Below, in pieces: positions 1-64,000 of a stretch of DNA of 64,000 nt (the stretch's first letter is position 1; each line of letters begins with the position of its first letter). The position numbers and the translations under genes are program-made. The DNA is from a virus, in IMG/VR virus record IMGVR_UViG_3300042691_041718, positions 32,001-96,000 of that record; one strand, written 5' to 3'. Below the pieces are notes generated by a model. That model did not search any database. It saw only the letters and a list, made by a program, of their open reading frames with translations, and had not been told where the DNA came from.

Positions 1-459
1 TGAATTTCTCATTGCGACTCTAACTGGGTGTGTATCACTACCAATAAAAGAAGCAAATATATCTTTATCAGGATTTATAAAAATATTTGGTGGTGGTAAA
101 CAATTCAACGGAATTGGATAACATTTATCGGAATATTTACCATGACCACCCATAGCAAATATTTTAATATCTAAATCACCAAAGTTATTTAAAATATTAT
201 CATCGTATTGAACAATTGTATAATATTTTTTATCTTTATCTAGATTATCAATAAAATTTTGAATATCGGATAAATCTCCATTACCATAGTTTCTATTAAC
301 ATACAAACTTGTCCAAAAAATTGGAAGGTATATTCTCTCAGTTTCTATCTGGTTTTGTAAATATTTACTATAAAAAAACTCTTCAAATATTTGTGAGTTA
401 AAAGGTGGATAGTGAACATTTATAACAACTCTTAATGAGTCAGGTGTTTGTATCATCAT
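1..459 (-). CDS. Exostosin-like (GT47-type) glycosyltransferase, runs off the window edge
   Basis: Not in the ORF track. Manual translation from ATG at 459: MMIQTPDSLRVVINVHYPPFNS...YLPIFWTSLYVN...DIFASFIGSDTHPVRVAMRNS, open to base 1. The FASFIGS.THP.R motif is typical of exostosin-like proteins, and it is the last gene of a glycosyltransferase operon. Confidence 0.55.
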   Translation of the reverse strand, partial: MMIQTPDSLRVVINVHYPPFNSQIFEEFFYSKYLQNQIETERIYLPIFWTSLYVNRNYGNGDLSDIQNFIDNLDKDKKYYTIVQYDDNILNNFGDLDIKIFAMGGHGKYSDKCYPIPLNCLPPPNIFINPDKDIFASFIGSDTHPVRVAMRNS

Positions 460-1196
460 TGTGTAAAAATATTTTTTAGTATATTAATTTGATTACCACT
501 TTTAGAAGAATTATTCATATAGTAACTACCTTGGTGTACTCTATGTGTATATTCTAAATCAGGACAAACTTCTATATAATTGGTTTCATTTGAACTTAAA
601 AATAAATAATTAAAAAATCCAACATCACAAATATCAACATCTCTATTAAATGTGTTTATATCAAATGATTTTATATATGATTCTTTATTAACAAAAAAAT
701 TACCAGTATTTAATAAGACATCTAATAAGTCACCACCATCTAAAAAGTGTTTTTTACAAAATGCCTTATCAATCCTAACCCCATTAAATTTAGTATATTT
801 TATAAAAATACCTTTTTCATTCCACATGTTATGTTCATGATGAATTAATCTTTCTGGTGATATTAGTTTATTCTTAGACCAATCAGTTTGATATATTTTA
901 TCAATGTATGTTACATCAATAATATTATCAGAGTCTAATAAAATTATATATTCATTCTCCGCTTTTTTAACACACTCAAGTTTATTAAAAAATGTTCCTA
1001 AATTTATATCTTGTTTATATAGTTTGATTTTGTTATTAGATAATCCATCTAATGCTAATTTTATATTAGCATAATTTGATGAGTTATCATCCATTATAAC
1101 AATTTCTGATATTCTATCATCATTTAAAACTTTGATAAAAGAATCAATTAATATTTCAATTCTTTCATAATTTGGTATACATAAAGATATATTCAT
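456..1196 (-). CDS. Family 2 glycosyltransferase
   Basis: N-terminal ISLCIPNYER, IVIMDDNSS, and a DxD motif in LLDSDNII. Confidence 0.85.
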   Translation of the reverse strand: MNISLCIPNYERIEILIDSFIKVLNDDRISEIVIMDDNSSNYANIKLALDGLSNNKIKLYKQDINLGTFFNKLECVKKAENEYIILLDSDNIIDVTYIDKIYQTDWSKNKLISPERLIHHEHNMWNEKGIFIKYTKFNGVRIDKAFCKKHFLDGGDLLDVLLNTGNFFVNKESYIKSFDINTFNRDVDICDVGFFNYLFLSSNETNYIEVCPDLEYTHRVHQGSYYMNNSSKSGNQINILKNIFTQ

Positions 1197-1197
1197 T

Positions 1198-1941
1198 TTA
1201 GCTCATAATTTTTTGATATAACTGTCTAGTCCACTCACCTTCATTAATCTTATTCATATGTTTTAAATAGGAAGAGTTACTATGTATTCTATGTTTATAT
1301 CCCATATCTTTTATTAAAAACAGTTTATTATCGGATGTTAGCCAATCAGATAACAATGTAATTGAATCTAAAGAAGATATTAACCTAGTGTCATAGTTTG
1401 GACTGTTTTTTTCGGAACATTTTATATAATTTTCTTTGTTGACAAAATAGTTACAAGTATTCATCATAGTTTGAAATAAACTATTAAAGTGATCTAAATT
1501 TCTGAAGTTCTCTTTAGTTATTAATCCTGAATAAATTCTATAATCAAAATAACTATCGTGATGACCATTCTCGTTTATTTTCTCGATGAAAGCTGGTGCG
1601 TATATCGTATCACTATTCCAATCATCTATTTCATATAGGTGATTGATATAATTTTCACCAATAACATTATCAGAATCAAATAAAATAACCCAATCATTAC
1701 TACAATTTTTTATAGCTCTTATCTTGTTAAGATAAACACCTAAGTTCTCACTATTTTCAATAAGTTTAACTTTATCTGAGTTTAATTCAGATATAATAAC
1801 TTTTAACTCATCTAAATCAGATGAGTTATCATCACAAATTATTATTTCAGAAACTCTATCATCCGTAATTGGATAAGATAGAGTTTCTTTCATAAATTTG
1901 CTATTATTGTAATAAGGTATAGCAATTGAAATTTTTCTCAT
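1198..1941 (-). CDS. Family 2 glycosyltransferase (paralog of 456..1196)
   Basis: ISIAIPYYNN, IICDDNSSD, LFDSDN. Shares NTCNYFVNKE/NTGNFFVNKE and HRIH/HRVH with its neighbour. Confidence 0.85.
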   Translation of the reverse strand: MRKISIAIPYYNNSKFMKETLSYPITDDRVSEIIICDDNSSDLDELKVIISELNSDKVKLIENSENLGVYLNKIRAIKNCSNDWVILFDSDNVIGENYINHLYEIDDWNSDTIYAPAFIEKINENGHHDSYFDYRIYSGLITKENFRNLDHFNSLFQTMMNTCNYFVNKENYIKCSEKNSPNYDTRLISSLDSITLLSDWLTSDNKLFLIKDMGYKHRIHSNSSYLKHMNKINEGEWTRQLYQKIMS

Positions 1942-2564
1942 TATAATTTATTTTTTTTAACAAAAAGACCATCTCCCCAAGTACCACCTACCCAGTTTTG
2001 TTCTACAAATACAAAACCAAATTGACCCAAGAATTGACACAACTCATCTATTTTAGCACAGTTTTTATAAACCTCATCTCTGTTAATTTCAGCAATGATG
2101 TAATCTACATTTTTTAATGTTTCGGTAGCTCCTTTAAAAACTTCTAACTCATATCCTTGAACATCAATATTAATAAAGTTGTATTCTTTATTTGAGTTAT
2201 CAATAACATCATCTAATCTTTTCATCTGTACCATTTCCCTATCGTGAAAAACAATACCAGGATATTGTACTAAGTGTAAAGCTGGTTCTAATATAGAAGA
2301 AGATTGACCATTATTTGCTGTTTCAACAAACATTTCAATTTCTTTTTCTTCTGCTCCTAAAGCAATGTTATATAAAGTTGCATCTGAACCAACTTTTGAT
2401 TCCAATACTTGGAAGTTATTTTTCAAAGGTTCAAAATAAACAATCTTATTTATATTATTCATTTTATATAATGAATGTTCTTCACCATAGTGAGCTCCAA
2501 TATGTAGAACACCATTAATCTCCATGTTGTATTTTCTTAAAATACCGTTAAAATCTAAAAGCAT
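1941..2564 (-). CDS. FkbM-family SAM-dependent methyltransferase
   Basis: LHIGAHYGEE, YFEP, RLDD, NIDVQGYELEVFKGA. Confidence 0.85.
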   Translation of the reverse strand: MLLDFNGILRKYNMEINGVLHIGAHYGEEHSLYKMNNINKIVYFEPLKNNFQVLESKVGSDATLYNIALGAEEKEIEMFVETANNGQSSSILEPALHLVQYPGIVFHDREMVQMKRLDDVIDNSNKEYNFINIDVQGYELEVFKGATETLKNVDYIIAEINRDEVYKNCAKIDELCQFLGQFGFVFVEQNWVGGTWGDGLFVKKNKL

Positions 2565-2605
2565 ATTATTTTTTATTTTTTATATTTGTTTTTATAACAA
2601 AGTTT

Positions 2606-3331
2606 TTATTTCATTTCTTGAAAACTATTTTTAGCAAAAAGTTCATCAGCAACGTCTTTCTGTAATTTAGAGTCAACAAAATGATCATTTTGTTGGTGTA
2701 TTCTGTAATAATAGATAGGATTAGGATTGAATTTTATTCTATCAAACCCAGCAATTTCCATAAGTGGTGTCATTGTAGCAACATCACAACTCATAGTATA
2801 AAAATCGCCATTTTTATCTTTGAAACAATTTAATTCAGGATCTTGATTCATTAACTCCTTATATAACTTATATTTATAAGTTCTCATGTGAGAAGCCCAA
2901 TATCCGCCATTTCTAAGTTGTTTAAACTCTTCTCTTGTATATGGTTTACAATGACCAATTTGACCATTTGGCCAAACATACTGACCATAGGTAAGTAAAG
3001 TATTGTCTTGATATAAAGAATTTAAAATATCTAAAGCATCTGGTGTCACTAAAAAATCATCACCATCTAAAATACAAATGATATCCTCATCATCTAAATT
3101 AGATTCAACTATACCATAGTGTATGTTAGGTAAGGCAGTAATTCTTTCTTTATTTTTTCTTAAAGTAAATCTTTCATCTTTTGGTAAATTGAAAGAAGTA
3201 CCATCATTTGAAGCATCATCACAAAAAATAGCTATCCAATTTTGGTATTTCTGACCAATAATTGACTTAGCACAATCTTGAATATAGTTAATGACGTTTC
3301 TATATGGGATTATAAAAACAAATCTATTCAT
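2606..3331 (-). CDS. Family 2 glycosyltransferase
   Basis: FIIPYRN, CDDASNDGT, ILDGDDFL. Confidence 0.85.
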   Translation of the reverse strand: MNRFVFIIPYRNVINYIQDCAKSIIGQKYQNWIAIFCDDASNDGTSFNLPKDERFTLRKNKERITALPNIHYGIVESNLDDEDIICILDGDDFLVTPDALDILNSLYQDNTLLTYGQYVWPNGQIGHCKPYTREEFKQLRNGGYWASHMRTYKYKLYKELMNQDPELNCFKDKNGDFYTMSCDVATMTPLMEIAGFDRIKFNPNPIYYYRIHQQNDHFVDSKLQKDVADELFAKNSFQEMK

Positions 3332-3360
3332 TATTTAATTATTTTTTATTTATATAAAAT

Positions 3361-3393
3361 AAAAAAGAGAGAGTTTAATCTCTCTCTCTTTTT
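3361..3393. terminator. Bidirectional intrinsic terminator
   Basis: AAAAAAGAGAGAG-loop-CTCTCTCTCTTTTT, just downstream of clpC. Confidence 0.7.
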
Positions 3394-3398
3394 AAAGA

Positions 3399-5588
3399 TT
3401 ATTCATCTTTCTTTTTTCTTGTTCGTTTTGGTTTCTCAACCTTAACATCATCATTCTTTACTTCTGGTAGTAAATGTTCTTGTAACTCTTTAATTTCACT
3501 TGGTGTGTGGATAGGTTTAATAAAAGATTGTTCATCCTCTTTATTATAATCACATAAGAATTTTGTTCCTTCTTCTGGATTATTTTCAATAATATAATCA
3601 GTAATTATATCATCAACCCATCTTTGAATAGCTCTCTTTAAAGGTCTAGCACCAAATTTAGGATCATAACCAACTTCAACAAGATGATCTTTTAATTCAT
3701 CTGTGATTTCAATTGGGAAACCAATGTCAGATGCTCTCTTAATTGTTTTATTTAATTCTAAATCAACAATTTTCAAGATTTCATTTTTACCTAAATCTCT
3801 AAAGTAGATAATGTCATCTAATCTATTGATAAACTCAGGAGCAAATTTATTTTTCAACTCTTTATCTAAAATCGCCTTAATGTGTTCTTCATTTTGACTT
3901 TCTCTTGTTTTAGTAGAGAAACCAACTCCAGTACCAAAATCTTTAACTTGTCTTGTACCTACGTTAGAAGTCATTAAAATAATACAATTTTTAAAACTTA
4001 CTTTTCTACCGTGTGAATCAGTCATGTGACCATCATCTAACATTTGTAAGAATAAGTTAAATACCTCAGGATTTGCTTTTTCAATCTCATCAAAAAGAAT
4101 AACAGAATAAGGTTTTCTTCTAATTCTATCAAGAACGTTACTATCTTCATAACCAACATATCCTGGAGCTGAACCTTGAATTTTAGAAATTGAAATTTTA
4201 TCCATATATTCAGACATATCCAATCTAATTAAAGAGTCCTCAGAGTCAAATAGATATTTAGCGATTTGTTTAGCCAACTCAGTTTTACCAACACCAGAGT
4301 TACCAATCAACATACCACTGAATACAGGTCTGTTAGCATCTTTCATACCAACTCTACCTCTTTGAATAGCTCTAACTACTTTCTTAACAGCTTCATCTTG
4401 ACCAACTACTTTACCAGCAATTTCTTGACCCATTTTAGCAAGTCTATTGTTTTCCTTTTCACTTACTTTTTGTAAAGGAATACCTGTAATCATTGATACA
4501 ACCTCTGCTACATTATCCTCAGTTACAATTTGACGATTTTTAGATGATTCTTCTTCCCAGTTTTTTCTAGCCTTTTCCAAAGCATCGTTCAACTTTCTCT
4601 CAGTATCTCTTAATTTAGCAGCCTCTTCGTATTTTTGAGATCTGATAACATCATGTTTTTGATCCTTAATCTCCAATATTTTGTTTTCAATATCTGTAAT
4701 TTCTTTTGGAACAACAATATTTGAAATATGAACTCTTGATCCAGCTTCATCCATAGCATCAATAGCCTTATCTGGTAAAAATCTATCAGTCATATAACGA
4801 GAAGTTAAATCAACACAAGCCTTAATTGCTTCCGGTGTGTAAGTAACATTGTGATGTGACTCATATTTATCTTTAATATTACCAATGATAATCATTGTCT
4901 CTTCTGGAGTAGCAGGTTCAACTTGAACTTTTTGAAAACGTCTTTCTAACGCTCCATCTTTTTCAATGTGTTTTCTATACTCGTCTAAAGTAGTAGCACC
5001 AATGATTTGAATTTCACCTCTTGCTAAAGCTGGTTTAAACATATTGGAAGCATCCATTGATCCAGAAGCTCCACCAGCACCAATCATAGTATGAATTTCA
5101 TCAATGAAAAGGATGACATCAGGATTTTTTTCCATTTCAGCCATTAAAGCCTTAATTCTTTCCTCAAATTGTCCACGGTATTTAGTACCAGCGACCATAG
5201 ATGCTAAGTCAAGCATAACAACTCTTTTATTAAAAAGAAGTCTAGATACTTTTCTTTGAACAATTCTAAGTGCTAATCCTTCAGCAATTGAAGATTTACC
5301 AACACCTGGTTCACCAATTAAAATTGGATTGTTTTTCTTTCTACGAGAAAGAATTTGTGAAACTCTTTCAATTTCTTTTTCACGACCTACGATAGGGTCT
5401 AATCTACCCTCTTCAGCCATTTTAGTCAAATCACGACTATATGTATCTAAAACTGGAGTTTTAGATTTAGTATCAGATTTCTTAGAAGATGAAGAGAATG
5501 TCTTATCATCATCATCATCATCTTCAATAGCCATTCTCACATCAGGTAAGTTTTTGTAATACTGATTGTCTTTATTAGTTTTTCCCAT
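3399..5588 (-). CDS. clpC: ClpC-type Hsp100/Clp AAA+ ATPase lacking the N-terminal Clp-repeat domain
   Basis: Two AAA modules (GEPGVGKS, FIDEIH; GNSGVGKT, FDEIEKA), pore loops GTKYRG and GYVG, UVR middle domain (YEEAAKLRD), ClpP-docking loop VGF. Only about 45 aa precede TPVLD. Confidence 0.9.
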   Translation of the reverse strand: MGKTNKDNQYYKNLPDVRMAIEDDDDDDKTFSSSSKKSDTKSKTPVLDTYSRDLTKMAEEGRLDPIVGREKEIERVSQILSRRKKNNPILIGEPGVGKSSIAEGLALRIVQRKVSRLLFNKRVVMLDLASMVAGTKYRGQFEERIKALMAEMEKNPDVILFIDEIHTMIGAGGASGSMDASNMFKPALARGEIQIIGATTLDEYRKHIEKDGALERRFQKVQVEPATPEETMIIIGNIKDKYESHHNVTYTPEAIKACVDLTSRYMTDRFLPDKAIDAMDEAGSRVHISNIVVPKEITDIENKILEIKDQKHDVIRSQKYEEAAKLRDTERKLNDALEKARKNWEEESSKNRQIVTEDNVAEVVSMITGIPLQKVSEKENNRLAKMGQEIAGKVVGQDEAVKKVVRAIQRGRVGMKDANRPVFSGMLIGNSGVGKTELAKQIAKYLFDSEDSLIRLDMSEYMDKISISKIQGSAPGYVGYEDSNVLDRIRRKPYSVILFDEIEKANPEVFNLFLQMLDDGHMTDSHGRKVSFKNCIILMTSNVGTRQVKDFGTGVGFSTKTRESQNEEHIKAILDKELKNKFAPEFINRLDDIIYFRDLGKNEILKIVDLELNKTIKRASDIGFPIEITDELKDHLVEVGYDPKFGARPLKRAIQRWVDDIITDYIIENNPEEGTKFLCDYNKEDEQSFIKPIHTPSEIKELQEHLLPEVKNDDVKVEKPKRTRKKKDE

Positions 5589-5628
5589 ATTATTAAAAAA
5601 TTTTGGTTACAAAGTAATTTATTATATT

Positions 5629-5976
5629 TTATTTTTCATCAGAAGTTTTTTCTTCTGGTAGTATTTGTTCTAATCTTTCGTTTCTTTCATAAGCTTTATC
5701 CTTGATACCCCACTCTTTACTCTTTATTGTAAAAGATAAAATATTATCAAAAATATCCATCGTTTTTATACTAGCTGAAAACCCCTTTGATTTATTATCT
5801 TCCCAATCAAAAACTTTTTTACTCGAATAGTAATTAAGTATTATATCAAAATAAGTTGGATTAGATTTAGTATCTATTGAAAAAAAACTAGAAGTCCAAC
5901 TATTATCAATAGTGAATTGATGTTCAGATTTAATAATCTCGAAAATATTATCTTCTATTTTTAACCAAGTTGTCAT
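5629..5976 (-). CDS. Hypothetical protein with C-terminal RNERLEQIL tag
   Basis: ORF in operon with ATGA overlap to the upstream gene. Confidence 0.6.
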   Translation of the reverse strand: MTTWLKIEDNIFEIIKSEHQFTIDNSWTSSFFSIDTKSNPTYFDIILNYYSSKKVFDWEDNKSKGFSASIKTMDIFDNILSFTIKSKEWGIKDKAYERNERLEQILPEEKTSDEK

Positions 5977-6566
5977 GCTAATCTAAATTTTGATAAGTAG
6001 TCTCTAAGAAATACATTCTTTTCACCACCAATGTACTCAACCCATTTTTGATAGATTTTTTGTTCTTTTGGTATCTCGGAATACTTTATTTGTTTTTCTA
6101 ATCTTGAAACATTGAATCCAAAACCATGATTATCCATAATCATATCACCATAGTTTTCAACAATCCAATCTCCAAGACCTAAGTATTTCTTATTAAAAAC
6201 TCTTTCATCCACAATAAAACAAATACCAGATAACATATCATTTAAATCTGGTTCGTAGAAAGTAGCAATCTTAACATCATTTTCTTCTAAAGTGGTTTTA
6301 ATTGTTTCCATTGATCCAACATAAGTTTCATCTTCTCTCCAACCTTTATTGAAAGCTTCTTCTCTATATCTATCAACAGAGTGGTTTGAGGTACCACCAT
6401 TAAGAATAATAAATGTTTTATTATACTTAGCCCAATTTAAGTAATCATTATCTAAATGATTTACTAATCCATATTCAACTACGGTGTGTCCAAATTGTAT
6501 TCCTTTTTGTATTTCACTAATGTTATATGGCACGAATCCATACATCCTTAATTCTAATTTTTCCAT
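5973..6566 (-). CDS. Peptidyl-tRNA hydrolase type 2-like phage protein
   Basis: MYGFVPYNISEIQKGIQFGH, W...KTFIILNGG and FYEPDLN..LSGI resemble the phage Pth2-like family. Confidence 0.5.
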   Translation of the reverse strand: MEKLELRMYGFVPYNISEIQKGIQFGHTVVEYGLVNHLDNDYLNWAKYNKTFIILNGGTSNHSVDRYREEAFNKGWREDETYVGSMETIKTTLEENDVKIATFYEPDLNDMLSGICFIVDERVFNKKYLGLGDWIVENYGDMIMDNHGFGFNVSRLEKQIKYSEIPKEQKIYQKWVEYIGGEKNVFLRDYLSKFRLA

Positions 6567-6585
6567 AGAGTTTATATTAGAAAAA

Positions 6586-7074
6586 TTATTTTAGTTTAAT
6601 AGAAAGACTACGATTACTAAATTGTTTTAATCCGGTGACTTCCAATAAACTCTTTTTATTTATAAATTCGGGAATATTTAATTCATAATCTTCTGATGGT
6701 ATTTCAATCTCAGCAATAATTAAGTGATAATTATCTTTAAATAAATCAACTTCCCATTTTAAGTCACCATCTGGATAAACCCATCTTTCTTTTCTTATAT
6801 GACGAGCGTTTAATTTATTTGTATAACACTTAGTTTTAAACTTATCAAACTCTTTTTTAGATATTTCTTTTTCTACTTCTTCGTTTGACATATCATTAAT
6901 TCTATATTTTATGGTATGAATCCATTTCTTACCATTTACATTAGAATCGTATTGTCTAACTCTTTCCCAAATACCTTCTTTATTTTTAAAATAAAATTGG
7001 TCTATTTTTATAATCTCACTTGGAAGAATATCAGGCATTGCCTTTAAAAGGAATTTTCTTTCAATTTCTATCAT
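6586..7074 (-). CDS. CYTH-domain triphosphate tunnel metalloenzyme
   Basis: EIERKFLL, IRKER, WEVDLF, IIAEIE, FSNRSL. Confidence 0.85.
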   Translation of the reverse strand: MIEIERKFLLKAMPDILPSEIIKIDQFYFKNKEGIWERVRQYDSNVNGKKWIHTIKYRINDMSNEEVEKEISKKEFDKFKTKCYTNKLNARHIRKERWVYPDGDLKWEVDLFKDNYHLIIAEIEIPSEDYELNIPEFINKKSLLEVTGLKQFSNRSLSIKLK

Positions 7075-7504
7075 TTCTTATATATCTTTCTACTTTTTCA
7101 AAATATCTAGTGACTATTAAAAGTCCTATTGTTAAAATTATAGGTATAAGAACTAAACCCATTCCAGCTAATATTCCAATTCCAGATATTACCCAGATAA
7201 AAGCCGCGGTTGTTATACCAATCATTTTATCATTATCTCTCATAATAACACCACCACCTAAAAATCCCATACCAGTAACTATTGTTGATAGGATACGAGT
7301 TGGGTCAACATTGTACAAAGTTCCTGCATAAAAGGAACCAATAGTAAAAATTGCTGATCCAACACAAATTAGAAGGTTTGTTCTAAGACCAGCAAATTTA
7401 TTTTTCTTTTCTCTTTCCCAACCAACTAGTGATCCACATATTGTTGCTACTAGTATTTTTATTGTTATAGGAAGTAGTAGTGATAGTTCATTATAAATAT
7501 TCAT
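7061..7504 (-). CDS. MgtC/SapB family membrane protein
   Basis: GSLVGWERE, AGLRTNLLICVGSAIFT, DPTRILSTIVTGMGFLGGGVI, GITTAAFIW. Confidence 0.9.
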   Translation of the reverse strand: MNIYNELSLLLPITIKILVATICGSLVGWEREKKNKFAGLRTNLLICVGSAIFTIGSFYAGTLYNVDPTRILSTIVTGMGFLGGGVIMRDNDKMIGITTAAFIWVISGIGILAGMGLVLIPIILTIGLLIVTRYFEKVERYIRNDRN

Positions 7505-7688
7505 TACTTATTTATAAAAATAATGTTTTTTCATTTACAAAAAAAAGAGGTCTTAAAAATAAATCTTTAAGCCTCTTTTTAATCACTATTCAAAAACTAA
7601 TTATTATAGTTTAAAAAATAAATTAAGTTTATTTTAAACTTTTATATTTTAGTTTATATATGTCATGTAACTTTTAAAATTGAATATT

Positions 7689-7775
7689 ATGGAAAATAAT
7701 TGCGACAACAGATTGGAAATTTCGGGAGATCCTGAAAATTTAAAAAGACTATCAAGAGGAAGAAGATTAATATAA
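7689..7775 (+). pseudogene. Truncated gene remnant (N-terminus of an MPNWCxNxLxIxG-type, YubB/DUF1281-like protein)
   Basis: MENNCDNRLEISGDPENLKRLSRGRRLI* (28 aa), followed immediately by a terminator. Confidence 0.4.
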
Positions 7776-7804
7776 AAAACCACTGAATTTCAGTGGTTTT
7801 TTTT
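7774..7804. terminator. Intrinsic terminator
   Basis: AAAAAACCACTGAA-T-TTCAGTGGTTTTTTTT. Confidence 0.7.
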
Positions 7805-7819
7805 ATTTATATATACAAT

Positions 7820-8032
7820 ATGTATAGTTACATTGAATTTTTAGCATATGTTGGGTCAGTTATAATTTTTATATCTTTTGTTGTAAAAAATGTAAAGTGG
7901 CTTAGAATATTAAATAATATAGGATGTGTCATCTTTTTATTTTACGCCTTTTATCATGGAAGAACACCACTAATTCTTTTGAATAGTGGTGTTATATTAG
8001 TAAATACTTGGCATTTAATTAAGAAGTCTTAG
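7820..8032 (+). CDS. Small inner-membrane protein (YgjV-like)
   Basis: Start moved to ATG 7820, behind an ATATATA motif. LAYVGSVIIFISF..K..KWLRILNNIGC..F..YA pattern, with about three hydrophobic segments. Confidence 0.6.
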   Translation: MYSYIEFLAYVGSVIIFISFVVKNVKWLRILNNIGCVIFLFYAFYHGRTPLILLNSGVILVNTWHLIKKS

Positions 8033-8517
8033 TTTCTCATTATAGAGAATTTATCTTCTGGTTTAACTATATTAAGTTTTTCACAAGCCATCATAAAAGA
8101 GTCCATTATAGAATAAACATCTTCCATTTCTGTTACTTCATAATCTCTAATCTCCCAATTATCTTGATCGTCATCTTCAACATCTTTCAATATTAAAGTA
8201 ATAACATAAGTATCTTCTATAAAAGCTAATCCAGCTTGAGCATAAAAAGTCATACCTTGTACTGGTTTATATGAAGTTGCATAAAAAGCTACAAATCTAT
8301 CTCCATCATGATCGACTAACTGTGACTGAAACTTAGTTAGTATTGGATATTGAATTAAAACATTCTCAACTAATTTATCTGTATTCTCATCACCAGAACT
8401 TAAAGGTATTTTTGTAAAATTTTTAGAAATCTCTTTATCCATTTCTCCCTTTAAATAAGGTATTTCAAATCTTGATTTTAAATCTTCATCATCAAAAAAC
8501 TCAAAAAACTTTTTCAT
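8029..8517 (-). CDS. Acidic hypothetical protein with MKKFFEF N-terminus
   Basis: ORF coupled to the flavoprotein gene; N-terminus loosely resembles the capsid-targeting-like tag. Confidence 0.6.
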   Translation of the reverse strand: MKKFFEFFDDEDLKSRFEIPYLKGEMDKEISKNFTKIPLSSGDENTDKLVENVLIQYPILTKFQSQLVDHDGDRFVAFYATSYKPVQGMTFYAQAGLAFIEDTYVITLILKDVEDDDQDNWEIRDYEVTEMEDVYSIMDSFMMACEKLNIVKPEDKFSIMRN

Positions 8518-10433
8518 TATATTTCTTTATTTTTTTCATCTAAATAATCTAAAAGATTATTGATTAAATTATCGGCTCTATCATAAAGTTCTTTATTCTT
8601 TAACTTATTAGCTACATAATAATTAATATTTTTATTTGTATAAAACGTTTCTATTAAATTATCAGGAACCCAAACTCCAGAATATTTAAGTTGCATTACG
8701 AATGGCATTACGACATTTTTGGCATTATTTGAAAAACCATCATCAAATACATCGGAATATGATTCTGGTAATTCTTTACCCTCATAATCATCAGCACCGT
8801 CATCACCATGTGCGTAAAATCCACCAACTTTACCTTCTAAATGATTTCTTAGAAGATTGTCATATTTACCAGACTTAGCGAACTTACCAGTAACTTCTGA
8901 TCTTTTAATATTATCAGAACCCATTAGTTTCTTGGCATCATCAATTGTAAGAGTTTGATTAACACTGACCAATCTATCAAAAAGAGTTTTAACTTGTGAT
9001 GATAAGGAGTGCCAGTGTATTGGAGAAAATACTAAAAAAGCATCAGCCTCTTGTAGTAATTCATAAACATTTAACTCTGAAAGTAAATCAGGTTCTTTCA
9101 TCCCTTTGAAATAACAACTACAAGGAAAGTGACAATTGTGAACTTCTATACCTTCACATATAAATTTATGTGATTTTGAAACAGATATATCATAAACATT
9201 TGATCTACCAATTTCTTCTATTTTTTCGACTTTACCATAATAGTCATAATTTTTAGATTTTCTATAAGAAATTTTTTTAAATTTATAATCCTTATTAAAT
9301 ATTCCTATTTTTTCCATAAAAATATTAGCATTAAGGCCACTTATAACTAACATAGATGCTCTTTTTATAAATTTATTAAACCTAAAAGTTTCTATATGAT
9401 CCAAATAGGTTATAGATGATTTTATACCAAATTTAGAAAGTAGCAATTGACAATCTCTTAAAGAATCTTTACTAACACTTGTTAGATTTATTTCATAATA
9501 ATCGTTTCCTCTATTATTTCTTTTAATAATTGATCCATCACTAGCAAACCAACCATTTAAAAAATTAGAAACTTGACTTTTTGATGAATTCATTATGGAT
9601 TCTGGAATTCTTCGATCATATATATTCTTGTTTTTTTCTTCAAATATAAGATTGTTGATAAATAAATTGGTTTCATTGTCATTAAATTTTATCCATTTAA
9701 CTTCGGTATTTTTTGATATAACTCCCTTCTCAGAAATTGAGATATTAAAATTATTAGATAGTTTTTCAATTAGAATTTCATCTCTTACATCATAACATAA
9801 TTTAAGTCTTTTATGATGAACCGCTCCATCTCCCCATAATAAGCCACATAAAAGATATTTATCTAAATTTGATTCATCTTCTTTAAATTCACCAGTAAAT
9901 TTAAATGGTATTCTATCACCGGTTTTTAGATTCTTAACATCGATCCATTCTTCAGTATATCCTTTTAGTTTTTTTTTATTATTATTTTTGTAAATAGGAT
10001 TTATTACTTTTATAGGATGATTATCAGTTAATTTTATTTTTCTTCCGTCGCTTGTTGTAACCTCATATATAATAGAATTATCACCGGTTTTCATAAAATT
10101 ATAAACGGTTCCGGTTGATAATTCATCTCCTATTAAGATATCTTCAATTTTTTTATATCCATATTTAGTCTCAACTCTCTCACCTTCTGCGATACAATGA
10201 AATCCGCCAGCAGTTGAAACACAACCCTTACAAGGTTGTATATTTGGTTTTTTAGATTTATTTACAGATAAATCAATAACTTTTATTTCTAAAAATGGAG
10301 ACCATTTTTCTATAACATACTCAATTACTTTGTGAGTTTTTGATTCCATATTAGGACAAGTATCAGGATCTCTAGGTGATCCTTGAAAAATCAATACTTT
10401 CCATTTTTTATCTCCGAGTTTTCTTATCTTCAT
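8517..10433 (-). CDS. Flavodoxin-like NADPH-dependent FMN reductase / iron-sulfur flavoprotein, intein-containing
   Basis: LIFQGSPR, then the extein Cys cluster PCKGCVSTAGGFH|CHFPCSCY, then ADAFLVFSPIHWHSLSSQVKTLFDRL and GKVGGF. Confidence 0.8.
   Translation of the reverse strand: MKIRKLGDKKWKVLIFQGSPRDPDTCPNMESKTHKVIEYVIEKWSPFLEIKVIDLSVNKSKKPNIQPCKGCVSTAGGFHCIAEGERVETKYGYKKIEDILIGDELSTGTVYNFMKTGDNSIIYEVTTSDGRKIKLTDNHPIKVINPIYKNNNKKKLKGYTEEWIDVKNLKTGDRIPFKFTGEFKEDESNLDKYLLCGLLWGDGAVHHKRLKLCYDVRDEILIEKLSNNFNISISEKGVISKNTEVKWIKFNDNETNLFINNLIFEEKNKNIYDRRIPESIMNSSKSQVSNFLNGWFASDGSIIKRNNRGNDYYEINLTSVSKDSLRDCQLLLSKFGIKSSITYLDHIETFRFNKFIKRASMLVISGLNANIFMEKIGIFNKDYKFKKISYRKSKNYDYYGKVEKIEEIGRSNVYDISVSKSHKFICEGIEVHNCHFPCSCYFKGMKEPDLLSELNVYELLQEADAFLVFSPIHWHSLSSQVKTLFDRLVSVNQTLTIDDAKKLMGSDNIKRSEVTGKFAKSGKYDNLLRNHLEGKVGGFYAHGDDGADDYEGKELPESYSDVFDDGFSNNAKNVVMPFVMQLKYSGVWVPDNLIETFYTNKNINYYVANKLKNKELYDRADNLINNLLDYLDEKNKEI
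9135..10196 (-). mobile_element. Intein with LAGLIDADG endonuclease (354 aa)
   Basis: Begins C-IAEGERVETKYG, block B LTDNHP, LAGLIDADG motifs LCGLLWGDGA and LNGWFASDGS, block F VYDISV, ends VHN followed by Cys(+1). Confidence 0.92.
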
Positions 10434-10465
10434 ATTTTATATATTAAAATTAAGAATTCTATTTT

Positions 10466-10474
10466 TAATATATA
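10466..10474 (+). promoter_or_regulatory. TAATATATA late-type promoter motif (representative copy)
   Basis: Seen just upstream of starts on + at 10466, 17931, 21883, 24699, 27992, 37268, 44038, 48139, 49039, 57347, 63751, and on - at 10438, 16519, 21542, 31877, 36329, 52568, 54099, 57292. Analogous to the T4 late promoter TATAAATA. Confidence 0.6.
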
Positions 10475-10478
10475 ATCT

Positions 10479-11816
10479 ATGGACTATATAAGAGACTATA
10501 AATCATTTGTAAAATCTGTTAGAAAACAGGTTCCAATTATTGAAAAGCAGATATTTAATGACTTCTCAAATTCGATATGGGAAATGAGTTTAAGATCATC
10601 TATATTCACTAACGAAGAAAAATTATTCATTAAAGAGAATTTAATAAGTCATAAAATTGATTTATTGAAAGAAGAATTTGGAATTAAAGATTTCTTTAAA
10701 ACAGTTTATGATAATGGTAAAAAGGTTGGTGGTAAAATGTTTTCTACTATAAAAGAAAAACTTTTAAAGATTAAAGAAGGTATGAAGTCTTTAATATCAG
10801 GTGTTGTAAAGTTTTTTGAAGCAATTATAAAAGTTCTTTTAAATATTAGTCAAAACAATGTTAAGAACATAACAACTCAATTCAAACAACCAATTGACAA
10901 GAAAATAGTTGAGTTGATAACTCAGAAGAAAATAGACAAAGAAGAATTAAAAAGTGATTTATCAAACATTAAACAAACAACTGACTTTTTAAAAACAAAG
11001 TTTGTTTCATCATTCAATAAAAAAATTGAAACGGTAGATGATAAAGTTATCTCAGATGCTGAAGCTGAAGTTTCAAATATAGAAGATGAATTAAAATTAG
11101 AATCATTTGATATTCTTAAAAGTTTTTACTCAATAAATGAGGATTTTAAAGTAGGTGATAAAGTTTCTTATACAAGGGATAATGGTGAAACTGCTGAGAA
11201 AGAAATTTTTAAAATTGATGGTGATACTATAACTTTCAAAGATAAAGACGGAAATGAGTTTACTAAAAATGTTGGTGATGTTAAGGCTGTTAAAAGTGTT
11301 TCTGATAAAGTTTTAGATGCTAAAGATTGGTTTATGAAATGGTTTTTAGATATGAAACAAACCTCACCACCAGAGGAAGGAAAAACTAAATGGTGGATGA
11401 AATTAGTATTGAAAGTTATTCTTTTGTTATTAGCGCCTATGAAAGCTTTAATCTCAACTTCTATAAATTTAATATCTAAAAATGCAGCAAAAGGTCTTTC
11501 AAATTTTGTAAAAGCATTAGGTGGTCCGGGTGTGTTTGAATTCGCAGCATTAAACGCTGTTATATTAGGTATTCCTAATTTAATTGATTCACCAAGTAAA
11601 GTTATATTTACTCAGTTTGGAGTTTCTCAATTAGAGGAACCTTGGAATTTGGTATTTAAGTTATTCTCTAAGTTAATAGTAGATATTTCTGGAATGGATT
11701 CTGTTATTAAGATATTTGGTTTGATTTGTTTACTATTAGTTTTAGAAGGATTGATTTCATCTTACTTCAAAAAAGAAGGTGTTGAAATTAATTTAGAGAA
11801 GAAACCACAGAGTTAG
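10479..11816 (+). CDS. Hypothetical probable virion protein with an SH3/KOW-like segment and a hydrophobic C-terminal region
   Basis: Late motif upstream; N-terminus MDYIRDYKSF; INE-DFKVGDKVSYT segment; hydrophobic C-terminal helices. Confidence 0.55.
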   Translation: MDYIRDYKSFVKSVRKQVPIIEKQIFNDFSNSIWEMSLRSSIFTNEEKLFIKENLISHKIDLLKEEFGIKDFFKTVYDNGKKVGGKMFSTIKEKLLKIKEGMKSLISGVVKFFEAIIKVLLNISQNNVKNITTQFKQPIDKKIVELITQKKIDKEELKSDLSNIKQTTDFLKTKFVSSFNKKIETVDDKVISDAEAEVSNIEDELKLESFDILKSFYSINEDFKVGDKVSYTRDNGETAEKEIFKIDGDTITFKDKDGNEFTKNVGDVKAVKSVSDKVLDAKDWFMKWFLDMKQTSPPEEGKTKWWMKLVLKVILLLLAPMKALISTSINLISKNAAKGLSNFVKALGGPGVFEFAALNAVILGIPNLIDSPSKVIFTQFGVSQLEEPWNLVFKLFSKLIVDISGMDSVIKIFGLICLLLVLEGLISSYFKKEGVEINLEKKPQS

Positions 11817-12085
11817 TCTATGGATTTCAATAAATCTTCTAGTCTTTTATCTCTCAAGTAAGGTATAAAATCTTTTTTTGTGAATTTATGATGTCCTTTT
11901 ATTTCCATTTTTATATTAGGATCTTTTCGACTTGTTAAGTTAAAATAGTAAACAGTCTCAACAACATCATTTAAAATAGCAATTTTATTTATTTTAAGAT
12001 CCTTGACATCTAAATATGGATTTTCAGATGATGATTTTTTATAACATAATTCGTGTATATACTGTTCAATAATTTCCTTGTTCAT
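11813..12085 (-). CDS. Hypothetical protein with C-terminal RDKRLEDLL tag
   Basis: ORF track; second gene of an early-promoter operon. Confidence 0.6.
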   Translation of the reverse strand: MNKEIIEQYIHELCYKKSSSENPYLDVKDLKINKIAILNDVVETVYYFNLTSRKDPNIKMEIKGHHKFTKKDFIPYLRDKRLEDLLKSID

Positions 12086-12447
12086 TATTTAACTCCATAA
12101 ATTTTCTCTCTAACAATAGAGTTTAAAATCTCTTCGATTTCTTTAGTAAGTTCAACTTCTTCACCATCAATTTCTAAAGATAAGATATCAAAACTATCAT
12201 CTTCAATAACAGCTGAATAAGAAGCTGGTGTCCAGTAGTCTCCAGGACAACCTGTAATATAACCGGAAATATTTTGTTCGAATTTAATATCAACACAGAT
12301 ATCATCTTCATTATCTAAGTAGATATAACCCTCTTCAGAAACATACGTTGTATCTTCATCAATATAATCAGAAAAATCTTTAGATGGAATAAATTGTCCT
12401 TCTACGTATTTTAATTTTGAAATGTCGATGTTGTTGATAGTTGTCAT
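12085..12447 (-). CDS. Highly acidic hypothetical protein (PGDYWTP motif)
   Basis: About 29 D/E versus about 8 K/R in 120 aa; directly behind a consensus host-type promoter. Confidence 0.65.
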   Translation of the reverse strand: MTTINNIDISKLKYVEGQFIPSKDFSDYIDEDTTYVSEEGYIYLDNEDDICVDIKFEQNISGYITGCPGDYWTPASYSAVIEDDSFDILSLEIDGEEVELTKEIEEILNSIVREKIYGVK

Positions 12448-12467
12448 ATGTCTTATTATTTATATAA

Positions 12468-12499
12468 CAAATATAAGGCATAAGTTTAACTCCACCAAA
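12468..12499 (-). promoter_or_regulatory. Bacteroidota-type primary-sigma promoter
   Basis: On the - strand TTTG-N20-TATATTTG, matching -33 TTTG / -7 TAnnTTTG. Confidence 0.75.
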
Positions 12500-12530
12500 T
12501 AATGATGGAGTTATTTTTAGTATTTTTTTA

Positions 12531-12878
12531 CTACCCGGCTATTTTCTTAATCTCACCAAAGACTGATTTCCTCGGAACTCTTTGTTTTTCTTGAGGTACT
12601 GGATTATTTTGAATTACACCTACTGGTCCTGATGTACCCATATTACCAGATTTTCCTGAAATTCCGGTACCCCAATCAACTTTCGACCCAACCGCAGTAA
12701 CAATTGGTTTGGTATGTAATTCAACCAACTTATTCCAAATATCATTGAAACTATCCTGGTTTATACCAGCCTGCCTCAAATATTCAAATACCGGGACTTT
12801 TCCAATTTGTTCTAATGATTTACCAGATGCTGTAACAGCATCTGATAATTCTTGTATTGCTTTTTTAACAGTTATCAT
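12531..12878 (-). CDS. Hypothetical protein
   Basis: ORF track; Gly-rich linker in the C-terminal half. Confidence 0.6.
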   Translation of the reverse strand: MITVKKAIQELSDAVTASGKSLEQIGKVPVFEYLRQAGINQDSFNDIWNKLVELHTKPIVTAVGSKVDWGTGISGKSGNMGTSGPVGVIQNNPVPQEKQRVPRKSVFGEIKKIAG

Positions 12879-12880
12879 AA

Positions 12881-13348
12881 TTATTTTAATACAGTTATTT
12901 TATCAAATCCTTCTTCTTTGGTTGGTGATTGATAAGAGTTAAGCATAGTTCTTAAAACTGCTAATGGTATTGATTTGTTTTCGTTAACAGTTCTTATTTT
13001 ATTTCTTCTATCATATTCTTCGTTTGATAAAACGGGGAATACAACTGCTTCTTTGTAGAAGTCAGTGAAATATTTAAGAGTTGATCTTCTTCTTTTAGAA
13101 GTCATGTTAGTCATATCTATGATAACATCTTCGTTTGATTTAGAAGCATCTAATAAGCGTTCGTCTAATATTCGATTAACTTCTTTTTGATTAACTTCAT
13201 TAAAAGCTTTATTATAATCGTTAGATCCATGTACTTCTAAAACTATATCATCTCTAGATATAACTTTAGTGTTTGGGTAGTTTTCTCTTACCCAAGTTGA
13301 TTTACCTGACATTGGTACTCCAATCAATATAAATATTTTAGCTTTCAT
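12881..13348 (-). CDS. P-loop kinase, polynucleotide kinase-like (AAA_33)
   Basis: Start moved to ATG 13348, behind a promoter. ILIGVPMSGKSTW, VISRDDI, VIIDMTN...RR, PTKEEGFD. Confidence 0.8.
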   Translation of the reverse strand: MKAKIFILIGVPMSGKSTWVRENYPNTKVISRDDIVLEVHGSNDYNKAFNEVNQKEVNRILDERLLDASKSNEDVIIDMTNMTSKRRRSTLKYFTDFYKEAVVFPVLSNEEYDRRNKIRTVNENKSIPLAVLRTMLNSYQSPTKEEGFDKITVLK

Positions 13349-13352
13349 AATA

Positions 13353-13383
13353 CAAATATAATAATTATTTTTTAGCAATCAAA
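13353..13383 (-). promoter_or_regulatory. Bacteroidota-type promoter
   Basis: TTTG-N19-TATATTTG on the - strand, 4 nt upstream of the ATG. Confidence 0.7.
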
Positions 13384-14135
13384 AGTTTAACTCTGTTATT
13401 TCCGGTTGATAAACAACGATGGTATCCATCAATCAATCTATAATTATCTCCTTTTTTAATGGCAACACCTCTTATTAACTTAGTTAATACCGTGTTATAA
13501 TTTTTATCATCATAGAAATATCCTCTGTATTTTACAGATCCTTTCTCAATCTCTTTTTTACATTTTTTTACATGATGTTCACTACCAAAAATAATTTTAT
13601 CCAAATCAACAATTTCTAATGACCATTCACTTTCTTTTAATTCAGGTAGAATTTTATTATATTCTAATTTTAAGAGATACTCAACTCGTTCACCTAAAGG
13701 TTCAATTGAAAGAGCTTTAATTATCTCTGAGTTTAATTCATCACAGATATTTTGTTTAAGTAAAATATCTTCGATTTCTTGACCATAATATCCACCACAA
13801 ATATCAACATCCCAAGAATTCGGATCATATACTTTCCATTTTCTAAGAATACGATCTATCATATAAAGATCCATATCTTTTCCATAACCATTTAGCAAAA
13901 GATCTAACTTAACATTTCTCTTTATTGATAAATCATTATCACCATCATTGATAGTATCATAAATAATATTTGATATACGAGTAATATCAACATCTGTGAT
14001 ATAAACATCTGTTATCATACCACAACGACATATACCTTCATCATGGCATCCATTATTCTCACAATCATATGTGACATTGTGATCTTCACTAACACCATTA
14101 TAATAGAAGTTAATATCTCTTAAATTAAATATCAT
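13365..14135 (-). CDS. Hypothetical protein with C-terminal ParB/Srx-like motif
   Basis: YRLIDGYHR near the C-terminus; internal RNVKLDLLL. Confidence 0.55.
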   Translation of the reverse strand: MIFNLRDINFYYNGVSEDHNVTYDCENNGCHDEGICRCGMITDVYITDVDITRISNIIYDTINDGDNDLSIKRNVKLDLLLNGYGKDMDLYMIDRILRKWKVYDPNSWDVDICGGYYGQEIEDILLKQNICDELNSEIIKALSIEPLGERVEYLLKLEYNKILPELKESEWSLEIVDLDKIIFGSEHHVKKCKKEIEKGSVKYRGYFYDDKNYNTVLTKLIRGVAIKKGDNYRLIDGYHRCLSTGNNRVKLLIAKK

Positions 14136-14436
14136 CTTTTTTTCTCACTTTATAGAATTTACCACCAATGTTTTTTACAACATAGACTTTATTACTTTTA
14201 ATTTTTTGCCAAATCTCTTTTATCTCACCACCTTTTAAATCATGCCAACCACTATTTACAACTTCATCTAAAGCATATGGGTACCAAGCATTAATTCTAT
14301 TAATTTTTTTCTTAGTGGTTAATACTGGTTCATCAAGATATAAAAATTTAACACTAGGATCTAATCCTAATTTAGTTTCATAATCTTTATAAAGTCTTTT
14401 AATGTTTGCTACTAAGTGAGCCTTTAAAAAATTCAT
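14125..14436 (-). CDS. Hypothetical protein
   Basis: ORF track; overlaps both neighbours in operon fashion. Confidence 0.55.
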   Translation of the reverse strand: MNFLKAHLVANIKRLYKDYETKLGLDPSVKFLYLDEPVLTTKKKINRINAWYPYALDEVVNSGWHDLKGGEIKEIWQKIKSNKVYVVKNIGGKFYKVRKKDDI

Positions 14437-14810
14437 AGTAAATGTTTTTTAGCGTTATTTAAATAACTTTCAATATTTACTTTACCAACAGTATTAGCCG
14501 AATGTACAACAAAATCTGGTAATGATTTTTTGTTATCAAAACACCAATCAACTAACCATTTTGCTGCCTCATATCCAGTTTTTTCTTTATAATCATTATA
14601 GTTAACGTCACTAACATAGTGTTCGTCAGCTAAATCATGATCGAAAGAAATAAAGTCTGGTAATCCAAACTTTTGGATATAATTACAGAACTCCCAAAAG
14701 TTTCTAACGATAGTCCAGTCGTTAGCCCAATAAAATTGGTTTAAATTATCTGGAACAAATCCGATAGAGTCTTTTGGTATTCTTAAATCGTCTAAGTATA
14801 ATTTTTTCAT
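14433..14810 (-). CDS. Cyclic-phosphate-processing receiver-like domain protein
   Basis: KLYLDDLRIP, IVRNF.EF, ISFDHDL, KTGYEAAKWLV, VHSANTVG. Confidence 0.75.
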   Translation of the reverse strand: MKKLYLDDLRIPKDSIGFVPDNLNQFYWANDWTIVRNFWEFCNYIQKFGLPDFISFDHDLADEHYVSDVNYNDYKEKTGYEAAKWLVDWCFDNKKSLPDFVVHSANTVGKVNIESYLNNAKKHLL

Positions 14811-14977
14811 TAGTCTAAATAAATATCATAGTATTCAGTTGCACAGAAATCTAATAAAACAGCTTGTGACATATAATGTTCATATAAGTCTAAATTATCA
14901 GTTTCTAATTGTGTGATTAAGAAGTTAGCGTAAATTTGAAGAACAGGTCTTAATGCTTTAATAAAAAGTGATTTCAT
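14810..14977 (-). CDS. Small hypothetical protein (55 aa)
   Basis: Below the ORF-track cutoff: MKSLFIKALRPVLQIYANFL...YDIYLD*. Fills the gap between a promoter and the next ATG. Confidence 0.55.
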   Translation of the reverse strand: MKSLFIKALRPVLQIYANFLITQLETDNLDLYEHYMSQAVLLDFCATEYYDIYLD

Positions 14978-15001
14978 AATATTTTTTTTTAGAGTTATTT
15001 A

Positions 15002-15033
15002 CAAATATACATTAAACTTTATAATTATCCAAA
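15002..15033 (-). promoter_or_regulatory. Bacteroidota-type promoter
   Basis: TTTG-N20-TATATTTG on the - strand. Confidence 0.7.
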
Positions 15034-15464
15034 AACTTTATTTCTAATTTAGTTAGATTTTCAATACCAATTTGATTTATTCTATCTAAAATAGTATCTA
15101 TGTCTAAATTTTGATTTATCCATTCTTCTAACTTCATTTTAAAGGTATTGAATCGATGTCTATTTAAAGGATTTATATAATCTTTTAAATGTTCTTGAAT
15201 GTCTAGTCCATTTAAAAGATCCTTAGTTATATTTTTTAATTTAAAACGAATAAAATTTTCATCAAGTATTTTAGCATATCTATCTAAATCTTCTTTAGTT
15301 ATTATCAAAAATAAATTAAATTGTTCTAATTTATCATTAAATTCAAAATAACCATCTGGTAAAATATTTGCAATTGTTTCTTTTTCGTGCTCAGATAATT
15401 TTGAGTACTCATTGTTCAATTCATATGAATTTTGTGTAAATATCATTTTAAATACTTGATACAT
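15012..15464 (-). CDS. Hypothetical protein with DUF6576-like C-terminal helical domain
   Basis: IDTILDRINQIGIENLTKLEIKFL resembles the ID.ILDKI...G..SLT..E..FL motif recalled from Bacteroidota proteins. Confidence 0.5.
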   Translation of the reverse strand: MYQVFKMIFTQNSYELNNEYSKLSEHEKETIANILPDGYFEFNDKLEQFNLFLIITKEDLDRYAKILDENFIRFKLKNITKDLLNGLDIQEHLKDYINPLNRHRFNTFKMKLEEWINQNLDIDTILDRINQIGIENLTKLEIKFLDNYKV

Positions 15465-15501
15465 AAGCTATATATAAAAACATGTAACATCATGATATAA
15501 A

Positions 15502-15753
15502 TTAATCTAATAATTTATTAATTTTATCATCTCTTTCTTGTCTTTTTTCGTATAATTCTATTTCTTTTATGTTAAGTCTATACCACATTTTAAAATCTGA
15601 TATGTAATAAACAAATTCATCCTCACCAGAGGAATCGTCTTTGTAACAAGTTGATCCAAACATGAATTCTTGAAAGCTTTTGTAAAACTCTCTAGGAATT
15701 TCTGATTCTCTTACATCGTATTTGTTATTGTATATTTCAGTTAGTGTTCTCAT
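15502..15753 (-). CDS. Hypothetical protein with C-terminal RDDKINKLL tag
   Basis: ORF track. Confidence 0.6.
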   Translation of the reverse strand: MRTLTEIYNNKYDVRESEIPREFYKSFQEFMFGSTCYKDDSSGEDEFVYYISDFKMWYRLNIKEIELYEKRQERDDKINKLLD

Positions 15754-16081
15754 TGTCTAAAATTTCGTTTAGTTTTCTATCTCTATCTTCTTGTGTTGTT
15801 ACATTTAATCCACTTTCCCATTTAGATTTATAATCTAAAATGAATTTTTTACCAACTTCAATTTCATTTACTTTTAACCCATATCTTTTAATATCATCAA
15901 AAGTTGGTTTTGTATTTCCATAGGTACATATTTCAGCCGTTAATGATATTTCATTGTTTTTAGAAATATAAGATATAACAAAATATTCCCAAGTTACTTT
16001 TTTGGTATCAAAAATACCATAAACTCCTAATTTATTATGATCTTTTATATCAGAATCATAAAGAACTCTACCTTTTATCAT
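15737..16081 (-). CDS. Hypothetical protein with C-terminal RDRKLNEIL tag
   Basis: ORF track. Confidence 0.6.
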   Translation of the reverse strand: MIKGRVLYDSDIKDHNKLGVYGIFDTKKVTWEYFVISYISKNNEISLTAEICTYGNTKPTFDDIKRYGLKVNEIEVGKKFILDYKSKWESGLNVTTQEDRDRKLNEILDNENTN

Positions 16082-16356
16082 TTTAATAAATCGTTTAGTT
16101 TGTTGTCTCTAATAATTGATTTTAAAAAATCATCTGGATCACCTTTGTACTCTACTCTATATTGAATAGTTGAATTTATGTTTATTGTAATTATAGGGTT
16201 AATATCTTTAAACTTCAAAGTATCGATTGAATCGTAACTTTCTATAATAACACTATCAACAAATTCAACGTATCTAGGAAATTCATCTTGTTGACTTTTT
16301 ATATTTTCTCTTGAAATTGAAACTATATTATCTTTGTTTGTTTTTAGATAAATCAT
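16078..16356 (-). CDS. Hypothetical protein with C-terminal RDNKLNDLL tag
   Basis: ORF track. Confidence 0.6.
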   Translation of the reverse strand: MIYLKTNKDNIVSISRENIKSQQDEFPRYVEFVDSVIIESYDSIDTLKFKDINPIITININSTIQYRVEYKGDPDDFLKSIIRDNKLNDLLK

Positions 16357-16501
16357 CTTCCAAAATTTTCTTTTTTTTATCGTAAAAAATAGTTAATTCA
16401 TCAATCCATCTTTTTACGATAGCAGCTCTTTCGTAATCCTCCTTCTCTAATAATTCTTGAAGCCTTCTTTCAAGAAAAATTATATCCCCATTCTTAGCCA
16501 T
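16328..16501 (-). CDS. Stand-alone UVR (UvrB/UvrC-motif) protein, 57 aa
   Basis: Below cutoff: MAKNGDIIFLERRLQELLEKEDYERAAIVKRWIDEL...; the L...L..EDYE.AA motif; late motif upstream. Confidence 0.6.
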   Translation of the reverse strand: MAKNGDIIFLERRLQELLEKEDYERAAIVKRWIDELTIFYDKKKKILEDDLSKNKQR

Positions 16502-16542
16502 ATAAAAACTTTTGTTTATATATATTATAGTATTAAAAAGTG

Positions 16543-16572
16543 AAAAAGACTGATTTTTAGATCAGTCTTTTT
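16543..16572. terminator. Bidirectional intrinsic terminator
   Basis: AAAAAGACTGAT-loop-ATCAGTCTTTTT. Confidence 0.7.
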
Positions 16573-16584
16573 CATTAGTTATTA

Positions 16585-17820
16585 TTAGAAAGAGTCACAG
16601 TAACCACCCCAAGCTCCCCAATCATATTCATCATCAGTTTTACTTGGTAAGTTTCCACCAGGAGTAACTGTTGCTTCACCTAAATCATCACCATTTGAGT
16701 AGTCTAATTCAGGTAAGTACTCTAACAAGTCGTTACGTGTACAATCTGTTTTGTGGTTCAATTTGTAGTAAACTGTTAATTTGAAACCATCCCATTCAGT
16801 ATCAATATACTCAATATCCAATGATACAAGTAAATCTTCAATTAAGTTTTGCTCATAAGAGATACGCTCTTTACATAAATCAACTGACACAACTTTCTTA
16901 GATAAAGATTCAATCTCTACTTTAGACAAGTAGTTGTATTTTCTATCGTGGAACCAAACATTTTCTGTTTTAACTTTACTCACACTTGTAGAATTCCAAG
17001 AAGATGTGTAACTTCTACCATATCCATAACCGTAATCATCATCCCAGTAAGATCCGTAGCTTTTGTATGATTTATATTCTGTAACAGAAGGGTCACGTTT
17101 AACTGGAAGTTCAGCCCAATTTACTTTTAAACAAGCTTCAGCTAATTTTGTTAAGTGATCAATATCTTGTCTTTCGGAAAAAGTGTGTTCACTATAATAA
17201 CCAACTGAAATGTTTGTACACTCTGGATAGATTGAGATAAATTGTACAGAGTCAGTTAAAACACCAGTATCGTCATTTTTATAATCAAATGTTGATTCAA
17301 CTTCATTGAATTGTTTAGAAAGAGCTTCACCGAATTCTTCTGAACAACAACGTCTAGAAGTTTGGTGTGTGATAATTGAAGAAGTACCACGTCTATCAAA
17401 AGAAACAACTTTGTTAATACCTTCAATTTTTTCTTTCTTTTGAACTTCAGCAACTTTCTTAGAACCGATACAACCAACTTCTTCACCTAAGAAAAAGTAG
17501 TAAAGACCTGGGATGTTGTTTTTAATCATATACAACATAATAGTCACACCAGCTTTATCATCAGCACCTAAGATAGAAGTACCATCTGTTTTGATTATGT
17601 TTTCTTCAATAACGTGTTTTACTGGAGATAAAGCGGAAGTAGCAGTATCTAAGTGTGATGTAAACATCACGTCACTCTCACCTATCTTAATAAAGAGGTT
17701 ACCGAATTCATCAGTTTGTAAACCATCAACAGTAGAATGTAGAATTGGAAACAATTGTTCTTCTGTACCATTTGGATATGTTCTTGATGTTAATTCTAAA
17801 AATTTCTCTTTGATATTCAT
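16585..17820 (-). CDS. M20/M28-family zinc metallopeptidase with low-complexity Y/S/G tail
   Basis: SHLDT, LGADDKAG, GEEVGCIGS, FDRR, TDS, ECTNISVGYYSEHT. Confidence 0.8.
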   Translation of the reverse strand: MNIKEKFLELTSRTYPNGTEEQLFPILHSTVDGLQTDEFGNLFIKIGESDVMFTSHLDTATSALSPVKHVIEENIIKTDGTSILGADDKAGVTIMLYMIKNNIPGLYYFFLGEEVGCIGSKKVAEVQKKEKIEGINKVVSFDRRGTSSIITHQTSRRCCSEEFGEALSKQFNEVESTFDYKNDDTGVLTDSVQFISIYPECTNISVGYYSEHTFSERQDIDHLTKLAEACLKVNWAELPVKRDPSVTEYKSYKSYGSYWDDDYGYGYGRSYTSSWNSTSVSKVKTENVWFHDRKYNYLSKVEIESLSKKVVSVDLCKERISYEQNLIEDLLVSLDIEYIDTEWDGFKLTVYYKLNHKTDCTRNDLLEYLPELDYSNGDDLGEATVTPGGNLPSKTDDEYDWGAWGGYCDSF

Positions 17821-17851
17821 CGCTCTTTTTTTTAGTTTCTTATTTATAATA

Positions 17852-17882
17852 CAAATATAGATATTATTTATTTATCCACAAA
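17852..17882 (-). promoter_or_regulatory. Bacteroidota-type promoter
   Basis: TTTG-N19-TATATTTG on the - strand, upstream of the peptidase. Confidence 0.7.
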
Positions 17883-17943
17883 ATTATTTAGAATTATTTT
17901 AAATAAAAAATTTAAGTAAGTTTTATAATTTAATATATATGTT

Positions 17944-20181
17944 ATGCAAATAAAATATGACGAGTTAGCTGGTAAAATATTAATATCAAATAAATTTGAT
18001 ATAACAGCTTCTGCTACAGCATCAAATGCTACTCCTATATTTACAAGTATAGATAGTGAATATATTTTATCTTTTCCAAATTTACAAAATGTTAAGAGAT
18101 TTACAAAATTTAGTTATGATACTTTAGGATTAACACCAACTAGATATTTAAAACATTATTATAGAATATCTAGAAATGGTTATGATTGGTCTGCTTGGTT
18201 AGATTTAACAAAATATTTTGAAAACTTTCCTGATTGGTCGGCTGCATTTCCGATGTATTTAGAGATTAAATGGGTTAGAACTGGTACTTCTGATATTGGA
18301 AATGTTAAGCTTTTGGAATATTCATTAGAGGGTGAATTAGAAAGAGAAGAAGTAACCGATGGTTCGACAATAAGTATTGCATCTGGTAAAACAATTATAA
18401 TGAAAGCTCCTTTTATTTATAAAGTTTTTAGAATAACTGATATAGAAATAATATCTGGTAGTAACTTAACTAATGTTGATATTAAATATAGATTTTCACA
18501 AGATAATAGTAAAACATGGTCTAACTGGGAGTTTTTAACAACACAAAACATTTCAACATTGAGAATAAATCCAATTAGATTTTTTCAAATAGAATATAGT
18601 ATAACAAATAACTCAAATTCAACAGTAACTATACAAGATATTAACTTAATTGGTGACTTTCAAAATGTTAGTAAAGATTATTTTAAAACAAATTTATTTG
18701 GAATTAGAGAATGTTGTCAGTCTAATATGTTGGGTTACACAGACGCTAACGGGAATTTTGTACCAGCTTCAAATACAACAGGTATTAATGGTCAGAATTG
18801 TGCTACGGATGGTAGTAATTTACCTCAGTTATCAACTGATGATAAAGCAAATCTATATAATCCATATCAACAAAATTCAGCAATGAATTTACTACAAAAG
18901 TTAAGTAATGATGCTCAACAAGTATTTGGTCATAAAGTAATTTATTTTGCTACAGATCCAGATAAAAAAGGTGAAGATAAAATATTTAATGAATATCAAT
19001 TATATAATGTTGTTTGTCAAGGAGATTTAAAAGTTTCTGTCGATCAAAACAACTTTCCTGACTCTCAAATAGTGATGAATCAATTTGATTTAAATCTATT
19101 TGAAACTATGCAGGTTCATATAACTAAGCAACAGTTTAAAGAAATATTTGGTCCACAAAGAAGACCAGCTAAAGAAGATTTTCTTTATTTCTGTGACATA
19201 AATAGATTATTTACAGTAGATCATGCACAGCAATTTAGAAATTTTAACAACTCTGCTGTTTATTACAAATTAATATTGAAAAAATTCAACAAATCAGCAA
19301 ATATCAATTACTCTAATAATGATGTTAAACAAACTGTTGATAAGTTAACTAAGAATAGTACAATTGATGAATTATTCGGGAATGATATTAATGAAGCTAA
19401 AAACGCTATTGCAAATAAAGAACAATTAGCACCTCTTACTAAAGATCCTATAAGACTATCTTATACAGCTGCAATAGATAAAGAGTTAATTGAAAATTCA
19501 TCAACTATTGTATCACGTTCTAATTATGACTTAGCTTCAATTACTTTTGGTGAAGTAGGTGTTCAATATTTGAATATGAGAAATTATTTAAGAGAATCCG
19601 ACAATCTATCATATTATATATGGTTTAATATACATAATTATGTAATAGATGATAATTATAATTTATTTACAAATTATAATGATGCTACAAATCAAGGTTA
19701 TAAATTTGATTTAAAGAATGATAAAATTACAGTTACTTTAAACTCTGATACTTATACTTTTGATTTAATGGGTTATGAGACAAATGATACTGTGGCTTTA
19801 GAAGAAGGAGTTTGGTATTGTTATACTATTAATATTGACCAAAGACAAAGAAAGATTGATCAATGGATTTATAAGAGAAATGTTGATGATGAATCAAGAG
19901 CAGGATCTTTAATTAGTACAATATTAAGAAAAGTGTATTATAACACAACTGATATAACACCATTTGAATATCTAATCGAAAGTGATACAATCAATACTTG
20001 TAAATTGATTGGATCAGATATGAAAGTAACTAATATTAGATTATTTAATGATATTATACCAGAAAGTTATCACAATAAGATACTTAATATGTATATAATA
20101 GGAGATGATTCTAAACACTTAATATTCGCAGATAATGCGAATTCTCGAATTTTTTTACCTAAATTCCCATCTTATGAATAA
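17944..20181 (+). CDS. Virion neck/head-completion protein (T4 gp14-like core) with N- and C-terminal extensions
   Basis: FGHKVIYF...GEDKIFNEY, then F..IFG..RRPAKEDFLYF...RLF.V..YYKLIL, a pattern like gp14. The beta-rich C-terminus resembles LamG. Late motif upstream. Confidence 0.55.
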   Translation: MQIKYDELAGKILISNKFDITASATASNATPIFTSIDSEYILSFPNLQNVKRFTKFSYDTLGLTPTRYLKHYYRISRNGYDWSAWLDLTKYFENFPDWSAAFPMYLEIKWVRTGTSDIGNVKLLEYSLEGELEREEVTDGSTISIASGKTIIMKAPFIYKVFRITDIEIISGSNLTNVDIKYRFSQDNSKTWSNWEFLTTQNISTLRINPIRFFQIEYSITNNSNSTVTIQDINLIGDFQNVSKDYFKTNLFGIRECCQSNMLGYTDANGNFVPASNTTGINGQNCATDGSNLPQLSTDDKANLYNPYQQNSAMNLLQKLSNDAQQVFGHKVIYFATDPDKKGEDKIFNEYQLYNVVCQGDLKVSVDQNNFPDSQIVMNQFDLNLFETMQVHITKQQFKEIFGPQRRPAKEDFLYFCDINRLFTVDHAQQFRNFNNSAVYYKLILKKFNKSANINYSNNDVKQTVDKLTKNSTIDELFGNDINEAKNAIANKEQLAPLTKDPIRLSYTAAIDKELIENSSTIVSRSNYDLASITFGEVGVQYLNMRNYLRESDNLSYYIWFNIHNYVIDDNYNLFTNYNDATNQGYKFDLKNDKITVTLNSDTYTFDLMGYETNDTVALEEGVWYCYTINIDQRQRKIDQWIYKRNVDDESRAGSLISTILRKVYYNTTDITPFEYLIESDTINTCKLIGSDMKVTNIRLFNDIIPESYHNKILNMYIIGDDSKHLIFADNANSRIFLPKFPSYE

Positions 20182-20228
20182 AGTTTTGGATAATACAAGT
20201 AGGTAGTTATACTTTTTATATATAGTAT

Positions 20229-20975
20229 ATGAAATATGTTACATACTTAGTCACTTATAGTGGATATAAATTGCCTAAATTTTATATAGGATCTACATCG
20301 GAAGAGAAAATAAAATCTGGAAAATATTTTGGTAGTATAAGATCAATTAAATATAGAAAAATATTCTATGATGAAATAGATAATAATATACATTTATTTA
20401 AAATACAAATATTATCATATCATGATACAAGATTAGATGCACTATCAGAAGAATTGAAACTACATATAGAGTTTGATGTAGTTAATTCAAAAGATTATAT
20501 AAATGAGTCTCTTGCAATGGTAAATGGTTTTTTTGGTAGAGATGTCTCTGGTGAAAACCATCCTATGTGGGGAAAGAAACACACGGAAGAAACTAAAAAG
20601 AAATTAAGATTGGCTAGAAAGGATAGAGTAACATCAGATGAGACTAAGAAAAAGATGTCCGAATCACAAAGAGGTAAAGTATTATCAGAAGATACCAAAG
20701 CTAAATTGAGGGATATAAATCTTGGTAAGAAATTATCAAATGAAACTAAGAATAAAATTTCGGATTCGAAAAAAGGTAAAAAATCTTGGAATTATGGAAA
20801 ATCTAAAGATATAATACTACAATTAGATATGGATAATAACCTTATTTGTGAATGGGTAAGTTTAGTTGATATTGAAAAAGCTGGATATCAAAAATCTAAT
20901 GTTATAAATGTTTGTAATGGTAAGAGAAAAACCCATTGTGGTTACAAATGGGTTTATAAATCTGATTATTTTTAA
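20229..20975 (+). CDS. Seg-like GIY-YIG homing endonuclease with NUMOD3/NUMOD1 DNA-binding repeats
   Basis: YVTY...FYIGST, HPMWGKKHTEETKKKL repeats, C-terminal CNGKRKTHCGYKW. Confidence 0.8.
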   Translation: MKYVTYLVTYSGYKLPKFYIGSTSEEKIKSGKYFGSIRSIKYRKIFYDEIDNNIHLFKIQILSYHDTRLDALSEELKLHIEFDVVNSKDYINESLAMVNGFFGRDVSGENHPMWGKKHTEETKKKLRLARKDRVTSDETKKKMSESQRGKVLSEDTKAKLRDINLGKKLSNETKNKISDSKKGKKSWNYGKSKDIILQLDMDNNLICEWVSLVDIEKAGYQKSNVINVCNGKRKTHCGYKWVYKSDYF

Positions 20976-21151
20976 TTACTATTTTTGTTATTCATTTGTT
21001 GTTTTCTAATTCTCCAAGCTTCTAAGTCCTTCTCCATGAATTTTCTAATCCTTTTAGAGATGTTTATAGAATGTTCATCACAAAATTCTTTATATTCTTC
21101 TAAAAATTTTGCTGGAAGTCTTAATGAAAACATTTTATCTTTTGCTGGCAT
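20972..21151 (-). CDS. Ribbon-helix-helix (CopG/Arc-like) DNA-binding protein, 59 aa
   Basis: Below cutoff: MPAKDKMFSLRLPAKFLEEYKEFCDEHSINISKRIRKFMEKDL..., a beta-strand (FSLRLP) followed by two helices. Confidence 0.65.
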   Translation of the reverse strand: MPAKDKMFSLRLPAKFLEEYKEFCDEHSINISKRIRKFMEKDLEAWRIRKQQMNNKNSN

Positions 21152-21192
21152 AGTATATACTTTTATTTATTAGTATATATTTAAAAGATATT

Positions 21193-21537
21193 TTAGTTTA
21201 TAAATTTTTCTACATAAGTAACTATTTCACCTGGTTCGAAACCTTTCTCTAATAGAAGAGGAAGAGAAGTATCTTTACACCAAGCATAAACAAGATATCC
21301 TTTGTAATTTTGATTTACAAAGTCCCATCTGGTGTCCCACAGAGATCTGAATATTCCTTTTCTTCGGTGATCCTCATCAACCCAAGCATCTAAGAATTTT
21401 ATCTTTTGATTATTTTCAATAGTCATGAAAATGTGTCCAATAGCCATTTTACTTTCAATGTCATATGCTATCCACATTTCTAAATTTTGTGCGTTTGGTT
21501 TTAAATGCACAACTTCAAATCCCTTTATTTCCTTCAT
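21193..21537 (-). CDS. GNAT-family acetyltransferase
   Basis: AWVDEDHRRKGIFRSL (motif A) and LLLEKGF. Confidence 0.75.
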   Translation of the reverse strand: MKEIKGFEVVHLKPNAQNLEMWIAYDIESKMAIGHIFMTIENNQKIKFLDAWVDEDHRRKGIFRSLWDTRWDFVNQNYKGYLVYAWCKDTSLPLLLEKGFEPGEIVTYVEKFIN

Positions 21538-21558
21538 ATTCTATATATTAAAGAAAAT

Positions 21559-21587
21559 AAAAAAAAGTCTCTGTTTTAGAGACTTTT
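21559..21587. terminator. Intrinsic terminator
   Basis: AAAAAAGTCTC-loop-GAGACTTTT. Confidence 0.6.
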
Positions 21588-21609
21588 ATAAGAAAATATG
21601 AAAGTTTTT

Positions 21610-21837
21610 TTACTTATTTTTTGATTTTACTTTGTCACAAAATAAAGGTTCGTATGTTACTTTAGTTGCAAAATTCAAAGTATCTCTATCAACACTCGAT
21701 AATGGTAATGGTTTAACTTCTACTTCTTGAGCTCTCTTTGCTAAATATTCATCCATATTGAAATCTTCTGGTAAGAATTCCATATTATAACCAAACTCAT
21801 TTTGTAACTCAATTACTAAATCTTTAATTCTTCCCAT
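21610..21837 (-). CDS. Hypothetical protein
   Basis: Start moved to ATG 21837 (MGRIKDL), behind TATATTTG at 21863-21870. Confidence 0.55.
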   Translation of the reverse strand: MGRIKDLVIELQNEFGYNMEFLPEDFNMDEYLAKRAQEVEVKPLPLSSVDRDTLNFATKVTYEPLFCDKVKSKNK

Positions 21838-21912
21838 GACCTTTATTTTTTTGTTTGTTTTACAAATATAATAATTATATTTTAATATATAATGTATAAT
21901 CAAAAATTATTT

Positions 21913-22377
21913 ATGGGAAAGATAGAAAAATATAAAGACTTCGCAAGAAAGTTTCAACACAAGTGGAACCAAGACACTCCAACTGAAATAAATCTACCTA
22001 GTTATTTAGATGAAGAGGAAGAGAAAAAGAAGATTGAGATGGAACAAGAGTTAGAAAATGGAGAAGATGAAATAAGTGAAAGCTATTTAAACTCTAAAGA
22101 ACTAATTTTTACAGGAAAAAGAAATAGAAATTTACAAATAACAGTTGTATTAGATAGTTCAATGAGAATAGAATCAATTGACAATAAAGCTAATATTAGA
22201 TTTCCTTTCCATGTTGGTCAAAGAATAAATAGAAATATTGAGGTTTGGGCTTGTAATAACAACTTCTTATTAAACGGAGAAGATACTTGTCCAGAGAAAA
22301 AGATATTTGGTGTTAGAGCATCTGATGTACCACAAGGTCACGAGTGGAGAAAAATATACCCAGGTAAATTTAAATAA
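21913..22377 (+). CDS. Hypothetical protein, first gene of a late operon
   Basis: Likely start MGKIEKYKDF, because the ATG at 21892 abuts the promoter motif; acidic N-half. Confidence 0.6.
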   Translation: MGKIEKYKDFARKFQHKWNQDTPTEINLPSYLDEEEEKKKIEMEQELENGEDEISESYLNSKELIFTGKRNRNLQITVVLDSSMRIESIDNKANIRFPFHVGQRINRNIEVWACNNNFLLNGEDTCPEKKIFGVRASDVPQGHEWRKIYPGKFK

Positions 22378-22769
22378 TGAAACACCTAAGAAAGTTTAAC
22401 GAAAGTATAAATGAGCATCTTGATATAGAATATATCAAACATTGTTTTAATGACTTATCAGATGATCCAGAATGTGATGTAGAATATGATACACATGAAG
22501 ATTATCTACGTGATAATCCAAACGATGAAATCACACTTAATGACGAATATGTTGATTTAACCATAGATATCCCTAGAATAACTAAGGGTGGAACTTTTGA
22601 AAGAATGATTGGTAATTCTGAAAGAATATCACATATTATTAAATCAATTGATATCTCAATCAAAAGATTAAAAGATGAATATCCTAATTATAATATTGAA
22701 ATAAATTACGAAGAGGATGATGATAGACCAAATGACTACTTCCAGATAAATATAAATAATAAAAAATGA
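22377..22769 (+). CDS. Putative internal head protein (MKHLRKFNE tag), acidic
   Basis: N-terminal tag; shares EYIKHCF.DL and LKDEYPNY with 23149..23571. Confidence 0.6.
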   Translation: MKHLRKFNESINEHLDIEYIKHCFNDLSDDPECDVEYDTHEDYLRDNPNDEITLNDEYVDLTIDIPRITKGGTFERMIGNSERISHIIKSIDISIKRLKDEYPNYNIEINYEEDDDRPNDYFQININNKK

Positions 22770-23152
22770 AACACCTAAGAAAATTTAATGAAAGTTTTGA
22801 AGATGAAACTAAATCATATCTAGAAACACTTTTTGCTGATATCTCAGAGAGTGGTTACTATAATGTTAATATTTTGATAGCAAAACCAATAAGAGTGGAA
22901 GGTGTTCAATGTGTTTATGTTGAAGTTAAATTGGAACCTGTTGAAGGTAAATTATGGAATAGATCACCATATGGAAATGCTGGTTTTTTAAAAGCGTCAA
23001 TTGAAAATGAGATGGAAATATTAAGAATTAAACAAGAAACACTTAATAGTATAAACGCCATAATTAAAGATATAGAAAGTGAAGGAAATGAAGTTAACTT
23101 CATTGTAAATAGAATTGGTGAGTTAAAAATAAATATTGAATATAAAGTATGA
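22766..23152 (+). CDS. Putative internal head protein (MKHLRKFNE tag)
   Basis: Same tag; body largely dissimilar to its neighbours. Confidence 0.55.
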   Translation: MKHLRKFNESFEDETKSYLETLFADISESGYYNVNILIAKPIRVEGVQCVYVEVKLEPVEGKLWNRSPYGNAGFLKASIENEMEILRIKQETLNSINAIIKDIESEGNEVNFIVNRIGELKINIEYKV

Positions 23153-23571
23153 AACACCTAAGAAAATTTAACGAAAATACCGATAATTCAATTGATGTTG
23201 AGTATATCAAACATTGTTTCACTGATTTAGTGGAATATTCATATAATGAAGATAATGAATGTGGTGAATTCCGTTGGGGCAATTCAGAAACACTTGAAGA
23301 AGTAACCGAAAGTGGAAACCCAACAGATTGTAGAGTATTTATAAATTGTCCTGAGTTAGAAGTGAAATTCACAGCAGATGGATATAAAGGAGAAATATCC
23401 GACTTTATTGAATTTAATAAAATAACAAATGAATTCCTTCTTAAATTGGAAGGTGCTATAAATAACCTAAAAGACGAATATCCTAATTATAAAGTGGAAG
23501 TTTTGTATGAACAACCTTTATTAAGAGGTCATCAAGGATATGATTACTATTGTGTATGTATTAGTTTATAA
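23149..23571 (+). CDS. Putative internal head protein (MKHLRKFNE tag), paralog of 22377..22769
   Basis: Same tag plus the shared blocks. Confidence 0.6.
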   Translation: MKHLRKFNENTDNSIDVEYIKHCFTDLVEYSYNEDNECGEFRWGNSETLEEVTESGNPTDCRVFINCPELEVKFTADGYKGEISDFIEFNKITNEFLLKLEGAINNLKDEYPNYKVEVLYEQPLLRGHQGYDYYCVCISL

Positions 23572-24615
23572 TCTTAAACTCTCATTTAATATATAATAAA
23601 TACGATCAATCTGATCATATCTAATTCTTATTATATTAATATAATTATCCTCACAATAATCATTCTTAATCTTATCATTCACCTTTAAACGCTCATAAGC
23701 CTCTAAACCACCAAAATGTTCAATCGGCTCATAATGTTGTTTACCATCAAACTCTATTATAGTTCTGTATTTCGGTAAATAAAAATCAAATGGTAATTGA
23801 AATATATTCTTACAATCAGGAAACTTATGCTGTCTATAATATGAAATATCATTCTTATCCAAATATTTAGAAATTAACTTTTCACCACGAGATTCACTAC
23901 AACTAGGGCAACCATTACCCTGTAAATGTGAAAGTGGAGTTTGATTAAAATCACCATGTATAGGACAAGTAATTATAACCTTAATCTGATTCTTAACATA
24001 ATCAGTTTTATCATAACTAAACTTAAAATCATGAACTAAATTAGCCTCTTGTATAAACTTTTTAGTTGTCTTTCTTACTGATAATTCAATATTCTCTGGT
24101 TTAGAACCACCTATGTGATTATATGGTTTTTGTAAATAATACACACCTTTATATCCTATTAAAACAGGAATATCACCTGATATATATTTAACCATAGAAT
24201 AATCGTATTTATCACCATGTTTATTTATTGATTTTCTTATAAAATTATCTTTGGTTAAATTTTTTTCACAACATTGTCCCTGTAAATGAGAAATAGCGAC
24301 CTGTTCAAATATAAGACCATCATATATTATCTTAACCTTTTTAAGAGCTCCCTTATATTTTACTAATGAATAATCATATTTATCACCCCAAACTTCTTTA
24401 GCTTCTTTAATAAATTGCTCGGTGGTTTTTGTTGGTGTATTTTTCTCTGGACAACGACCCAATGTTATGTGCTTAACAACTTTTTGTCTATATAGTTCAC
24501 CGTTATAGATTATATCTATATCATCAGTTGATAATACTTTATCTTTCAAATTTGGATATTCATATTTATATCCATGCTTATCACGTGCTCTTTCTAAAAA
24601 TTCTTCCCTAGTCAT
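23566..24615 (-). CDS. Homing-type endonuclease with DUF723-like repeats and a C-terminal PD-(D/E)xK (Vsr-like) domain
   Basis: Repeats T.E.FI..A..(V/K)(H/W)GDKYDYS.V.Y, zinc motif CPIHG...GCPSC, FDFYL...IEFDGKQHY, IRIRY. Confidence 0.75.
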   Translation of the reverse strand: MTREEFLERARDKHGYKYEYPNLKDKVLSTDDIDIIYNGELYRQKVVKHITLGRCPEKNTPTKTTEQFIKEAKEVWGDKYDYSLVKYKGALKKVKIIYDGLIFEQVAISHLQGQCCEKNLTKDNFIRKSINKHGDKYDYSMVKYISGDIPVLIGYKGVYYLQKPYNHIGGSKPENIELSVRKTTKKFIQEANLVHDFKFSYDKTDYVKNQIKVIITCPIHGDFNQTPLSHLQGNGCPSCSESRGEKLISKYLDKNDISYYRQHKFPDCKNIFQLPFDFYLPKYRTIIEFDGKQHYEPIEHFGGLEAYERLKVNDKIKNDYCEDNYINIIRIRYDQIDRIYYILNESLRL

Positions 24616-24732
24616 ATTGTATATATAAATAAATTATTCCCTCCTTGATAATTTATTTTGGAGTTTTTAAAAAAATTTATAAAGGGGGAATTATTTTTTA
24701 ATATATAAAGTATAAAAAAGAATTTAATTAAA

Positions 24733-25956
24733 ATGGCAAAACAAGGAAAAGAAACGAAGAAATTTGAGTTTAGTAAAGTTGGATCAATATTAGATAATAT
24801 TGCAAAATCAGTTCCAATTTTAGTAGAAAAAGAAATTAAAGAAAAACAATTTATAACAACTGGTGTTTATTTATTAGATGCTGCTTTATCTGGTAGATTA
24901 TTAGGGGGTGGTATTGCTACAAATAGAATAACTGCGTTTGCTGGTGAATCAGGTGCTGGTAAGAGCTTTCTTTGTTACTCATGTGCTAAACAAGCTCAGA
25001 AATTAGGATATTCAGTAATATACATTGATACTGAACAGGCTATTGATTTAGAAGACTTACCAAAATTTGGAATTGATAACTCTTTAGATAAATTTAGATT
25101 AGTTAGATCTAATAAAGTAGAAGACGTGAACATAACTTTAACAAAATTGATAGATGAGTTAAAAGAACAAAAACTAGCTGGTTATGAGATGCCTAAATTG
25201 ATGATTGTTTTAGATTCTTTGGGACAAATGGCTTCAAATAAAGAAAAAGAAGATTTATTAAAAGGTGATATTAAACAAGATATGACTAAAGCTAAAGCAC
25301 TTGGTTCTATGTTTAGAAGTATAAATACAGACTTGGGTTACTTAGAAATTCCACTTTTGGTGGCAAACCATACATATCTAACAATGGATCTTTTTCCACA
25401 AGAGCGACTCCGCGGAGGTAATGGTCTACTTTATTCAGCATCTGTAATTGGATTTATGTCAAAAAGTAAATTAAAAACTTCTGAAGAGGATGAAATGGAT
25501 TTAGGTGCTTCCGGTATTACAGTACTTTTCAAAACTCAAAAAAATAGATTGGCAAAACCTAAGAAAATTAGATTTGATATATCTTTTATTCATGGTATGA
25601 ATCCTTACACTGGCTTAGACGCATTTTGTCGTCCAGAATTCTTTGAACAAATTGGTATCGCAAAAGGTAAAGAAGAAGTTGATAAATCAACTGGTGAGAT
25701 TAAGTTTGTTCCTGGTGGAAACCGTTGGTATATTTCTCACTTAGGGAAATCAGTTACAACAAAACAATTATTTACTCAAGAGGTGTTTACACAAGATGTT
25801 TTAGAAAAAATGGCACCAATTGTTAATGATTATTTCAGATTCAAATCATTGGATGAAATTGAAGAGGTTGAAAAACAGTTCAATGAAGTAATGGGTGGAG
25901 ATGATGATGATAATGATGGATATGTTGATAGTGATGCAGCAGATCTATTTGAATAA
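24733..25956 (+). CDS. recA: RecA/UvsX-like recombinase
   Basis: TGVYLLDAALSG, AGESGAGKS, YIDTE, IVLDSLG, VANHTY, GGNGLLYSAS; acidic tail. Confidence 0.9.
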   Translation: MAKQGKETKKFEFSKVGSILDNIAKSVPILVEKEIKEKQFITTGVYLLDAALSGRLLGGGIATNRITAFAGESGAGKSFLCYSCAKQAQKLGYSVIYIDTEQAIDLEDLPKFGIDNSLDKFRLVRSNKVEDVNITLTKLIDELKEQKLAGYEMPKLMIVLDSLGQMASNKEKEDLLKGDIKQDMTKAKALGSMFRSINTDLGYLEIPLLVANHTYLTMDLFPQERLRGGNGLLYSASVIGFMSKSKLKTSEEDEMDLGASGITVLFKTQKNRLAKPKKIRFDISFIHGMNPYTGLDAFCRPEFFEQIGIAKGKEEVDKSTGEIKFVPGGNRWYISHLGKSVTTKQLFTQEVFTQDVLEKMAPIVNDYFRFKSLDEIEEVEKQFNEVMGGDDDDNDGYVDSDAADLFE

Positions 25957-26000
25957 GAAAGTCGAAGGGTACTTAACCCTAAAAAATAAAATAAAATAAT

Positions 26001-26177
26001 ATGTCAAAACAAGAAGTTTATGAACAATTAAAAGATTTATGGGAAAAATTTGACGCAGCTCATAATGGTAAATTTAAGAAAAACGCTGGTGAAGCAAGAA
26101 AATTCATTGGTGAAATTAAGAAGTTAGCTACTCCTTATAGAGCGGCTTCAGTTGAAGAAGAAAAAGGTGATAAATAA
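26001..26177 (+). CDS. Histone H1-like (Hc1-type) small basic protein, 58 aa
   Basis: Below cutoff: MSKQEVYEQLKDLWEKFDAAHNGKFKKNAGEARKFIGEIKKLATPYRAASVEEEK, resembling the Bacteroidota K.AG.RARK...E..KL....R..S family. Confidence 0.6.
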   Translation: MSKQEVYEQLKDLWEKFDAAHNGKFKKNAGEARKFIGEIKKLATPYRAASVEEEKGDK

Positions 26178-26304
26178 TAAAACTTTTCTACAAAAAGAAT
26201 TTATAATTAATATCTTCTTTCATATTTTCCTTATTTAGAAAAATAAGGTGGTGGAGTCAAATCCAATATTGGATGGCCCAAACACAGAATAGTGTTTTTA
26301 AAAT

Positions 26305-26336
26305 AAAAAAGACCTCAATTTTGAGGTCTTTTTTTT
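26305..26336. terminator. Bidirectional intrinsic terminator
   Basis: AAAAAAGACCTCAA-TT-TTGAGGTCTTTTTT. Confidence 0.75.
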
Positions 26337-26655
26337 ATTTCTTCAACTTCTTAATTTGGTCACGAAGTTCAGCAGCTTTTTCATATTCTTCTTTTTCAAC
26401 TGCTATTTTTAAAGCGGATTCAAGCTCTTTGACATCAATACTCTTTTTGTTTTCAGTGTATGTTTTAACATACGTTGATGTTCCATCCAGGCTAACCCAA
26501 GTTTCTTTTTTAATAGTCATTCCATTAGATTCAAATTCTTCTGTTGTTTTGGTCCAATTTTTATCACCATCTTTTGGATAATTCATTTTATTTTCAAAAA
26601 TATTTTCATTTGAAAATAAATCAACTAAATCAAATAAATAATAAATTTTTCTCAT
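26335..26655 (-). CDS. Protein with C-terminal UVR (UvrB/UvrC) motif
   Basis: LESALKIAVEKEEYEKAAELRDQIKKL. Confidence 0.8.
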   Translation of the reverse strand: MRKIYYLFDLVDLFSNENIFENKMNYPKDGDKNWTKTTEEFESNGMTIKKETWVSLDGTSTYVKTYTENKKSIDVKELESALKIAVEKEEYEKAAELRDQIKKLKK

Positions 26656-26764
26656 AACTTTTTTTTCTTTTTTTATATAAGTATCTTCAAATTATATGCC
26701 ATTAGACTAATTATGACATTTTGACATAAATATATACATATAATAGATTAAAAATAAGAAAGAT

Positions 26765-26950
26765 ATGACAATTTTTAGGTACTCAAAAGATGGAAAACTT
26801 TACTCAATCATTCAAACTGATAAGGATGGTGTTAAGAGATATACTGCGGTTCCATATGGTCATTCATCTAATCCAATTACTGATTGTGACATAAAAGATT
26901 TCTCTATACAATCAATTAAGAATAATAATAGAAATAGTAGTTTTTTATAA
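26765..26950 (+). CDS. Hypothetical protein
   Basis: ORF track; ATATATA upstream. Confidence 0.5.
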   Translation: MTIFRYSKDGKLYSIIQTDKDGVKRYTAVPYGHSSNPITDCDIKDFSIQSIKNNNRNSSFL

Positions 26951-26972
26951 TTAATTTTCATATATTTGTAAA

Positions 26973-27470
26973 ATGAAGGTAATATTTTTAGATCATGACG
27001 GAGTGGTTTGTTTAAGTCGTGAATGGAGTAGTCGTTTTCAGAAAAAGAAACGATTTATTCTTGAGGGTGGAGACGAAGATGATATTCCTGCTTACATTCG
27101 TTTAGACAATTTCAATAAGATGGCAGTTGATGTTTTAAATGATATAATATTAACATCTGGTGCTGAGATAGTTTGTTCTAGTGATTGGCGTTTACATGCT
27201 ACGTTAGATGAAATGAAAGATTTATTTCACCGATATGGTGTTATAAAAGGTCCTATTGATTTCACACCAGAACTTCAAACAATCACTAAGAAAGCTGATA
27301 TACGAGTAGATGAAATTAACTTATGGTTAAGTAATCATCCAGAGGTAACACATTGGGTTGCTATTGATGATATGGATTTAAGTGAATTAGATAATTTCGT
27401 TAAAACTCGTGAGCGAGAAGGTTTAAAACAATGTAACATATCAAGTAAGATTTTAAAGTTTTTAGAATGA
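26973..27470 (+). CDS. HAD-superfamily phosphatase (RNA-repair-associated HAD type)
   Basis: VIFLDHDGVV, IVCSSDWR, WVAIDDM, GL; TATATTTG at 26961. Confidence 0.8.
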   Translation: MKVIFLDHDGVVCLSREWSSRFQKKKRFILEGGDEDDIPAYIRLDNFNKMAVDVLNDIILTSGAEIVCSSDWRLHATLDEMKDLFHRYGVIKGPIDFTPELQTITKKADIRVDEINLWLSNHPEVTHWVAIDDMDLSELDNFVKTREREGLKQCNISSKILKFLE

Positions 27471-27994
27471 CATTAGAAGAATATAACTCATTATATGATA
27501 GTTTAATCAAGACTAAAATAACCGAAGATAATTTAGTCGATTTTCATAAGTTTACTAGATTTAGTCCTGAGAAGTTTGCTAAACGATTAGGTATTGATGA
27601 ATTAGAGTTCATCAAAAAGTGTAATAATGATAAAAAAGAAATACACAATAAAATACTTGGTTGGAAAAGAGTTAAAAAATTAAAGGGATATAACCCGAAA
27701 TCAAAACAAGAAATAAAGCGACATTGGGATAGAAAAAGTGGAGAAAATATAAAAGTAACTTATAACTTTCTTGTTTGTATTTGTACAAAATATTGTAAGT
27801 TAGACTATAATTATGGTAGTCGAAAATATAGATTTTACGAAGATATTAAGTATCTTTATTGTTGGGATCCTATTTATCATGGAATGATAATAATTTTAAA
27901 TGATAGGAATGAAGAATTCCGAGTAGGTGTTGAAGAATTCAATAAATATTTTAATGATTATAGAGATCATATAATTAACGATTTGTTAAATTAA
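27467..27994 (+). CDS. Hypothetical protein with C-terminal RDHIINDLL tag
   Basis: ORF track. Confidence 0.55.
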   Translation: MTLEEYNSLYDSLIKTKITEDNLVDFHKFTRFSPEKFAKRLGIDELEFIKKCNNDKKEIHNKILGWKRVKKLKGYNPKSKQEIKRHWDRKSGENIKVTYNFLVCICTKYCKLDYNYGSRKYRFYEDIKYLYCWDPIYHGMIIILNDRNEEFRVGVEEFNKYFNDYRDHIINDLLN

Positions 27995-28005
27995 TATATA
28001 CATTT

Positions 28006-28335
28006 ATGGAGTATATATTTGTTTATGGTATGTTTAGAGACTCTGCTAGAGATCTTTTAGGTAAGACTACATTTTGTGGTAAATCTACAATTAAGGGGAA
28101 ATTATATAGAGTTGATAACTTTTATCCAGGCTTTGTTAGTGGTGAAGGTAAAGTTGTTGGTGATGTTTATTTAATAGATCCTGTTGTATTTGATAAATTA
28201 GATGAATTTGAAGGTGATGAATATATTAGAAAAAAGGTTAGAACATCTTCTGATTTAGATTGTTGGGTTTATGAATATAAACATGATGTTTCAAACTTCA
28301 AAGAAATAAAGTCTGGTGACTGGATGTTAAGATAA
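28006..28335 (+). CDS. Gamma-glutamylcyclotransferase (AIG2-like)
   Basis: IFVYGM, LY.VD.FYPG, VVGDVY, LDEFEG.EY.R, WVY.Y. Confidence 0.85.
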   Translation: MEYIFVYGMFRDSARDLLGKTTFCGKSTIKGKLYRVDNFYPGFVSGEGKVVGDVYLIDPVVFDKLDEFEGDEYIRKKVRTSSDLDCWVYEYKHDVSNFKEIKSGDWMLR

Positions 28336-28336
28336 T

Positions 28337-28678
28337 TTAACCAGTTGAATCTATAAATTTCATTTCTTTAGCTGTGATACCACTAGGTTTATCATGACTT
28401 TTGCTACGCGCTCTATGAGTATGAATAAAATACCCATCTTTATCAATACCCATATCATATCCATTTGGATATCCACCTTCTTTAATTTTCCTTTTTAATT
28501 CTGGGTGTAATTCTAGTCCAAAAACTTTACCTTTTTTAACACTTGTCACATATTTAACGAGTTCATAAGCAACTTCTTTTAATTCTTTTGGTAAACCGTG
28601 TAGGTTTTTAATAGATTTAATCTTATCTTCTTTATTAAAAGAAAATTGGAATTCCTCAAACAACTTTATTCTTTTCAT
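28337..28678 (-). CDS. Hypothetical protein with MKRIKLFEEF tag
   Basis: N-terminal tag; C-terminal THRARSKS...ITAKEMKFIDSTG. Confidence 0.6.
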   Translation of the reverse strand: MKRIKLFEEFQFSFNKEDKIKSIKNLHGLPKELKEVAYELVKYVTSVKKGKVFGLELHPELKRKIKEGGYPNGYDMGIDKDGYFIHTHRARSKSHDKPSGITAKEMKFIDSTG

Positions 28679-28706
28679 AGAGTATATATAAAAATAATAA
28701 ATTAGA

Positions 28707-28898
28707 ATGATAGATATATTTTTTATAGAATTTTACATACAGAAAAGATATAATCAAAAATTAGAAGAGTATTTCGAAGTTACTAAATCCGTATCATCTA
28801 AATGGAGAAATTCTAATTTCCCTGAAAGAAGGTTAAAGGAGTTTTCATATAGAGAGGGTACTTTAGATGTATTAGAATTAATAAAAAAAGTATACTAG
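28707..28898 (+). CDS. Small hypothetical protein
   Basis: ORF track. Confidence 0.45.
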   Translation: MIDIFFIEFYIQKRYNQKLEEYFEVTKSVSSKWRNSNFPERRLKEFSYREGTLDVLELIKKVY

Positions 28899-28942
28899 GA
28901 AAGAGAAACTTTTTTATATATAAAATAAAAAAGTTTCATAAA

Positions 28943-29677
28943 ATGAAAATTTGTAGTATTTGTAATATTGAAAAGGATGAGATAAATTTCTATAAAAGAA
29001 AATCCTCTAAGGATGGATTGCGTAAAGATTGTAAAGATTGTTGTTATAGTAGAAATAAAAAATGGATTAGTAATAATATTGAAGTGGTTAAATCTATCAA
29101 GGATAAATATTATCAAAATAATAAACAAGATGTTATAGACCGTTCATATGAATGGGTAAAAAATAACAAAGATAAACGTTCGAAAATATTAAAAAAATAT
29201 AACTCAAAAGAGGAGGTTATTGAAAGAATTAAAAATAGATATTTGGAGAATAAACATACTATAAAAATTAAGAGTAGGAAATATAAGTTCGAAAATAGAG
29301 AAAAATTAAATGAGAAACTTAGATATAAGTATAACAATGATTTTCAATATAAATTTAAAGTTTTGGTGAAAAACTTAATTACTAAATCCTTTAAAAGATG
29401 TGGTTATACTAAAATTAGTAAAACATATGACATATTAGGATGTTCATTTGAGGAGTTTAAAACCTATTTAGAATCTAAATTTGAAGATTGGATGTCTTGG
29501 GATAATAGAGGTTTATATAATGGTGAATTAAATTATGGATGGGATATAGATCATATAGTACCATTATCATCTGCAATTAATATTGATGAAGTTTTAAAAC
29601 TAAATCATTATACCAATTTACAACCTCTATGTAGTAAAGTGAATAGAGATATTAAAAAAGATAAATTAAATTATTAA
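28943..29677 (+). CDS. HNH homing-type endonuclease
   Basis: CSIC...DGLRKDCKDC, ILGCSFEEFK..LES.F..WMSW.N, WDIDHIVP, HYTNLQPL. Confidence 0.8.
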   Translation: MKICSICNIEKDEINFYKRKSSKDGLRKDCKDCCYSRNKKWISNNIEVVKSIKDKYYQNNKQDVIDRSYEWVKNNKDKRSKILKKYNSKEEVIERIKNRYLENKHTIKIKSRKYKFENREKLNEKLRYKYNNDFQYKFKVLVKNLITKSFKRCGYTKISKTYDILGCSFEEFKTYLESKFEDWMSWDNRGLYNGELNYGWDIDHIVPLSSAINIDEVLKLNHYTNLQPLCSKVNRDIKKDKLNY

Positions 29678-29679
29678 CT

Positions 29680-30339
29680 ATGGAGTTATTCTATTTTGAC
29701 ATAGAGTGTGTTGGATCATATAAAGATTATGAAACCTTTTGTTTAGAAGATGAGAGAGGTTCTAAACTATTTAGTGAGAAATATAAAAGAATGAGTTGGG
29801 ATCAAAAATACGACTCTGTTGATGATGCTTATATAAAGCAAAGTGGTATTATAACCACTTATGGTAAGATATGTTGTATATCATTTGGTTATGTTAGTGA
29901 ATCAGGTGAGAAACAAATAAGAAGTTTTTATGGCGAAAATGAGAAGGAAATTGTAAATAACTTTAATGAATTACTTAAAAAAGTAGAATTAAAAAATTTA
30001 AAATTATGTGGATATAGAATTTTATATTATGATTTAATTTTCATTTTACATAAACTTCATAAGTATGGTATTAAACCTGCTAATATTATTTACTTATATG
30101 ATAAAAAACCTTGGGATGCTAGAATAGTCGATATAGCAGATGATTGGAAACAAAAATTTGCCTGGGCTTTTTCTTTTGATGAAGTTTGTTATGAATTAGG
30201 TGTTAAGTCACCTAAAGAGAATATGAATGGTTCTGAAGTACATAAATACTATCATAAAGGTAAATTAGAAGATATAAAAAGATATTGTGAAATGGATGTT
30301 AGTTCATCTATTGATGTTGGTAACATTCTTTATAATTAA
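29680..30339 (+). CDS. DnaQ-like 3'-5' exonuclease related to the PolB exonuclease domain
   Basis: YFDIE, GKICCISFG, DEVC..LGVKSPK, YCEMDV. Confidence 0.8.
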   Translation: MELFYFDIECVGSYKDYETFCLEDERGSKLFSEKYKRMSWDQKYDSVDDAYIKQSGIITTYGKICCISFGYVSESGEKQIRSFYGENEKEIVNNFNELLKKVELKNLKLCGYRILYYDLIFILHKLHKYGIKPANIIYLYDKKPWDARIVDIADDWKQKFAWAFSFDEVCYELGVKSPKENMNGSEVHKYYHKGKLEDIKRYCEMDVSSSIDVGNILYN

Positions 30340-31871
30340 ATCTTATTTATAATTCTAATTGTTTTATCTATATTCTCGTTGAAAAATTTTAATTCATCAT
30401 CATTTGATGGTGTTGAATCAGTTAATATATCTTTTAATGTTTTTATTTGATCTAGATAACCAACTTCTTTAACAACATCTAAAATCATATTCATTCTTTT
30501 TCTTATAACAAAAAGATCATCTAAATCTTCTATTATATTAGGTTTTATCTTCTTTGTAACTAGTTCACCTAATTGGAATATTTTATTTAGGACTTCTTTT
30601 CCTAATTCACTATTCATTCCCTTAGTTAAACTATCGAATTTTGATTTTTTAGTATGTAGTCTCTGAATTATTTCAAAAATCAACTTAACTTTTAAATCAG
30701 TATCTAAATTTGTACTAATTTGATTAAAATTTATTAAAGTTAATTTAGCAGCCAAATCTCTAACGTTATCACTAGATTTATGATCTCCTATTTCATTTGA
30801 AATTCTATCTGTTTGTGATGAAAAATATTTAGTTACTTCAGTTTTAGAATCACCATTTAAAGTTGAGTACCATTTACGTAATTTATCCATATAAAAGTTA
30901 GGTCTTTCTTCTTCTTCTTCTATATTTTTATCTTCTTTAATTTTAATTAGTTTATCTAAATCTAAAGCTGAGTTTGATATATCAAACATAATCCATTTAT
31001 TGAAAAGTACCTTATCAAATAATGAGTTGAAATTATCAGTATTAGCCATTTTCAATATTCTATTATTAAAATTAGTCTTTCTAATTTCTTCATTTGAAAG
31101 TAATGCTGTTGCACCACTTCTCATTTCTTCTCTACTTGATTTAATATTCTTTCTATTTTTAGAAGTGTCTAATTTAGAAGTATTAAAAACGATAGCAAAT
31201 TGTGATTCACTTAAACTCTTTTTAGTAAATGCGTCATTTGAATCTATTTTTTTATTCCATAACTCTTCTCCATTATTTTCGGGTTTTAATGACCATATAG
31301 TCCAATCACTATCAACTAAACTCCAAGATCTATTACCCCAATCTGTCCAATCTTCATTATCTGGTTCTGAGCCTTCTAAATAACAATCTTCATCACTATA
31401 AATGGCATACATCCTTACTCGATCACCATTAGGTTCAATATAAAGTGTGGCACGTGTTTTAACATCATCATCAAATTCGTCAAAATTAATGAATATCTTA
31501 TCTAAGTGGTTTATCAATCCACTCCTAAAATCATCTCTTAATTCACTAAAATAGCTATATTCTTTGTCTTCTGTGTAACCAGTTCTGGATTTCAACGCTA
31601 CTCCATCAGTTAAAGATATATTTATCAAATTAGCATTGGTATCTAACCAAAACTTATAGATTTTATCATTACCTTCTACTTTATCAAAAGCTTTATTGAA
31701 TGTTAAATACTCAAAATATTCATCTTTTAGTTCTGAATATGGAAAATCAATTTCATCACAAATACTCTTAACTTTATTTAAGAAAAGTATTTTAGATTCC
31801 TTTGATAAATATCTTAATGTTTTAGATAATAATTGTGATTTAAATGCCTCGAATAACTTTATGTGTTTCAT
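30336..31871 (-). CDS. Tagged paralog family member 1 (MKHIKLFEAF), unknown function
   Basis: Conserved blocks shared with 32905, 34662 and 49052. Confidence 0.7.
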   Translation of the reverse strand: MKHIKLFEAFKSQLLSKTLRYLSKESKILFLNKVKSICDEIDFPYSELKDEYFEYLTFNKAFDKVEGNDKIYKFWLDTNANLINISLTDGVALKSRTGYTEDKEYSYFSELRDDFRSGLINHLDKIFINFDEFDDDVKTRATLYIEPNGDRVRMYAIYSDEDCYLEGSEPDNEDWTDWGNRSWSLVDSDWTIWSLKPENNGEELWNKKIDSNDAFTKKSLSESQFAIVFNTSKLDTSKNRKNIKSSREEMRSGATALLSNEEIRKTNFNNRILKMANTDNFNSLFDKVLFNKWIMFDISNSALDLDKLIKIKEDKNIEEEEERPNFYMDKLRKWYSTLNGDSKTEVTKYFSSQTDRISNEIGDHKSSDNVRDLAAKLTLINFNQISTNLDTDLKVKLIFEIIQRLHTKKSKFDSLTKGMNSELGKEVLNKIFQLGELVTKKIKPNIIEDLDDLFVIRKRMNMILDVVKEVGYLDQIKTLKDILTDSTPSNDDELKFFNENIDKTIRIINKI

Positions 31872-31872
31872 A

Positions 31873-31904
31873 TTTGTATATATTAAATAATTTTTTTATT
31901 TTTG
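31873..31904 (+). promoter_or_regulatory. Bacteroidota-type promoter, overlapping a divergent late motif
   Basis: TTTG (31873)-N20-TATTTTTG (31897). Confidence 0.65.
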
Positions 31905-31919
31905 TGAAAAAGACTGATT

Positions 31920-32369
31920 ATGTTCTTACAAACTGAAATGACAATGAAAGCTTTTGATATAGTTTCAAAAGAATTTGATGGTAAAACCGATAAAGCTGGA
32001 AAACCTTATATAGGACATTTAACACGTGTGGCTTCTAATGTATTAGGTAATTCTAATATAAGAGAGTTATTAACTACAATCGCACTTTTACATGATTTAG
32101 TTGAAGATACCGATTGGACTGAAGAAGACTTACGAAAAGAATTTCCAGATGAAGTTGTTGATGCTGTTATTGCTTTAACAAAAGTTGAAGGTCAAAATTA
32201 TGAAACTTATATAAATAATTTAATCTCAAATAAGTTAGCAATTCATGTTAAATTATCCGACTTAAAAGATAATATGGATGTAACACGATTACCTGAATTA
32301 GGAGATTACGAATTAAAACGATTAAAGAAATACCACACAATTTATAATAAATTAATAAAACTAGTTTAA
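31920..32369 (+). CDS. HD-domain hydrolase (RelA/SpoT hydrolase-like, Mesh1 type)
   Basis: DKAGKPYIGHLTRVA, ALLHDLVEDT, VKLSDLKDN.D..R. Confidence 0.8.
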   Translation: MFLQTEMTMKAFDIVSKEFDGKTDKAGKPYIGHLTRVASNVLGNSNIRELLTTIALLHDLVEDTDWTEEDLRKEFPDEVVDAVIALTKVEGQNYETYINNLISNKLAIHVKLSDLKDNMDVTRLPELGDYELKRLKKYHTIYNKLIKLV

Positions 32370-32875
32370 TGAAGAAACTAATATTTTTCCATGGGTATGG
32401 TGGTGAACCTATTCCATTTATAACCGAGTTATTTAAGTATCTTGGTTACGAAACCATCCAACAATACATTGATTATGATTATGAATGGGATCTTGATGAA
32501 TGTAAATCAATAACAGAAGAGTCTATTGAATTGTCAAAAGATTGTGATGTTATAATTGGTTTAAGTCTTGGTGGCTATACTGCTAACTTAATTGCTAACA
32601 AATTAAGAAAAAATTGTATCTTAATCAACCCTGGTATAGATAGAGATAGATCTCAATTAGAGATAAAAGATTTTAACTATCCGCTTGAAAAAAATGATAT
32701 AAACTTGGAGGTTTTCTTAGGTGCTAGAGATTTTCAAATACCAAACCATTACACAACTGAATATTTAGAAAGGAATGGTATTAAAGCTCGTATTGAGGTT
32801 TTAGAAGATATGTACCATGTTTTCAATGATGAACAGTTTGTTAGAATTGTTAAAATGAGCAATTTTTTCAAATAA
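32369..32875 (+). CDS. Alpha/beta hydrolase (YqiA-like esterase)
   Basis: FFHGYGG, nucleophile elbow GLSLGG, INPG, D, H.F. Confidence 0.75.
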   Translation: MKKLIFFHGYGGEPIPFITELFKYLGYETIQQYIDYDYEWDLDECKSITEESIELSKDCDVIIGLSLGGYTANLIANKLRKNCILINPGIDRDRSQLEIKDFNYPLEKNDINLEVFLGARDFQIPNHYTTEYLERNGIKARIEVLEDMYHVFNDEQFVRIVKMSNFFK

Positions 32876-32906
32876 AAAAAGTGAGTAGTTTAACTACTCA
32901 CTTTTT
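32874..32906. terminator. Bidirectional intrinsic terminator
   Basis: AAAAAAAGTGAGTAGTT-TAACTACTCACTTTTT between convergent genes. Confidence 0.75.
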
Positions 32907-34665
32907 AAGGTATTCTTTTTATAACTTCTTCTATTTCATTAAGAGTTTTTATATAAGCTTCTAATGTATCATTATCAATATCATCAGATGAAAGTCCTTT
33001 AGCATAATAAATTATTCTATCTTTTCTGTCATTGAAACTATATCTTGGTTTATTTATTAATTCATTAATAGAGTTTAATCTGTTTAGAGCTATCTCCATA
33101 TCAGTTTCATCATTGATATCTTTTTTAACTTTAGAAAGGACTATTTCACCAACTTCAATTAGTTTAGTTGCTAATTTTTTATTATTTGGTTGTAACTTTG
33201 CTATTCTTCCAAGAGCATCTGTTTTAAGACTGTTTGAGTATTTTAAGATGTTGTGAATGTCATCTACTTGTGTTTTTTTTGATAAAGACCCAACATTTGA
33301 AAAATAATTAACATCAGATAGTGTCATTTTAGCTAGTAATTCTCTATCATCAGCGTGTCCACTAATTAACCCATACTTACTTCTATTCTTTTCAAAAGCA
33401 TCAATTATTCTATTTCTTTCTGTTGTAGATGATGTATTATATAGTGCTTGTAACCTATCAAAGTATTTAATTCCCGGATCCTTTTTGTCTTTGTTATCCC
33501 AAATATTTACAAGTTTTTGTATTTTCTGAATAGTATCTTTCAACTCGAAGAATAAGATATACTTATCGAATAACAATCTACTGAATAAAGAATTAAAACT
33601 TTCGATATTAAATTCTTTCTGAGCAATCTTCATCAATCTATTTTCTAAATTACTCTTTTTAATCTCTTCTGGATCTTTTAATCTTTGAGCTCCCATTCTA
33701 GCCTTGCTTCTATCACTTTTAATATCACTTCTTTTATAGAATTCAGAGTTTTTTAATTTACCAGTATCGAAAACAATTGCGAAGTCAGCTTCTGATTTTT
33801 CAGAGAGAGCATTACCTGTTTTTATATCTTTGTTGTATAAGAAGTAGTCAATTTCATCACTATCTTTTTTATCATCATTTAGTTTTACCTTTAGCTCATC
33901 AAAAAGATCATATCTCGTTCCACTTCCAGCAGTTAATTGCCAATAGTATCTACCAATATGTGAATATTGATTTCTTAATTCTCTTGATGGTGAGGATCCG
34001 TCTTTTGCACGATTATTGTGTATAGCAAAATAAGCATTTTCATACTCATCGAACACTATAACACCAGTTGTTGTTACACGACCCTCTTTGAAAACAATTG
34101 GTGTTCCATTTGGTATTTTAAAATTTACACTGGATAAGTTTTTAATACTAACATATCCCTCTTTATCTAAGTTTCCAAATTGAGCACCTTTTAATTTTGT
34201 GGGTCTACCATCAGTGATTGTTATTTCTTTTAGATCACCATCTTTAGTGATCCAGAATTTAATCAATTCATAATTTTGTGGAATTCCTTCTCCAGAAGAA
34301 ACAGTCATCATTCCAGTTCCTTTACATTTAGTACAATCAACTTTTCTGGTTCCACTTCCCCATTTTCTATTAATTTTACCACCTTTACAAGTCACACCTT
34401 CAATTCCTTTATCATTAAATAATTCAGTTGAAGTAGCATCACACTTTTTAGTTTCTTCTTTAGAACTAATAACTTCTTTAACTGCCTTTTTAAATGGTAG
34501 GTATTGAAAGAAGTCATCACTTATTTTTGAATAAGGGAAATCTATATTATCACAATAACTTTTTACTTTTTTTAAGAAAGTTTTTTTACTATCTTCAGAT
34601 AAAAAATTTAAAGTCTTTGGTAGTATATTGGATTCAAAAGCCTCAAATAATTTTATAAACTTCAT
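32905..34665 (-). CDS. Tagged paralog family member 2 (MKFIKLFEAF), with DnaJ-type zinc-finger-like insert
   Basis: CDATS...CKGGK...CTKCKGTG plus the family blocks. Confidence 0.7.
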   Translation of the reverse strand: MKFIKLFEAFESNILPKTLNFLSEDSKKTFLKKVKSYCDNIDFPYSKISDDFFQYLPFKKAVKEVISSKEETKKCDATSTELFNDKGIEGVTCKGGKINRKWGSGTRKVDCTKCKGTGMMTVSSGEGIPQNYELIKFWITKDGDLKEITITDGRPTKLKGAQFGNLDKEGYVSIKNLSSVNFKIPNGTPIVFKEGRVTTTGVIVFDEYENAYFAIHNNRAKDGSSPSRELRNQYSHIGRYYWQLTAGSGTRYDLFDELKVKLNDDKKDSDEIDYFLYNKDIKTGNALSEKSEADFAIVFDTGKLKNSEFYKRSDIKSDRSKARMGAQRLKDPEEIKKSNLENRLMKIAQKEFNIESFNSLFSRLLFDKYILFFELKDTIQKIQKLVNIWDNKDKKDPGIKYFDRLQALYNTSSTTERNRIIDAFEKNRSKYGLISGHADDRELLAKMTLSDVNYFSNVGSLSKKTQVDDIHNILKYSNSLKTDALGRIAKLQPNNKKLATKLIEVGEIVLSKVKKDINDETDMEIALNRLNSINELINKPRYSFNDRKDRIIYYAKGLSSDDIDNDTLEAYIKTLNEIEEVIKRIP

Positions 34666-36305
34666 ACTTTTTCTATTACATTTTTCATTCTATTACAGAT
34701 TCTACTAATTTCTTCCGGTGTTTTTGTTGTTAAACCAACATAATTTATATGACGGATACTACCTAATCTAAAATTGGACCATTCATATCTTTTATTTCTA
34801 ATTAGATCCTCAATAGTTTTTATTTTAGCGACTAATATTTCAGCATCATCGATAGTTTCTAGTTTACCAAAAGATTTCAATTTATTATAAATAACATTAC
34901 TGATTTCTTCCATGTGACTTATTAAAACTTTGTGTTTATCATCGGCTTCTGCCTTAACAGTTTCAATAGTTTTTAAGTTGTTTGAGTTATTAGTTATTTC
35001 TCTTCTAAAATATGATTTTAGTGAATCAGCTAGATTTTTTATTTCAGCTTCAGGTTCTACATAACCACCTCTCTTTTTCTTAGCCTTTTCAATTGCTTTT
35101 ATCAATTTAACATATTTATTTAAGATGTTGTCTAATATATCTGATAGTTCACCTTGTTCAAGCATCTTGAAAAGAACATTTTTAAATCCTAATATTCTGA
35201 AGAAATAAGTATCGAAGTTGGATACATCTAATTTATCAGATGAGATTTCGCTTAATTTAGAAATGTATCTATCAATGTTTTGTTTTTTGATCTCTTCTGG
35301 TTTTATAAATGATAAAGCTCCTGATTTTTGAGTTTTTCTACCAGAAATAATCTCTGATTTTTTCGGTAAGTCAAGTCCTTTTAATTTATCAACGTCTAAT
35401 ACAATAGCAAATTTAGCATCCGTTAAACTTTCTTTAGTTAAATTTCTTGTTCTGAAGGCTCTATCACCAACATTTTTATAAAACTCGGTTTCACTAGAAA
35501 TAGTCTTTCCTCCTGAATAATCAAATATAGTTACATATGAATCACCACCAATTGACCAAGAATAATTTCCATAATCTCTCCAATTACCATCAGGTGAAGA
35601 TCCACTCTTACCATCGTTATTGTGTATAAAGTATCTACCACCACCTCGCACAAATAAATATCCATTATCAAATCTTCCTCTTTGATAATCATTTCTACTG
35701 AAGTATATCTTACCAGGATAAACTCCATCTTTTAATCTTTGATTGAATAGGTTTCTCATTCCTTTTTCTTCCAACTCTCTAATATCACCATGATATGATA
35801 GATAACTCAATCTTTGTTCTTCACTTTCTTCTTTTGGTGAATCTATCTTAGATTTGGAAATAGTTATTAAATTACCCCCTTCATCTAACCAAAATTTAAA
35901 AACATTTTGTGGAAGTTTTTTATCTTTCCCATCTGGTGTTCCAACTTTACCAGTTCCTTTACAAACAGGACATTCAACATTTCTAGTGCCTTTACCCCAT
36001 TTCTTAGCTAATTTACCAGCTCTACATTCACTATCTTCAACTCCTTTATCACCAAATACTTCAATAGATTTGGCTTTACAATCTACCTGGTCTCCTTTTT
36101 TACCCTTTTCAACTCTATAATTTAAAGCTGATTTATAAGGTAGGTATTCAAAAACCTCATCAGTTATTTTAGATTGTGGTATATCATATTCTCTTGATAT
36201 ATGATCAATCATACCTAAGAAATTGGGTTTCCCGTTTTTTATATAATTTAATGTTTTAGAAATTACATTAGATTCAAATGCTTCGAAAAGTTTTATATAC
36301 TTCAT
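34662..36305 (-). CDS. Tagged paralog family member 3 (MKYIKLFEAF), with DnaJ-type zinc-finger-like insert
   Basis: CKAKS...CRAGK...CPVCKGTG plus the family blocks. Confidence 0.7.
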   Translation of the reverse strand: MKYIKLFEAFESNVISKTLNYIKNGKPNFLGMIDHISREYDIPQSKITDEVFEYLPYKSALNYRVEKGKKGDQVDCKAKSIEVFGDKGVEDSECRAGKLAKKWGKGTRNVECPVCKGTGKVGTPDGKDKKLPQNVFKFWLDEGGNLITISKSKIDSPKEESEEQRLSYLSYHGDIRELEEKGMRNLFNQRLKDGVYPGKIYFSRNDYQRGRFDNGYLFVRGGGRYFIHNNDGKSGSSPDGNWRDYGNYSWSIGGDSYVTIFDYSGGKTISSETEFYKNVGDRAFRTRNLTKESLTDAKFAIVLDVDKLKGLDLPKKSEIISGRKTQKSGALSFIKPEEIKKQNIDRYISKLSEISSDKLDVSNFDTYFFRILGFKNVLFKMLEQGELSDILDNILNKYVKLIKAIEKAKKKRGGYVEPEAEIKNLADSLKSYFRREITNNSNNLKTIETVKAEADDKHKVLISHMEEISNVIYNKLKSFGKLETIDDAEILVAKIKTIEDLIRNKRYEWSNFRLGSIRHINYVGLTTKTPEEISRICNRMKNVIEKV

Positions 36306-36378
36306 AATATAATAATATTTTTACTCTTTATATATTAAAAAGTAAAACTTATTTTGTATATTTGTGAAAAATATTATT

Positions 36379-36648
36379 ATGAGAATATTAGATTTTGGTA
36401 GATATAAAGAGATAACATCAGCTAAATTCCGTGTCAAGAGAATAGATGAATCTAGTGATGAGACTTGTTATTATGTCTTACTTTCAATTAATGGTGAAAG
36501 GATAAATGGTGAGATATTCTGTGATTCTAATGGTGAGTTAGAATGTTATCAGTTCTATAATTCAGAAGGTAGATGTATAAGTGAAATATACGGAACTGAA
36601 GTTGTGGAAGATTTAGTGAGAAAGAAATTAAAAAAATTAAGAAAATGA
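36379..36648 (+). CDS. Hypothetical protein, first gene of an early operon
   Basis: ATG 36379 preferred; TATATTTG at 36357-36364. Confidence 0.55.
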   Translation: MRILDFGRYKEITSAKFRVKRIDESSDETCYYVLLSINGERINGEIFCDSNGELECYQFYNSEGRCISEIYGTEVVEDLVRKKLKKLRK

Positions 36649-37232
36649 GTAATATATGGTTTACTTCAGATACGCATTTCGGGCATACAAATATAGCTGG
36701 TCCCAAAATATCTAGATGGAATTCTGGATATAGAAATTTTAATTCAGTTCATGAGATGAACATGGCTCTTATTGATGGTATCAATAAGTATGTCAAAGAA
36801 AATGATATACTATATCACTTAGGTGATTGGAGCTTTGGTGGAATTCACAACATCAAATTATTTAGAGATTCAATTGTTTGTAAAAAAATTCATCTTATTT
36901 TAGGAAACCACGACCAGCATATAGTTGATAAAGAAGTAAAATTCCACGATTCTTCTTTTAACCCAATTGAACTTTTTTCATCAGTTCAAGATGTTTTACA
37001 AGTTTCACATGGAAAACATAAATTTTTCATGAGTCATTATCCACATTTATCTTGGGATGGGAGTCATAAGGGGGTTATTATGCTACATGGTCATGAACAC
37101 TCATATTTTGATCATTTAAATAAAAACACTTTAAGAATGGATGTTGGTGTCGATTCCGCTAAAATAGTATTAGGTGAATATAGACCTTTTAGTATAGAAG
37201 AGGTTATTGATTTTAATAGTAGAAAAAAATAA
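36645..37232 (+). CDS. Calcineurin-like metallophosphoesterase
   Basis: TSDTHFGH, YHLGD, GNHD, SHYP, HGHEH, DVGVD. Confidence 0.9.
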   Translation: MSNIWFTSDTHFGHTNIAGPKISRWNSGYRNFNSVHEMNMALIDGINKYVKENDILYHLGDWSFGGIHNIKLFRDSIVCKKIHLILGNHDQHIVDKEVKFHDSSFNPIELFSSVQDVLQVSHGKHKFFMSHYPHLSWDGSHKGVIMLHGHEHSYFDHLNKNTLRMDVGVDSAKIVLGEYRPFSIEEVIDFNSRKK

Positions 37233-37295
37233 TTCAGATAGCACATCATTAGGGAGTTATTCACTTTTAATATATAATTAAAAGAATAAACTCTT

Positions 37296-38174
37296 ATGAG
37301 AAAGTGGAATAATGATGAATTGGATTTTTTGTTATCTAATTATGCTAAAGAGGGAATTAGCTTTTGTTCTAATTTTCTTAATAGAACACAAAGAAGTGTT
37401 CAAAAAAAGGCCTCAAAACTTGGATTGAAAGTTGACATTGAAACGATTAAGTCTCTTAGATCATCAACTGTAAAATGTAGTTGGGAGAAAAGAAATGACT
37501 CACAAAAAAACCTAAATAAGGTATTAAACGTGTCAATTGATGACATTTATACTAATCCTACATTTTTATATATTTTAGGTTATATATGGGGTGATGGTTA
37601 TATTCATAATGGTGGTCTTGGTAAATCAAATTCGGTATCGTTAGAAATTATTAAAGATGATGGTTTGGATATTTATGAAAAGATGATGTCGGTTATAAAT
37701 TGGAATATTTCATATAGAAAAAGAAATAATAGAAAAGAGCAAATTTGTTTTTCTATATATAATAGAATATTAATTGAATATTTAGTATCTTTAGACTATC
37801 ATAAGAAATCTTATAATTATCCTATAATTTTAGATAATTTAAGTTTTGATATGAAAAGGTATTTTTATATGGGATTGTCGGATGCTGATGGTTGTTTTTA
37901 TTATAATTCGAAACATTATAATACACAATATTCAATATCATCCACCATTAATCAGGATTGGAGACACATCTCTGATATTTTTGATTATTTAGGTATAGAA
38001 TATAAAATTAAAAAGAGAGAGACTATAAATAAAAGTGGTAATATTCACACACACTCTTTGGTTTTAATATCCAATAAAAAAGATGTTTTAAAATTTGGAG
38101 ATTATTTATATGGTGATGATTTTATAGGATTGAAAAGAAAATATGAAAAATATCTTTATATAAAAAATTTGTAA
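37296..38174 (+). CDS. Free-standing LAGLIDADG homing endonuclease with N-terminal HTH-like segment
   Basis: YILGYIWGDGYI and FYMGLSDADGCF; N-terminus W..DE..FL..NY. Confidence 0.85.
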   Translation: MRKWNNDELDFLLSNYAKEGISFCSNFLNRTQRSVQKKASKLGLKVDIETIKSLRSSTVKCSWEKRNDSQKNLNKVLNVSIDDIYTNPTFLYILGYIWGDGYIHNGGLGKSNSVSLEIIKDDGLDIYEKMMSVINWNISYRKRNNRKEQICFSIYNRILIEYLVSLDYHKKSYNYPIILDNLSFDMKRYFYMGLSDADGCFYYNSKHYNTQYSISSTINQDWRHISDIFDYLGIEYKIKKRETINKSGNIHTHSLVLISNKKDVLKFGDYLYGDDFIGLKRKYEKYLYIKNL

Positions 38175-38206
38175 TTTAATATTACTTTTTTATTTTTATA
38201 AAATTA

Positions 38207-38413
38207 GTGTTGATCATCATGAATAAGAGTCAAATTATAGAAGTTAGTTTACAATTCAGAAAAATTATTATAAACTCCAATTATGGTTTGCCTAATAAGT
38301 TTCTAAATATAGATGATGAATATTATTCAGAAACTTTTAAGTTAAAAATACTTTATAAAAGATTTCATAAAATAGAAAAGATATGGAAAAGTGGGAAGAC
38401 GCACAATCAGTAG
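38207..38413 (+). CDS. Small hypothetical protein
   Basis: ORF track; start uncertain. Confidence 0.4.
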   Translation: MLIIMNKSQIIEVSLQFRKIIINSNYGLPNKFLNIDDEYYSETFKLKILYKRFHKIEKIWKSGKTHNQ

Positions 38414-38736
38414 TTTGTATAAAACCATACTTAAATTATAGAGTTGGTGGTTCTTATAACATAAAAGGTAGAGGAAACTTGACTTTTAATGCTGACCCAG
38501 AAGTTGGTGGTAGAAAAGGTTGGGGTATTTGTATCGAAGATGATTGGTACGGATCACACGATGATAAAGGTAATCTTATAAAAGATTGGTGGAAAAAACC
38601 ATATTCAGAAAGAATTAAGTGGTATTATTTAGATTTAAATGAGTTAAATACTTATTTCATAACTTATGATGAATATTGGGAAACTAAATTGAAAGCGGAT
38701 AGAAGAGAAGATAAACTTAATCAATTAGGTATATGA
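38383..38736 (+). CDS. Hypothetical protein ending REDKLNQLGI
   Basis: ORF track; ATGA-coupled. Confidence 0.65.
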   Translation: MEKWEDAQSVVCIKPYLNYRVGGSYNIKGRGNLTFNADPEVGGRKGWGICIEDDWYGSHDDKGNLIKDWWKKPYSERIKWYYLDLNELNTYFITYDEYWETKLKADRREDKLNQLGI

Positions 38737-39113
38737 AGTATAAAGATAATAATTTTGTAAACTATCAAGATAAACAAAGAAATGGTAACTTTGATTACTA
38801 TTCAGATAAAAGTGATAGACAAAAGAGGAGAGAATTAGAACATAAATTGTCTATTTTTTATATGGGAAAACTTTCAAATAGAATTGAAAAGTTATGGTGG
38901 AATAATCTTAAAACATCTGATAAAGAAAAAATTTGTAGAGGTTATAATAACCAGTTAGATTATCTTTTACAAGATGAAGGTTATAGGAAATCACTTTGGT
39001 ATAGTCATAAAGTATTTGAGTCTTGGGAAGAATGGTTCGATTATATCAAAGTTGAGTATAAACCAAATAAGTCTTCTTATAGAAATGATAAATTGAAAAT
39101 GTTGGGTATATGA
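38733..39113 (+). CDS. Hypothetical protein ending RNDKLKMLGI
   Basis: ORF track; ATGA-coupled. Confidence 0.65.
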   Translation: MKYKDNNFVNYQDKQRNGNFDYYSDKSDRQKRRELEHKLSIFYMGKLSNRIEKLWWNNLKTSDKEKICRGYNNQLDYLLQDEGYRKSLWYSHKVFESWEEWFDYIKVEYKPNKSSYRNDKLKMLGI

Positions 39114-39343
39114 AAGTTCCTACTATTGAGGTGTTGGTAATGTCTTTATATAATGATATTTTAGATGCTAAGAAAAAATTAAAAAAATTAGAAAATGATT
39201 CAAGACTTAATATTTATCCAAGTCAGATAGATGTTTATCAAGAAATGAGTGAGTTAAAAAATTTTATTCAAAAAAATGAAGAATTATTAAGTCGATACAG
39301 GACTACAATAAGAGATGAAAAACTTAAACAATTGGGTATATGA
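39110..39343 (+). CDS. Hypothetical coiled-coil protein ending RDEKLKQLGI
   Basis: ORF track; ATGA-coupled. Confidence 0.65.
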   Translation: MKVPTIEVLVMSLYNDILDAKKKLKKLENDSRLNIYPSQIDVYQEMSELKNFIQKNEELLSRYRTTIRDEKLKQLGI

Positions 39344-39744
39344 CAGAAGATGAAGTTTTTGATATTATAAAGGATGTCTATTTTGAAGAAAACTTTGAAA
39401 TAAATAAAGCAAAGTATGCTTTTTTAGGTAAACCTAACTATACTAGTTTTCGTATAAAGAAGTATAATAATAAATTTAAAGGTTTTTATACTCATGTTAG
39501 AATACAAAATAAAGTATTAGGAAATCAAATACTTAATGATCATTGGGTTGTTATTGGATGTAATATTTCCAATGAGTATGAAATTGATTTCGATAGTGTG
39601 TTATCATTACAAATGTTTAAGGATTGGTTTGATGAATTGTTGGAAGCTGAGAAAAAGGTAGATCATTTAAAAAGTCGGTTCAATAAAATGAAAAGAAATT
39701 TTAAATCTGAACTAAGAGATTATCAATTAAAAAAGTTATTATGA
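39340..39744 (+). CDS. Hypothetical protein ending RDYQLKKLL
   Basis: ORF track; ATGA-coupled. Confidence 0.65.
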   Translation: MTEDEVFDIIKDVYFEENFEINKAKYAFLGKPNYTSFRIKKYNNKFKGFYTHVRIQNKVLGNQILNDHWVVIGCNISNEYEIDFDSVLSLQMFKDWFDELLEAEKKVDHLKSRFNKMKRNFKSELRDYQLKKLL

Positions 39745-40625
39745 AAGATATAAAGAGTTTTTGTAAGTTATTTGATTTGAATGTTCCAAATTTCAATGAA
39801 TTTGATTATTATATCAATCAATATAAAAAATTGTGGAGGTGGAAAAATATTGATGATTTAATAACATTATATGAATCAGCTGAATTAGAGATTGAAGATA
39901 TTTACCAGTTTAAATTGGATAAATCAAATGAGGCTATTGAGTTTCTTAAAAAATCGAGAGCTTATAATGAATTAAATGATGATAATTTAATTACTGATTT
40001 ACCAACCAATAAAAATGTTACTTTATCAGAAGATAAAAAATATTTATCTATCGATTTGAAGATGGCTAATTGGCAGGTTCTTAAAAAGTATGATCCATTC
40101 TTCCTAAATGAATTAGGAGATACTTATTCTGATTTCTTAAATAAGTTTGATATACATCCAATATTTCACAAGTCTAAACATTTCAGACAATACATCTTTG
40201 GTAATATAAATCCAAAAAGACAAGTTAGAGCTCAAAGAGTTATGATTGAAGATGTTATTAATAAATTGAGTGGTTTTGATGGTTTAACATTGGAATTTAT
40301 TAAGTATGATGAGGTTATATTCTCTTATGATGATATAAAAAAATTACAAAAAGAAGTTCTATTAGATATTATTAAAAATGAGTCTTATAATGTTAAAATA
40401 TTCAAAACTAAAATAACAGAAGATTTTAGAATAAATACTTATTTAGACTTTTTTGAAAATGAACTATATAAGGAGTTAACTGGTTGTGATGGTAGAAAAT
40501 ACTTTATTTACTTAAAAAAATACATATTTAATGAACCTATTGATATAAGAGACCTTTATTTTAGATGTGATGGTGACTTAGCAATCTGGGGAGTTGAAAA
40601 CTTAAAAATTGAACTAAATGACTGA
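39741..40625 (+). CDS. Conserved-looking hypothetical protein with polymerase-palm-like acidic motifs
   Basis: YLSIDLKMANWQVL and FIKYDEVIF. Confidence 0.5.
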   Translation: MKDIKSFCKLFDLNVPNFNEFDYYINQYKKLWRWKNIDDLITLYESAELEIEDIYQFKLDKSNEAIEFLKKSRAYNELNDDNLITDLPTNKNVTLSEDKKYLSIDLKMANWQVLKKYDPFFLNELGDTYSDFLNKFDIHPIFHKSKHFRQYIFGNINPKRQVRAQRVMIEDVINKLSGFDGLTLEFIKYDEVIFSYDDIKKLQKEVLLDIIKNESYNVKIFKTKITEDFRINTYLDFFENELYKELTGCDGRKYFIYLKKYIFNEPIDIRDLYFRCDGDLAIWGVENLKIELND

Positions 40626-40887
40626 TTTATTTGTATATGATTTAAATGATAATTTAATTGGTTGTCATAATATTGATTTTGAAATTCTTTCTGGTGAAAA
40701 TCTAACTCAAGCTAAAAATCGTAGCAGAGATTTTATAAATAAAAAATTTGGTATACAAGCCTTTGATAAGGATACAAAAGTAACTATACATAGAAACTTT
40801 GGTGAAGAAAAATTTTCAATTATATTAAAGATTTCAGACAAACAACTAACTAGAGAAATGATACTAACTAATATTTTAAACAAATGA
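40618..40887 (+). CDS. Hypothetical protein ending REMILTNIL
   Basis: ORF track. Confidence 0.55.
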   Translation: MTDLFVYDLNDNLIGCHNIDFEILSGENLTQAKNRSRDFINKKFGIQAFDKDTKVTIHRNFGEEKFSIILKISDKQLTREMILTNILNK

Positions 40888-41504
40888 TAGACGATTTATT
40901 TAATAAAAGACCAATTAGACTTGATAGAATGACTTGTAACTCTGGTGGTGCCGTTGGAACGGATACTGTTTTTGAAAATAAATGTATTGAAAGAGGTATT
41001 AAGGTTAGGGCTTTTTCCTATAAAACTAAATATCATGACTCACCTAATAAAGTTGAGATATCAGATGATGATTATAATGAAGGTGTTAATGAGATAAACC
41101 GTGCTAATAAGGTTTTAGGTAGATTTGGTATTCAAAAATATATGAATCTCTTAGCTAGAAATTGGTCTCAAGTTAAATATTCTAATCAAGTTTTTGCAAT
41201 AGGTAGTATAGTAAATCCTGGTAGTAAAGATAGTAAGGGTTATTATAATAAATCTAAATATGATATCGTTTCGGGTGGTACTGGTTATGCTGTTCAAATG
41301 GCTATCAATAACGAGAAAGAAGTTTACGTTTATGAACAAAATAAGAAGTCTTGGTTTAGATGGTCTTATAATGCTTTAAGATTTGTTCAATTAAAAGATA
41401 CTCCAAAAATAACAGAAGAGAATTTTGCTGGAATTGGTACTCGTGAGATAAATAGTGATGGTGTTCAAGCGATTGAAGATTTATTAAATAAAACTTTTAA
41501 TTAA
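40884..41504 (+). CDS. SLOG/DprA-like Rossmann-fold protein
   Basis: NSGGAVGTD, SGGTGYAVQMAI, FAGIGTRE. Confidence 0.6.
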   Translation: MIDDLFNKRPIRLDRMTCNSGGAVGTDTVFENKCIERGIKVRAFSYKTKYHDSPNKVEISDDDYNEGVNEINRANKVLGRFGIQKYMNLLARNWSQVKYSNQVFAIGSIVNPGSKDSKGYYNKSKYDIVSGGTGYAVQMAINNEKEVYVYEQNKKSWFRWSYNALRFVQLKDTPKITEENFAGIGTREINSDGVQAIEDLLNKTFN

Positions 41505-42483
41505 TAAAACGGAAGATATAACTTTTTAACTTTTTTTGTCCATTGATACCATTTTCTTTACAAGATTTTGATATATATTGCTTACCAATTCCGGTGTAAT
41601 CAACAACTTCCCTTAATGAGTTGAATGATTTTATTAAATCATCATTATCTGAAAATATTCCGATTTTATAAGATTTGTTTTTTCTATAATGTTTGTAAGG
41701 TGTATAATCAAATATATCACCATCATATCTAAAGGTTAGATTTTTTGTTTGATAGTATCCTTTATATACACAACATTTTTCTATCAAAAGTCGGTGGCAA
41801 TTATATTTAGTTGATGTTTCATTTACACTTCTACAAATATCCAATAGATTACCATCCAAATCGAATACTTGGATCTTTTTCATTCTACTATCAATTCTGG
41901 GTTTTTCATATTTTATAATTCTATCTTTTTGTTCTTGTATATCATAATTATTTATTCTATCTATGAATGACCATTTGAAGCCAGCTGATGTTTTTTGTTT
42001 ACCGTGACAAACTCTAGATATATGAGCTCTATTACCATTTACTGATAAAGCAGCTTCTCTCAAAGAATGATACTCTTTTATTAGATTACCATCTAAATCA
42101 AATTGAGCTACAGATTTTCTATGTGGGCTGTTTATTTTATTTTTTAGTTTTGATTGATCATTGTGCTTTCTACCAGTCCAGTCGTATCCATCACCACCTT
42201 CAGTACCATTTAATAAATCAAATCCCCATGTTTTAAATAGTGAAATATAAAAAACCTCATAAAAATCAATATCTTCTGAGTTTACTTCATCCAATACTTC
42301 TATTATCGGAATAGATTTGTTTCTTAGTAGTGAGATTATCCAATTGTTCTTCTTTGTGTTTTCGGATAGGCTATTGTTAGATAGATGACCTCTTAGTCTT
42401 CTTTTTATATTATTTGTTTTTCCAATATACCTAACTAATCCAGTATTTGGATCAGAAAGTGTGTAAATAAATTTTGTATTCAT
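41497..42483 (-). CDS. GIY-YIG homing endonuclease with NUMOD1 repeats
   Basis: FIYTL.DP....RYIGKT, LLNGTEGGDG, repeated V.QFDLDGNLI..Y.S..EAA. Confidence 0.85.
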   Translation of the reverse strand: MNTKFIYTLSDPNTGLVRYIGKTNNIKRRLRGHLSNNSLSENTKKNNWIISLLRNKSIPIIEVLDEVNSEDIDFYEVFYISLFKTWGFDLLNGTEGGDGYDWTGRKHNDQSKLKNKINSPHRKSVAQFDLDGNLIKEYHSLREAALSVNGNRAHISRVCHGKQKTSAGFKWSFIDRINNYDIQEQKDRIIKYEKPRIDSRMKKIQVFDLDGNLLDICRSVNETSTKYNCHRLLIEKCCVYKGYYQTKNLTFRYDGDIFDYTPYKHYRKNKSYKIGIFSDNDDLIKSFNSLREVVDYTGIGKQYISKSCKENGINGQKKLKSYIFRFIN

Positions 42484-42531
42484 AAAAAAGTTATTATATT
42501 TGTATTATATATAAAAAATAACATTACCTAT

Positions 42532-44025
42532 ATGACAAAAATTGTAACAAGGATAGCACCTTCACCCACGGGACCATTCTCGCATCTTGGAAATTTGAGA
42601 ACTTTAATTTATAACTATTTTCTTGCTAAGAAAAATGGTGGGAAGTTCTATGTGCGGTTAGAAGACACTGATAGAGATCGTTACACACCTTCTTTTCTCG
42701 ATTATTTCAAGGATATGTGTGATTGGTTAGGAATAGTTCCAGATGGTTCTTATTGGAACCCAGATCCATCAATTGGTTCTTTTGTACAATCAGAAAGAGA
42801 TTATTCTGATAAAGTTAAATTTTTGTTAAATAACGGATTGGCTTATTACGCTTTTGATACTAAAGATGAATTAGAAGTTCTTAAATCAAAAGGTTTAAAA
42901 TATGATGCGACTACTCGTATGTCTATGAATAACTCATTGACTAATCCATCAACTGATGTAATGTTGCAAAGTGGTGTTCCGTATGTTATCCGTTTCGCAG
43001 TTGAACCTAATGTTGATATTACTTTTGATGATGCTATCTTAGGAAGTATCACAATCAATACCAATACTTTAGATGATAAAGTTTTGATTAAATCAAATGG
43101 TATTGGTTCTTATCATCTTTGTAATGTTTGTGACGACCATGATATGGGTGTTACTCACGTACTTAGAGGTAACGAGTGGGTTAATAGTACACCATTCCAT
43201 GTAATCCTTTATAAGGCATTTGGTTGGGATGTACCTACATTCGCTCATTTGCCACTAATTATGAACCCAGATGGTAAAGGTAAGTTATCTAAAAGAACAG
43301 CAATGAAATATGGTATTCCAATTGCTCCACTTGGTTACACAGATGATTCTGGTAATTATGTTGATGGTTGGAAAGATTTAGGATTTGATCCAAAAGCTTT
43401 TATCAATTCATTGGCGTTAATTGGATGGAACCCAGGAGGTGATGTTGAAATTATGTCTATGGATGATATGATTAATTCATTCTCTTTAGATAGAGTTCAT
43501 AAATCAGGAGCTCGTTTTGATATGGATAAAGCAAAATGGATAAATGCTAATTATTTGAGAATGACTCCAAATAACGATTTGAAACCATTTATCAATATTA
43601 AGGATGATAGATATTCTGATGATAAGTTGAATAAAATCATTGACTTGGCTAAAGAAAGATCTGAATTCAAACATGATTTGAATACAATTGTTGACCTTTT
43701 CTTTAATGATCCGGTTATTACAGATATTAAAAAAATTGATGATAATTTTATCACAGTATTTTCTAATGATGTTGATGGATTTATCAAGAGTTGTACAAGT
43801 GTTAACTTTGATGTTCCAATGGATATCAAAGATTTGATTAACAACATTTGTAATAACAATGGTATCAAAATGGGTAAAGTGATGCCAGGGTTGAGAATGG
43901 CTCTTGTGGGTGGTATCTCTGGACCAGACTTAATGACTACTATGAGTATCTTAGGAATGAGAGAAACTATTAGTAGATTAATTAAATGTGTATCAATTTG
44001 TTATAATGATACTATGACAAAATAG
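42532..44025 (+). CDS. gltX: Glutamyl-tRNA synthetase
   Basis: RIAPSPTG..HLGN (HIGH), RLEDTD, DDHDMGVTHVLRG, GKLSKR (KMSKS), GWNPG, C-terminal anticodon-binding domain with LRMAL.G...GPDL. TATATTTG at 42495. Confidence 0.92.
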   Translation: MTKIVTRIAPSPTGPFSHLGNLRTLIYNYFLAKKNGGKFYVRLEDTDRDRYTPSFLDYFKDMCDWLGIVPDGSYWNPDPSIGSFVQSERDYSDKVKFLLNNGLAYYAFDTKDELEVLKSKGLKYDATTRMSMNNSLTNPSTDVMLQSGVPYVIRFAVEPNVDITFDDAILGSITINTNTLDDKVLIKSNGIGSYHLCNVCDDHDMGVTHVLRGNEWVNSTPFHVILYKAFGWDVPTFAHLPLIMNPDGKGKLSKRTAMKYGIPIAPLGYTDDSGNYVDGWKDLGFDPKAFINSLALIGWNPGGDVEIMSMDDMINSFSLDRVHKSGARFDMDKAKWINANYLRMTPNNDLKPFINIKDDRYSDDKLNKIIDLAKERSEFKHDLNTIVDLFFNDPVITDIKKIDDNFITVFSNDVDGFIKSCTSVNFDVPMDIKDLINNICNNNGIKMGKVMPGLRMALVGGISGPDLMTTMSILGMRETISRLIKCVSICYNDTMTK

Positions 44026-44043
44026 GTATTTGAATAGTAATAT

Positions 44044-44074
44044 ATATGAAAGGTGGATAAACCACCTTTCATAT
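44044..44074. other. Perfect 13-bp hairpin without a U-tract
   Basis: ATATGAAAGGTGG-ATAAA-CCACCTTTCATAT, between gltX and the next gene, overlapping a late motif. Confidence 0.6.
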
Positions 44075-44081
44075 TACTATT

Positions 44082-44651
44082 ATGTCTAGTAGAGAGGAGT
44101 TAATTAGAGTTGTTAGAAGAACACAGACATTCATATCAATATTACTATTTTTTATAGTTTTTTTTATTTGCTGGAAATTTACTAAATTTGATATAACTCA
44201 AGTTCAGATATCTATTTGGGGTAGAAGTGGATTTTTGGGTAGAGTTTGGAACACAGCTGTTTGTACTTTTGCCATTTCTATTTTCATAAACTCGGTTTTA
44301 TACCTTAGAAATAATTTAAGAGTAAGATATAAAAATATATTTTACTTATTATTTACATTTGTTTCTATTTGTCTATTTATGGTTGGGTTTTATAATATGG
44401 ATTGGGGTGCTATTCATAATTATTCCGCTGGTTTATATTTCTTTTTTTATCCTTTAACAATTTTTTCATTTTCTCACTTAAATAGAAAATATCTTTCTTA
44501 TAAGGATTGGTTACATTATGTCATACTTTCTGTTGGCATGGCTATAATTCCAATGATATTAATATCAATGTTTAAGGGTATGGCTATTGCTGAAATAGCA
44601 CATACTTTCTTAGTTATTCTTTATAATATAAAACTTTCAATGTCTGATTAG
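44082..44651 (+). CDS. Multi-pass membrane protein (DUF998-like)
   Basis: About six hydrophobic segments; QISIWG and IHNYSAGLYF. Confidence 0.55.
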   Translation: MSSREELIRVVRRTQTFISILLFFIVFFICWKFTKFDITQVQISIWGRSGFLGRVWNTAVCTFAISIFINSVLYLRNNLRVRYKNIFYLLFTFVSICLFMVGFYNMDWGAIHNYSAGLYFFFYPLTIFSFSHLNRKYLSYKDWLHYVILSVGMAIIPMILISMFKGMAIAEIAHTFLVILYNIKLSMSD

Positions 44652-44684
44652 GATATAATAAAACAATTCATTACTTTTGTAAAT

Positions 44685-44978
44685 ATGTATTTTGTGAAGT
44701 TTGAAAATATAGGAGTCTTTGTTAAAGAGAGTGGTAAACTTGTTAGTTCACCATGGAATCTTAAACATGAAATTTTTCAATTAGAAGAAGGTGAGAATTT
44801 CAAAAAAATGATAAGAAAGAGTCCTTTTGCTAATTGTAAAAGAATAGATTATTTTGATCCAAATAAAAAAGAGGCAATCCCAAGGTATATAATGGATTAC
44901 ATCTTAGACTTGGAAGAAGTGAAGGCTATTATAATTTTAAAAGAGCGAGATAATAAAATAAACCAAATATTAGAGTAA
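44685..44978 (+). CDS. Hypothetical protein ending RDNKINQILE
   Basis: ORF track; TACTTTTG at 44672. Confidence 0.6.
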   Translation: MYFVKFENIGVFVKESGKLVSSPWNLKHEIFQLEEGENFKKMIRKSPFANCKRIDYFDPNKKEAIPRYIMDYILDLEEVKAIIILKERDNKINQILE

Positions 44979-45412
44979 TGAAATTAGGTTTGGATATACA
45001 CGGAGTTATTGATAGTAAGCCTGAAATATTTGCTTTTCTCAGTAAGAGTGTTATTGATGCGGGTGGAGAAGTACACATCATCACTGGTGGTACTTGGAAT
45101 GATGAGCTAAAAAATTTAGTTGAACAGAGTGGTGTTATCTATACACACTCATTTTCTGTTTATGATCATTTGAAAAGTATTGGTGCTAAACAAATGGGTA
45201 GAATTAAATTCCCTGATGGTACAACACAAAGAAAGTTTGATAATGATTTGTGGGATAGTATTAAAGGTGAATATTGTGAGAAGTGGGGAATAGATTTACA
45301 TATTGATGATACAGAGGTTTATTCTAAATATTTTAAAACTCCATTCTTACTTTTTAAATCTAATGACGACTTAGAAAAATTGTCGCATATAGATATAAGA
45401 AATTTGATGTAA
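44978..45412 (+). CDS. HAD-superfamily hydrolase
   Basis: LGLDIHGVID, IITGG, HIDD. Confidence 0.7.
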   Translation: MKLGLDIHGVIDSKPEIFAFLSKSVIDAGGEVHIITGGTWNDELKNLVEQSGVIYTHSFSVYDHLKSIGAKQMGRIKFPDGTTQRKFDNDLWDSIKGEYCEKWGIDLHIDDTEVYSKYFKTPFLLFKSNDDLEKLSHIDIRNLM

Positions 45413-45415
45413 AAT

Positions 45416-45919
45416 ATGAATTATGGAACTGAGGAAAGTCCAATAAAGTTATTTAGTATAGAACAAGGAAGAGAATACTTAAATAATTTAAGATGTGAGA
45501 ATGGTGATTATATAATTTACCATCGTTTAGGATCTACTTATATAAATGATAATATATCTGATATATATGAGATTTACACATCATCACACAAATTGGATAA
45601 AATATACATAACTTATGTTGATGAGTGGTTGACTGATTTAAGACCACCGACAGGGTATTTATTTGAAAGTCCATTTCTTTCTGATTTAACGGAGCTATCA
45701 GGAGAGTATATATTTGATGATACAGATTATAATGATGAAGATGGTTATTTAAAACAGTCATTAACTGAGTCAGGTGGGTATAATATGATGGATGATGATT
45801 TTCCACTTGGTGTATTAGATAAATTAATGAAAGAGTTTGTCATTATTGGAAATAAAAGTAAGATAATTGCTGAAATAATTTCTTTTAGAAGAGATAGAAA
45901 ATTAGATGATATATTATAA
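45416..45919 (+). CDS. Acidic hypothetical protein ending RDRKLDDIL
   Basis: ORF track. Confidence 0.6.
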   Translation: MNYGTEESPIKLFSIEQGREYLNNLRCENGDYIIYHRLGSTYINDNISDIYEIYTSSHKLDKIYITYVDEWLTDLRPPTGYLFESPFLSDLTELSGEYIFDDTDYNDEDGYLKQSLTESGGYNMMDDDFPLGVLDKLMKEFVIIGNKSKIIAEIISFRRDRKLDDIL

Positions 45920-46326
45920 TGTCTTTGAAAAAATATAAAAGTAAATTTGATATAATCGAGAACGATATTGACAAACTTGATATTCGACCATATAATCACT
46001 GTAATGGTCAGTGGTGGTGGGGATTTTATTATGATTGGGATGATGATTATGATGATTATGAGTATGAGTGGGAGTATATTGAATGGGATTATATAAAAAT
46101 ACCGGAAATTGATTGGGGTTATAAAGTTATCAATAAATCATTTCGTAACTGGCGTATCAGTGATCCAAGTGTACCTGGAACTTATGTTGATATGGAAAGT
46201 GTTTATGGTAAATCCGAAATGAGAAATCGTAAGATAGATATGATTTTAGGTTTAAGAGAACCTAATTACCAAACAACTGTAACTCTTGGAGATTTTTTTG
46301 ATAGAATTGATAAACATTCAAATTAA
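45919..46326 (+). CDS. W/Y/D-rich hypothetical protein with subterminal RNRKIDMIL
   Basis: WWWGFYYDWDDDYDDYEYEWEYIEWDY. Confidence 0.6.
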   Translation: MSLKKYKSKFDIIENDIDKLDIRPYNHCNGQWWWGFYYDWDDDYDDYEYEWEYIEWDYIKIPEIDWGYKVINKSFRNWRISDPSVPGTYVDMESVYGKSEMRNRKIDMILGLREPNYQTTVTLGDFFDRIDKHSN

Positions 46327-46359
46327 TTCCTTATATTTGTAAAACAAAAGAGATAAGTT

Positions 46360-46542
46360 ATGAATGGTTCAGTAGATAGTATAGTTTATGATATGATTGA
46401 AAATACAACTTTGGATATCAATCAATATAATGATTTTTTAAGATTGATGGAAGATCATAAAAATAAATTGTATATGGAACAACTAAATCCGAATAGTGTT
46501 CAAACTATTTCTGATGAAGATTTCAATGATTTACCTTTTTAA
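46360..46542 (+). CDS. 60-aa acidic protein ending in an SSB-like tail (DFNDLPF)
   Basis: ORF track; TATATTTG at 46332. Confidence 0.6.
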   Translation: MNGSVDSIVYDMIENTTLDINQYNDFLRLMEDHKNKLYMEQLNPNSVQTISDEDFNDLPF

Positions 46543-46543
46543 T

Positions 46544-46616
46544 GGTTGAGTGTATCGAGTGGTTAGAGATTGCCCCGCAAAGGCAAGCACGTTGGTTCGA
46601 ATCCAATCCTCAACCT
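46544..46616 (+). tRNA. tRNA-Cys(GCA), non-canonical
   Basis: Acceptor GGTTGAG/CTCAACC, D-loop GG, anticodon stem TTGCC/GGCAA with loop CCGCAAA, T-arm GTTGG-TTCGAAT-CCAAT, discriminator T. Confidence 0.75.
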
Positions 46617-46621
46617 CAAAT

Positions 46622-46655
46622 AATCCACACTAATTTTTTTGGTGTGGATTTTTTT
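46622..46655 (+). terminator. Intrinsic terminator after the tRNA
   Basis: AATCCACAC-loop-GTGTGGATTTTTTT. Confidence 0.7.
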
Positions 46656-46680
46656 ATTATATTTGTAAAAAATAATCATT

Positions 46681-47319
46681 ATGAAATACGCAACATTTAG
46701 ATACTTATACCCGCCTCGTCCAGAGAACGCAATTCCTAGTTCTGAACTTTATTATCATGATAATGGTTCGATGGTTGCTCAACCAAAATTAAATGGTTCA
46801 AACTGTCTTATCTTCACAAATGGTGAAGTTGTTTATAAGATGAATAGACATAATGATAGACTTACTAGATTTGAAATTAAAGATGAAGAAGTACTCAATT
46901 TATATAAAGGTACTGGTGGATGGACTGTATTAAATGGTGAATACTTAAACAAGAATAAACAAGATGAAAACAGAAAATCATTTAATCATAAATTGATTTT
47001 GTTTGATATTTTGGTTAATGATGGTGATTATTTAATTGGTAAAACATTTGAACAGCGAATTAAATTGTTAGATGAAATGTTTGGTCAAAACGAATCAGAA
47101 AAAGAATATCTTTATTCAATTTCAGATAATGTTTATCGTGTTAAATCATATGAAAATAATTTTAGTGTGTTGTTTGATAAACTAACATACAATAACGAAC
47201 TTTTAGAGGGTCTTGTGTTGAAAAGAAAGAATTCTAGATTAGAAATAGGAAACACTCCAAAAAACAATTCACGTAGTCAAATTAAATGTAGAGTGACTAC
47301 TAAAAACTATAAATTTTAA
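46681..47319 (+). CDS. ATP-dependent polynucleotide ligase-like nucleotidyltransferase (adenylation domain only)
   Basis: Motif I QPKLNG, III LNGEY, IIIa LFDIL, IV EGLVLKR, V KCR; no OB domain. TATATTTG at 46658. Confidence 0.7.
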   Translation: MKYATFRYLYPPRPENAIPSSELYYHDNGSMVAQPKLNGSNCLIFTNGEVVYKMNRHNDRLTRFEIKDEEVLNLYKGTGGWTVLNGEYLNKNKQDENRKSFNHKLILFDILVNDGDYLIGKTFEQRIKLLDEMFGQNESEKEYLYSISDNVYRVKSYENNFSVLFDKLTYNNELLEGLVLKRKNSRLEIGNTPKNNSRSQIKCRVTTKNYKF

Positions 47320-48071
47320 TTATTACTTTTTTTATAGTTATCAATTGCCCATAATGGTTGTAGATTTGATAAAGAATTGACTATTGATGGTGGTGTTTCT
47401 TTATCAAATTTACTAACTGGTATTATATGATCAATATGCCATTCACCCCAATTATCCCAAGACATGCCTTCTAAAAATTTACTTTCAATATTATCTCTAA
47501 ATTCTTTCGATGAGTATCCTAATATATCAATAGTACTCTCTGATTTTTTAATATTAAAATAGTATAGTACCCTACGTAGTGAGTTTCTCCAAGCTACTAT
47601 ATGTGGATTTTTACTTGACCAATTATAAATATACTTTCTGTGTTTTTCTTTATGTTCTGGTAGATCTTTAATGGATTCATAGTATTTCTTTTTCCAATTT
47701 CTAATATAATCTTTATTCTCTTCATAGTATCTCCGTTTAGATATTTTTACCTTTTCTGAATTATTCTTTCTATATTTTCTACCAGCATTTGAAATTTTAT
47801 CTCTAAGTTCTTGATCTGTATTATATCTATTCCTTCGTCTTTCATTAATTTCTTCTTTATTTGACTCGTACTTTTCTTTATACTTTTCAAGTAAATCATA
47901 TTTATTTTCTTTATAATAATTATTGAGATATTTTTTCATTTTATCTCTATTTTTAATTCTATATTCTCTTTCACAATCTTTACATTGAGTTCTTAATCCA
48001 TCATTTGATATCTTTAATTTATTAAAGTTTATCAGATCTTTATATTCTCCACATTTTTTACATTTTTTCAT
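47316..48071 (-). CDS. HNH homing-type endonuclease (same family as 28943..29677)
   Basis: CKKC...DGLRTQCKDC, ILGYS..EF...IESKF..GMSWDN, WHIDHIIP, NLQPL. Confidence 0.8.
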   Translation of the reverse strand: MKKCKKCGEYKDLINFNKLKISNDGLRTQCKDCEREYRIKNRDKMKKYLNNYYKENKYDLLEKYKEKYESNKEEINERRRNRYNTDQELRDKISNAGRKYRKNNSEKVKISKRRYYEENKDYIRNWKKKYYESIKDLPEHKEKHRKYIYNWSSKNPHIVAWRNSLRRVLYYFNIKKSESTIDILGYSSKEFRDNIESKFLEGMSWDNWGEWHIDHIIPVSKFDKETPPSIVNSLSNLQPLWAIDNYKKSNN

Positions 48072-48168
48072 ATATTATATATTTAATTTTGACTACTTCG
48101 TTATTAAATGAAATTATAGTAAACCAATACTCATTTTTTAATATATAAGAAAATAGTATATAATTAAA

Positions 48169-48735
48169 ATGGAGAAATTTTCGAGATTAAAACCAAAGAC
48201 TAATTCCGAACCAAAAGATGATGTAGTTTTTGATGGTGATAAATTTAAAATAATTAAGTATGAAGATTGGAGTATTGTAAAAGGTGGTGATGCTATCATC
48301 TGTATTCCAATTTTAATTGAAACAAATCAAATTATTCTGAGATATGAATATGTACCAACATATAAATATGTTGAAGGTACTGAATATCACTTAACTTTAG
48401 TTGCTGGTGGTATTGAAAAAGGAGAAGATCCACTTACAGCTCTTTTTAGAGAATTGGAAGAAGAAGCTGGTATTGTAGTTAGAGAAGATTATTCACCAGA
48501 GGAATTGAGACCACTTTTCGCGAGTAAAGGTCAAACAGCTAAATTTTATCCATTTATTTTACCACTTAATGAAAGAGATTATCATGAAGTGATTGCTAAA
48601 GGTGATGGTTCTAAAGCAGAGGCTATGAGTAAGGCAGTCAAAGTTGATATTAAATATTTAGATTCTCTTAACGCATCTGATATTTTTACAGATTATATGT
48701 TATTAAAAGTTAAAGAATATTTAAACTTAAAATAA
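48169..48735 (+). CDS. Nudix hydrolase (ADP-ribose pyrophosphatase-like)
   Basis: Nudix box AGGIEKGEDPLTALFRELEEEAGI. Confidence 0.85.
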   Translation: MEKFSRLKPKTNSEPKDDVVFDGDKFKIIKYEDWSIVKGGDAIICIPILIETNQIILRYEYVPTYKYVEGTEYHLTLVAGGIEKGEDPLTALFRELEEEAGIVVREDYSPEELRPLFASKGQTAKFYPFILPLNERDYHEVIAKGDGSKAEAMSKAVKVDIKYLDSLNASDIFTDYMLLKVKEYLNLK

Positions 48736-48764
48736 ATATTTTATATAAAAAATAAAAGATTATT

Positions 48765-48986
48765 ATGTTTGAAAGTAGATTGAGAAATAATGGATTATAT
48801 TCAGTTTCAGAATATAAAGGTAAAACTTTGGAAGAAGCTACTAAATATGCTGAAGAAGGAGGGTATATAGTAAGAGTTACTGAAACCGATGGTAATTCTA
48901 TTATGGTTGACGCTTTAGATAACAAAACAAATAGATTAAATTTTCGAGTTAGAGGAGGTTTAGTTATTGATGTTTATGGAGGTTAA
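48765..48986 (+). CDS. Small protein resembling peptidase inhibitor I78 / potato inhibitor I fold
   Basis: YKGKTLEEA......RV..DG.....D....RLNF.V.GG.V..V.GG. Confidence 0.5.
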   Translation: MFESRLRNNGLYSVSEYKGKTLEEATKYAEEGGYIVRVTETDGNSIMVDALDNKTNRLNFRVRGGLVIDVYGG

Positions 48987-48987
48987 T

Positions 48988-49020
48988 AAAAAAACTCACT
49001 CATTAGAGTGAGTTTTTTTT
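48988..49020. terminator. Intrinsic terminator
   Basis: AAAAAAACTCACTC-ATTA-GAGTGAGTTTTTTT. Confidence 0.75.
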
Positions 49021-49051
49021 ATTTTTATAAAAATAATTTAATATATAAGAT

Positions 49052-50650
49052 ATGAAGTATATTAAATTATATGAAGCTTTTTCATCAGACATCTTAAACA
49101 AGATGATTAAGTATTTAAAGTCTGAGAATATAAGTAATTCGAGTTTATCCAAATTTAAATCAGACCTATTAAAAGTTTTTTCAAATTTAGATATTCCTAT
49201 TAGTGATATACCAGATCAAAATGTTGAATATGGTTCTAAAATTAAAATTTGGAAAATTTCCCCAAAGGGAGATAGTAATATTTCAGGATTAAAATTCTGG
49301 TTTAATCGTGATGGAAGTTATGTTGGTTATTCGGGTGTCGGAAACAAACTTATTTCATTATCAGAGGGTAATGAAATTCCGGATGAATTATTAGAACGTG
49401 TTAGAAATGGTTATTTTTCAAATATTCCAAAAACTGGTAACTTAACTTCTGTTGAAAAAACGGTTGATAATTATAATCAATTGAATAGAGGTGATAAAGT
49501 AATTGCATTTTTATATGATATGCCGTTTAGTGAAGATAGAGACTTAGTTCATAATGATGAAGCAACAGATTGGACAGGTCCGATGACATTTGGTACTATT
49601 TGGAAAAGAGAAAGAGATAGAAAAATCTTTATTATACATGATAATGAGGAGGCTGATGGATCAACAGATGATGATAGTAGGGAGTGGAATCAATATGGTA
49701 GTTATAGCTGGGGTATAGGTAATCCAACTACGTGTTTTGGTGACCATTATTATTTAAGTTTATATACACCTTCTGATAAACCACTCTCATATGGAAAGGA
49801 GGGTGTTGAAGTTGATAAATCAAATCCTGATAATTTTAATCTAAAAGTAAGTGGTGATTATTTATCATCTTCTGGTAGTATGAAAGATATTATAAATGAT
49901 GCTGACTTTGGAATCTATATAGAATTAGTTGATTTAAAAACAAAATCAATAAAAGATATTAAAGATAAAAGAACAGAATTGAAATCTGGTATTATTGGAG
50001 GACCACATGGTTTATCCAATGAGGAATTAAAAGAAATTAATATCAAAAGATATACAGACTTAGCATTTAAAAGATCTGGTATATCAATAGAAGGTGTTGA
50101 TTTTAGTAAATTAAATGATTTCTTCAGTAATTTATTATCTGATTATTTTATATTAAATATAATTCTCCAGGATAGAACTTATTACGACTTTTTGAGTTTG
50201 ATATCATCAATAAGAAACCTGGTCATTTATATAAAAGAAAATAGAGATGAGAATTATATAAAAAGTGGATTTAAAAATATTGAATCATATTTGAATAGTT
50301 ATAAGTCATTAAAAAGTAAGTTTAACACTGAAATTGATTCTAAAATAAAATTAGTTTCAGAATTGGATAGTAGATTTGGTGATTTGATAAAACAAATCAT
50401 TGAAGTTGGTTCAGTTTTTAAAAATAAAATTAAATCAAGTGAATTTATGAGTCTTTACTCACTTAAAATATTAAATAGAAATCTTGATAATATTAAAAGA
50501 ACAATTGAAACTGATATTAGTTATAATGATTTAAACTATATTAGAACATTTGCGGGAGTAAATAGAGATGAATTACACACATTTAATTTTGATGGTGTGA
50601 ATTATGAAGATTCAATGGAATTCTTCAAAGCATTAAAAACAATGATATAA
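49052..50650 (+). CDS. Tagged paralog family member 4 (MKYIKLYEAF)
   Basis: Family blocks HDNEEADGS...W..YG.YSW, ADFGIY, IKDKR.E.KSG, EELKEIN.KRY. Confidence 0.7.
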   Translation: MKYIKLYEAFSSDILNKMIKYLKSENISNSSLSKFKSDLLKVFSNLDIPISDIPDQNVEYGSKIKIWKISPKGDSNISGLKFWFNRDGSYVGYSGVGNKLISLSEGNEIPDELLERVRNGYFSNIPKTGNLTSVEKTVDNYNQLNRGDKVIAFLYDMPFSEDRDLVHNDEATDWTGPMTFGTIWKRERDRKIFIIHDNEEADGSTDDDSREWNQYGSYSWGIGNPTTCFGDHYYLSLYTPSDKPLSYGKEGVEVDKSNPDNFNLKVSGDYLSSSGSMKDIINDADFGIYIELVDLKTKSIKDIKDKRTELKSGIIGGPHGLSNEELKEINIKRYTDLAFKRSGISIEGVDFSKLNDFFSNLLSDYFILNIILQDRTYYDFLSLISSIRNLVIYIKENRDENYIKSGFKNIESYLNSYKSLKSKFNTEIDSKIKLVSELDSRFGDLIKQIIEVGSVFKNKIKSSEFMSLYSLKILNRNLDNIKRTIETDISYNDLNYIRTFAGVNRDELHTFNFDGVNYEDSMEFFKALKTMI

Positions 50651-50677
50651 AAAAGAGACTGAAAGGTCTCTTTTTTT
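50649..50677. terminator. Bidirectional intrinsic terminator
   Basis: AAAAAAGAGACT-GAAA-GGTCTCTTTTTTT between convergent genes. Confidence 0.75.
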
Positions 50678-51008
50678 ATTTAAATAGATTTTTCAATCTC
50701 CAATCTCTGACTTCAATTTTAAAGTCCTCAAATGAATTGGTTCTTGATAGAATGTCAACTTTCTCATTTAATTCTTCTATTAGTGATTTTAGTTCTTCAC
50801 TTCTTTCTCTAATACGACCATCATAAACGCAATCAATTCTAGAATCACCTTGTTGGATTGGTACAAACCAAATAGTTACATTTTGATAATTAAACGATTT
50901 TGCTATTTCTGATAATGTCTCCTCTGCTCTTTGTCGAGACATGCCACCAATATTAACATAATAGGTGAATATTGGGTTATCTAAATTTAATTCATTCTGT
51001 TCTAACAT
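50676..51008 (-). CDS. Hypothetical protein ending RDWRLKNLF
   Basis: ORF track. Confidence 0.6.
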   Translation of the reverse strand: MLEQNELNLDNPIFTYYVNIGGMSRQRAEETLSEIAKSFNYQNVTIWFVPIQQGDSRIDCVYDGRIRERSEELKSLIEELNEKVDILSRTNSFEDFKIEVRDWRLKNLFK

Positions 51009-51967
51009 ATCTTTGATAATAATTCTTTTTTCTTTTCCGAAAACTCTTCATCGGTTAAAACACCGGCTTTGTGTAAATCATCTAATTTCTTAATTAAATC
51101 TAAGATACCATCAATCTCTTTTATTTTATCCCATTCTTTTTTCAACTCAGTTTCATTTACTTTATTTTTCAATGGTTCTTTTTTTATATCAGATGTTGAT
51201 ACTGGTTTAACACTCTCAGGTAATAATTGTAAAATAGTTGATGAAATATGATATGTATCAAAGTCCATATCAATCTCAGAGAACTTTTGTGAAGATGATG
51301 ATCCCTTTTCAACTCTACCGGTTTCAAATGAAGTGTTAATCTTATGACCAGAAGATAAAGAACCAATACAATTTGATAAATCCACACCAGTTGTATATGT
51401 TGCATTGGTAGAATTATATGAAGTAGTTGTTGTACTACCACTTGTGTTTGTACCAATAATATTATTTGTGTAATAACCACCAGTTGTATTCCCACTTAAT
51501 GTTCCACTTCCGTAAGTTATCCAAGTGTTTGGGTATGTTGGATATGTAGGATAGTATCTTTCAATTATAACTGTATTAAATCTATCTCTCCAATTTTTAA
51601 TAGAAACAACAGATTCTTTATAAAAGAAAACTTCTAATTTACCGTTATTTTGAGTAGCGTTTATCGATTCTAATGAAGCGTCAACTTCATAAGTTGAAAA
51701 AATAAATTTCTTTTTATCATCAATAAAACAATCAAGATAAAATCTTTGACCTGGTTTTAAAACCAATCCAGTTTTTGAAATTGAATTACCATTTAACTTA
51801 ATATCAGCTAAGACACAGTCTGTAAGTGGATTATATAATTCGATTTGGAATTCTTCGGAATCTTTTAGATAAACTTTTCCGTTTTTAATAGATTTTCTAC
51901 CTCTATCAGTAGAATTTACGACCCAAGCACTTGGCTTAGAAACGTGGTTGTTTGCAATTTTTGCCAT
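51002..51967 (-). CDS. Hypothetical protein with T/S/N-rich linker and C-terminal SHOCT domain
   Basis: IKKLDDLHKAGVLTDEEFSEKKKELL matches SHOCT; beta-rich N-domain EFQIELYNP...LKPGQRFYL. Confidence 0.65.
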   Translation of the reverse strand: MAKIANNHVSKPSAWVVNSTDRGRKSIKNGKVYLKDSEEFQIELYNPLTDCVLADIKLNGNSISKTGLVLKPGQRFYLDCFIDDKKKFIFSTYEVDASLESINATQNNGKLEVFFYKESVVSIKNWRDRFNTVIIERYYPTYPTYPNTWITYGSGTLSGNTTGGYYTNNIIGTNTSGSTTTTSYNSTNATYTTGVDLSNCIGSLSSGHKINTSFETGRVEKGSSSSQKFSEIDMDFDTYHISSTILQLLPESVKPVSTSDIKKEPLKNKVNETELKKEWDKIKEIDGILDLIKKLDDLHKAGVLTDEEFSEKKKELLSKIC

Positions 51968-52086
51968 TTTTATTCTTTATTTTTTTAACTTATATCTCAA
52001 TTCATTTCTAAATTTCAGAGGTAACCCGGAATTACCTGACATAAGTTTAAGAACTTTGTTTATATATAATTAAATATCTTCTTTGT

Positions 52087-52563
52087 TTACAATTTTGTAC
52101 CACAACTTGGACAGAATTTATAATCATTATTCTCTGATCCACAATTTGGACAATACTTTTTAACTTTTATATTTTTCTTTTTAGTTAAAAAAACTTGAGT
52201 TATATCTAAAACTGTATTGTAATGATCTCGACCCATTGGTGGTAAATGTGGATTTTCAACCACAACCATATCAAATTGGTCTAACCATCTTTTGTATATT
52301 TCTAATATTCTTCTTCTATAATAAATATCTCCAGTATTTATAGTTAAAATAAATTTATTAAATTTGCTTCTATATAAAATAGTTTTAATGGTATTATATG
52401 TAGAAAATGTCTCTTCATTATATTTATGTGATGATACTATTGATATTTCAACAAATCTATATTCACCACCATCTTTCAAAACAATTCTATATTCACCACC
52501 TAAGTCGGTAGTAAATGTAAAAACATCATCATTTTGAAAATCACCTGTTACGTTGTAAACCAT
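52087..52563 (-). CDS. Hypothetical protein with C-terminal double zinc ribbon
   Basis: CPNCG.....KFCPSCG. Confidence 0.65.
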   Translation of the reverse strand: MVYNVTGDFQNDDVFTFTTDLGGEYRIVLKDGGEYRFVEISIVSSHKYNEETFSTYNTIKTILYRSKFNKFILTINTGDIYYRRRILEIYKRWLDQFDMVVVENPHLPPMGRDHYNTVLDITQVFLTKKKNIKVKKYCPNCGSENNDYKFCPSCGTKL

Positions 52564-52592
52564 AATGTATATATTAATTTTTATGTTTTTAT

Positions 52593-52623
52593 TTTGAATT
52601 ATTCTAAATTGTTTGTATATTTG
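52593..52623 (+). promoter_or_regulatory. Bacteroidota-type promoter
   Basis: TTTG-N19-TATATTTG upstream of the second peptidase. Confidence 0.7.
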
Positions 52624-52641
52624 TAAAACAAATTAAGAAAG

Positions 52642-53856
52642 ATGAGCAAGTCAAAAGAAAACTTTATTTTAAATACCTTCTTAAATCTTACTTCGAGAAC
52701 ATATCCTTATGGACTAGAAGATACTTTAGTTGCTGATATGAAGAAGATTGGTCTTTTTCCAAAAGACTTACAAAAAGATGTTCATGGTAACTATTACTAT
52801 CAGATAGGTGAATCAAGAACTATTTTTGCTTCTCACTTAGATACGGCTACAAAAACAGCAAGTAAAGTAAATCACGTTTTTGATGGTGATATTATCAAAA
52901 CCGATGGTTCTACTGTATTAGGTGCTGATGATAAAGCGGGTACAACTGTTATGTTGTATATGATGAAACACAATATCCCAGGTCTTTACTATTTCTTTAT
53001 TGGTGAAGAAGTTGGTTGTATTGGTTCTGGTTTGGCTGCTAAATCAATTAGTGAGTTTCAAGGTAAATATGATCGTATAATTTCTTTTGATAGACGTGAT
53101 GTTTTCTCTGTTATCACTCACCAATCTTGGTCAAGATGTTGTTCAGATGATTTTGCTGACCAATTAGCATCAGAATTGAATGCTAGTGGATTTGACTTGA
53201 ATTATCGTAAGGATGATGGTGGTGTTTATACTGACTCTGCTGAGTTTATTGATATTATTCCAGAATGTACAAATATTTCAGTTGGTTATTACAAAGAACA
53301 CACTGTAACCGAAAGTCAAGATATAAATCACTTAGAAAGACTGGCTAAAGCTTGTTTAAAAATTGATTGGGAGAACTTACCAACAAAAAGAGATCCAAAA
53401 GTTTCTGACTATAAGACATATGGTTCAAGTAAATCATCTTATAGTACACATGACTCTTATCACGGAGTTGATTATGGATATTCTAGAAGAAATAAAAAGA
53501 AAAAGAATAAAAATAAAAGAAAAGATTATGGTTACCATGATGATTGGTATGATAATCACCACGATGATTATGGGGATGATAATTTAGTTTTCGATGAAGA
53601 TGGATTTTGTCCTAATTGGGTTGGATCAACAACATTACAAAAAAATAATGGAAAAGAGTACTTTGATAACGGAAGTGGTCTAGTTGATATTACTAAACCA
53701 AAATCTCACTACGGTTGGATTTTAGGCAAATTTACTGGTAAGTTAACTGTTGAGGAATTGGCTATTATCAAAGGTCAATATTTAGATATGGATAATGAAA
53801 ATGATAAACAATTCTATCATTATCTTGTAGAATATATTAACGATGATAGTCTATAA
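52642..53856 (+). CDS. M20/M28-family zinc metallopeptidase (paralog of 16585..17820) with D/Y/H-rich tail
   Basis: SHLDT, LGADDKAG, GEEVGCIGS, FDRR, YTDS, ECTNISVGYYKEHT. Confidence 0.8.
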   Translation: MSKSKENFILNTFLNLTSRTYPYGLEDTLVADMKKIGLFPKDLQKDVHGNYYYQIGESRTIFASHLDTATKTASKVNHVFDGDIIKTDGSTVLGADDKAGTTVMLYMMKHNIPGLYYFFIGEEVGCIGSGLAAKSISEFQGKYDRIISFDRRDVFSVITHQSWSRCCSDDFADQLASELNASGFDLNYRKDDGGVYTDSAEFIDIIPECTNISVGYYKEHTVTESQDINHLERLAKACLKIDWENLPTKRDPKVSDYKTYGSSKSSYSTHDSYHGVDYGYSRRNKKKKNKNKRKDYGYHDDWYDNHHDDYGDDNLVFDEDGFCPNWVGSTTLQKNNGKEYFDNGSGLVDITKPKSHYGWILGKFTGKLTVEELAIIKGQYLDMDNENDKQFYHYLVEYINDDSL

Positions 53857-54094
53857 TATCGGTTGATTTTATAACCTCATCCGGAGCGTTTTTAATTTTG
53901 GAATTAGGAATATTATGTGTAACTTTAAAAGAAACTTTAGATAACTTTTCAGTGATTTTGACTGGTGTTAGTGGTAATTCTTTATTTAAATATTGTGAGC
54001 AATCATCTTCATTTAAGTACCAGTATTCCACTAATACTATGTCACCTACTTCATAAGTAGGCTTCCACTTTTTGTATTCGAGTATAAATTTCAT
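53837..54094 (-). CDS. Small SH3/KOW-like protein with MKFILEY N-terminus
   Basis: YEVGDIVLVEYWY; late motif upstream. Confidence 0.55.
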   Translation of the reverse strand: MKFILEYKKWKPTYEVGDIVLVEYWYLNEDDCSQYLNKELPLTPVKITEKLSKVSFKVTHNIPNSKIKNAPDEVIKSTDIIDYHR

Positions 54095-54108
54095 AAACTA
54101 TATATTAA

Positions 54109-55374
54109 ATGTTAAGACTTACAAATTTGATTTTAGAAGATAGATTGTTAGATTTTTTACGATTTGCTAACAATAGATTTATAATATCACAGATTATGTC
54201 GAGTGGTGCTATTGGTACTCACTTAAAAGATGAGGGTAATTATATCTCAACCGTAGAAGGTGAGTATGATACTATTTCATATTTACCAAAATCTAAAATG
54301 GATAAAGATGAAAATCCATTTGAGAGTAGAAGTAGAGTTAAAATAAAGATTGGTAGATTTATTAAAAAATTCTATACTGAGTTTTCATTGAGTGAATTTA
54401 AAATTAATGATGCTGAGATTGAAAAATTTGTAAATGCTTATAAATCATATTTTTCAGAAGATGGTAAAAATCTTAAAGTGGTTGAGGGTAAAGATATTCA
54501 AAAGTATTACTTAGAAGATAACTATTACAGAGATAATGGTTATATAAATGGTACTCTTTGGAACTCTTGTATGAGACAAAGTGAAAGAAATTCATTTATG
54601 GAACTCTATACAGTAAATCCAAATATCAAGATGTTGGTTCTTTTTGATGATGAAGAAAAGGTTAAAGCACGTGCTATACTTTGGGAGAGTGAAGTTTTTG
54701 ATGAAAATGGAACAGAATGGAAAGTAATGGATAGAGTTTATTCATTCTTTGATCATCAAGTTGATATCCTTAAAAAATGGGCTGATGAAAATGGTTACAT
54801 TTATAAATGGAGACAGGATGCTAAATCTGAGTTATACTTCCTTGTTGATGGTAAAAAGAAGAGATTAAATCTTTCTATTAAATTGGAAAAATCAAATTTT
54901 GAAACTTATCCTTATTTAGATACATTTAAGTTTTATAATGTTAAAGAAGGAAGATTCTCAAATAATGATTTAAAATACTTTGACTATATTCTAACGTCGA
55001 GTAGAGGTTTCTTACCAGAAGATGAGGATATTAGTGATGATGATATGACATTCACATTTGATAATGATGCTTTTAATTGGAGTGAAATTCCAATTGAAGA
55101 TGAAAATCCAAGACTAGTTCGTGAAGAACCTCGTGAGATTCCAAGACCTCTTCGTGTTACTGAGAGGATTCGTAGAGGAAGAGGTATTTCTTTAGAAGAT
55201 GTAGGTCCATCAGGTGTCAATGGTGTCTCCGGTACATCCGGTACATCCGGTGTCAATGGTGTTGATGGTCTGGTGATAATGGAACTTTTCGATGAAATTG
55301 AATCTTCAAATAGAGAGAATAGAGAGAATGGTAGAATTGAGTTAGATCCTTTAGATCCATTTGATGGTCTATAA
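54109..55374 (+). CDS. Hypothetical phage protein (LWNSCMR / ARAILW / MDRVY family) with low-complexity tail
   Basis: Recurrent phage motif set recognised by eye; tail carries PREIPR and Gly-X-X repeats. Confidence 0.6.
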   Translation: MLRLTNLILEDRLLDFLRFANNRFIISQIMSSGAIGTHLKDEGNYISTVEGEYDTISYLPKSKMDKDENPFESRSRVKIKIGRFIKKFYTEFSLSEFKINDAEIEKFVNAYKSYFSEDGKNLKVVEGKDIQKYYLEDNYYRDNGYINGTLWNSCMRQSERNSFMELYTVNPNIKMLVLFDDEEKVKARAILWESEVFDENGTEWKVMDRVYSFFDHQVDILKKWADENGYIYKWRQDAKSELYFLVDGKKKRLNLSIKLEKSNFETYPYLDTFKFYNVKEGRFSNNDLKYFDYILTSSRGFLPEDEDISDDDMTFTFDNDAFNWSEIPIEDENPRLVREEPREIPRPLRVTERIRRGRGISLEDVGPSGVNGVSGTSGTSGVNGVDGLVIMELFDEIESSNRENRENGRIELDPLDPFDGL

Positions 55375-55375
55375 T

Positions 55376-55405
55376 AAAAAAACCAGTCAAATGACTGGTT
55401 TTTTT
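55376..55405. terminator. Bidirectional intrinsic terminator
   Basis: AAAAAAACCAGTCA-AA-TGACTGGTTTTTTT. Confidence 0.75.
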
Positions 55406-55407
55406 AT

Positions 55408-57273
55408 TTAATCTCTTTTATTATTTTTATATTTCTCTTCTTCTTCAAAACGATATTTATCATATCTGTTTGCTATTTCAACTAGGAATTTATTTCTAAC
55501 AATATCTTGATTTTCAAATTCAAACATAAAAAGATCATCCATTCCATTAACCATTTTAATAAAATCTACATAACCAGAATCTCTTCTTCTCACATCATAT
55601 TGTGATGTATCTCCCATCATAACAGCTTTTGAATCATTACCCAAACGAGTAACCCATAACATAAGTTGTTTAATATTTGCATTTTGACAATTATGAACTA
55701 ATATATTTTCAACAAAATAATTATGGTTACCATCAACCTCTATATTATATACAATTTCAGGTTCTGAATTTTGTATATCTACAATATCGACTACTGATAA
55801 ATTTTCATTATATGTTATATTGTATAAATTTCTATCAAAATTACTTTCTAAACTATTATTTAGTTTATATAACATTGAGGGATGTATATATTTAGAAGTC
55901 AAATTAAACATTTTCAATGAGTTTATTTTATTTAGTACTAAAATATTACCTTTAGATGTCTTATAAACACTACCTTCTAATCCAAATTTATTTTTAATTA
56001 TATTTGATAATATTTGGACCTCTGTGAAACTCATTGAATTGGTAGAAAATGTAACACAACCATTTGATTTTGAAACCGATCCATCATCCATATACCATAT
56101 GGATAATGTTCTTAATGTAAACCATCTCTCAATATCATTACTAATTGTTTTTTTCGAGTCTTTATATAGTGAATTATAAAAATTTTCAGATATATTAATT
56201 GATTTAGTTTGAAACCCACATTGTGGTTCACCTGTATATCCAGACTTCAATGAATTTCTATATGATGATATATTTTCAAATATACTTTTTTTAAATTCCA
56301 TATATTCAATTTGTTTTATAGAATGGTTTGTCGAAATTCTATATGATTTTTTTAATTGTTTATTTGGTAATAATGATGAGTCACCCAAGCACATACCTAA
56401 TATTATATCATAAGAGTCATTAGTTAATATAGTTGAATCATTCGTTCCGGTATTCTTATATCTACATATTCTATCACCAATGGTTAAGTTTTTAACCTCT
56501 TCCCATTTAATTTCACCATCTCTGAATACGGAAAATGGATGATTTATTGTTGTTTTTAATGGTTTAACTCTATCTTTAACCGATATTTTAACAATATCTT
56601 TAATTCCATTTTCAAAAACTCCCGTTACTTTTTTATTTTCAACTATTTTTTTATTTTCATCCCAACTGGATACATAAATTTCTTTACCCATTTTGAAATA
56701 ATTAACAATTTCTTTCATTCTAAGGTAATTAAAAGATCCTCTTTTTTTATGGTTTGTAACTACTCTTGAGTCACCAGTAAAACATTCGTCAAGTAACATT
56801 ATACAATTATCATAAGTAGAACCTCTCATGTAAGCAAGTGGCTCAAATTTTATCTCTTCAGTTGAAAAAAGAAAATCCGTATTTTGTTTCCCAATTATTT
56901 TACAAAACGTTGTATAATAAGATTGTTTATAAGGATCAATTTTTTCAGCTATAGTTCCAGGTAAAGAACCTAAATTCTCACCGGATTCTTGAACTGGTTT
57001 AGTAATAATAATTTTTTCAACTTTCTTATCAGCTAATAAAGCTAAAGCTGTATAACAAGTTGTGAATGTTTTACTGGTACCAGCTGGTCCATGAACTACA
57101 CTTAGAATATTATTTCTAATACCCTTATAGAGATCATGTTGTTTAGGAGTTAACTGAACATTTGATTTATTAAATTCATCTTTAGATAATGAATTTTTCT
57201 TTCTTGATGTTTTTCTGTGTTCATAATCTTGAATCCCTTCGTCGATTTCTGATTTTAAATCTCGTTTAGCCAT
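55408..57273 (-). CDS. phoH: PhoH-family ATPase, intein-containing
   Basis: GPAGTSKT, PVQESGENLGSLPG, PLAYMRGST, DE|CQN, TRLG..SK.V..GD..Q.D, DIVRN. Confidence 0.9.
   Translation of the reverse strand: MAKRDLKSEIDEGIQDYEHRKTSRKKNSLSKDEFNKSNVQLTPKQHDLYKGIRNNILSVVHGPAGTSKTFTTCYTALALLADKKVEKIIITKPVQESGENLGSLPGTIAEKIDPYKQSYYTTFCKIIGKQNTDFLFSTEEIKFEPLAYMRGSTYDNCIMLLDECFTGDSRVVTNHKKRGSFNYLRMKEIVNYFKMGKEIYVSSWDENKKIVENKKVTGVFENGIKDIVKISVKDRVKPLKTTINHPFSVFRDGEIKWEEVKNLTIGDRICRYKNTGTNDSTILTNDSYDIILGMCLGDSSLLPNKQLKKSYRISTNHSIKQIEYMEFKKSIFENISSYRNSLKSGYTGEPQCGFQTKSINISENFYNSLYKDSKKTISNDIERWFTLRTLSIWYMDDGSVSKSNGCVTFSTNSMSFTEVQILSNIIKNKFGLEGSVYKTSKGNILVLNKINSLKMFNLTSKYIHPSMLYKLNNSLESNFDRNLYNITYNENLSVVDIVDIQNSEPEIVYNIEVDGNHNYFVENILVHNCQNANIKQLMLWVTRLGNDSKAVMMGDTSQYDVRRRDSGYVDFIKMVNGMDDLFMFEFENQDIVRNKFLVEIANRYDKYRFEEEEKYKNNKRD
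55690..56784 (-). mobile_element. Intein with LAGLIDADG endonuclease (365 aa)
   Basis: Begins C-FTGDSRV, block B TTINHPF, ILGMCLGDS and IWYMDDGS, VYNIEV..NHNYF, ends VHN followed by Cys(+1). Confidence 0.92.
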
Positions 57274-57374
57274 TTGTAAAATAGTTTTTTGTATATATTA
57301 TTACTCCCTATTTACCCATTATAAATTTAGAGGACTTAAAAGTTTTTAATATATAATAAAAATATTTTTTTGAT

Positions 57375-57590
57375 ATGAAAACAAAAGATGATTTAATTTA
57401 TGATTTGATTTTTTCAGATGAAACAATCTATATAATAAATTTATCTGAATATGTAAGTGATATTTATAGTTATGAAGATTTTGTTGATGATGTTAAATTG
57501 GTTATGAAAAAATCGAAAGTAACTATCATAAAAAGTATAATAAAGGTAGATAGTAAGACTGCTACTTGGGAATTAAAAGTAAAAAAGTAA
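57375..57590 (+). CDS. Small hypothetical late protein
   Basis: ORF track; late motif upstream. Confidence 0.55.
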   Translation: MKTKDDLIYDLIFSDETIYIINLSEYVSDIYSYEDFVDDVKLVMKKSKVTIIKSIIKVDSKTATWELKVKK

Positions 57591-57591
57591 T

Positions 57592-60500
57592 ATGTGGAAA
57601 TACAATAGTGATTATGGTAAATGGTTTACAAAAACAGATTCTTTATTAAAAGAAGATTTTGATTTTTATAAACAAGAGTTGGTTGCTACTAGGTTTTATT
57701 CAAAAGCCCTAAGTGGTTCAGCTTATGTTGCGATTGATGATGTGAATAATTTATATGATGTTATTAATGCTTGGAAACCAAGAAACTGGTTTGTTAGTAC
57801 ATTAAGTTCTAATTTTGCTTATACACCACAACCGACAAAATTTCCAACTCCAATTGATACAAACTCTCAATATGATTTTTACACAAAAAACTTAAAAGAA
57901 TATAGTCTTACTTTAAAAAATCTTTTTACACCGGAAAGGTTGATGAAAGATATTTTAGCTAATTATATTCAAGTTGATGTAGCTACTACACAACAAATTG
58001 ATTTAACATTAGAGTTGGATAACTATTATATAGATGATATTAAGTTAAAAGATGGCCACAAAGTTTTAGTTAAAGACCAAGTAACATTTGAGATATTAGA
58101 TATATCTGTTAATCCAGATGAATATTTTAAAGGACCTTACACAATAGTTAATGAGGAAGGTTTAGATATAGAATATCAATATTATAGTAATGAGAACGGC
58201 TTATATGAATTTAGGAATAGAAAATTAGTTAAGTTAAATGACTTGGATGACTATGAAAAATGTTCTAGATTAAGCGTTTATGTTAAAATGGGTACAACAA
58301 ATCAAAATAAACAGTTTAGTGTTAGAAGATTATTAAACGGGTTTTATCCAACATCATTCAGAAATGAGCCAATGGAATTCGTTGAAAAACATAATTGGTT
58401 ATTAAGAAACAGAGTAGATTATAATAACTTATTTGAAACTAACTATTATGATATTTTTAGACATGGCACTCAATCTATTTATATAAGTGGTGTAACTTAC
58501 AGTATACCGGAAAGAACAATTGCAGTTGGTGAATTTGGTACAATAGTTAATACTCAAGATGGTTATTCAAATATAATACCTTGTAAATATAAAGATAATT
58601 TAAGAAGTATAACAAGTACTGAAAACTATTACTGGATTTGTGGTGATAATACAACTTTATTAAGAATAGGTAAACATGATTTCGAAATAAAAAATATAAA
58701 ATTAGATACCTATACAAATTTAAGATCAATATCATTTGTTAATAATTTGAGAGGTGTTATCGTAGGTGATTACAATACTATTTATATAACTAATGATGGT
58801 GGTGAAAAATGGCAGTTATTAGATTTTACAAGTTTTAGAGAATACAATTATAATAAGGTTATTTTTGTGACTGATACTAAATTTTATATTGGTGGTAAGA
58901 GTGGTGTATTTTTAGAAATCTCAGAAGATATAAATGGTTGGAGTGCTAGGAAGAGAAGAGTATCTAGACAAATAGATGATGAAGATGAGTATGTTTTAGT
59001 AGATCACATAAATGATTTATGGAAAACATCAATAAGTGGTTGGGGATTAAGTTACTCATACTATACACAATCAATTTCATCACCAAAGGATTTAGTTTTT
59101 ATGGCTGTTGATGGTGGTAAAATAATTGCATATAATGAGAATAATTTTATAGATAGTGACTTTATATATTTTGATTTTGATAAAAATTATGGTGATATAA
59201 AAAATATTACACAACAAAAAGGTACTAATAATTTCTTTTTTAGTAATGATGATGGTATCTATAAATTTGATATTAGTGATTTTAAATACTATGGTGTTGG
59301 TAATACATATTCAAATACAATAATATCAGCAACAGCACCTTCGAAAATATCAAGTTTATACGCAAATAGTTTATATGATTATAGAGGTGAATATTTGTTA
59401 ATAAGTGGAAATTATACTCTTGTTAAATCATCTACACATTCATCATCATATGATTTTGTTGATTTAGACTCGACTTTTTTCTCAAAATTAAAATCAAAGC
59501 TATTATTTATAGATTATGATATGGGTAGTAAATTAAATTTCTTTACTGATGAAGGAAATTATAGATTACCAAATTCAACAATTATAAAACAAAATGTTTT
59601 TTCGGAAAGTACAGAATTAACATTTAATAATTTAGTTTATGGAGCTACTGCCCCAAGTTTCATGACGCAGTCGGAAGTAACTTGGTATGACTATTGGTGT
59701 GATAGAGAAAAGACATTTGAGTATTACTCTGTTAATCCTCTTTCTAACTCATCAAAAGTTTTAATATCAAAAACATTTTCAGGAACTACTCAATTTACGG
59801 TGGCTACTGTCAGTTTTGTGAATACAAACACAGTTGATTTGTTAAAATTAGCACCATCATTTAATTATACTGGTACACAAAGTTCTAGATATAAACACAT
59901 CGGTGCTTCTATATCATCAGTAGGTGGATCTAATTTCACACTATATTTAAAAGATTACTTGATGGTTTTAGGTGTTACAAATAGTACATCAGCAGTTAGT
60001 AATAATAAATCTTTTGATGTTGATTTAGGTGATGTTTTAAGAATTGAATCTGGTGTTGTTGAAGGAAATTTCATAGTTAATAGAATTGAAAATTTCACCA
60101 ATAGTAATAAGTATATTTACATGTTTTCGGATTTTAGTGGAGATATAATAAAAAATCTAAAAACATCAACATCATCTATTGTATTAAAGAATTTAAATAA
60201 ATTTTATAACTCAGATGACTTAATCACTAATTTTAATTCACATCCGCTTGGAATAGGATATAAAATGAGTGATTATGGAGATGGTTACTTAAAAATTGAT
60301 CCTAAATTTAATAACTACACATCTTATTATAATTTAGCAACAGAAATTCATGTAAATTCTGATAATGATTATTTAGAATTTAACTCATCAGACTTTTTAT
60401 ATTATGGTATTCCAGATGGAACAAGCTCTGTCCCACAAACACTTAATTGTAATTCAAATGTTTATCCAACTGAGATTAGAGTTAATTTCAACTTATATCA

Positions 60501-63500
60501 TTTAAGACCATCTGATTTGAAAATAAACCTAATTGGTCCAAGTGGTGAAATATTAAATGTTATGAATGGAGCATCACAATCAATTAGTGGTTTCACATTT
60601 AGTAACACAACATTTACAACTAAATCAACAGCTGGTACATTAGGAACTTTTTCATCTCCTTATACGGATGTAATTAAAATGAATATGGGTTTAAGTGCTG
60701 GTTCTTATTCTTATGTTAGTACAACAGTTGATTTTAATGATTTGTTAATAGAAGGTAATGCAAAGGGTGATTGGAAATTAGTAATAGAGGATAGTGTATC
60801 AAGTTATATTGGTTATTTGAAAAATTGGTCTATTTTATTCAAAGGAGAGATAAAAGAACCGTTAATTTATACGGATGGTTTCTTAAAATTTGGATACACA
60901 CCAAGATATAATCTACTTGATTATATGACTAGTATAAATAAAACAAATTATGTTAACCCAACATTCTACGCAACAAAAGAGTATTTAACAATGCCTATCT
61001 ATAATGATTTAGAGTTTGGTAGTTTAACAGCATCTAATGTTTATTTGGATTCAGCTGGATTGACAGCATCTGAGGGTAATTATAGTTATAAAGATAATAA
61101 GATATATTTTGGTGATAATTTGAAGTTAGAGTGGGAAAGTATTTTTATTAATACATTTATTGACTTAACAATCTATCAACCATTAGCAAATTTATCAACA
61201 GGTGGAACTTTCTCTTCTGAAAGATTATTAGTTACAAATAAGTATTATGATTCAATCAAATCTGGATACGTTATAGAGTTTCATAGAAATGTTAATTTCG
61301 AATTAAATACTGCTATAGGTGGATCAAAATTAAACATTACATCTAGAAGAACTTTAGAGCAAATAAGTGATGATTTACAAGAATTGAATAATATTCAAAG
61401 AAGACTTAGTAAACAAACTGAAATACATAGTGGCCAAACATATGATAATTATGAAAGAGAACTTAATTTTAAGATATCAACAGATTCATATGCAAAAATA
61501 TTACTTTCTGATGTTGATACATATCAAAACTTAACTGGTTTAATTTACACGGATTATAAGAATGAGTTGGCTATGAATTTAACTAGAATGGAAAAAGATT
61601 ATAAAATCTCCATTAATAATACAGCTAATGTGAATGGTAAACTTTATGTTCGTTGTAACGAAAAACATGAATTGGGAAATGGTGATGGTGTTATTTTAGA
61701 GTTTATTGGTGGTACATATTCATCTGAATATTTAAATCAACAATATTTTGGTTATCATATAGTTACACAAGTTTATAATGAATATGATTTCTTAACAGAA
61801 GTTGATTACGGACAAAATGTTTACTTAGGTAATGATATAGGTTATGTTAAATATGTCAAAAAAGATCCTTTCTTTAATTATGAGCCTGTTGATTTAATTG
61901 ATGTTTCTTTAAATAAAAGAGCTAAACAATCTATTCAATTAGATACCGATAATACAAAAATTGAAGGATCTACTTATAGCTTAGTTAATGTTGATTACAA
62001 TAGATATAGATTTAGATTAGTTGATAATCTAACATTTGATGATCTACATACTAAATATCCTTGGGTATTAGAGGCTGAAATCTCAGATGCTTTAATTGGT
62101 GAAGATGAGAATGGTATAGTTTGGTACAAAGGTATTTGGGAGTTTGGTAGATGGTTTGGTGGTACTTGGTATTCTGGTCAATGGAGATATGGAGATTGGT
62201 ATGAAGGTAACTGGTATTCAAGAAATGTAAGAGACTTAAAACTTTCTGTTAAAGTTGATGAAGTTGATGATTTCACAAAATCTGTTTGGTTTACAGGTAG
62301 ATGGTATGATGGAACTTGGAATGATGGTACTTGGAGAGCAGGTAGATGGTATGATGGAACTTGGAATAAAGGTTCTTGGTATAATGGTATCTGGAATGAT
62401 GGAACTTGGAATAATGGTAGTTTCATTGGTGGTATATGGGTTGAAGGTACTTGGAATTCAGGTAATTTTAATACTGATAATGAACCAGCTTATTGGATCG
62501 ATGGCGATTGGTATGGTGGTGACTTTGAAAATGGTATCTGGTATAATGGTATATTTGAGCAAAGAAATGGATTATCTAGATTTGGTACAAATGCTTATAA
62601 CAGTAGAACAGCTACTTGGAATGGTGGTACTTTTAAAGGTGGTAGTTTCTATTCAAACTTAAAATTATTATCAAATGCTTCGGAAACAAACAAGTATTCA
62701 ATATGGAAAACTGGTAAGTTTTTAAATGGTGATTGGTATGGTGGAATTGCATATAATATGGAGTTTACATCAGGTGTTTGGCATGGTGGTATACTAGAAG
62801 ATATTGAAATTATAGGACTAAATGAAACTAATAACTCATTTATATTAAATGGTATATTTAGATTTAATATAGGAGATGTTATCTACGTTACAGATAAATT
62901 TAACAACTCTGGTTTAAGTACATATGGAAGTCTTAGTGAACCAAAAAAATATACAATTTTAAGATGTGTATTAGATGAGGTTAATAAAATTACGGAGATT
63001 TATATTGATTATAATATATCATTAAGTGATTATATTGGTATTTTCAAATCTGATGTTAAAGATGGTACAATGGTTAATAGCATCTATGGTAATTCAAGTA
63101 TATCTACTGGTTACTCTGGTTCTATTGTAGAATATTTCTACACGGATGAAATTGAGGATAAAATAAATAATGTTAGAGTTAAAATAAATTTAGAAACTAA
63201 TCCAGGTTTAACACAGTCTTTATCATATCTAATGATAAATCTTAAAGCTCCTAATGGTAATGTTATAAATGTTAAAAAGTTGGGTGTTGGTGATACCGAT
63301 ATTTATTTGAAAAATACTGTATTTACTGGTACTCAATCAACTGAATTTTCTTTAGGATCACCTCTTTATGATGGAGTTTATGAATTTTCAGGGGCTACTG
63401 GAGCTACCGGAGTTGGAGATTATTTGGTAACAACCAATAACGTTGAAGATTTATTTAAAAATACAACAAAGGGTTATTGGGAAGTCTTTATAAAATCATT

Positions 63501-63735
63501 TGATGGTTTAGATGTTAAAGTTAATGATCTAAGATTAGAATTCTGTTACTCTGATAAAATTGGTGCTCAATTAAACAATCCGATAACAAACGGATTTGAT
63601 ACTGGTTTAAGAATTGTTAGTAAGTTTACAAATGCTAATTGGAAATCCGGAATTTGGACAAATGGTATTTATGAAAGCGGTTTATATGAGACTGGTATTT
63701 GGTATGATGGTATATTTAAAGGAACTTGGGGATAA
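57592..63735 (+). CDS. Giant (2047 aa) multidomain probable virion structural protein
   Basis: BNR/YCF48-like propeller repeats (VGDYNTIYITNDGGEKW), two proprotein-convertase P-domain-like units (DLKINLIGPSG...GDWKLVIED; YLMINLKAPNG...GYWEVFIKS), long GxWxx repeat tract; late operon. Confidence 0.7.
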   Translation: MWKYNSDYGKWFTKTDSLLKEDFDFYKQELVATRFYSKALSGSAYVAIDDVNNLYDVINAWKPRNWFVSTLSSNFAYTPQPTKFPTPIDTNSQYDFYTKNLKEYSLTLKNLFTPERLMKDILANYIQVDVATTQQIDLTLELDNYYIDDIKLKDGHKVLVKDQVTFEILDISVNPDEYFKGPYTIVNEEGLDIEYQYYSNENGLYEFRNRKLVKLNDLDDYEKCSRLSVYVKMGTTNQNKQFSVRRLLNGFYPTSFRNEPMEFVEKHNWLLRNRVDYNNLFETNYYDIFRHGTQSIYISGVTYSIPERTIAVGEFGTIVNTQDGYSNIIPCKYKDNLRSITSTENYYWICGDNTTLLRIGKHDFEIKNIKLDTYTNLRSISFVNNLRGVIVGDYNTIYITNDGGEKWQLLDFTSFREYNYNKVIFVTDTKFYIGGKSGVFLEISEDINGWSARKRRVSRQIDDEDEYVLVDHINDLWKTSISGWGLSYSYYTQSISSPKDLVFMAVDGGKIIAYNENNFIDSDFIYFDFDKNYGDIKNITQQKGTNNFFFSNDDGIYKFDISDFKYYGVGNTYSNTIISATAPSKISSLYANSLYDYRGEYLLISGNYTLVKSSTHSSSYDFVDLDSTFFSKLKSKLLFIDYDMGSKLNFFTDEGNYRLPNSTIIKQNVFSESTELTFNNLVYGATAPSFMTQSEVTWYDYWCDREKTFEYYSVNPLSNSSKVLISKTFSGTTQFTVATVSFVNTNTVDLLKLAPSFNYTGTQSSRYKHIGASISSVGGSNFTLYLKDYLMVLGVTNSTSAVSNNKSFDVDLGDVLRIESGVVEGNFIVNRIENFTNSNKYIYMFSDFSGDIIKNLKTSTSSIVLKNLNKFYNSDDLITNFNSHPLGIGYKMSDYGDGYLKIDPKFNNYTSYYNLATEIHVNSDNDYLEFNSSDFLYYGIPDGTSSVPQTLNCNSNVYPTEIRVNFNLYHLRPSDLKINLIGPSGEILNVMNGASQSISGFTFSNTTFTTKSTAGTLGTFSSPYTDVIKMNMGLSAGSYSYVSTTVDFNDLLIEGNAKGDWKLVIEDSVSSYIGYLKNWSILFKGEIKEPLIYTDGFLKFGYTPRYNLLDYMTSINKTNYVNPTFYATKEYLTMPIYNDLEFGSLTASNVYLDSAGLTASEGNYSYKDNKIYFGDNLKLEWESIFINTFIDLTIYQPLANLSTGGTFSSERLLVTNKYYDSIKSGYVIEFHRNVNFELNTAIGGSKLNITSRRTLEQISDDLQELNNIQRRLSKQTEIHSGQTYDNYERELNFKISTDSYAKILLSDVDTYQNLTGLIYTDYKNELAMNLTRMEKDYKISINNTANVNGKLYVRCNEKHELGNGDGVILEFIGGTYSSEYLNQQYFGYHIVTQVYNEYDFLTEVDYGQNVYLGNDIGYVKYVKKDPFFNYEPVDLIDVSLNKRAKQSIQLDTDNTKIEGSTYSLVNVDYNRYRFRLVDNLTFDDLHTKYPWVLEAEISDALIGEDENGIVWYKGIWEFGRWFGGTWYSGQWRYGDWYEGNWYSRNVRDLKLSVKVDEVDDFTKSVWFTGRWYDGTWNDGTWRAGRWYDGTWNKGSWYNGIWNDGTWNNGSFIGGIWVEGTWNSGNFNTDNEPAYWIDGDWYGGDFENGIWYNGIFEQRNGLSRFGTNAYNSRTATWNGGTFKGGSFYSNLKLLSNASETNKYSIWKTGKFLNGDWYGGIAYNMEFTSGVWHGGILEDIEIIGLNETNNSFILNGIFRFNIGDVIYVTDKFNNSGLSTYGSLSEPKKYTILRCVLDEVNKITEIYIDYNISLSDYIGIFKSDVKDGTMVNSIYGNSSISTGYSGSIVEYFYTDEIEDKINNVRVKINLETNPGLTQSLSYLMINLKAPNGNVINVKKLGVGDTDIYLKNTVFTGTQSTEFSLGSPLYDGVYEFSGATGATGVGDYLVTTNNVEDLFKNTTKGYWEVFIKSFDGLDVKVNDLRLEFCYSDKIGAQLNNPITNGFDTGLRIVSKFTNANWKSGIWTNGIYESGLYETGIWYDGIFKGTWG
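62113..62790 (+). repeat. Coding G-x-W-x-x pentapeptide repeat tract
   Basis: GIWEFGRWFGGTWYSGQWRYGDWYEGNWY...GRWYDGTWNDGTWRAGRWYDGTWNKGSWYNGIWNDGTWNNG; a 29-nt exact direct repeat at 62294 and 62339. Confidence 0.9.
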
Positions 63736-63763
63736 ATCATTTTTTAAAAATAATATATAATTT

Positions 63764-64000
63764 ATGATTAAGAGATATAAACAATTTATTACAGAAGCGA
63801 ATGAGTCTAACACTGAAATTTCTCAGGAGATTAAAGACAATTTAAAGGAAATGATTGAAAAAACTATTGAGAAAAGTGGTGGTGATTTCAATTCATTTGT
63901 TGAAAAATTTATCAAAGAACCAGAAAATACTAAAATTGAAGGTTTGATAAACGATAGTGATATATTTGATTTTTATCTTAAATGGCGAAACGATGTAGAT
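63764..64000 (+). CDS. Partial ORF with MIKRYKQFITE N-terminal tag (putative internal head or prohead core protein)
   Basis: Open to the window end; TAATATATA at 63751. Confidence 0.6.
   Translation, partial: MIKRYKQFITEANESNTEISQEIKDNLKEMIEKTIEKSGGDFNSFVEKFIKEPENTKIEGLINDSDIFDFYLKWRNDVD

Follow-up and report, generated by a model that had tools for sequence, protein, structure and literature searches.

Introduction

The T4 capsid-targeting sequence is a portable N-terminal leader of about ten residues (MKTYQEFIAE) that receives a single cut from the head protease (PMC8442874, PMC5694885). The accounts cited here place it on the internal proteins IPI-III and on Alt (PMC8442874, PMC5694885, PMC3012670), the cut sites in Alt being ITE-6 and LTE-619 (PMC5694885). 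As described there, the short leader with its I/L-x-E motif stands on unrelated proteins, and the cargo set is diverse and polymorphic inside one phage lineage. The ejection proteins of the giant phages SPN3US and phiKZ are described as sets of paralogues within one phage that have a common N-terminal propeptide with protease motifs, and SPN3US gp53 and gp54 are identical over their N-terminal 15 residues (PMC5694885). According to the same source, the propeptides are mostly longer than 100 residues with motifs of the form A/S-x-E, and the proteins were placed in heads by mass spectrometry (PMC5694885).

Here we describe a protein family of which at least five copies are carried on one contig of a huge freshwater phage that has not been cultured. 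In huge phages, hundreds of genes have no known function, and to our knowledge there are few leads on which of these genes meet the host directly. Like the T4 set, the family has a short N-terminal leader of the I/L-x-E form that recurs on unrelated proteins, it is diverse and polymorphic inside one phage lineage, and a T4-type capsid gene is present in a family-bearing relative. Unlike IPI-III, Alt and the ejection proteins, it is known here from genes alone. It is unrelated to IPI and Alt in sequence and fold, no homology to the SPN3US/phiKZ ejection proteins was detected, and its leader is unlike their long propeptides.

Results and Discussion

Four members lie in the window, by which we mean the whole 64,000-nucleotide stretch of DNA analysed (positions 32,001 to 96,000 of IMG/VR record IMGVR_UViG_3300042691_041718). 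P0001 (30336..31871, minus strand, 511 aa), P0002 (32905..34665, minus strand, 586 aa) and P0003 (34662..36305, minus strand, 547 aa; the protein chosen for modelling) belong to clade B, and P0004 (49052..50650, plus strand, 532 aa) to clade C. The start of P0002 overlaps the stop of P0003 in an ATGA (34662..34665, minus strand), through which translation of P0002 is probably coupled to that of P0003. The original prediction of a four-member paralog family with ordered blocks was borne out: its open reading frame coordinates were exact, blastp matched every one of the six pairs (E 9e-9 to 3e-54), and every block that it had listed was reproduced in a MAFFT alignment of P0001-P0004 with 43 invariant columns. 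The invariant blocks comprise the leader with S12 and K17, D42-P44-S46-D50-Y55, K73-F74-W75, G167-S168...G179...W183, F225-I227, G253 and E261-E262-N267. Among the window's 138 ORFs of 40 aa or more, no further paralogue was found, the sole other ORF listed having an E value of 0.93. A 56-member family profile recovered P0001-P0004 together with a fifth copy outside the window (175989-177761 of the contig, minus strand, 590 aa).

The family comprises 611 clusters at 50% identity, and its members were seen only in metagenomic phage contigs, one of which is a 634,780-bp phage genome. The concern that it might map onto a characterised family proved unfounded: P0001-P0004 exceeded the curated threshold of no family in Pfam, PHROGs, NCBIfam or PADLOC, the fifth copy belongs to no curated family in Pfam, NCBIfam or PADLOC, and the family has no PDB match. 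Copy number gave a mixed picture, since the fifth copy enlarges the predicted set, whereas 32 of 36 related loci have just one family gene, which is conserved and stands coupled to a partner gene. This partner, c1, encodes about 555 aa with no Pfam match, and its consensus ends in a repeat that is leucine-rich by eye; it was not found on the window phage's contig, a fragment that is 69% complete by tool estimate. A single copy with a coupled partner in so many loci is more like a core function than dispensable cargo. A recent local burst as the source of the copies was ruled out, as they fall into two old clades and most relatives have a single copy with the partner gene.

AlphaFold modelling of P0003 (whole protein, pLDDT 72.6; residues 13-315 with 149 sequences, pLDDT 79 and pTM 0.61) predicts a floppy leader, an alpha/beta frame, a one-zinc ribbon, an inserted variable beta subdomain and a helical C-terminal domain. 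In the model, the conserved frame consists of N-terminal helices, the KFW strand, the FAI strand and an R..G..IK..N..Y linker. A 222-aa family member in LR745206.1 retains the frame blocks only, and the frame therefore appears to be an autonomous unit. The ribbon was recognised in P0003 from cysteine conservation and weak DnaJ matches (C76, C94, C112 and C115, ending CxxCKGTG; 35949..36080, minus strand) and in P0002 from its sequence (C75, C93, C111 and C114; 34312..34443, minus strand). It had been taken for a Cys-rich insert in two members; the CxxCxGxG motif is indeed confined to P0002 and P0003 among the window copies, but it is no insert. The four cysteines are nearly invariant across the family, the motif occurs in 203 of 223 family sequences (once in 194, twice in 9), and by this distribution the ribbon is evidently ancestral, P0001, P0004 and the fifth copy having lost it. 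It has the CxxCxGxG motif and a hairpin-like ribbon in common with the central zinc finger of DnaJ. DnaJ zinc-finger structures (PDB 7zhs and 2ctt) matched model residues 57-117 with Z 3.6 and 2.1 at 19-21% identity, and Pfam PF00684 (DnaJ zinc finger) gave E 2.7e-4 in 3 of 56 members, only in a scan at an E value of 0.05. Unlike DnaJ, the family has one zinc site rather than two and lacks the DnaJ C-terminal domains and the J domain, no Pfam match to a J domain with its HPD motif being found in P0001-P0004 or the 56 scanned members.

Between KFW and FAI lies the variable central domain, a stretch of 149-245 aa in P0001-P0004. It covers residues 140-298 of P0003 by alignment and model (35412..35888, minus strand; containing HNN..GSSP..W..YG..SW) and, by profile alignment, residues 139-294 of P0002 (33784..34251, minus strand), 76-224 of P0001 (31200..31646, minus strand) and 84-285 of P0004 (49301..49906, plus strand). 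The original prediction held the segments between blocks to be unrelated. Pairwise blastp did find little beyond a G-S-x-P..W..G..W block of about 30-48 aa, the exception being P0001 against P0003 (129-aa alignment, E 6e-5). However, the family profile puts most of the stretch in match states with few insertions, and the segments are therefore better described as strongly diverged than as demonstrably non-homologous. The same block, G-S-x-P..W..YG..SW, had been proposed as a conserved binding pocket. It may be a pocket, but it sits within the exchanged cassette described below, its conservation is moderate (G 82%, P 83%, W 73% and 77% in 149 sequences) and its conserved residues are of a structural kind.

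The proposal that the family is diversifying agrees with two observations. Judging from DNA identity, a central cassette of about 75 codons is evidently exchanged by recombination between related phages: L015 and L009 are 86-97% identical outside codons ~181-270 and 55-63% inside, where L015 is 91-95% identical to L017, and two cassette types are discordant with their flanks in distribution. The exchange is visible in one subclade only; it was not seen in the L034-L041 subclade, nor sighted directly in the window's clades. In natural variants of P0002 and P0003, all 12 indels listed (14 in all) fall in the central domain, at residues 221-237 of P0003 and 178-271 of P0002. The dN/dS ratio separates the conserved blocks (0.05-0.3) from the centre (0.4-0.9); it is below 1 in all regions, and purifying selection acts on every one of them. 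T-even adhesins such as gp38 carry hypervariable segments between conserved motifs, and the family likewise combines a conserved frame with a short hypervariable, recombining segment. Unlike these adhesins, it has a different fold and location, and placement in a tail finds no support.

The leader is a ten-residue N-terminal consensus, MKxIKLFEAF, encoded at 36276..36305 in P0003 (MKYIKLFEAF), at 34636-34665 in P0002 and 31842-31871 in P0001 (all minus strand), and at 49052-49081 (plus strand) in P0004. Residues 1-12 of the model have a confidence below 50, yet they form the best-conserved stretch, L6, E8, A9 and F10 being invariant in 56 sequences. The leader's L, E, A and S residues are encoded by differing synonymous codons across 27 distinct genes; therefore, selection appears to act on the peptide rather than on the nucleotide sequence. 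A strict leader pattern occurs seven times in the 186-kb contig and five times in LR745206.1 (reversed-pattern control, 0 and 0), and three of the seven contig matches are unrelated small ORFs. One unrelated ORF of 113 aa (28337..28678, minus strand) begins MKRIKLFEEF. Twenty-six ORF families occur in five or more of the 36 related loci, and in six of these families 60% or more of the members bear the leader (internal-position control, 0). No Pfam domain was found in the 10 leader-bearing ORFs tested (28337-28678 included), compared to 32 of 71 window ORFs. Aligned in register, the family and T4 leaders are identical at 4 of 10 positions, a level that was counted against packaging. The family's L-F-E matches the I/L-x-E form of the T4 Alt sites, actual cleavage being predicted only, and three other contig ORFs begin MIKKY(I/L)EFINE or MIKRYKQFITE, closer still to the T4 leader.

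By analogy with T4, we tentatively favor, at somewhat less than an even chance, the reading that the leader is a capsid tag of the T4 type, that the proteins are packaged and injected, and that the swapped subdomain recognises a variable target. As a portable address tag, the leader would direct docking of the protein into the head during assembly and be cleaved behind Glu8, which is invariant (L-F-E followed by A); the cleaved proteins would be carried inside the virion and delivered to the host together with the DNA. The protein would be kept in position by its frame and helical domain, the swapped subdomain would recognise a host molecule or a host-defence molecule, and several copies per genome would widen the target range. 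Head loading and injection, the latter put forward in the original prediction of injected effectors, are plausible because the leader recurs on ORF families with no relation to this one and is similar to the capsid-targeting sequence of T4. The T4 head protease and capsid families PF03420 and PF07068 had no match on the fragmentary contig, and a matching protease in the window phage is thus an assumption from a relative. In LR745206.1, a complete relative, there is a capsid gene of the T4 gp23 type (E 7e-26); the ORF next to it (727 aa) gave a weak match to the S77 protease (E 1e-4, below the cut-off), and that score was itself counted against packaging. So was the acidity of three of the five copies (pI 5.2-5.6), T4 internal proteins being basic, and so was the presence, among the leader-bearing families of relatives, of at least one that looks enzyme-like. 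This family has a LIIVDVQ motif, which we take to resemble isochorismatase-type hydrolases; Pfam found nothing in it.

A rather unlikely alternative is that the proteins work within the infected cell without ever being packaged, serving host take-over or anti-defence with a variable subdomain that tracks a fast-evolving host protein; the leader would then serve, for example, to dock the proteins to a shared phage or host partner or to make translation start efficiently. In the window, the neighbours of the family genes are genes for replication, repair and homing nucleases, and structural genes are far away. This early-type setting away from head genes was counted against packaging and suits an intracellular role, as do the TAATATATA upstream motif that family genes have in common with genes of every class and the spread of the leader over neighbouring ORF families of relatives. 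A variable cassette and multiple copies suit such an arms race equally well. However, an invariant peptide with synonymous codon variation disfavors a purely nucleotide-level start signal, an unanchored invariant N-terminal peptide on unrelated proteins has the look of a sorting or docking signal, and the T4-like form of the contig leaders points to the head.

It is quite improbable that the proteins are external parts of the virion, such as tail or baseplate accessories or adhesins, whose swapped subdomain would bind a host surface receptor in the manner of exchangeable fibre tips. An exchanged cassette with conserved flanks is typical of receptor-binding proteins, the repeat at the end of the coupled partner would fit, and in relatives a small gp25-like baseplate wedge gene lies two genes away (PHROG E 4e-6; Pfam E 0.0065, below the cut-off). 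However, that gene stands alone, adjoining a clamp-loader gene with no baseplate module, the window copies are distant from structural genes, the models contain no fibre, beta-helix or trimeric coiled-coil, and a cleavable leader of the head type would not be expected there.

A more elaborate form of the packaged and injected reading, which we consider distinctly unlikely as a whole, would make the family an internal counterpart of receptor-binding diversification: leader-loaded proteins would trade a small Tudor/SH3-like cassette as tail-fibre tips are traded, aim it at host defence or take-over, and serve the partner c1 as their fixed subunit. The family is large and lineage-wide, and its fixed frame against an exchanged module gives a defined place to seek specificity. 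If the leader is a capsid address tag, T4 cargo loading would be widened in huge phages to large multi-domain proteins, and injected proteins could be listed from sequence alone. If it is not such a tag, the family would still be a new recombining specificity module with a conserved partner.

The fold of the frame was also considered. About 30 of the 50 structure-search matches listed, judged by entry titles, were papain-like (C39 peptidase, C39-like domain, CHAP, NlpC/P60, Cif, SpvD and UfSP2) and spanned residues ~11-303, and a second search returned the papain-like theme again. The best match was 7s5j_A (Z 4.8, rmsd 3.5, 97 aligned; noise guide 7-8), and Foldseek found nothing. The likeness of the frame to C39-like and inactive papain-like domains (PDB 3zua, 7s5j and 3b79) is weak and within noise (Z 4.1-4.8 over 94-97 residues). 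The C39-like domain likewise lacks the catalytic cysteine; unlike it, the family frame has two inserted modules, a long helical tail and no transporter context. A catalytic Cys/His pair was not found, the conserved cysteines being the four zinc ligands only, which are missing from three of the five copies; P0004 holds one cysteine in total, and at the H228 position 66% of 149 sequences have Q and 12% have H. A degenerate papain-like frame (C39-like or NlpC/P60-like) that lacks its catalytic triad and acts as a peptide-binding adaptor, for example for the short tags found on many proteins of these phages, and not as cargo, is very improbable: the recurrent theme and the free-standing 222-aa member speak for it, but every Z score lies under the noise guide and the zinc ligands are the only conserved Cys or His residues.

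The helical C-terminal domain predicted for P0003 (residues 316-547, about 230 residues; 34665..35360, minus strand) had structural matches only to generic helical bundles. In the C-terminal domain of P0002, a segment at about residues 397-469 (33259..33477, minus strand) is replaced by 276 other bases in one related natural variant, according to the variant record.

Family members and distribution

The original prediction placed four paralogous genes in the window, and their positions proved exact: 30336..31871 (-), 32905..34665 (-), 34662..36305 (-) and 49052..50650 (+), referred to here as P0001 to P0004. Paralogy was confirmed by blastp, as all six pairs were significant (E values between 9e-9 and 3e-54); among the matches listed against the four members there was one further ORF, with an E value of 0.93. 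Each of the ordered blocks said to be shared by the four was reproduced by the 43 invariant columns of a four-way alignment. P0003 adjoins P0002, the stop of one and the start of the other overlapping as ATGA, and a fifth copy of 590 aa lies beyond the window, at 175989-177761 of the contig. We regard the existence of the family, its layout and recombination in its centre as established.

A word-indexed protein collection yielded 76 relatives of P0003. Several of them come from contigs 250-629 kb long, and Pfam domains are on record for none. A 56-member profile reached 611 clusters (50% identity) at E ≤ 0.001 among 1.84 billion representatives, and 371 of these at E ≤ 1e-30. Viral contigs, the longest of 483 kb, yielded 36 related loci. 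The window members matched no family in Pfam, PHROGs, NCBIfam or PADLOC, and a sequence profile search of the PDB gave nothing significant (best E 0.096). Matches to Anti-TRAP, the Brz zinc ribbon and GapR (16.5 bits vs. a cut-off of 22.6) were dropped as weak and below cut-off; such matches account for the labels 'UPF0335' and 'GbsR' that a few relatives bear in one source. A search for longer, fused forms found none. A search for shorter forms gave eight matches, which were read as fragments because their contigs are short (945-1,511 bp for six of them, 2,063 and 3,233 bp for the other two). At the level of search-result entries, we found no description of the family in the literature.

Predicted structure and family frame

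An AlphaFold model of the whole of P0003, built with 56 sequences, had a pLDDT of 72.6. Confidence is low at the N-terminus, where residues 1-12 score below 50. A short helical part comes next, then a beta ribbon around four cysteines; the centre (135-304) is rich in beta structure, and residues 316-546 form helices. Residues 13-315 modelled with 149 sequences gave a pLDDT of 79 and a pTM of 0.61, and 143 of these residues scored at least 90. Foldseek found nothing at E ≤ 0.001 for either model in the PDB or BFVD. In a wide structure search with the 13-315 model the best Z was 4.8, under the tool's noise guide, and about 30 of the 50 rows were papain-like by their entry titles (C39, C39-like, CHAP, NlpC/P60, Cif, SpvD), spanning residues ~11-303. 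The papain-like theme returned in a second-look search, again with scores under the noise guide. This search also gave resemblances of residues 143-258 to extended-Tudor or SH3-like barrels (Z 3.4) and of residues 57-117 to DnaJ zinc fingers (Z 2.1, and 3.6 in the wide search), likewise under it. Since all of these scores fall below the guide, we take from them no more than a picture, in which two modules are inserted into a frame. The family conserves neither a catalytic Cys nor a catalytic His, so we do not place it in a peptidase family. The helical-bundle resemblance of residues 338-522 in the whole model was generic (vinculin, Z 6.0), a match to an Arr ADP-ribosyltransferase cluster in the ESM Atlas (score 0.82) was at chance level by the tool's own figures, and the Atlas model of P0001 was discarded as useless (pLDDT 0.34).

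The uncultured phage genome LR745206.1 encodes a mini member of 222 aa (L005:1255-1923) consisting of frame blocks only. The N-terminal part is present, as are a YWF strand, FALVF and R..K.G..NLKRY, but the ribbon, centre and helical tail are missing. Because it retains the frame blocks alone, this protein favours a scheme in which the blocks make up a single autonomous frame and the remaining parts were inserted into it or appended to it.

The Cys-rich segment had been described as an insert in two members. However, C76, C94, C112 and C115 (P0003 numbering) are nearly invariant across the family, and CxxCxGxG occurs in 203 of the 223 sequences examined but is missing from P0001 and every member of clade C (see below). 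Therefore the zinc ribbon is ancestral and has been lost at least twice.

Phylogeny and the partner gene

A gene encoding a protein of ~555 aa, here c1, lies directly before the family gene at 32 of the 36 related loci, the ends of the two genes overlapping (for example, L009:4292-5995; the arrangement is the same at 572889-574553 of LR745206.1). c1 has a strikingly invariant core (H..D..S.S..Y.SCQ.LY.G) and what looks like a leucine-rich C-terminal repeat. It had no match in Pfam, PHROG, NCBIfam, PADLOC or PDB sequences, and a hidden paralogue of the family was ruled out (hhalign probability 0.6%). On the window's contig c1 is absent.

A quick maximum-likelihood tree, with SH-aLRT support only, resolved three clades. 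All 27 c1-adjacent rows fall in clade A (support 93). P0001, P0002 and P0003 belong to clade B (99), and P0004, the fifth copy and the second copy from LR745206.1 to clade C (99). Since the window copies fall in clades B and C and every c1-adjacent row in clade A, the window copies are old paralogues without partner c1. Should this phage also have a c1-partnered copy, its place would be in the portion of the genome that the contig does not cover.

Recombination in the variable centre

The span between the KFW and FAI strands varies from 149 to 245 residues in the five copies, which in pairwise searches share little there beyond a block of ~30-48 residues, apart from one 129-aa alignment between P0001 and P0003. 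A metagenome scan with P0003 returned six distant loci and no close ones; for this reason clade A relatives, rather than the window's own clades, served for the dN/dS and mosaic tests. In the clade A subclade comparable at the DNA level, dN/dS was below 1 in every region, at 0.05-0.3 in the conserved blocks and 0.4-0.9 in the centre. Locus L015 is 86-97% identical to L009 outside codons ~181-270 and 55-63% inside them, and within these codons it is 91-95% identical to L017. L012 falls to 45-62% in the same region against its near relatives L017 and L031. There are two cassette types of ~75 codons, with 42-49% protein identity, distributed discordantly with their flanks. Because the types run against the flank relationships, these sequences require at least two cassette exchanges. 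A second subclade (L034-L041) had no such drop in identity.

Natural variants of P0002 and P0003 were examined by aligning contigs from four public runs to both genes. All 12 indels listed fell in the central domains (P0002 178-271, P0003 221-237), with 2 further indels not shown, and in one related variant 219 bases of the P0002 helical domain were replaced by 276 others. The block previously proposed as a conserved binding pocket lies inside the exchanged cassette and shows moderate conservation among 149 sequences (G 82%, P 83%, W 73% and 77%, with an aromatic at two more positions).

The leader peptide and possible roles

The N-terminal leader (MKxIKLFEAF) is the best-conserved stretch of the protein, yet it is unanchored in the model. 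L6, E8, A9 and F10 are the same in all 56 sequences compared, and there is synonymous codon variation beneath the invariant peptide. A strict leader pattern occurred seven times on the contig and five times in LR745206.1 (reversed control, 0 and 0), and three of the seven were unrelated small ORFs. Across the 36 related loci, 26 ORF families occur at five or more loci, and in six of these families the leader is retained by 60% or more of the members, against 0 in the internal-position control. None of ten leader-bearing ORFs tested had a Pfam domain.

The capsid-targeting sequence of T4 is an N-terminal peptide of ~10 residues; the head protease cleaves it off, and foreign proteins fused to it can be brought into the head (PMC8442874, PMC5694885, PMC3012670). 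The T4 Alt cleavage sites are ITE-6 and LTE-619, and L-F-E|A of the family has the form of these sites. The leader and its likeness to the T4 peptide are the sole basis for a 'packaged and injected' reading, which is an analogy. Much closer to the T4 peptide than the family leader is MIKKY(I/L)EFINE or MIKRYKQFITE, with which three ORFs begin (window 63764-64000 (+); contig 19509-19679 and 122334-123332).

The original interpretation, a diversifying family of injected effectors, is partly supported. By analogy we tentatively propose a single chain in which the leader would serve as an address tag, the protein would be delivered in the virion and the cassette would recognize the target. A capsid gene of the T4 gp23 type (E 7e-26) is present in LR745206.1, next to a 727-aa ORF whose match to the family of the T4 head protease is weak and below cut-off (E 1e-4). 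Neither a T4-type head protease nor a capsid was matched on the window's contig, an absence of little weight in a fragment. A less probable reading is that the family proteins act unpackaged within the cell. An external role on the virion seems improbable, and it is very unlikely that an inactive papain-like frame acts as a tag-binding adaptor. A peptidase at 52642-53856 of the window was ruled out as a head protease, as it matches M20-type peptidase T.

Phage context

The window comprises bases 32001-96000 (64 kb) of a linear virus contig that is 186,465 bp long with 27.8% G+C, the completeness of which was rated at 69% by the genome tool. The nearest named record is LR745206.1 (634,780 bp). 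Metagenomes from lakes and freshwater, produced by several studies, contain near-identical DNA; no RNA runs were among the sequencing-run matches listed. The window's gene content is of the large tailed phage type, with a UvsX-like recombinase, a ligase, a Nudix hydrolase and many homing nucleases. It also encodes a ClpB-like two-ring AAA+ ATPase (3399-5588 (-)), an MgtC-family protein (7061-7504 (-)) and a glutamyl-tRNA synthetase (42532-44025 (+)). Inteins with splicing and LAGLIDADG domains interrupt two genes, a flavodoxin-like/FMN-reductase-like gene at 8517-10433 (-) and PhoH at 55408-57273 (-). A 2047-aa ORF (57592-63735 (+)) has a proprotein-convertase P domain as its sole known domain and no PHROG match. 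A 113-aa ORF at 28337-28678 (-) starts with the family leader and matches PHROG 3666 over its last 40 residues (E 5e-9); a tag may thus be present at each terminus.

Finally, TAATATATA (or TTATATATA or AAATATATA) precedes 71 of the 239 contig ORFs, for example upstream of 31871(-), 36305(-) and 49052(+) in the window. These ORFs belong to all functional classes, which rules out a class-specific (late) promoter. The spacing is mostly exactly 13 or ~25-37 bases before the ATG, with a few motifs farther away. As the motif can end 4 bases before the ATG, it suggests near-leaderless transcripts.
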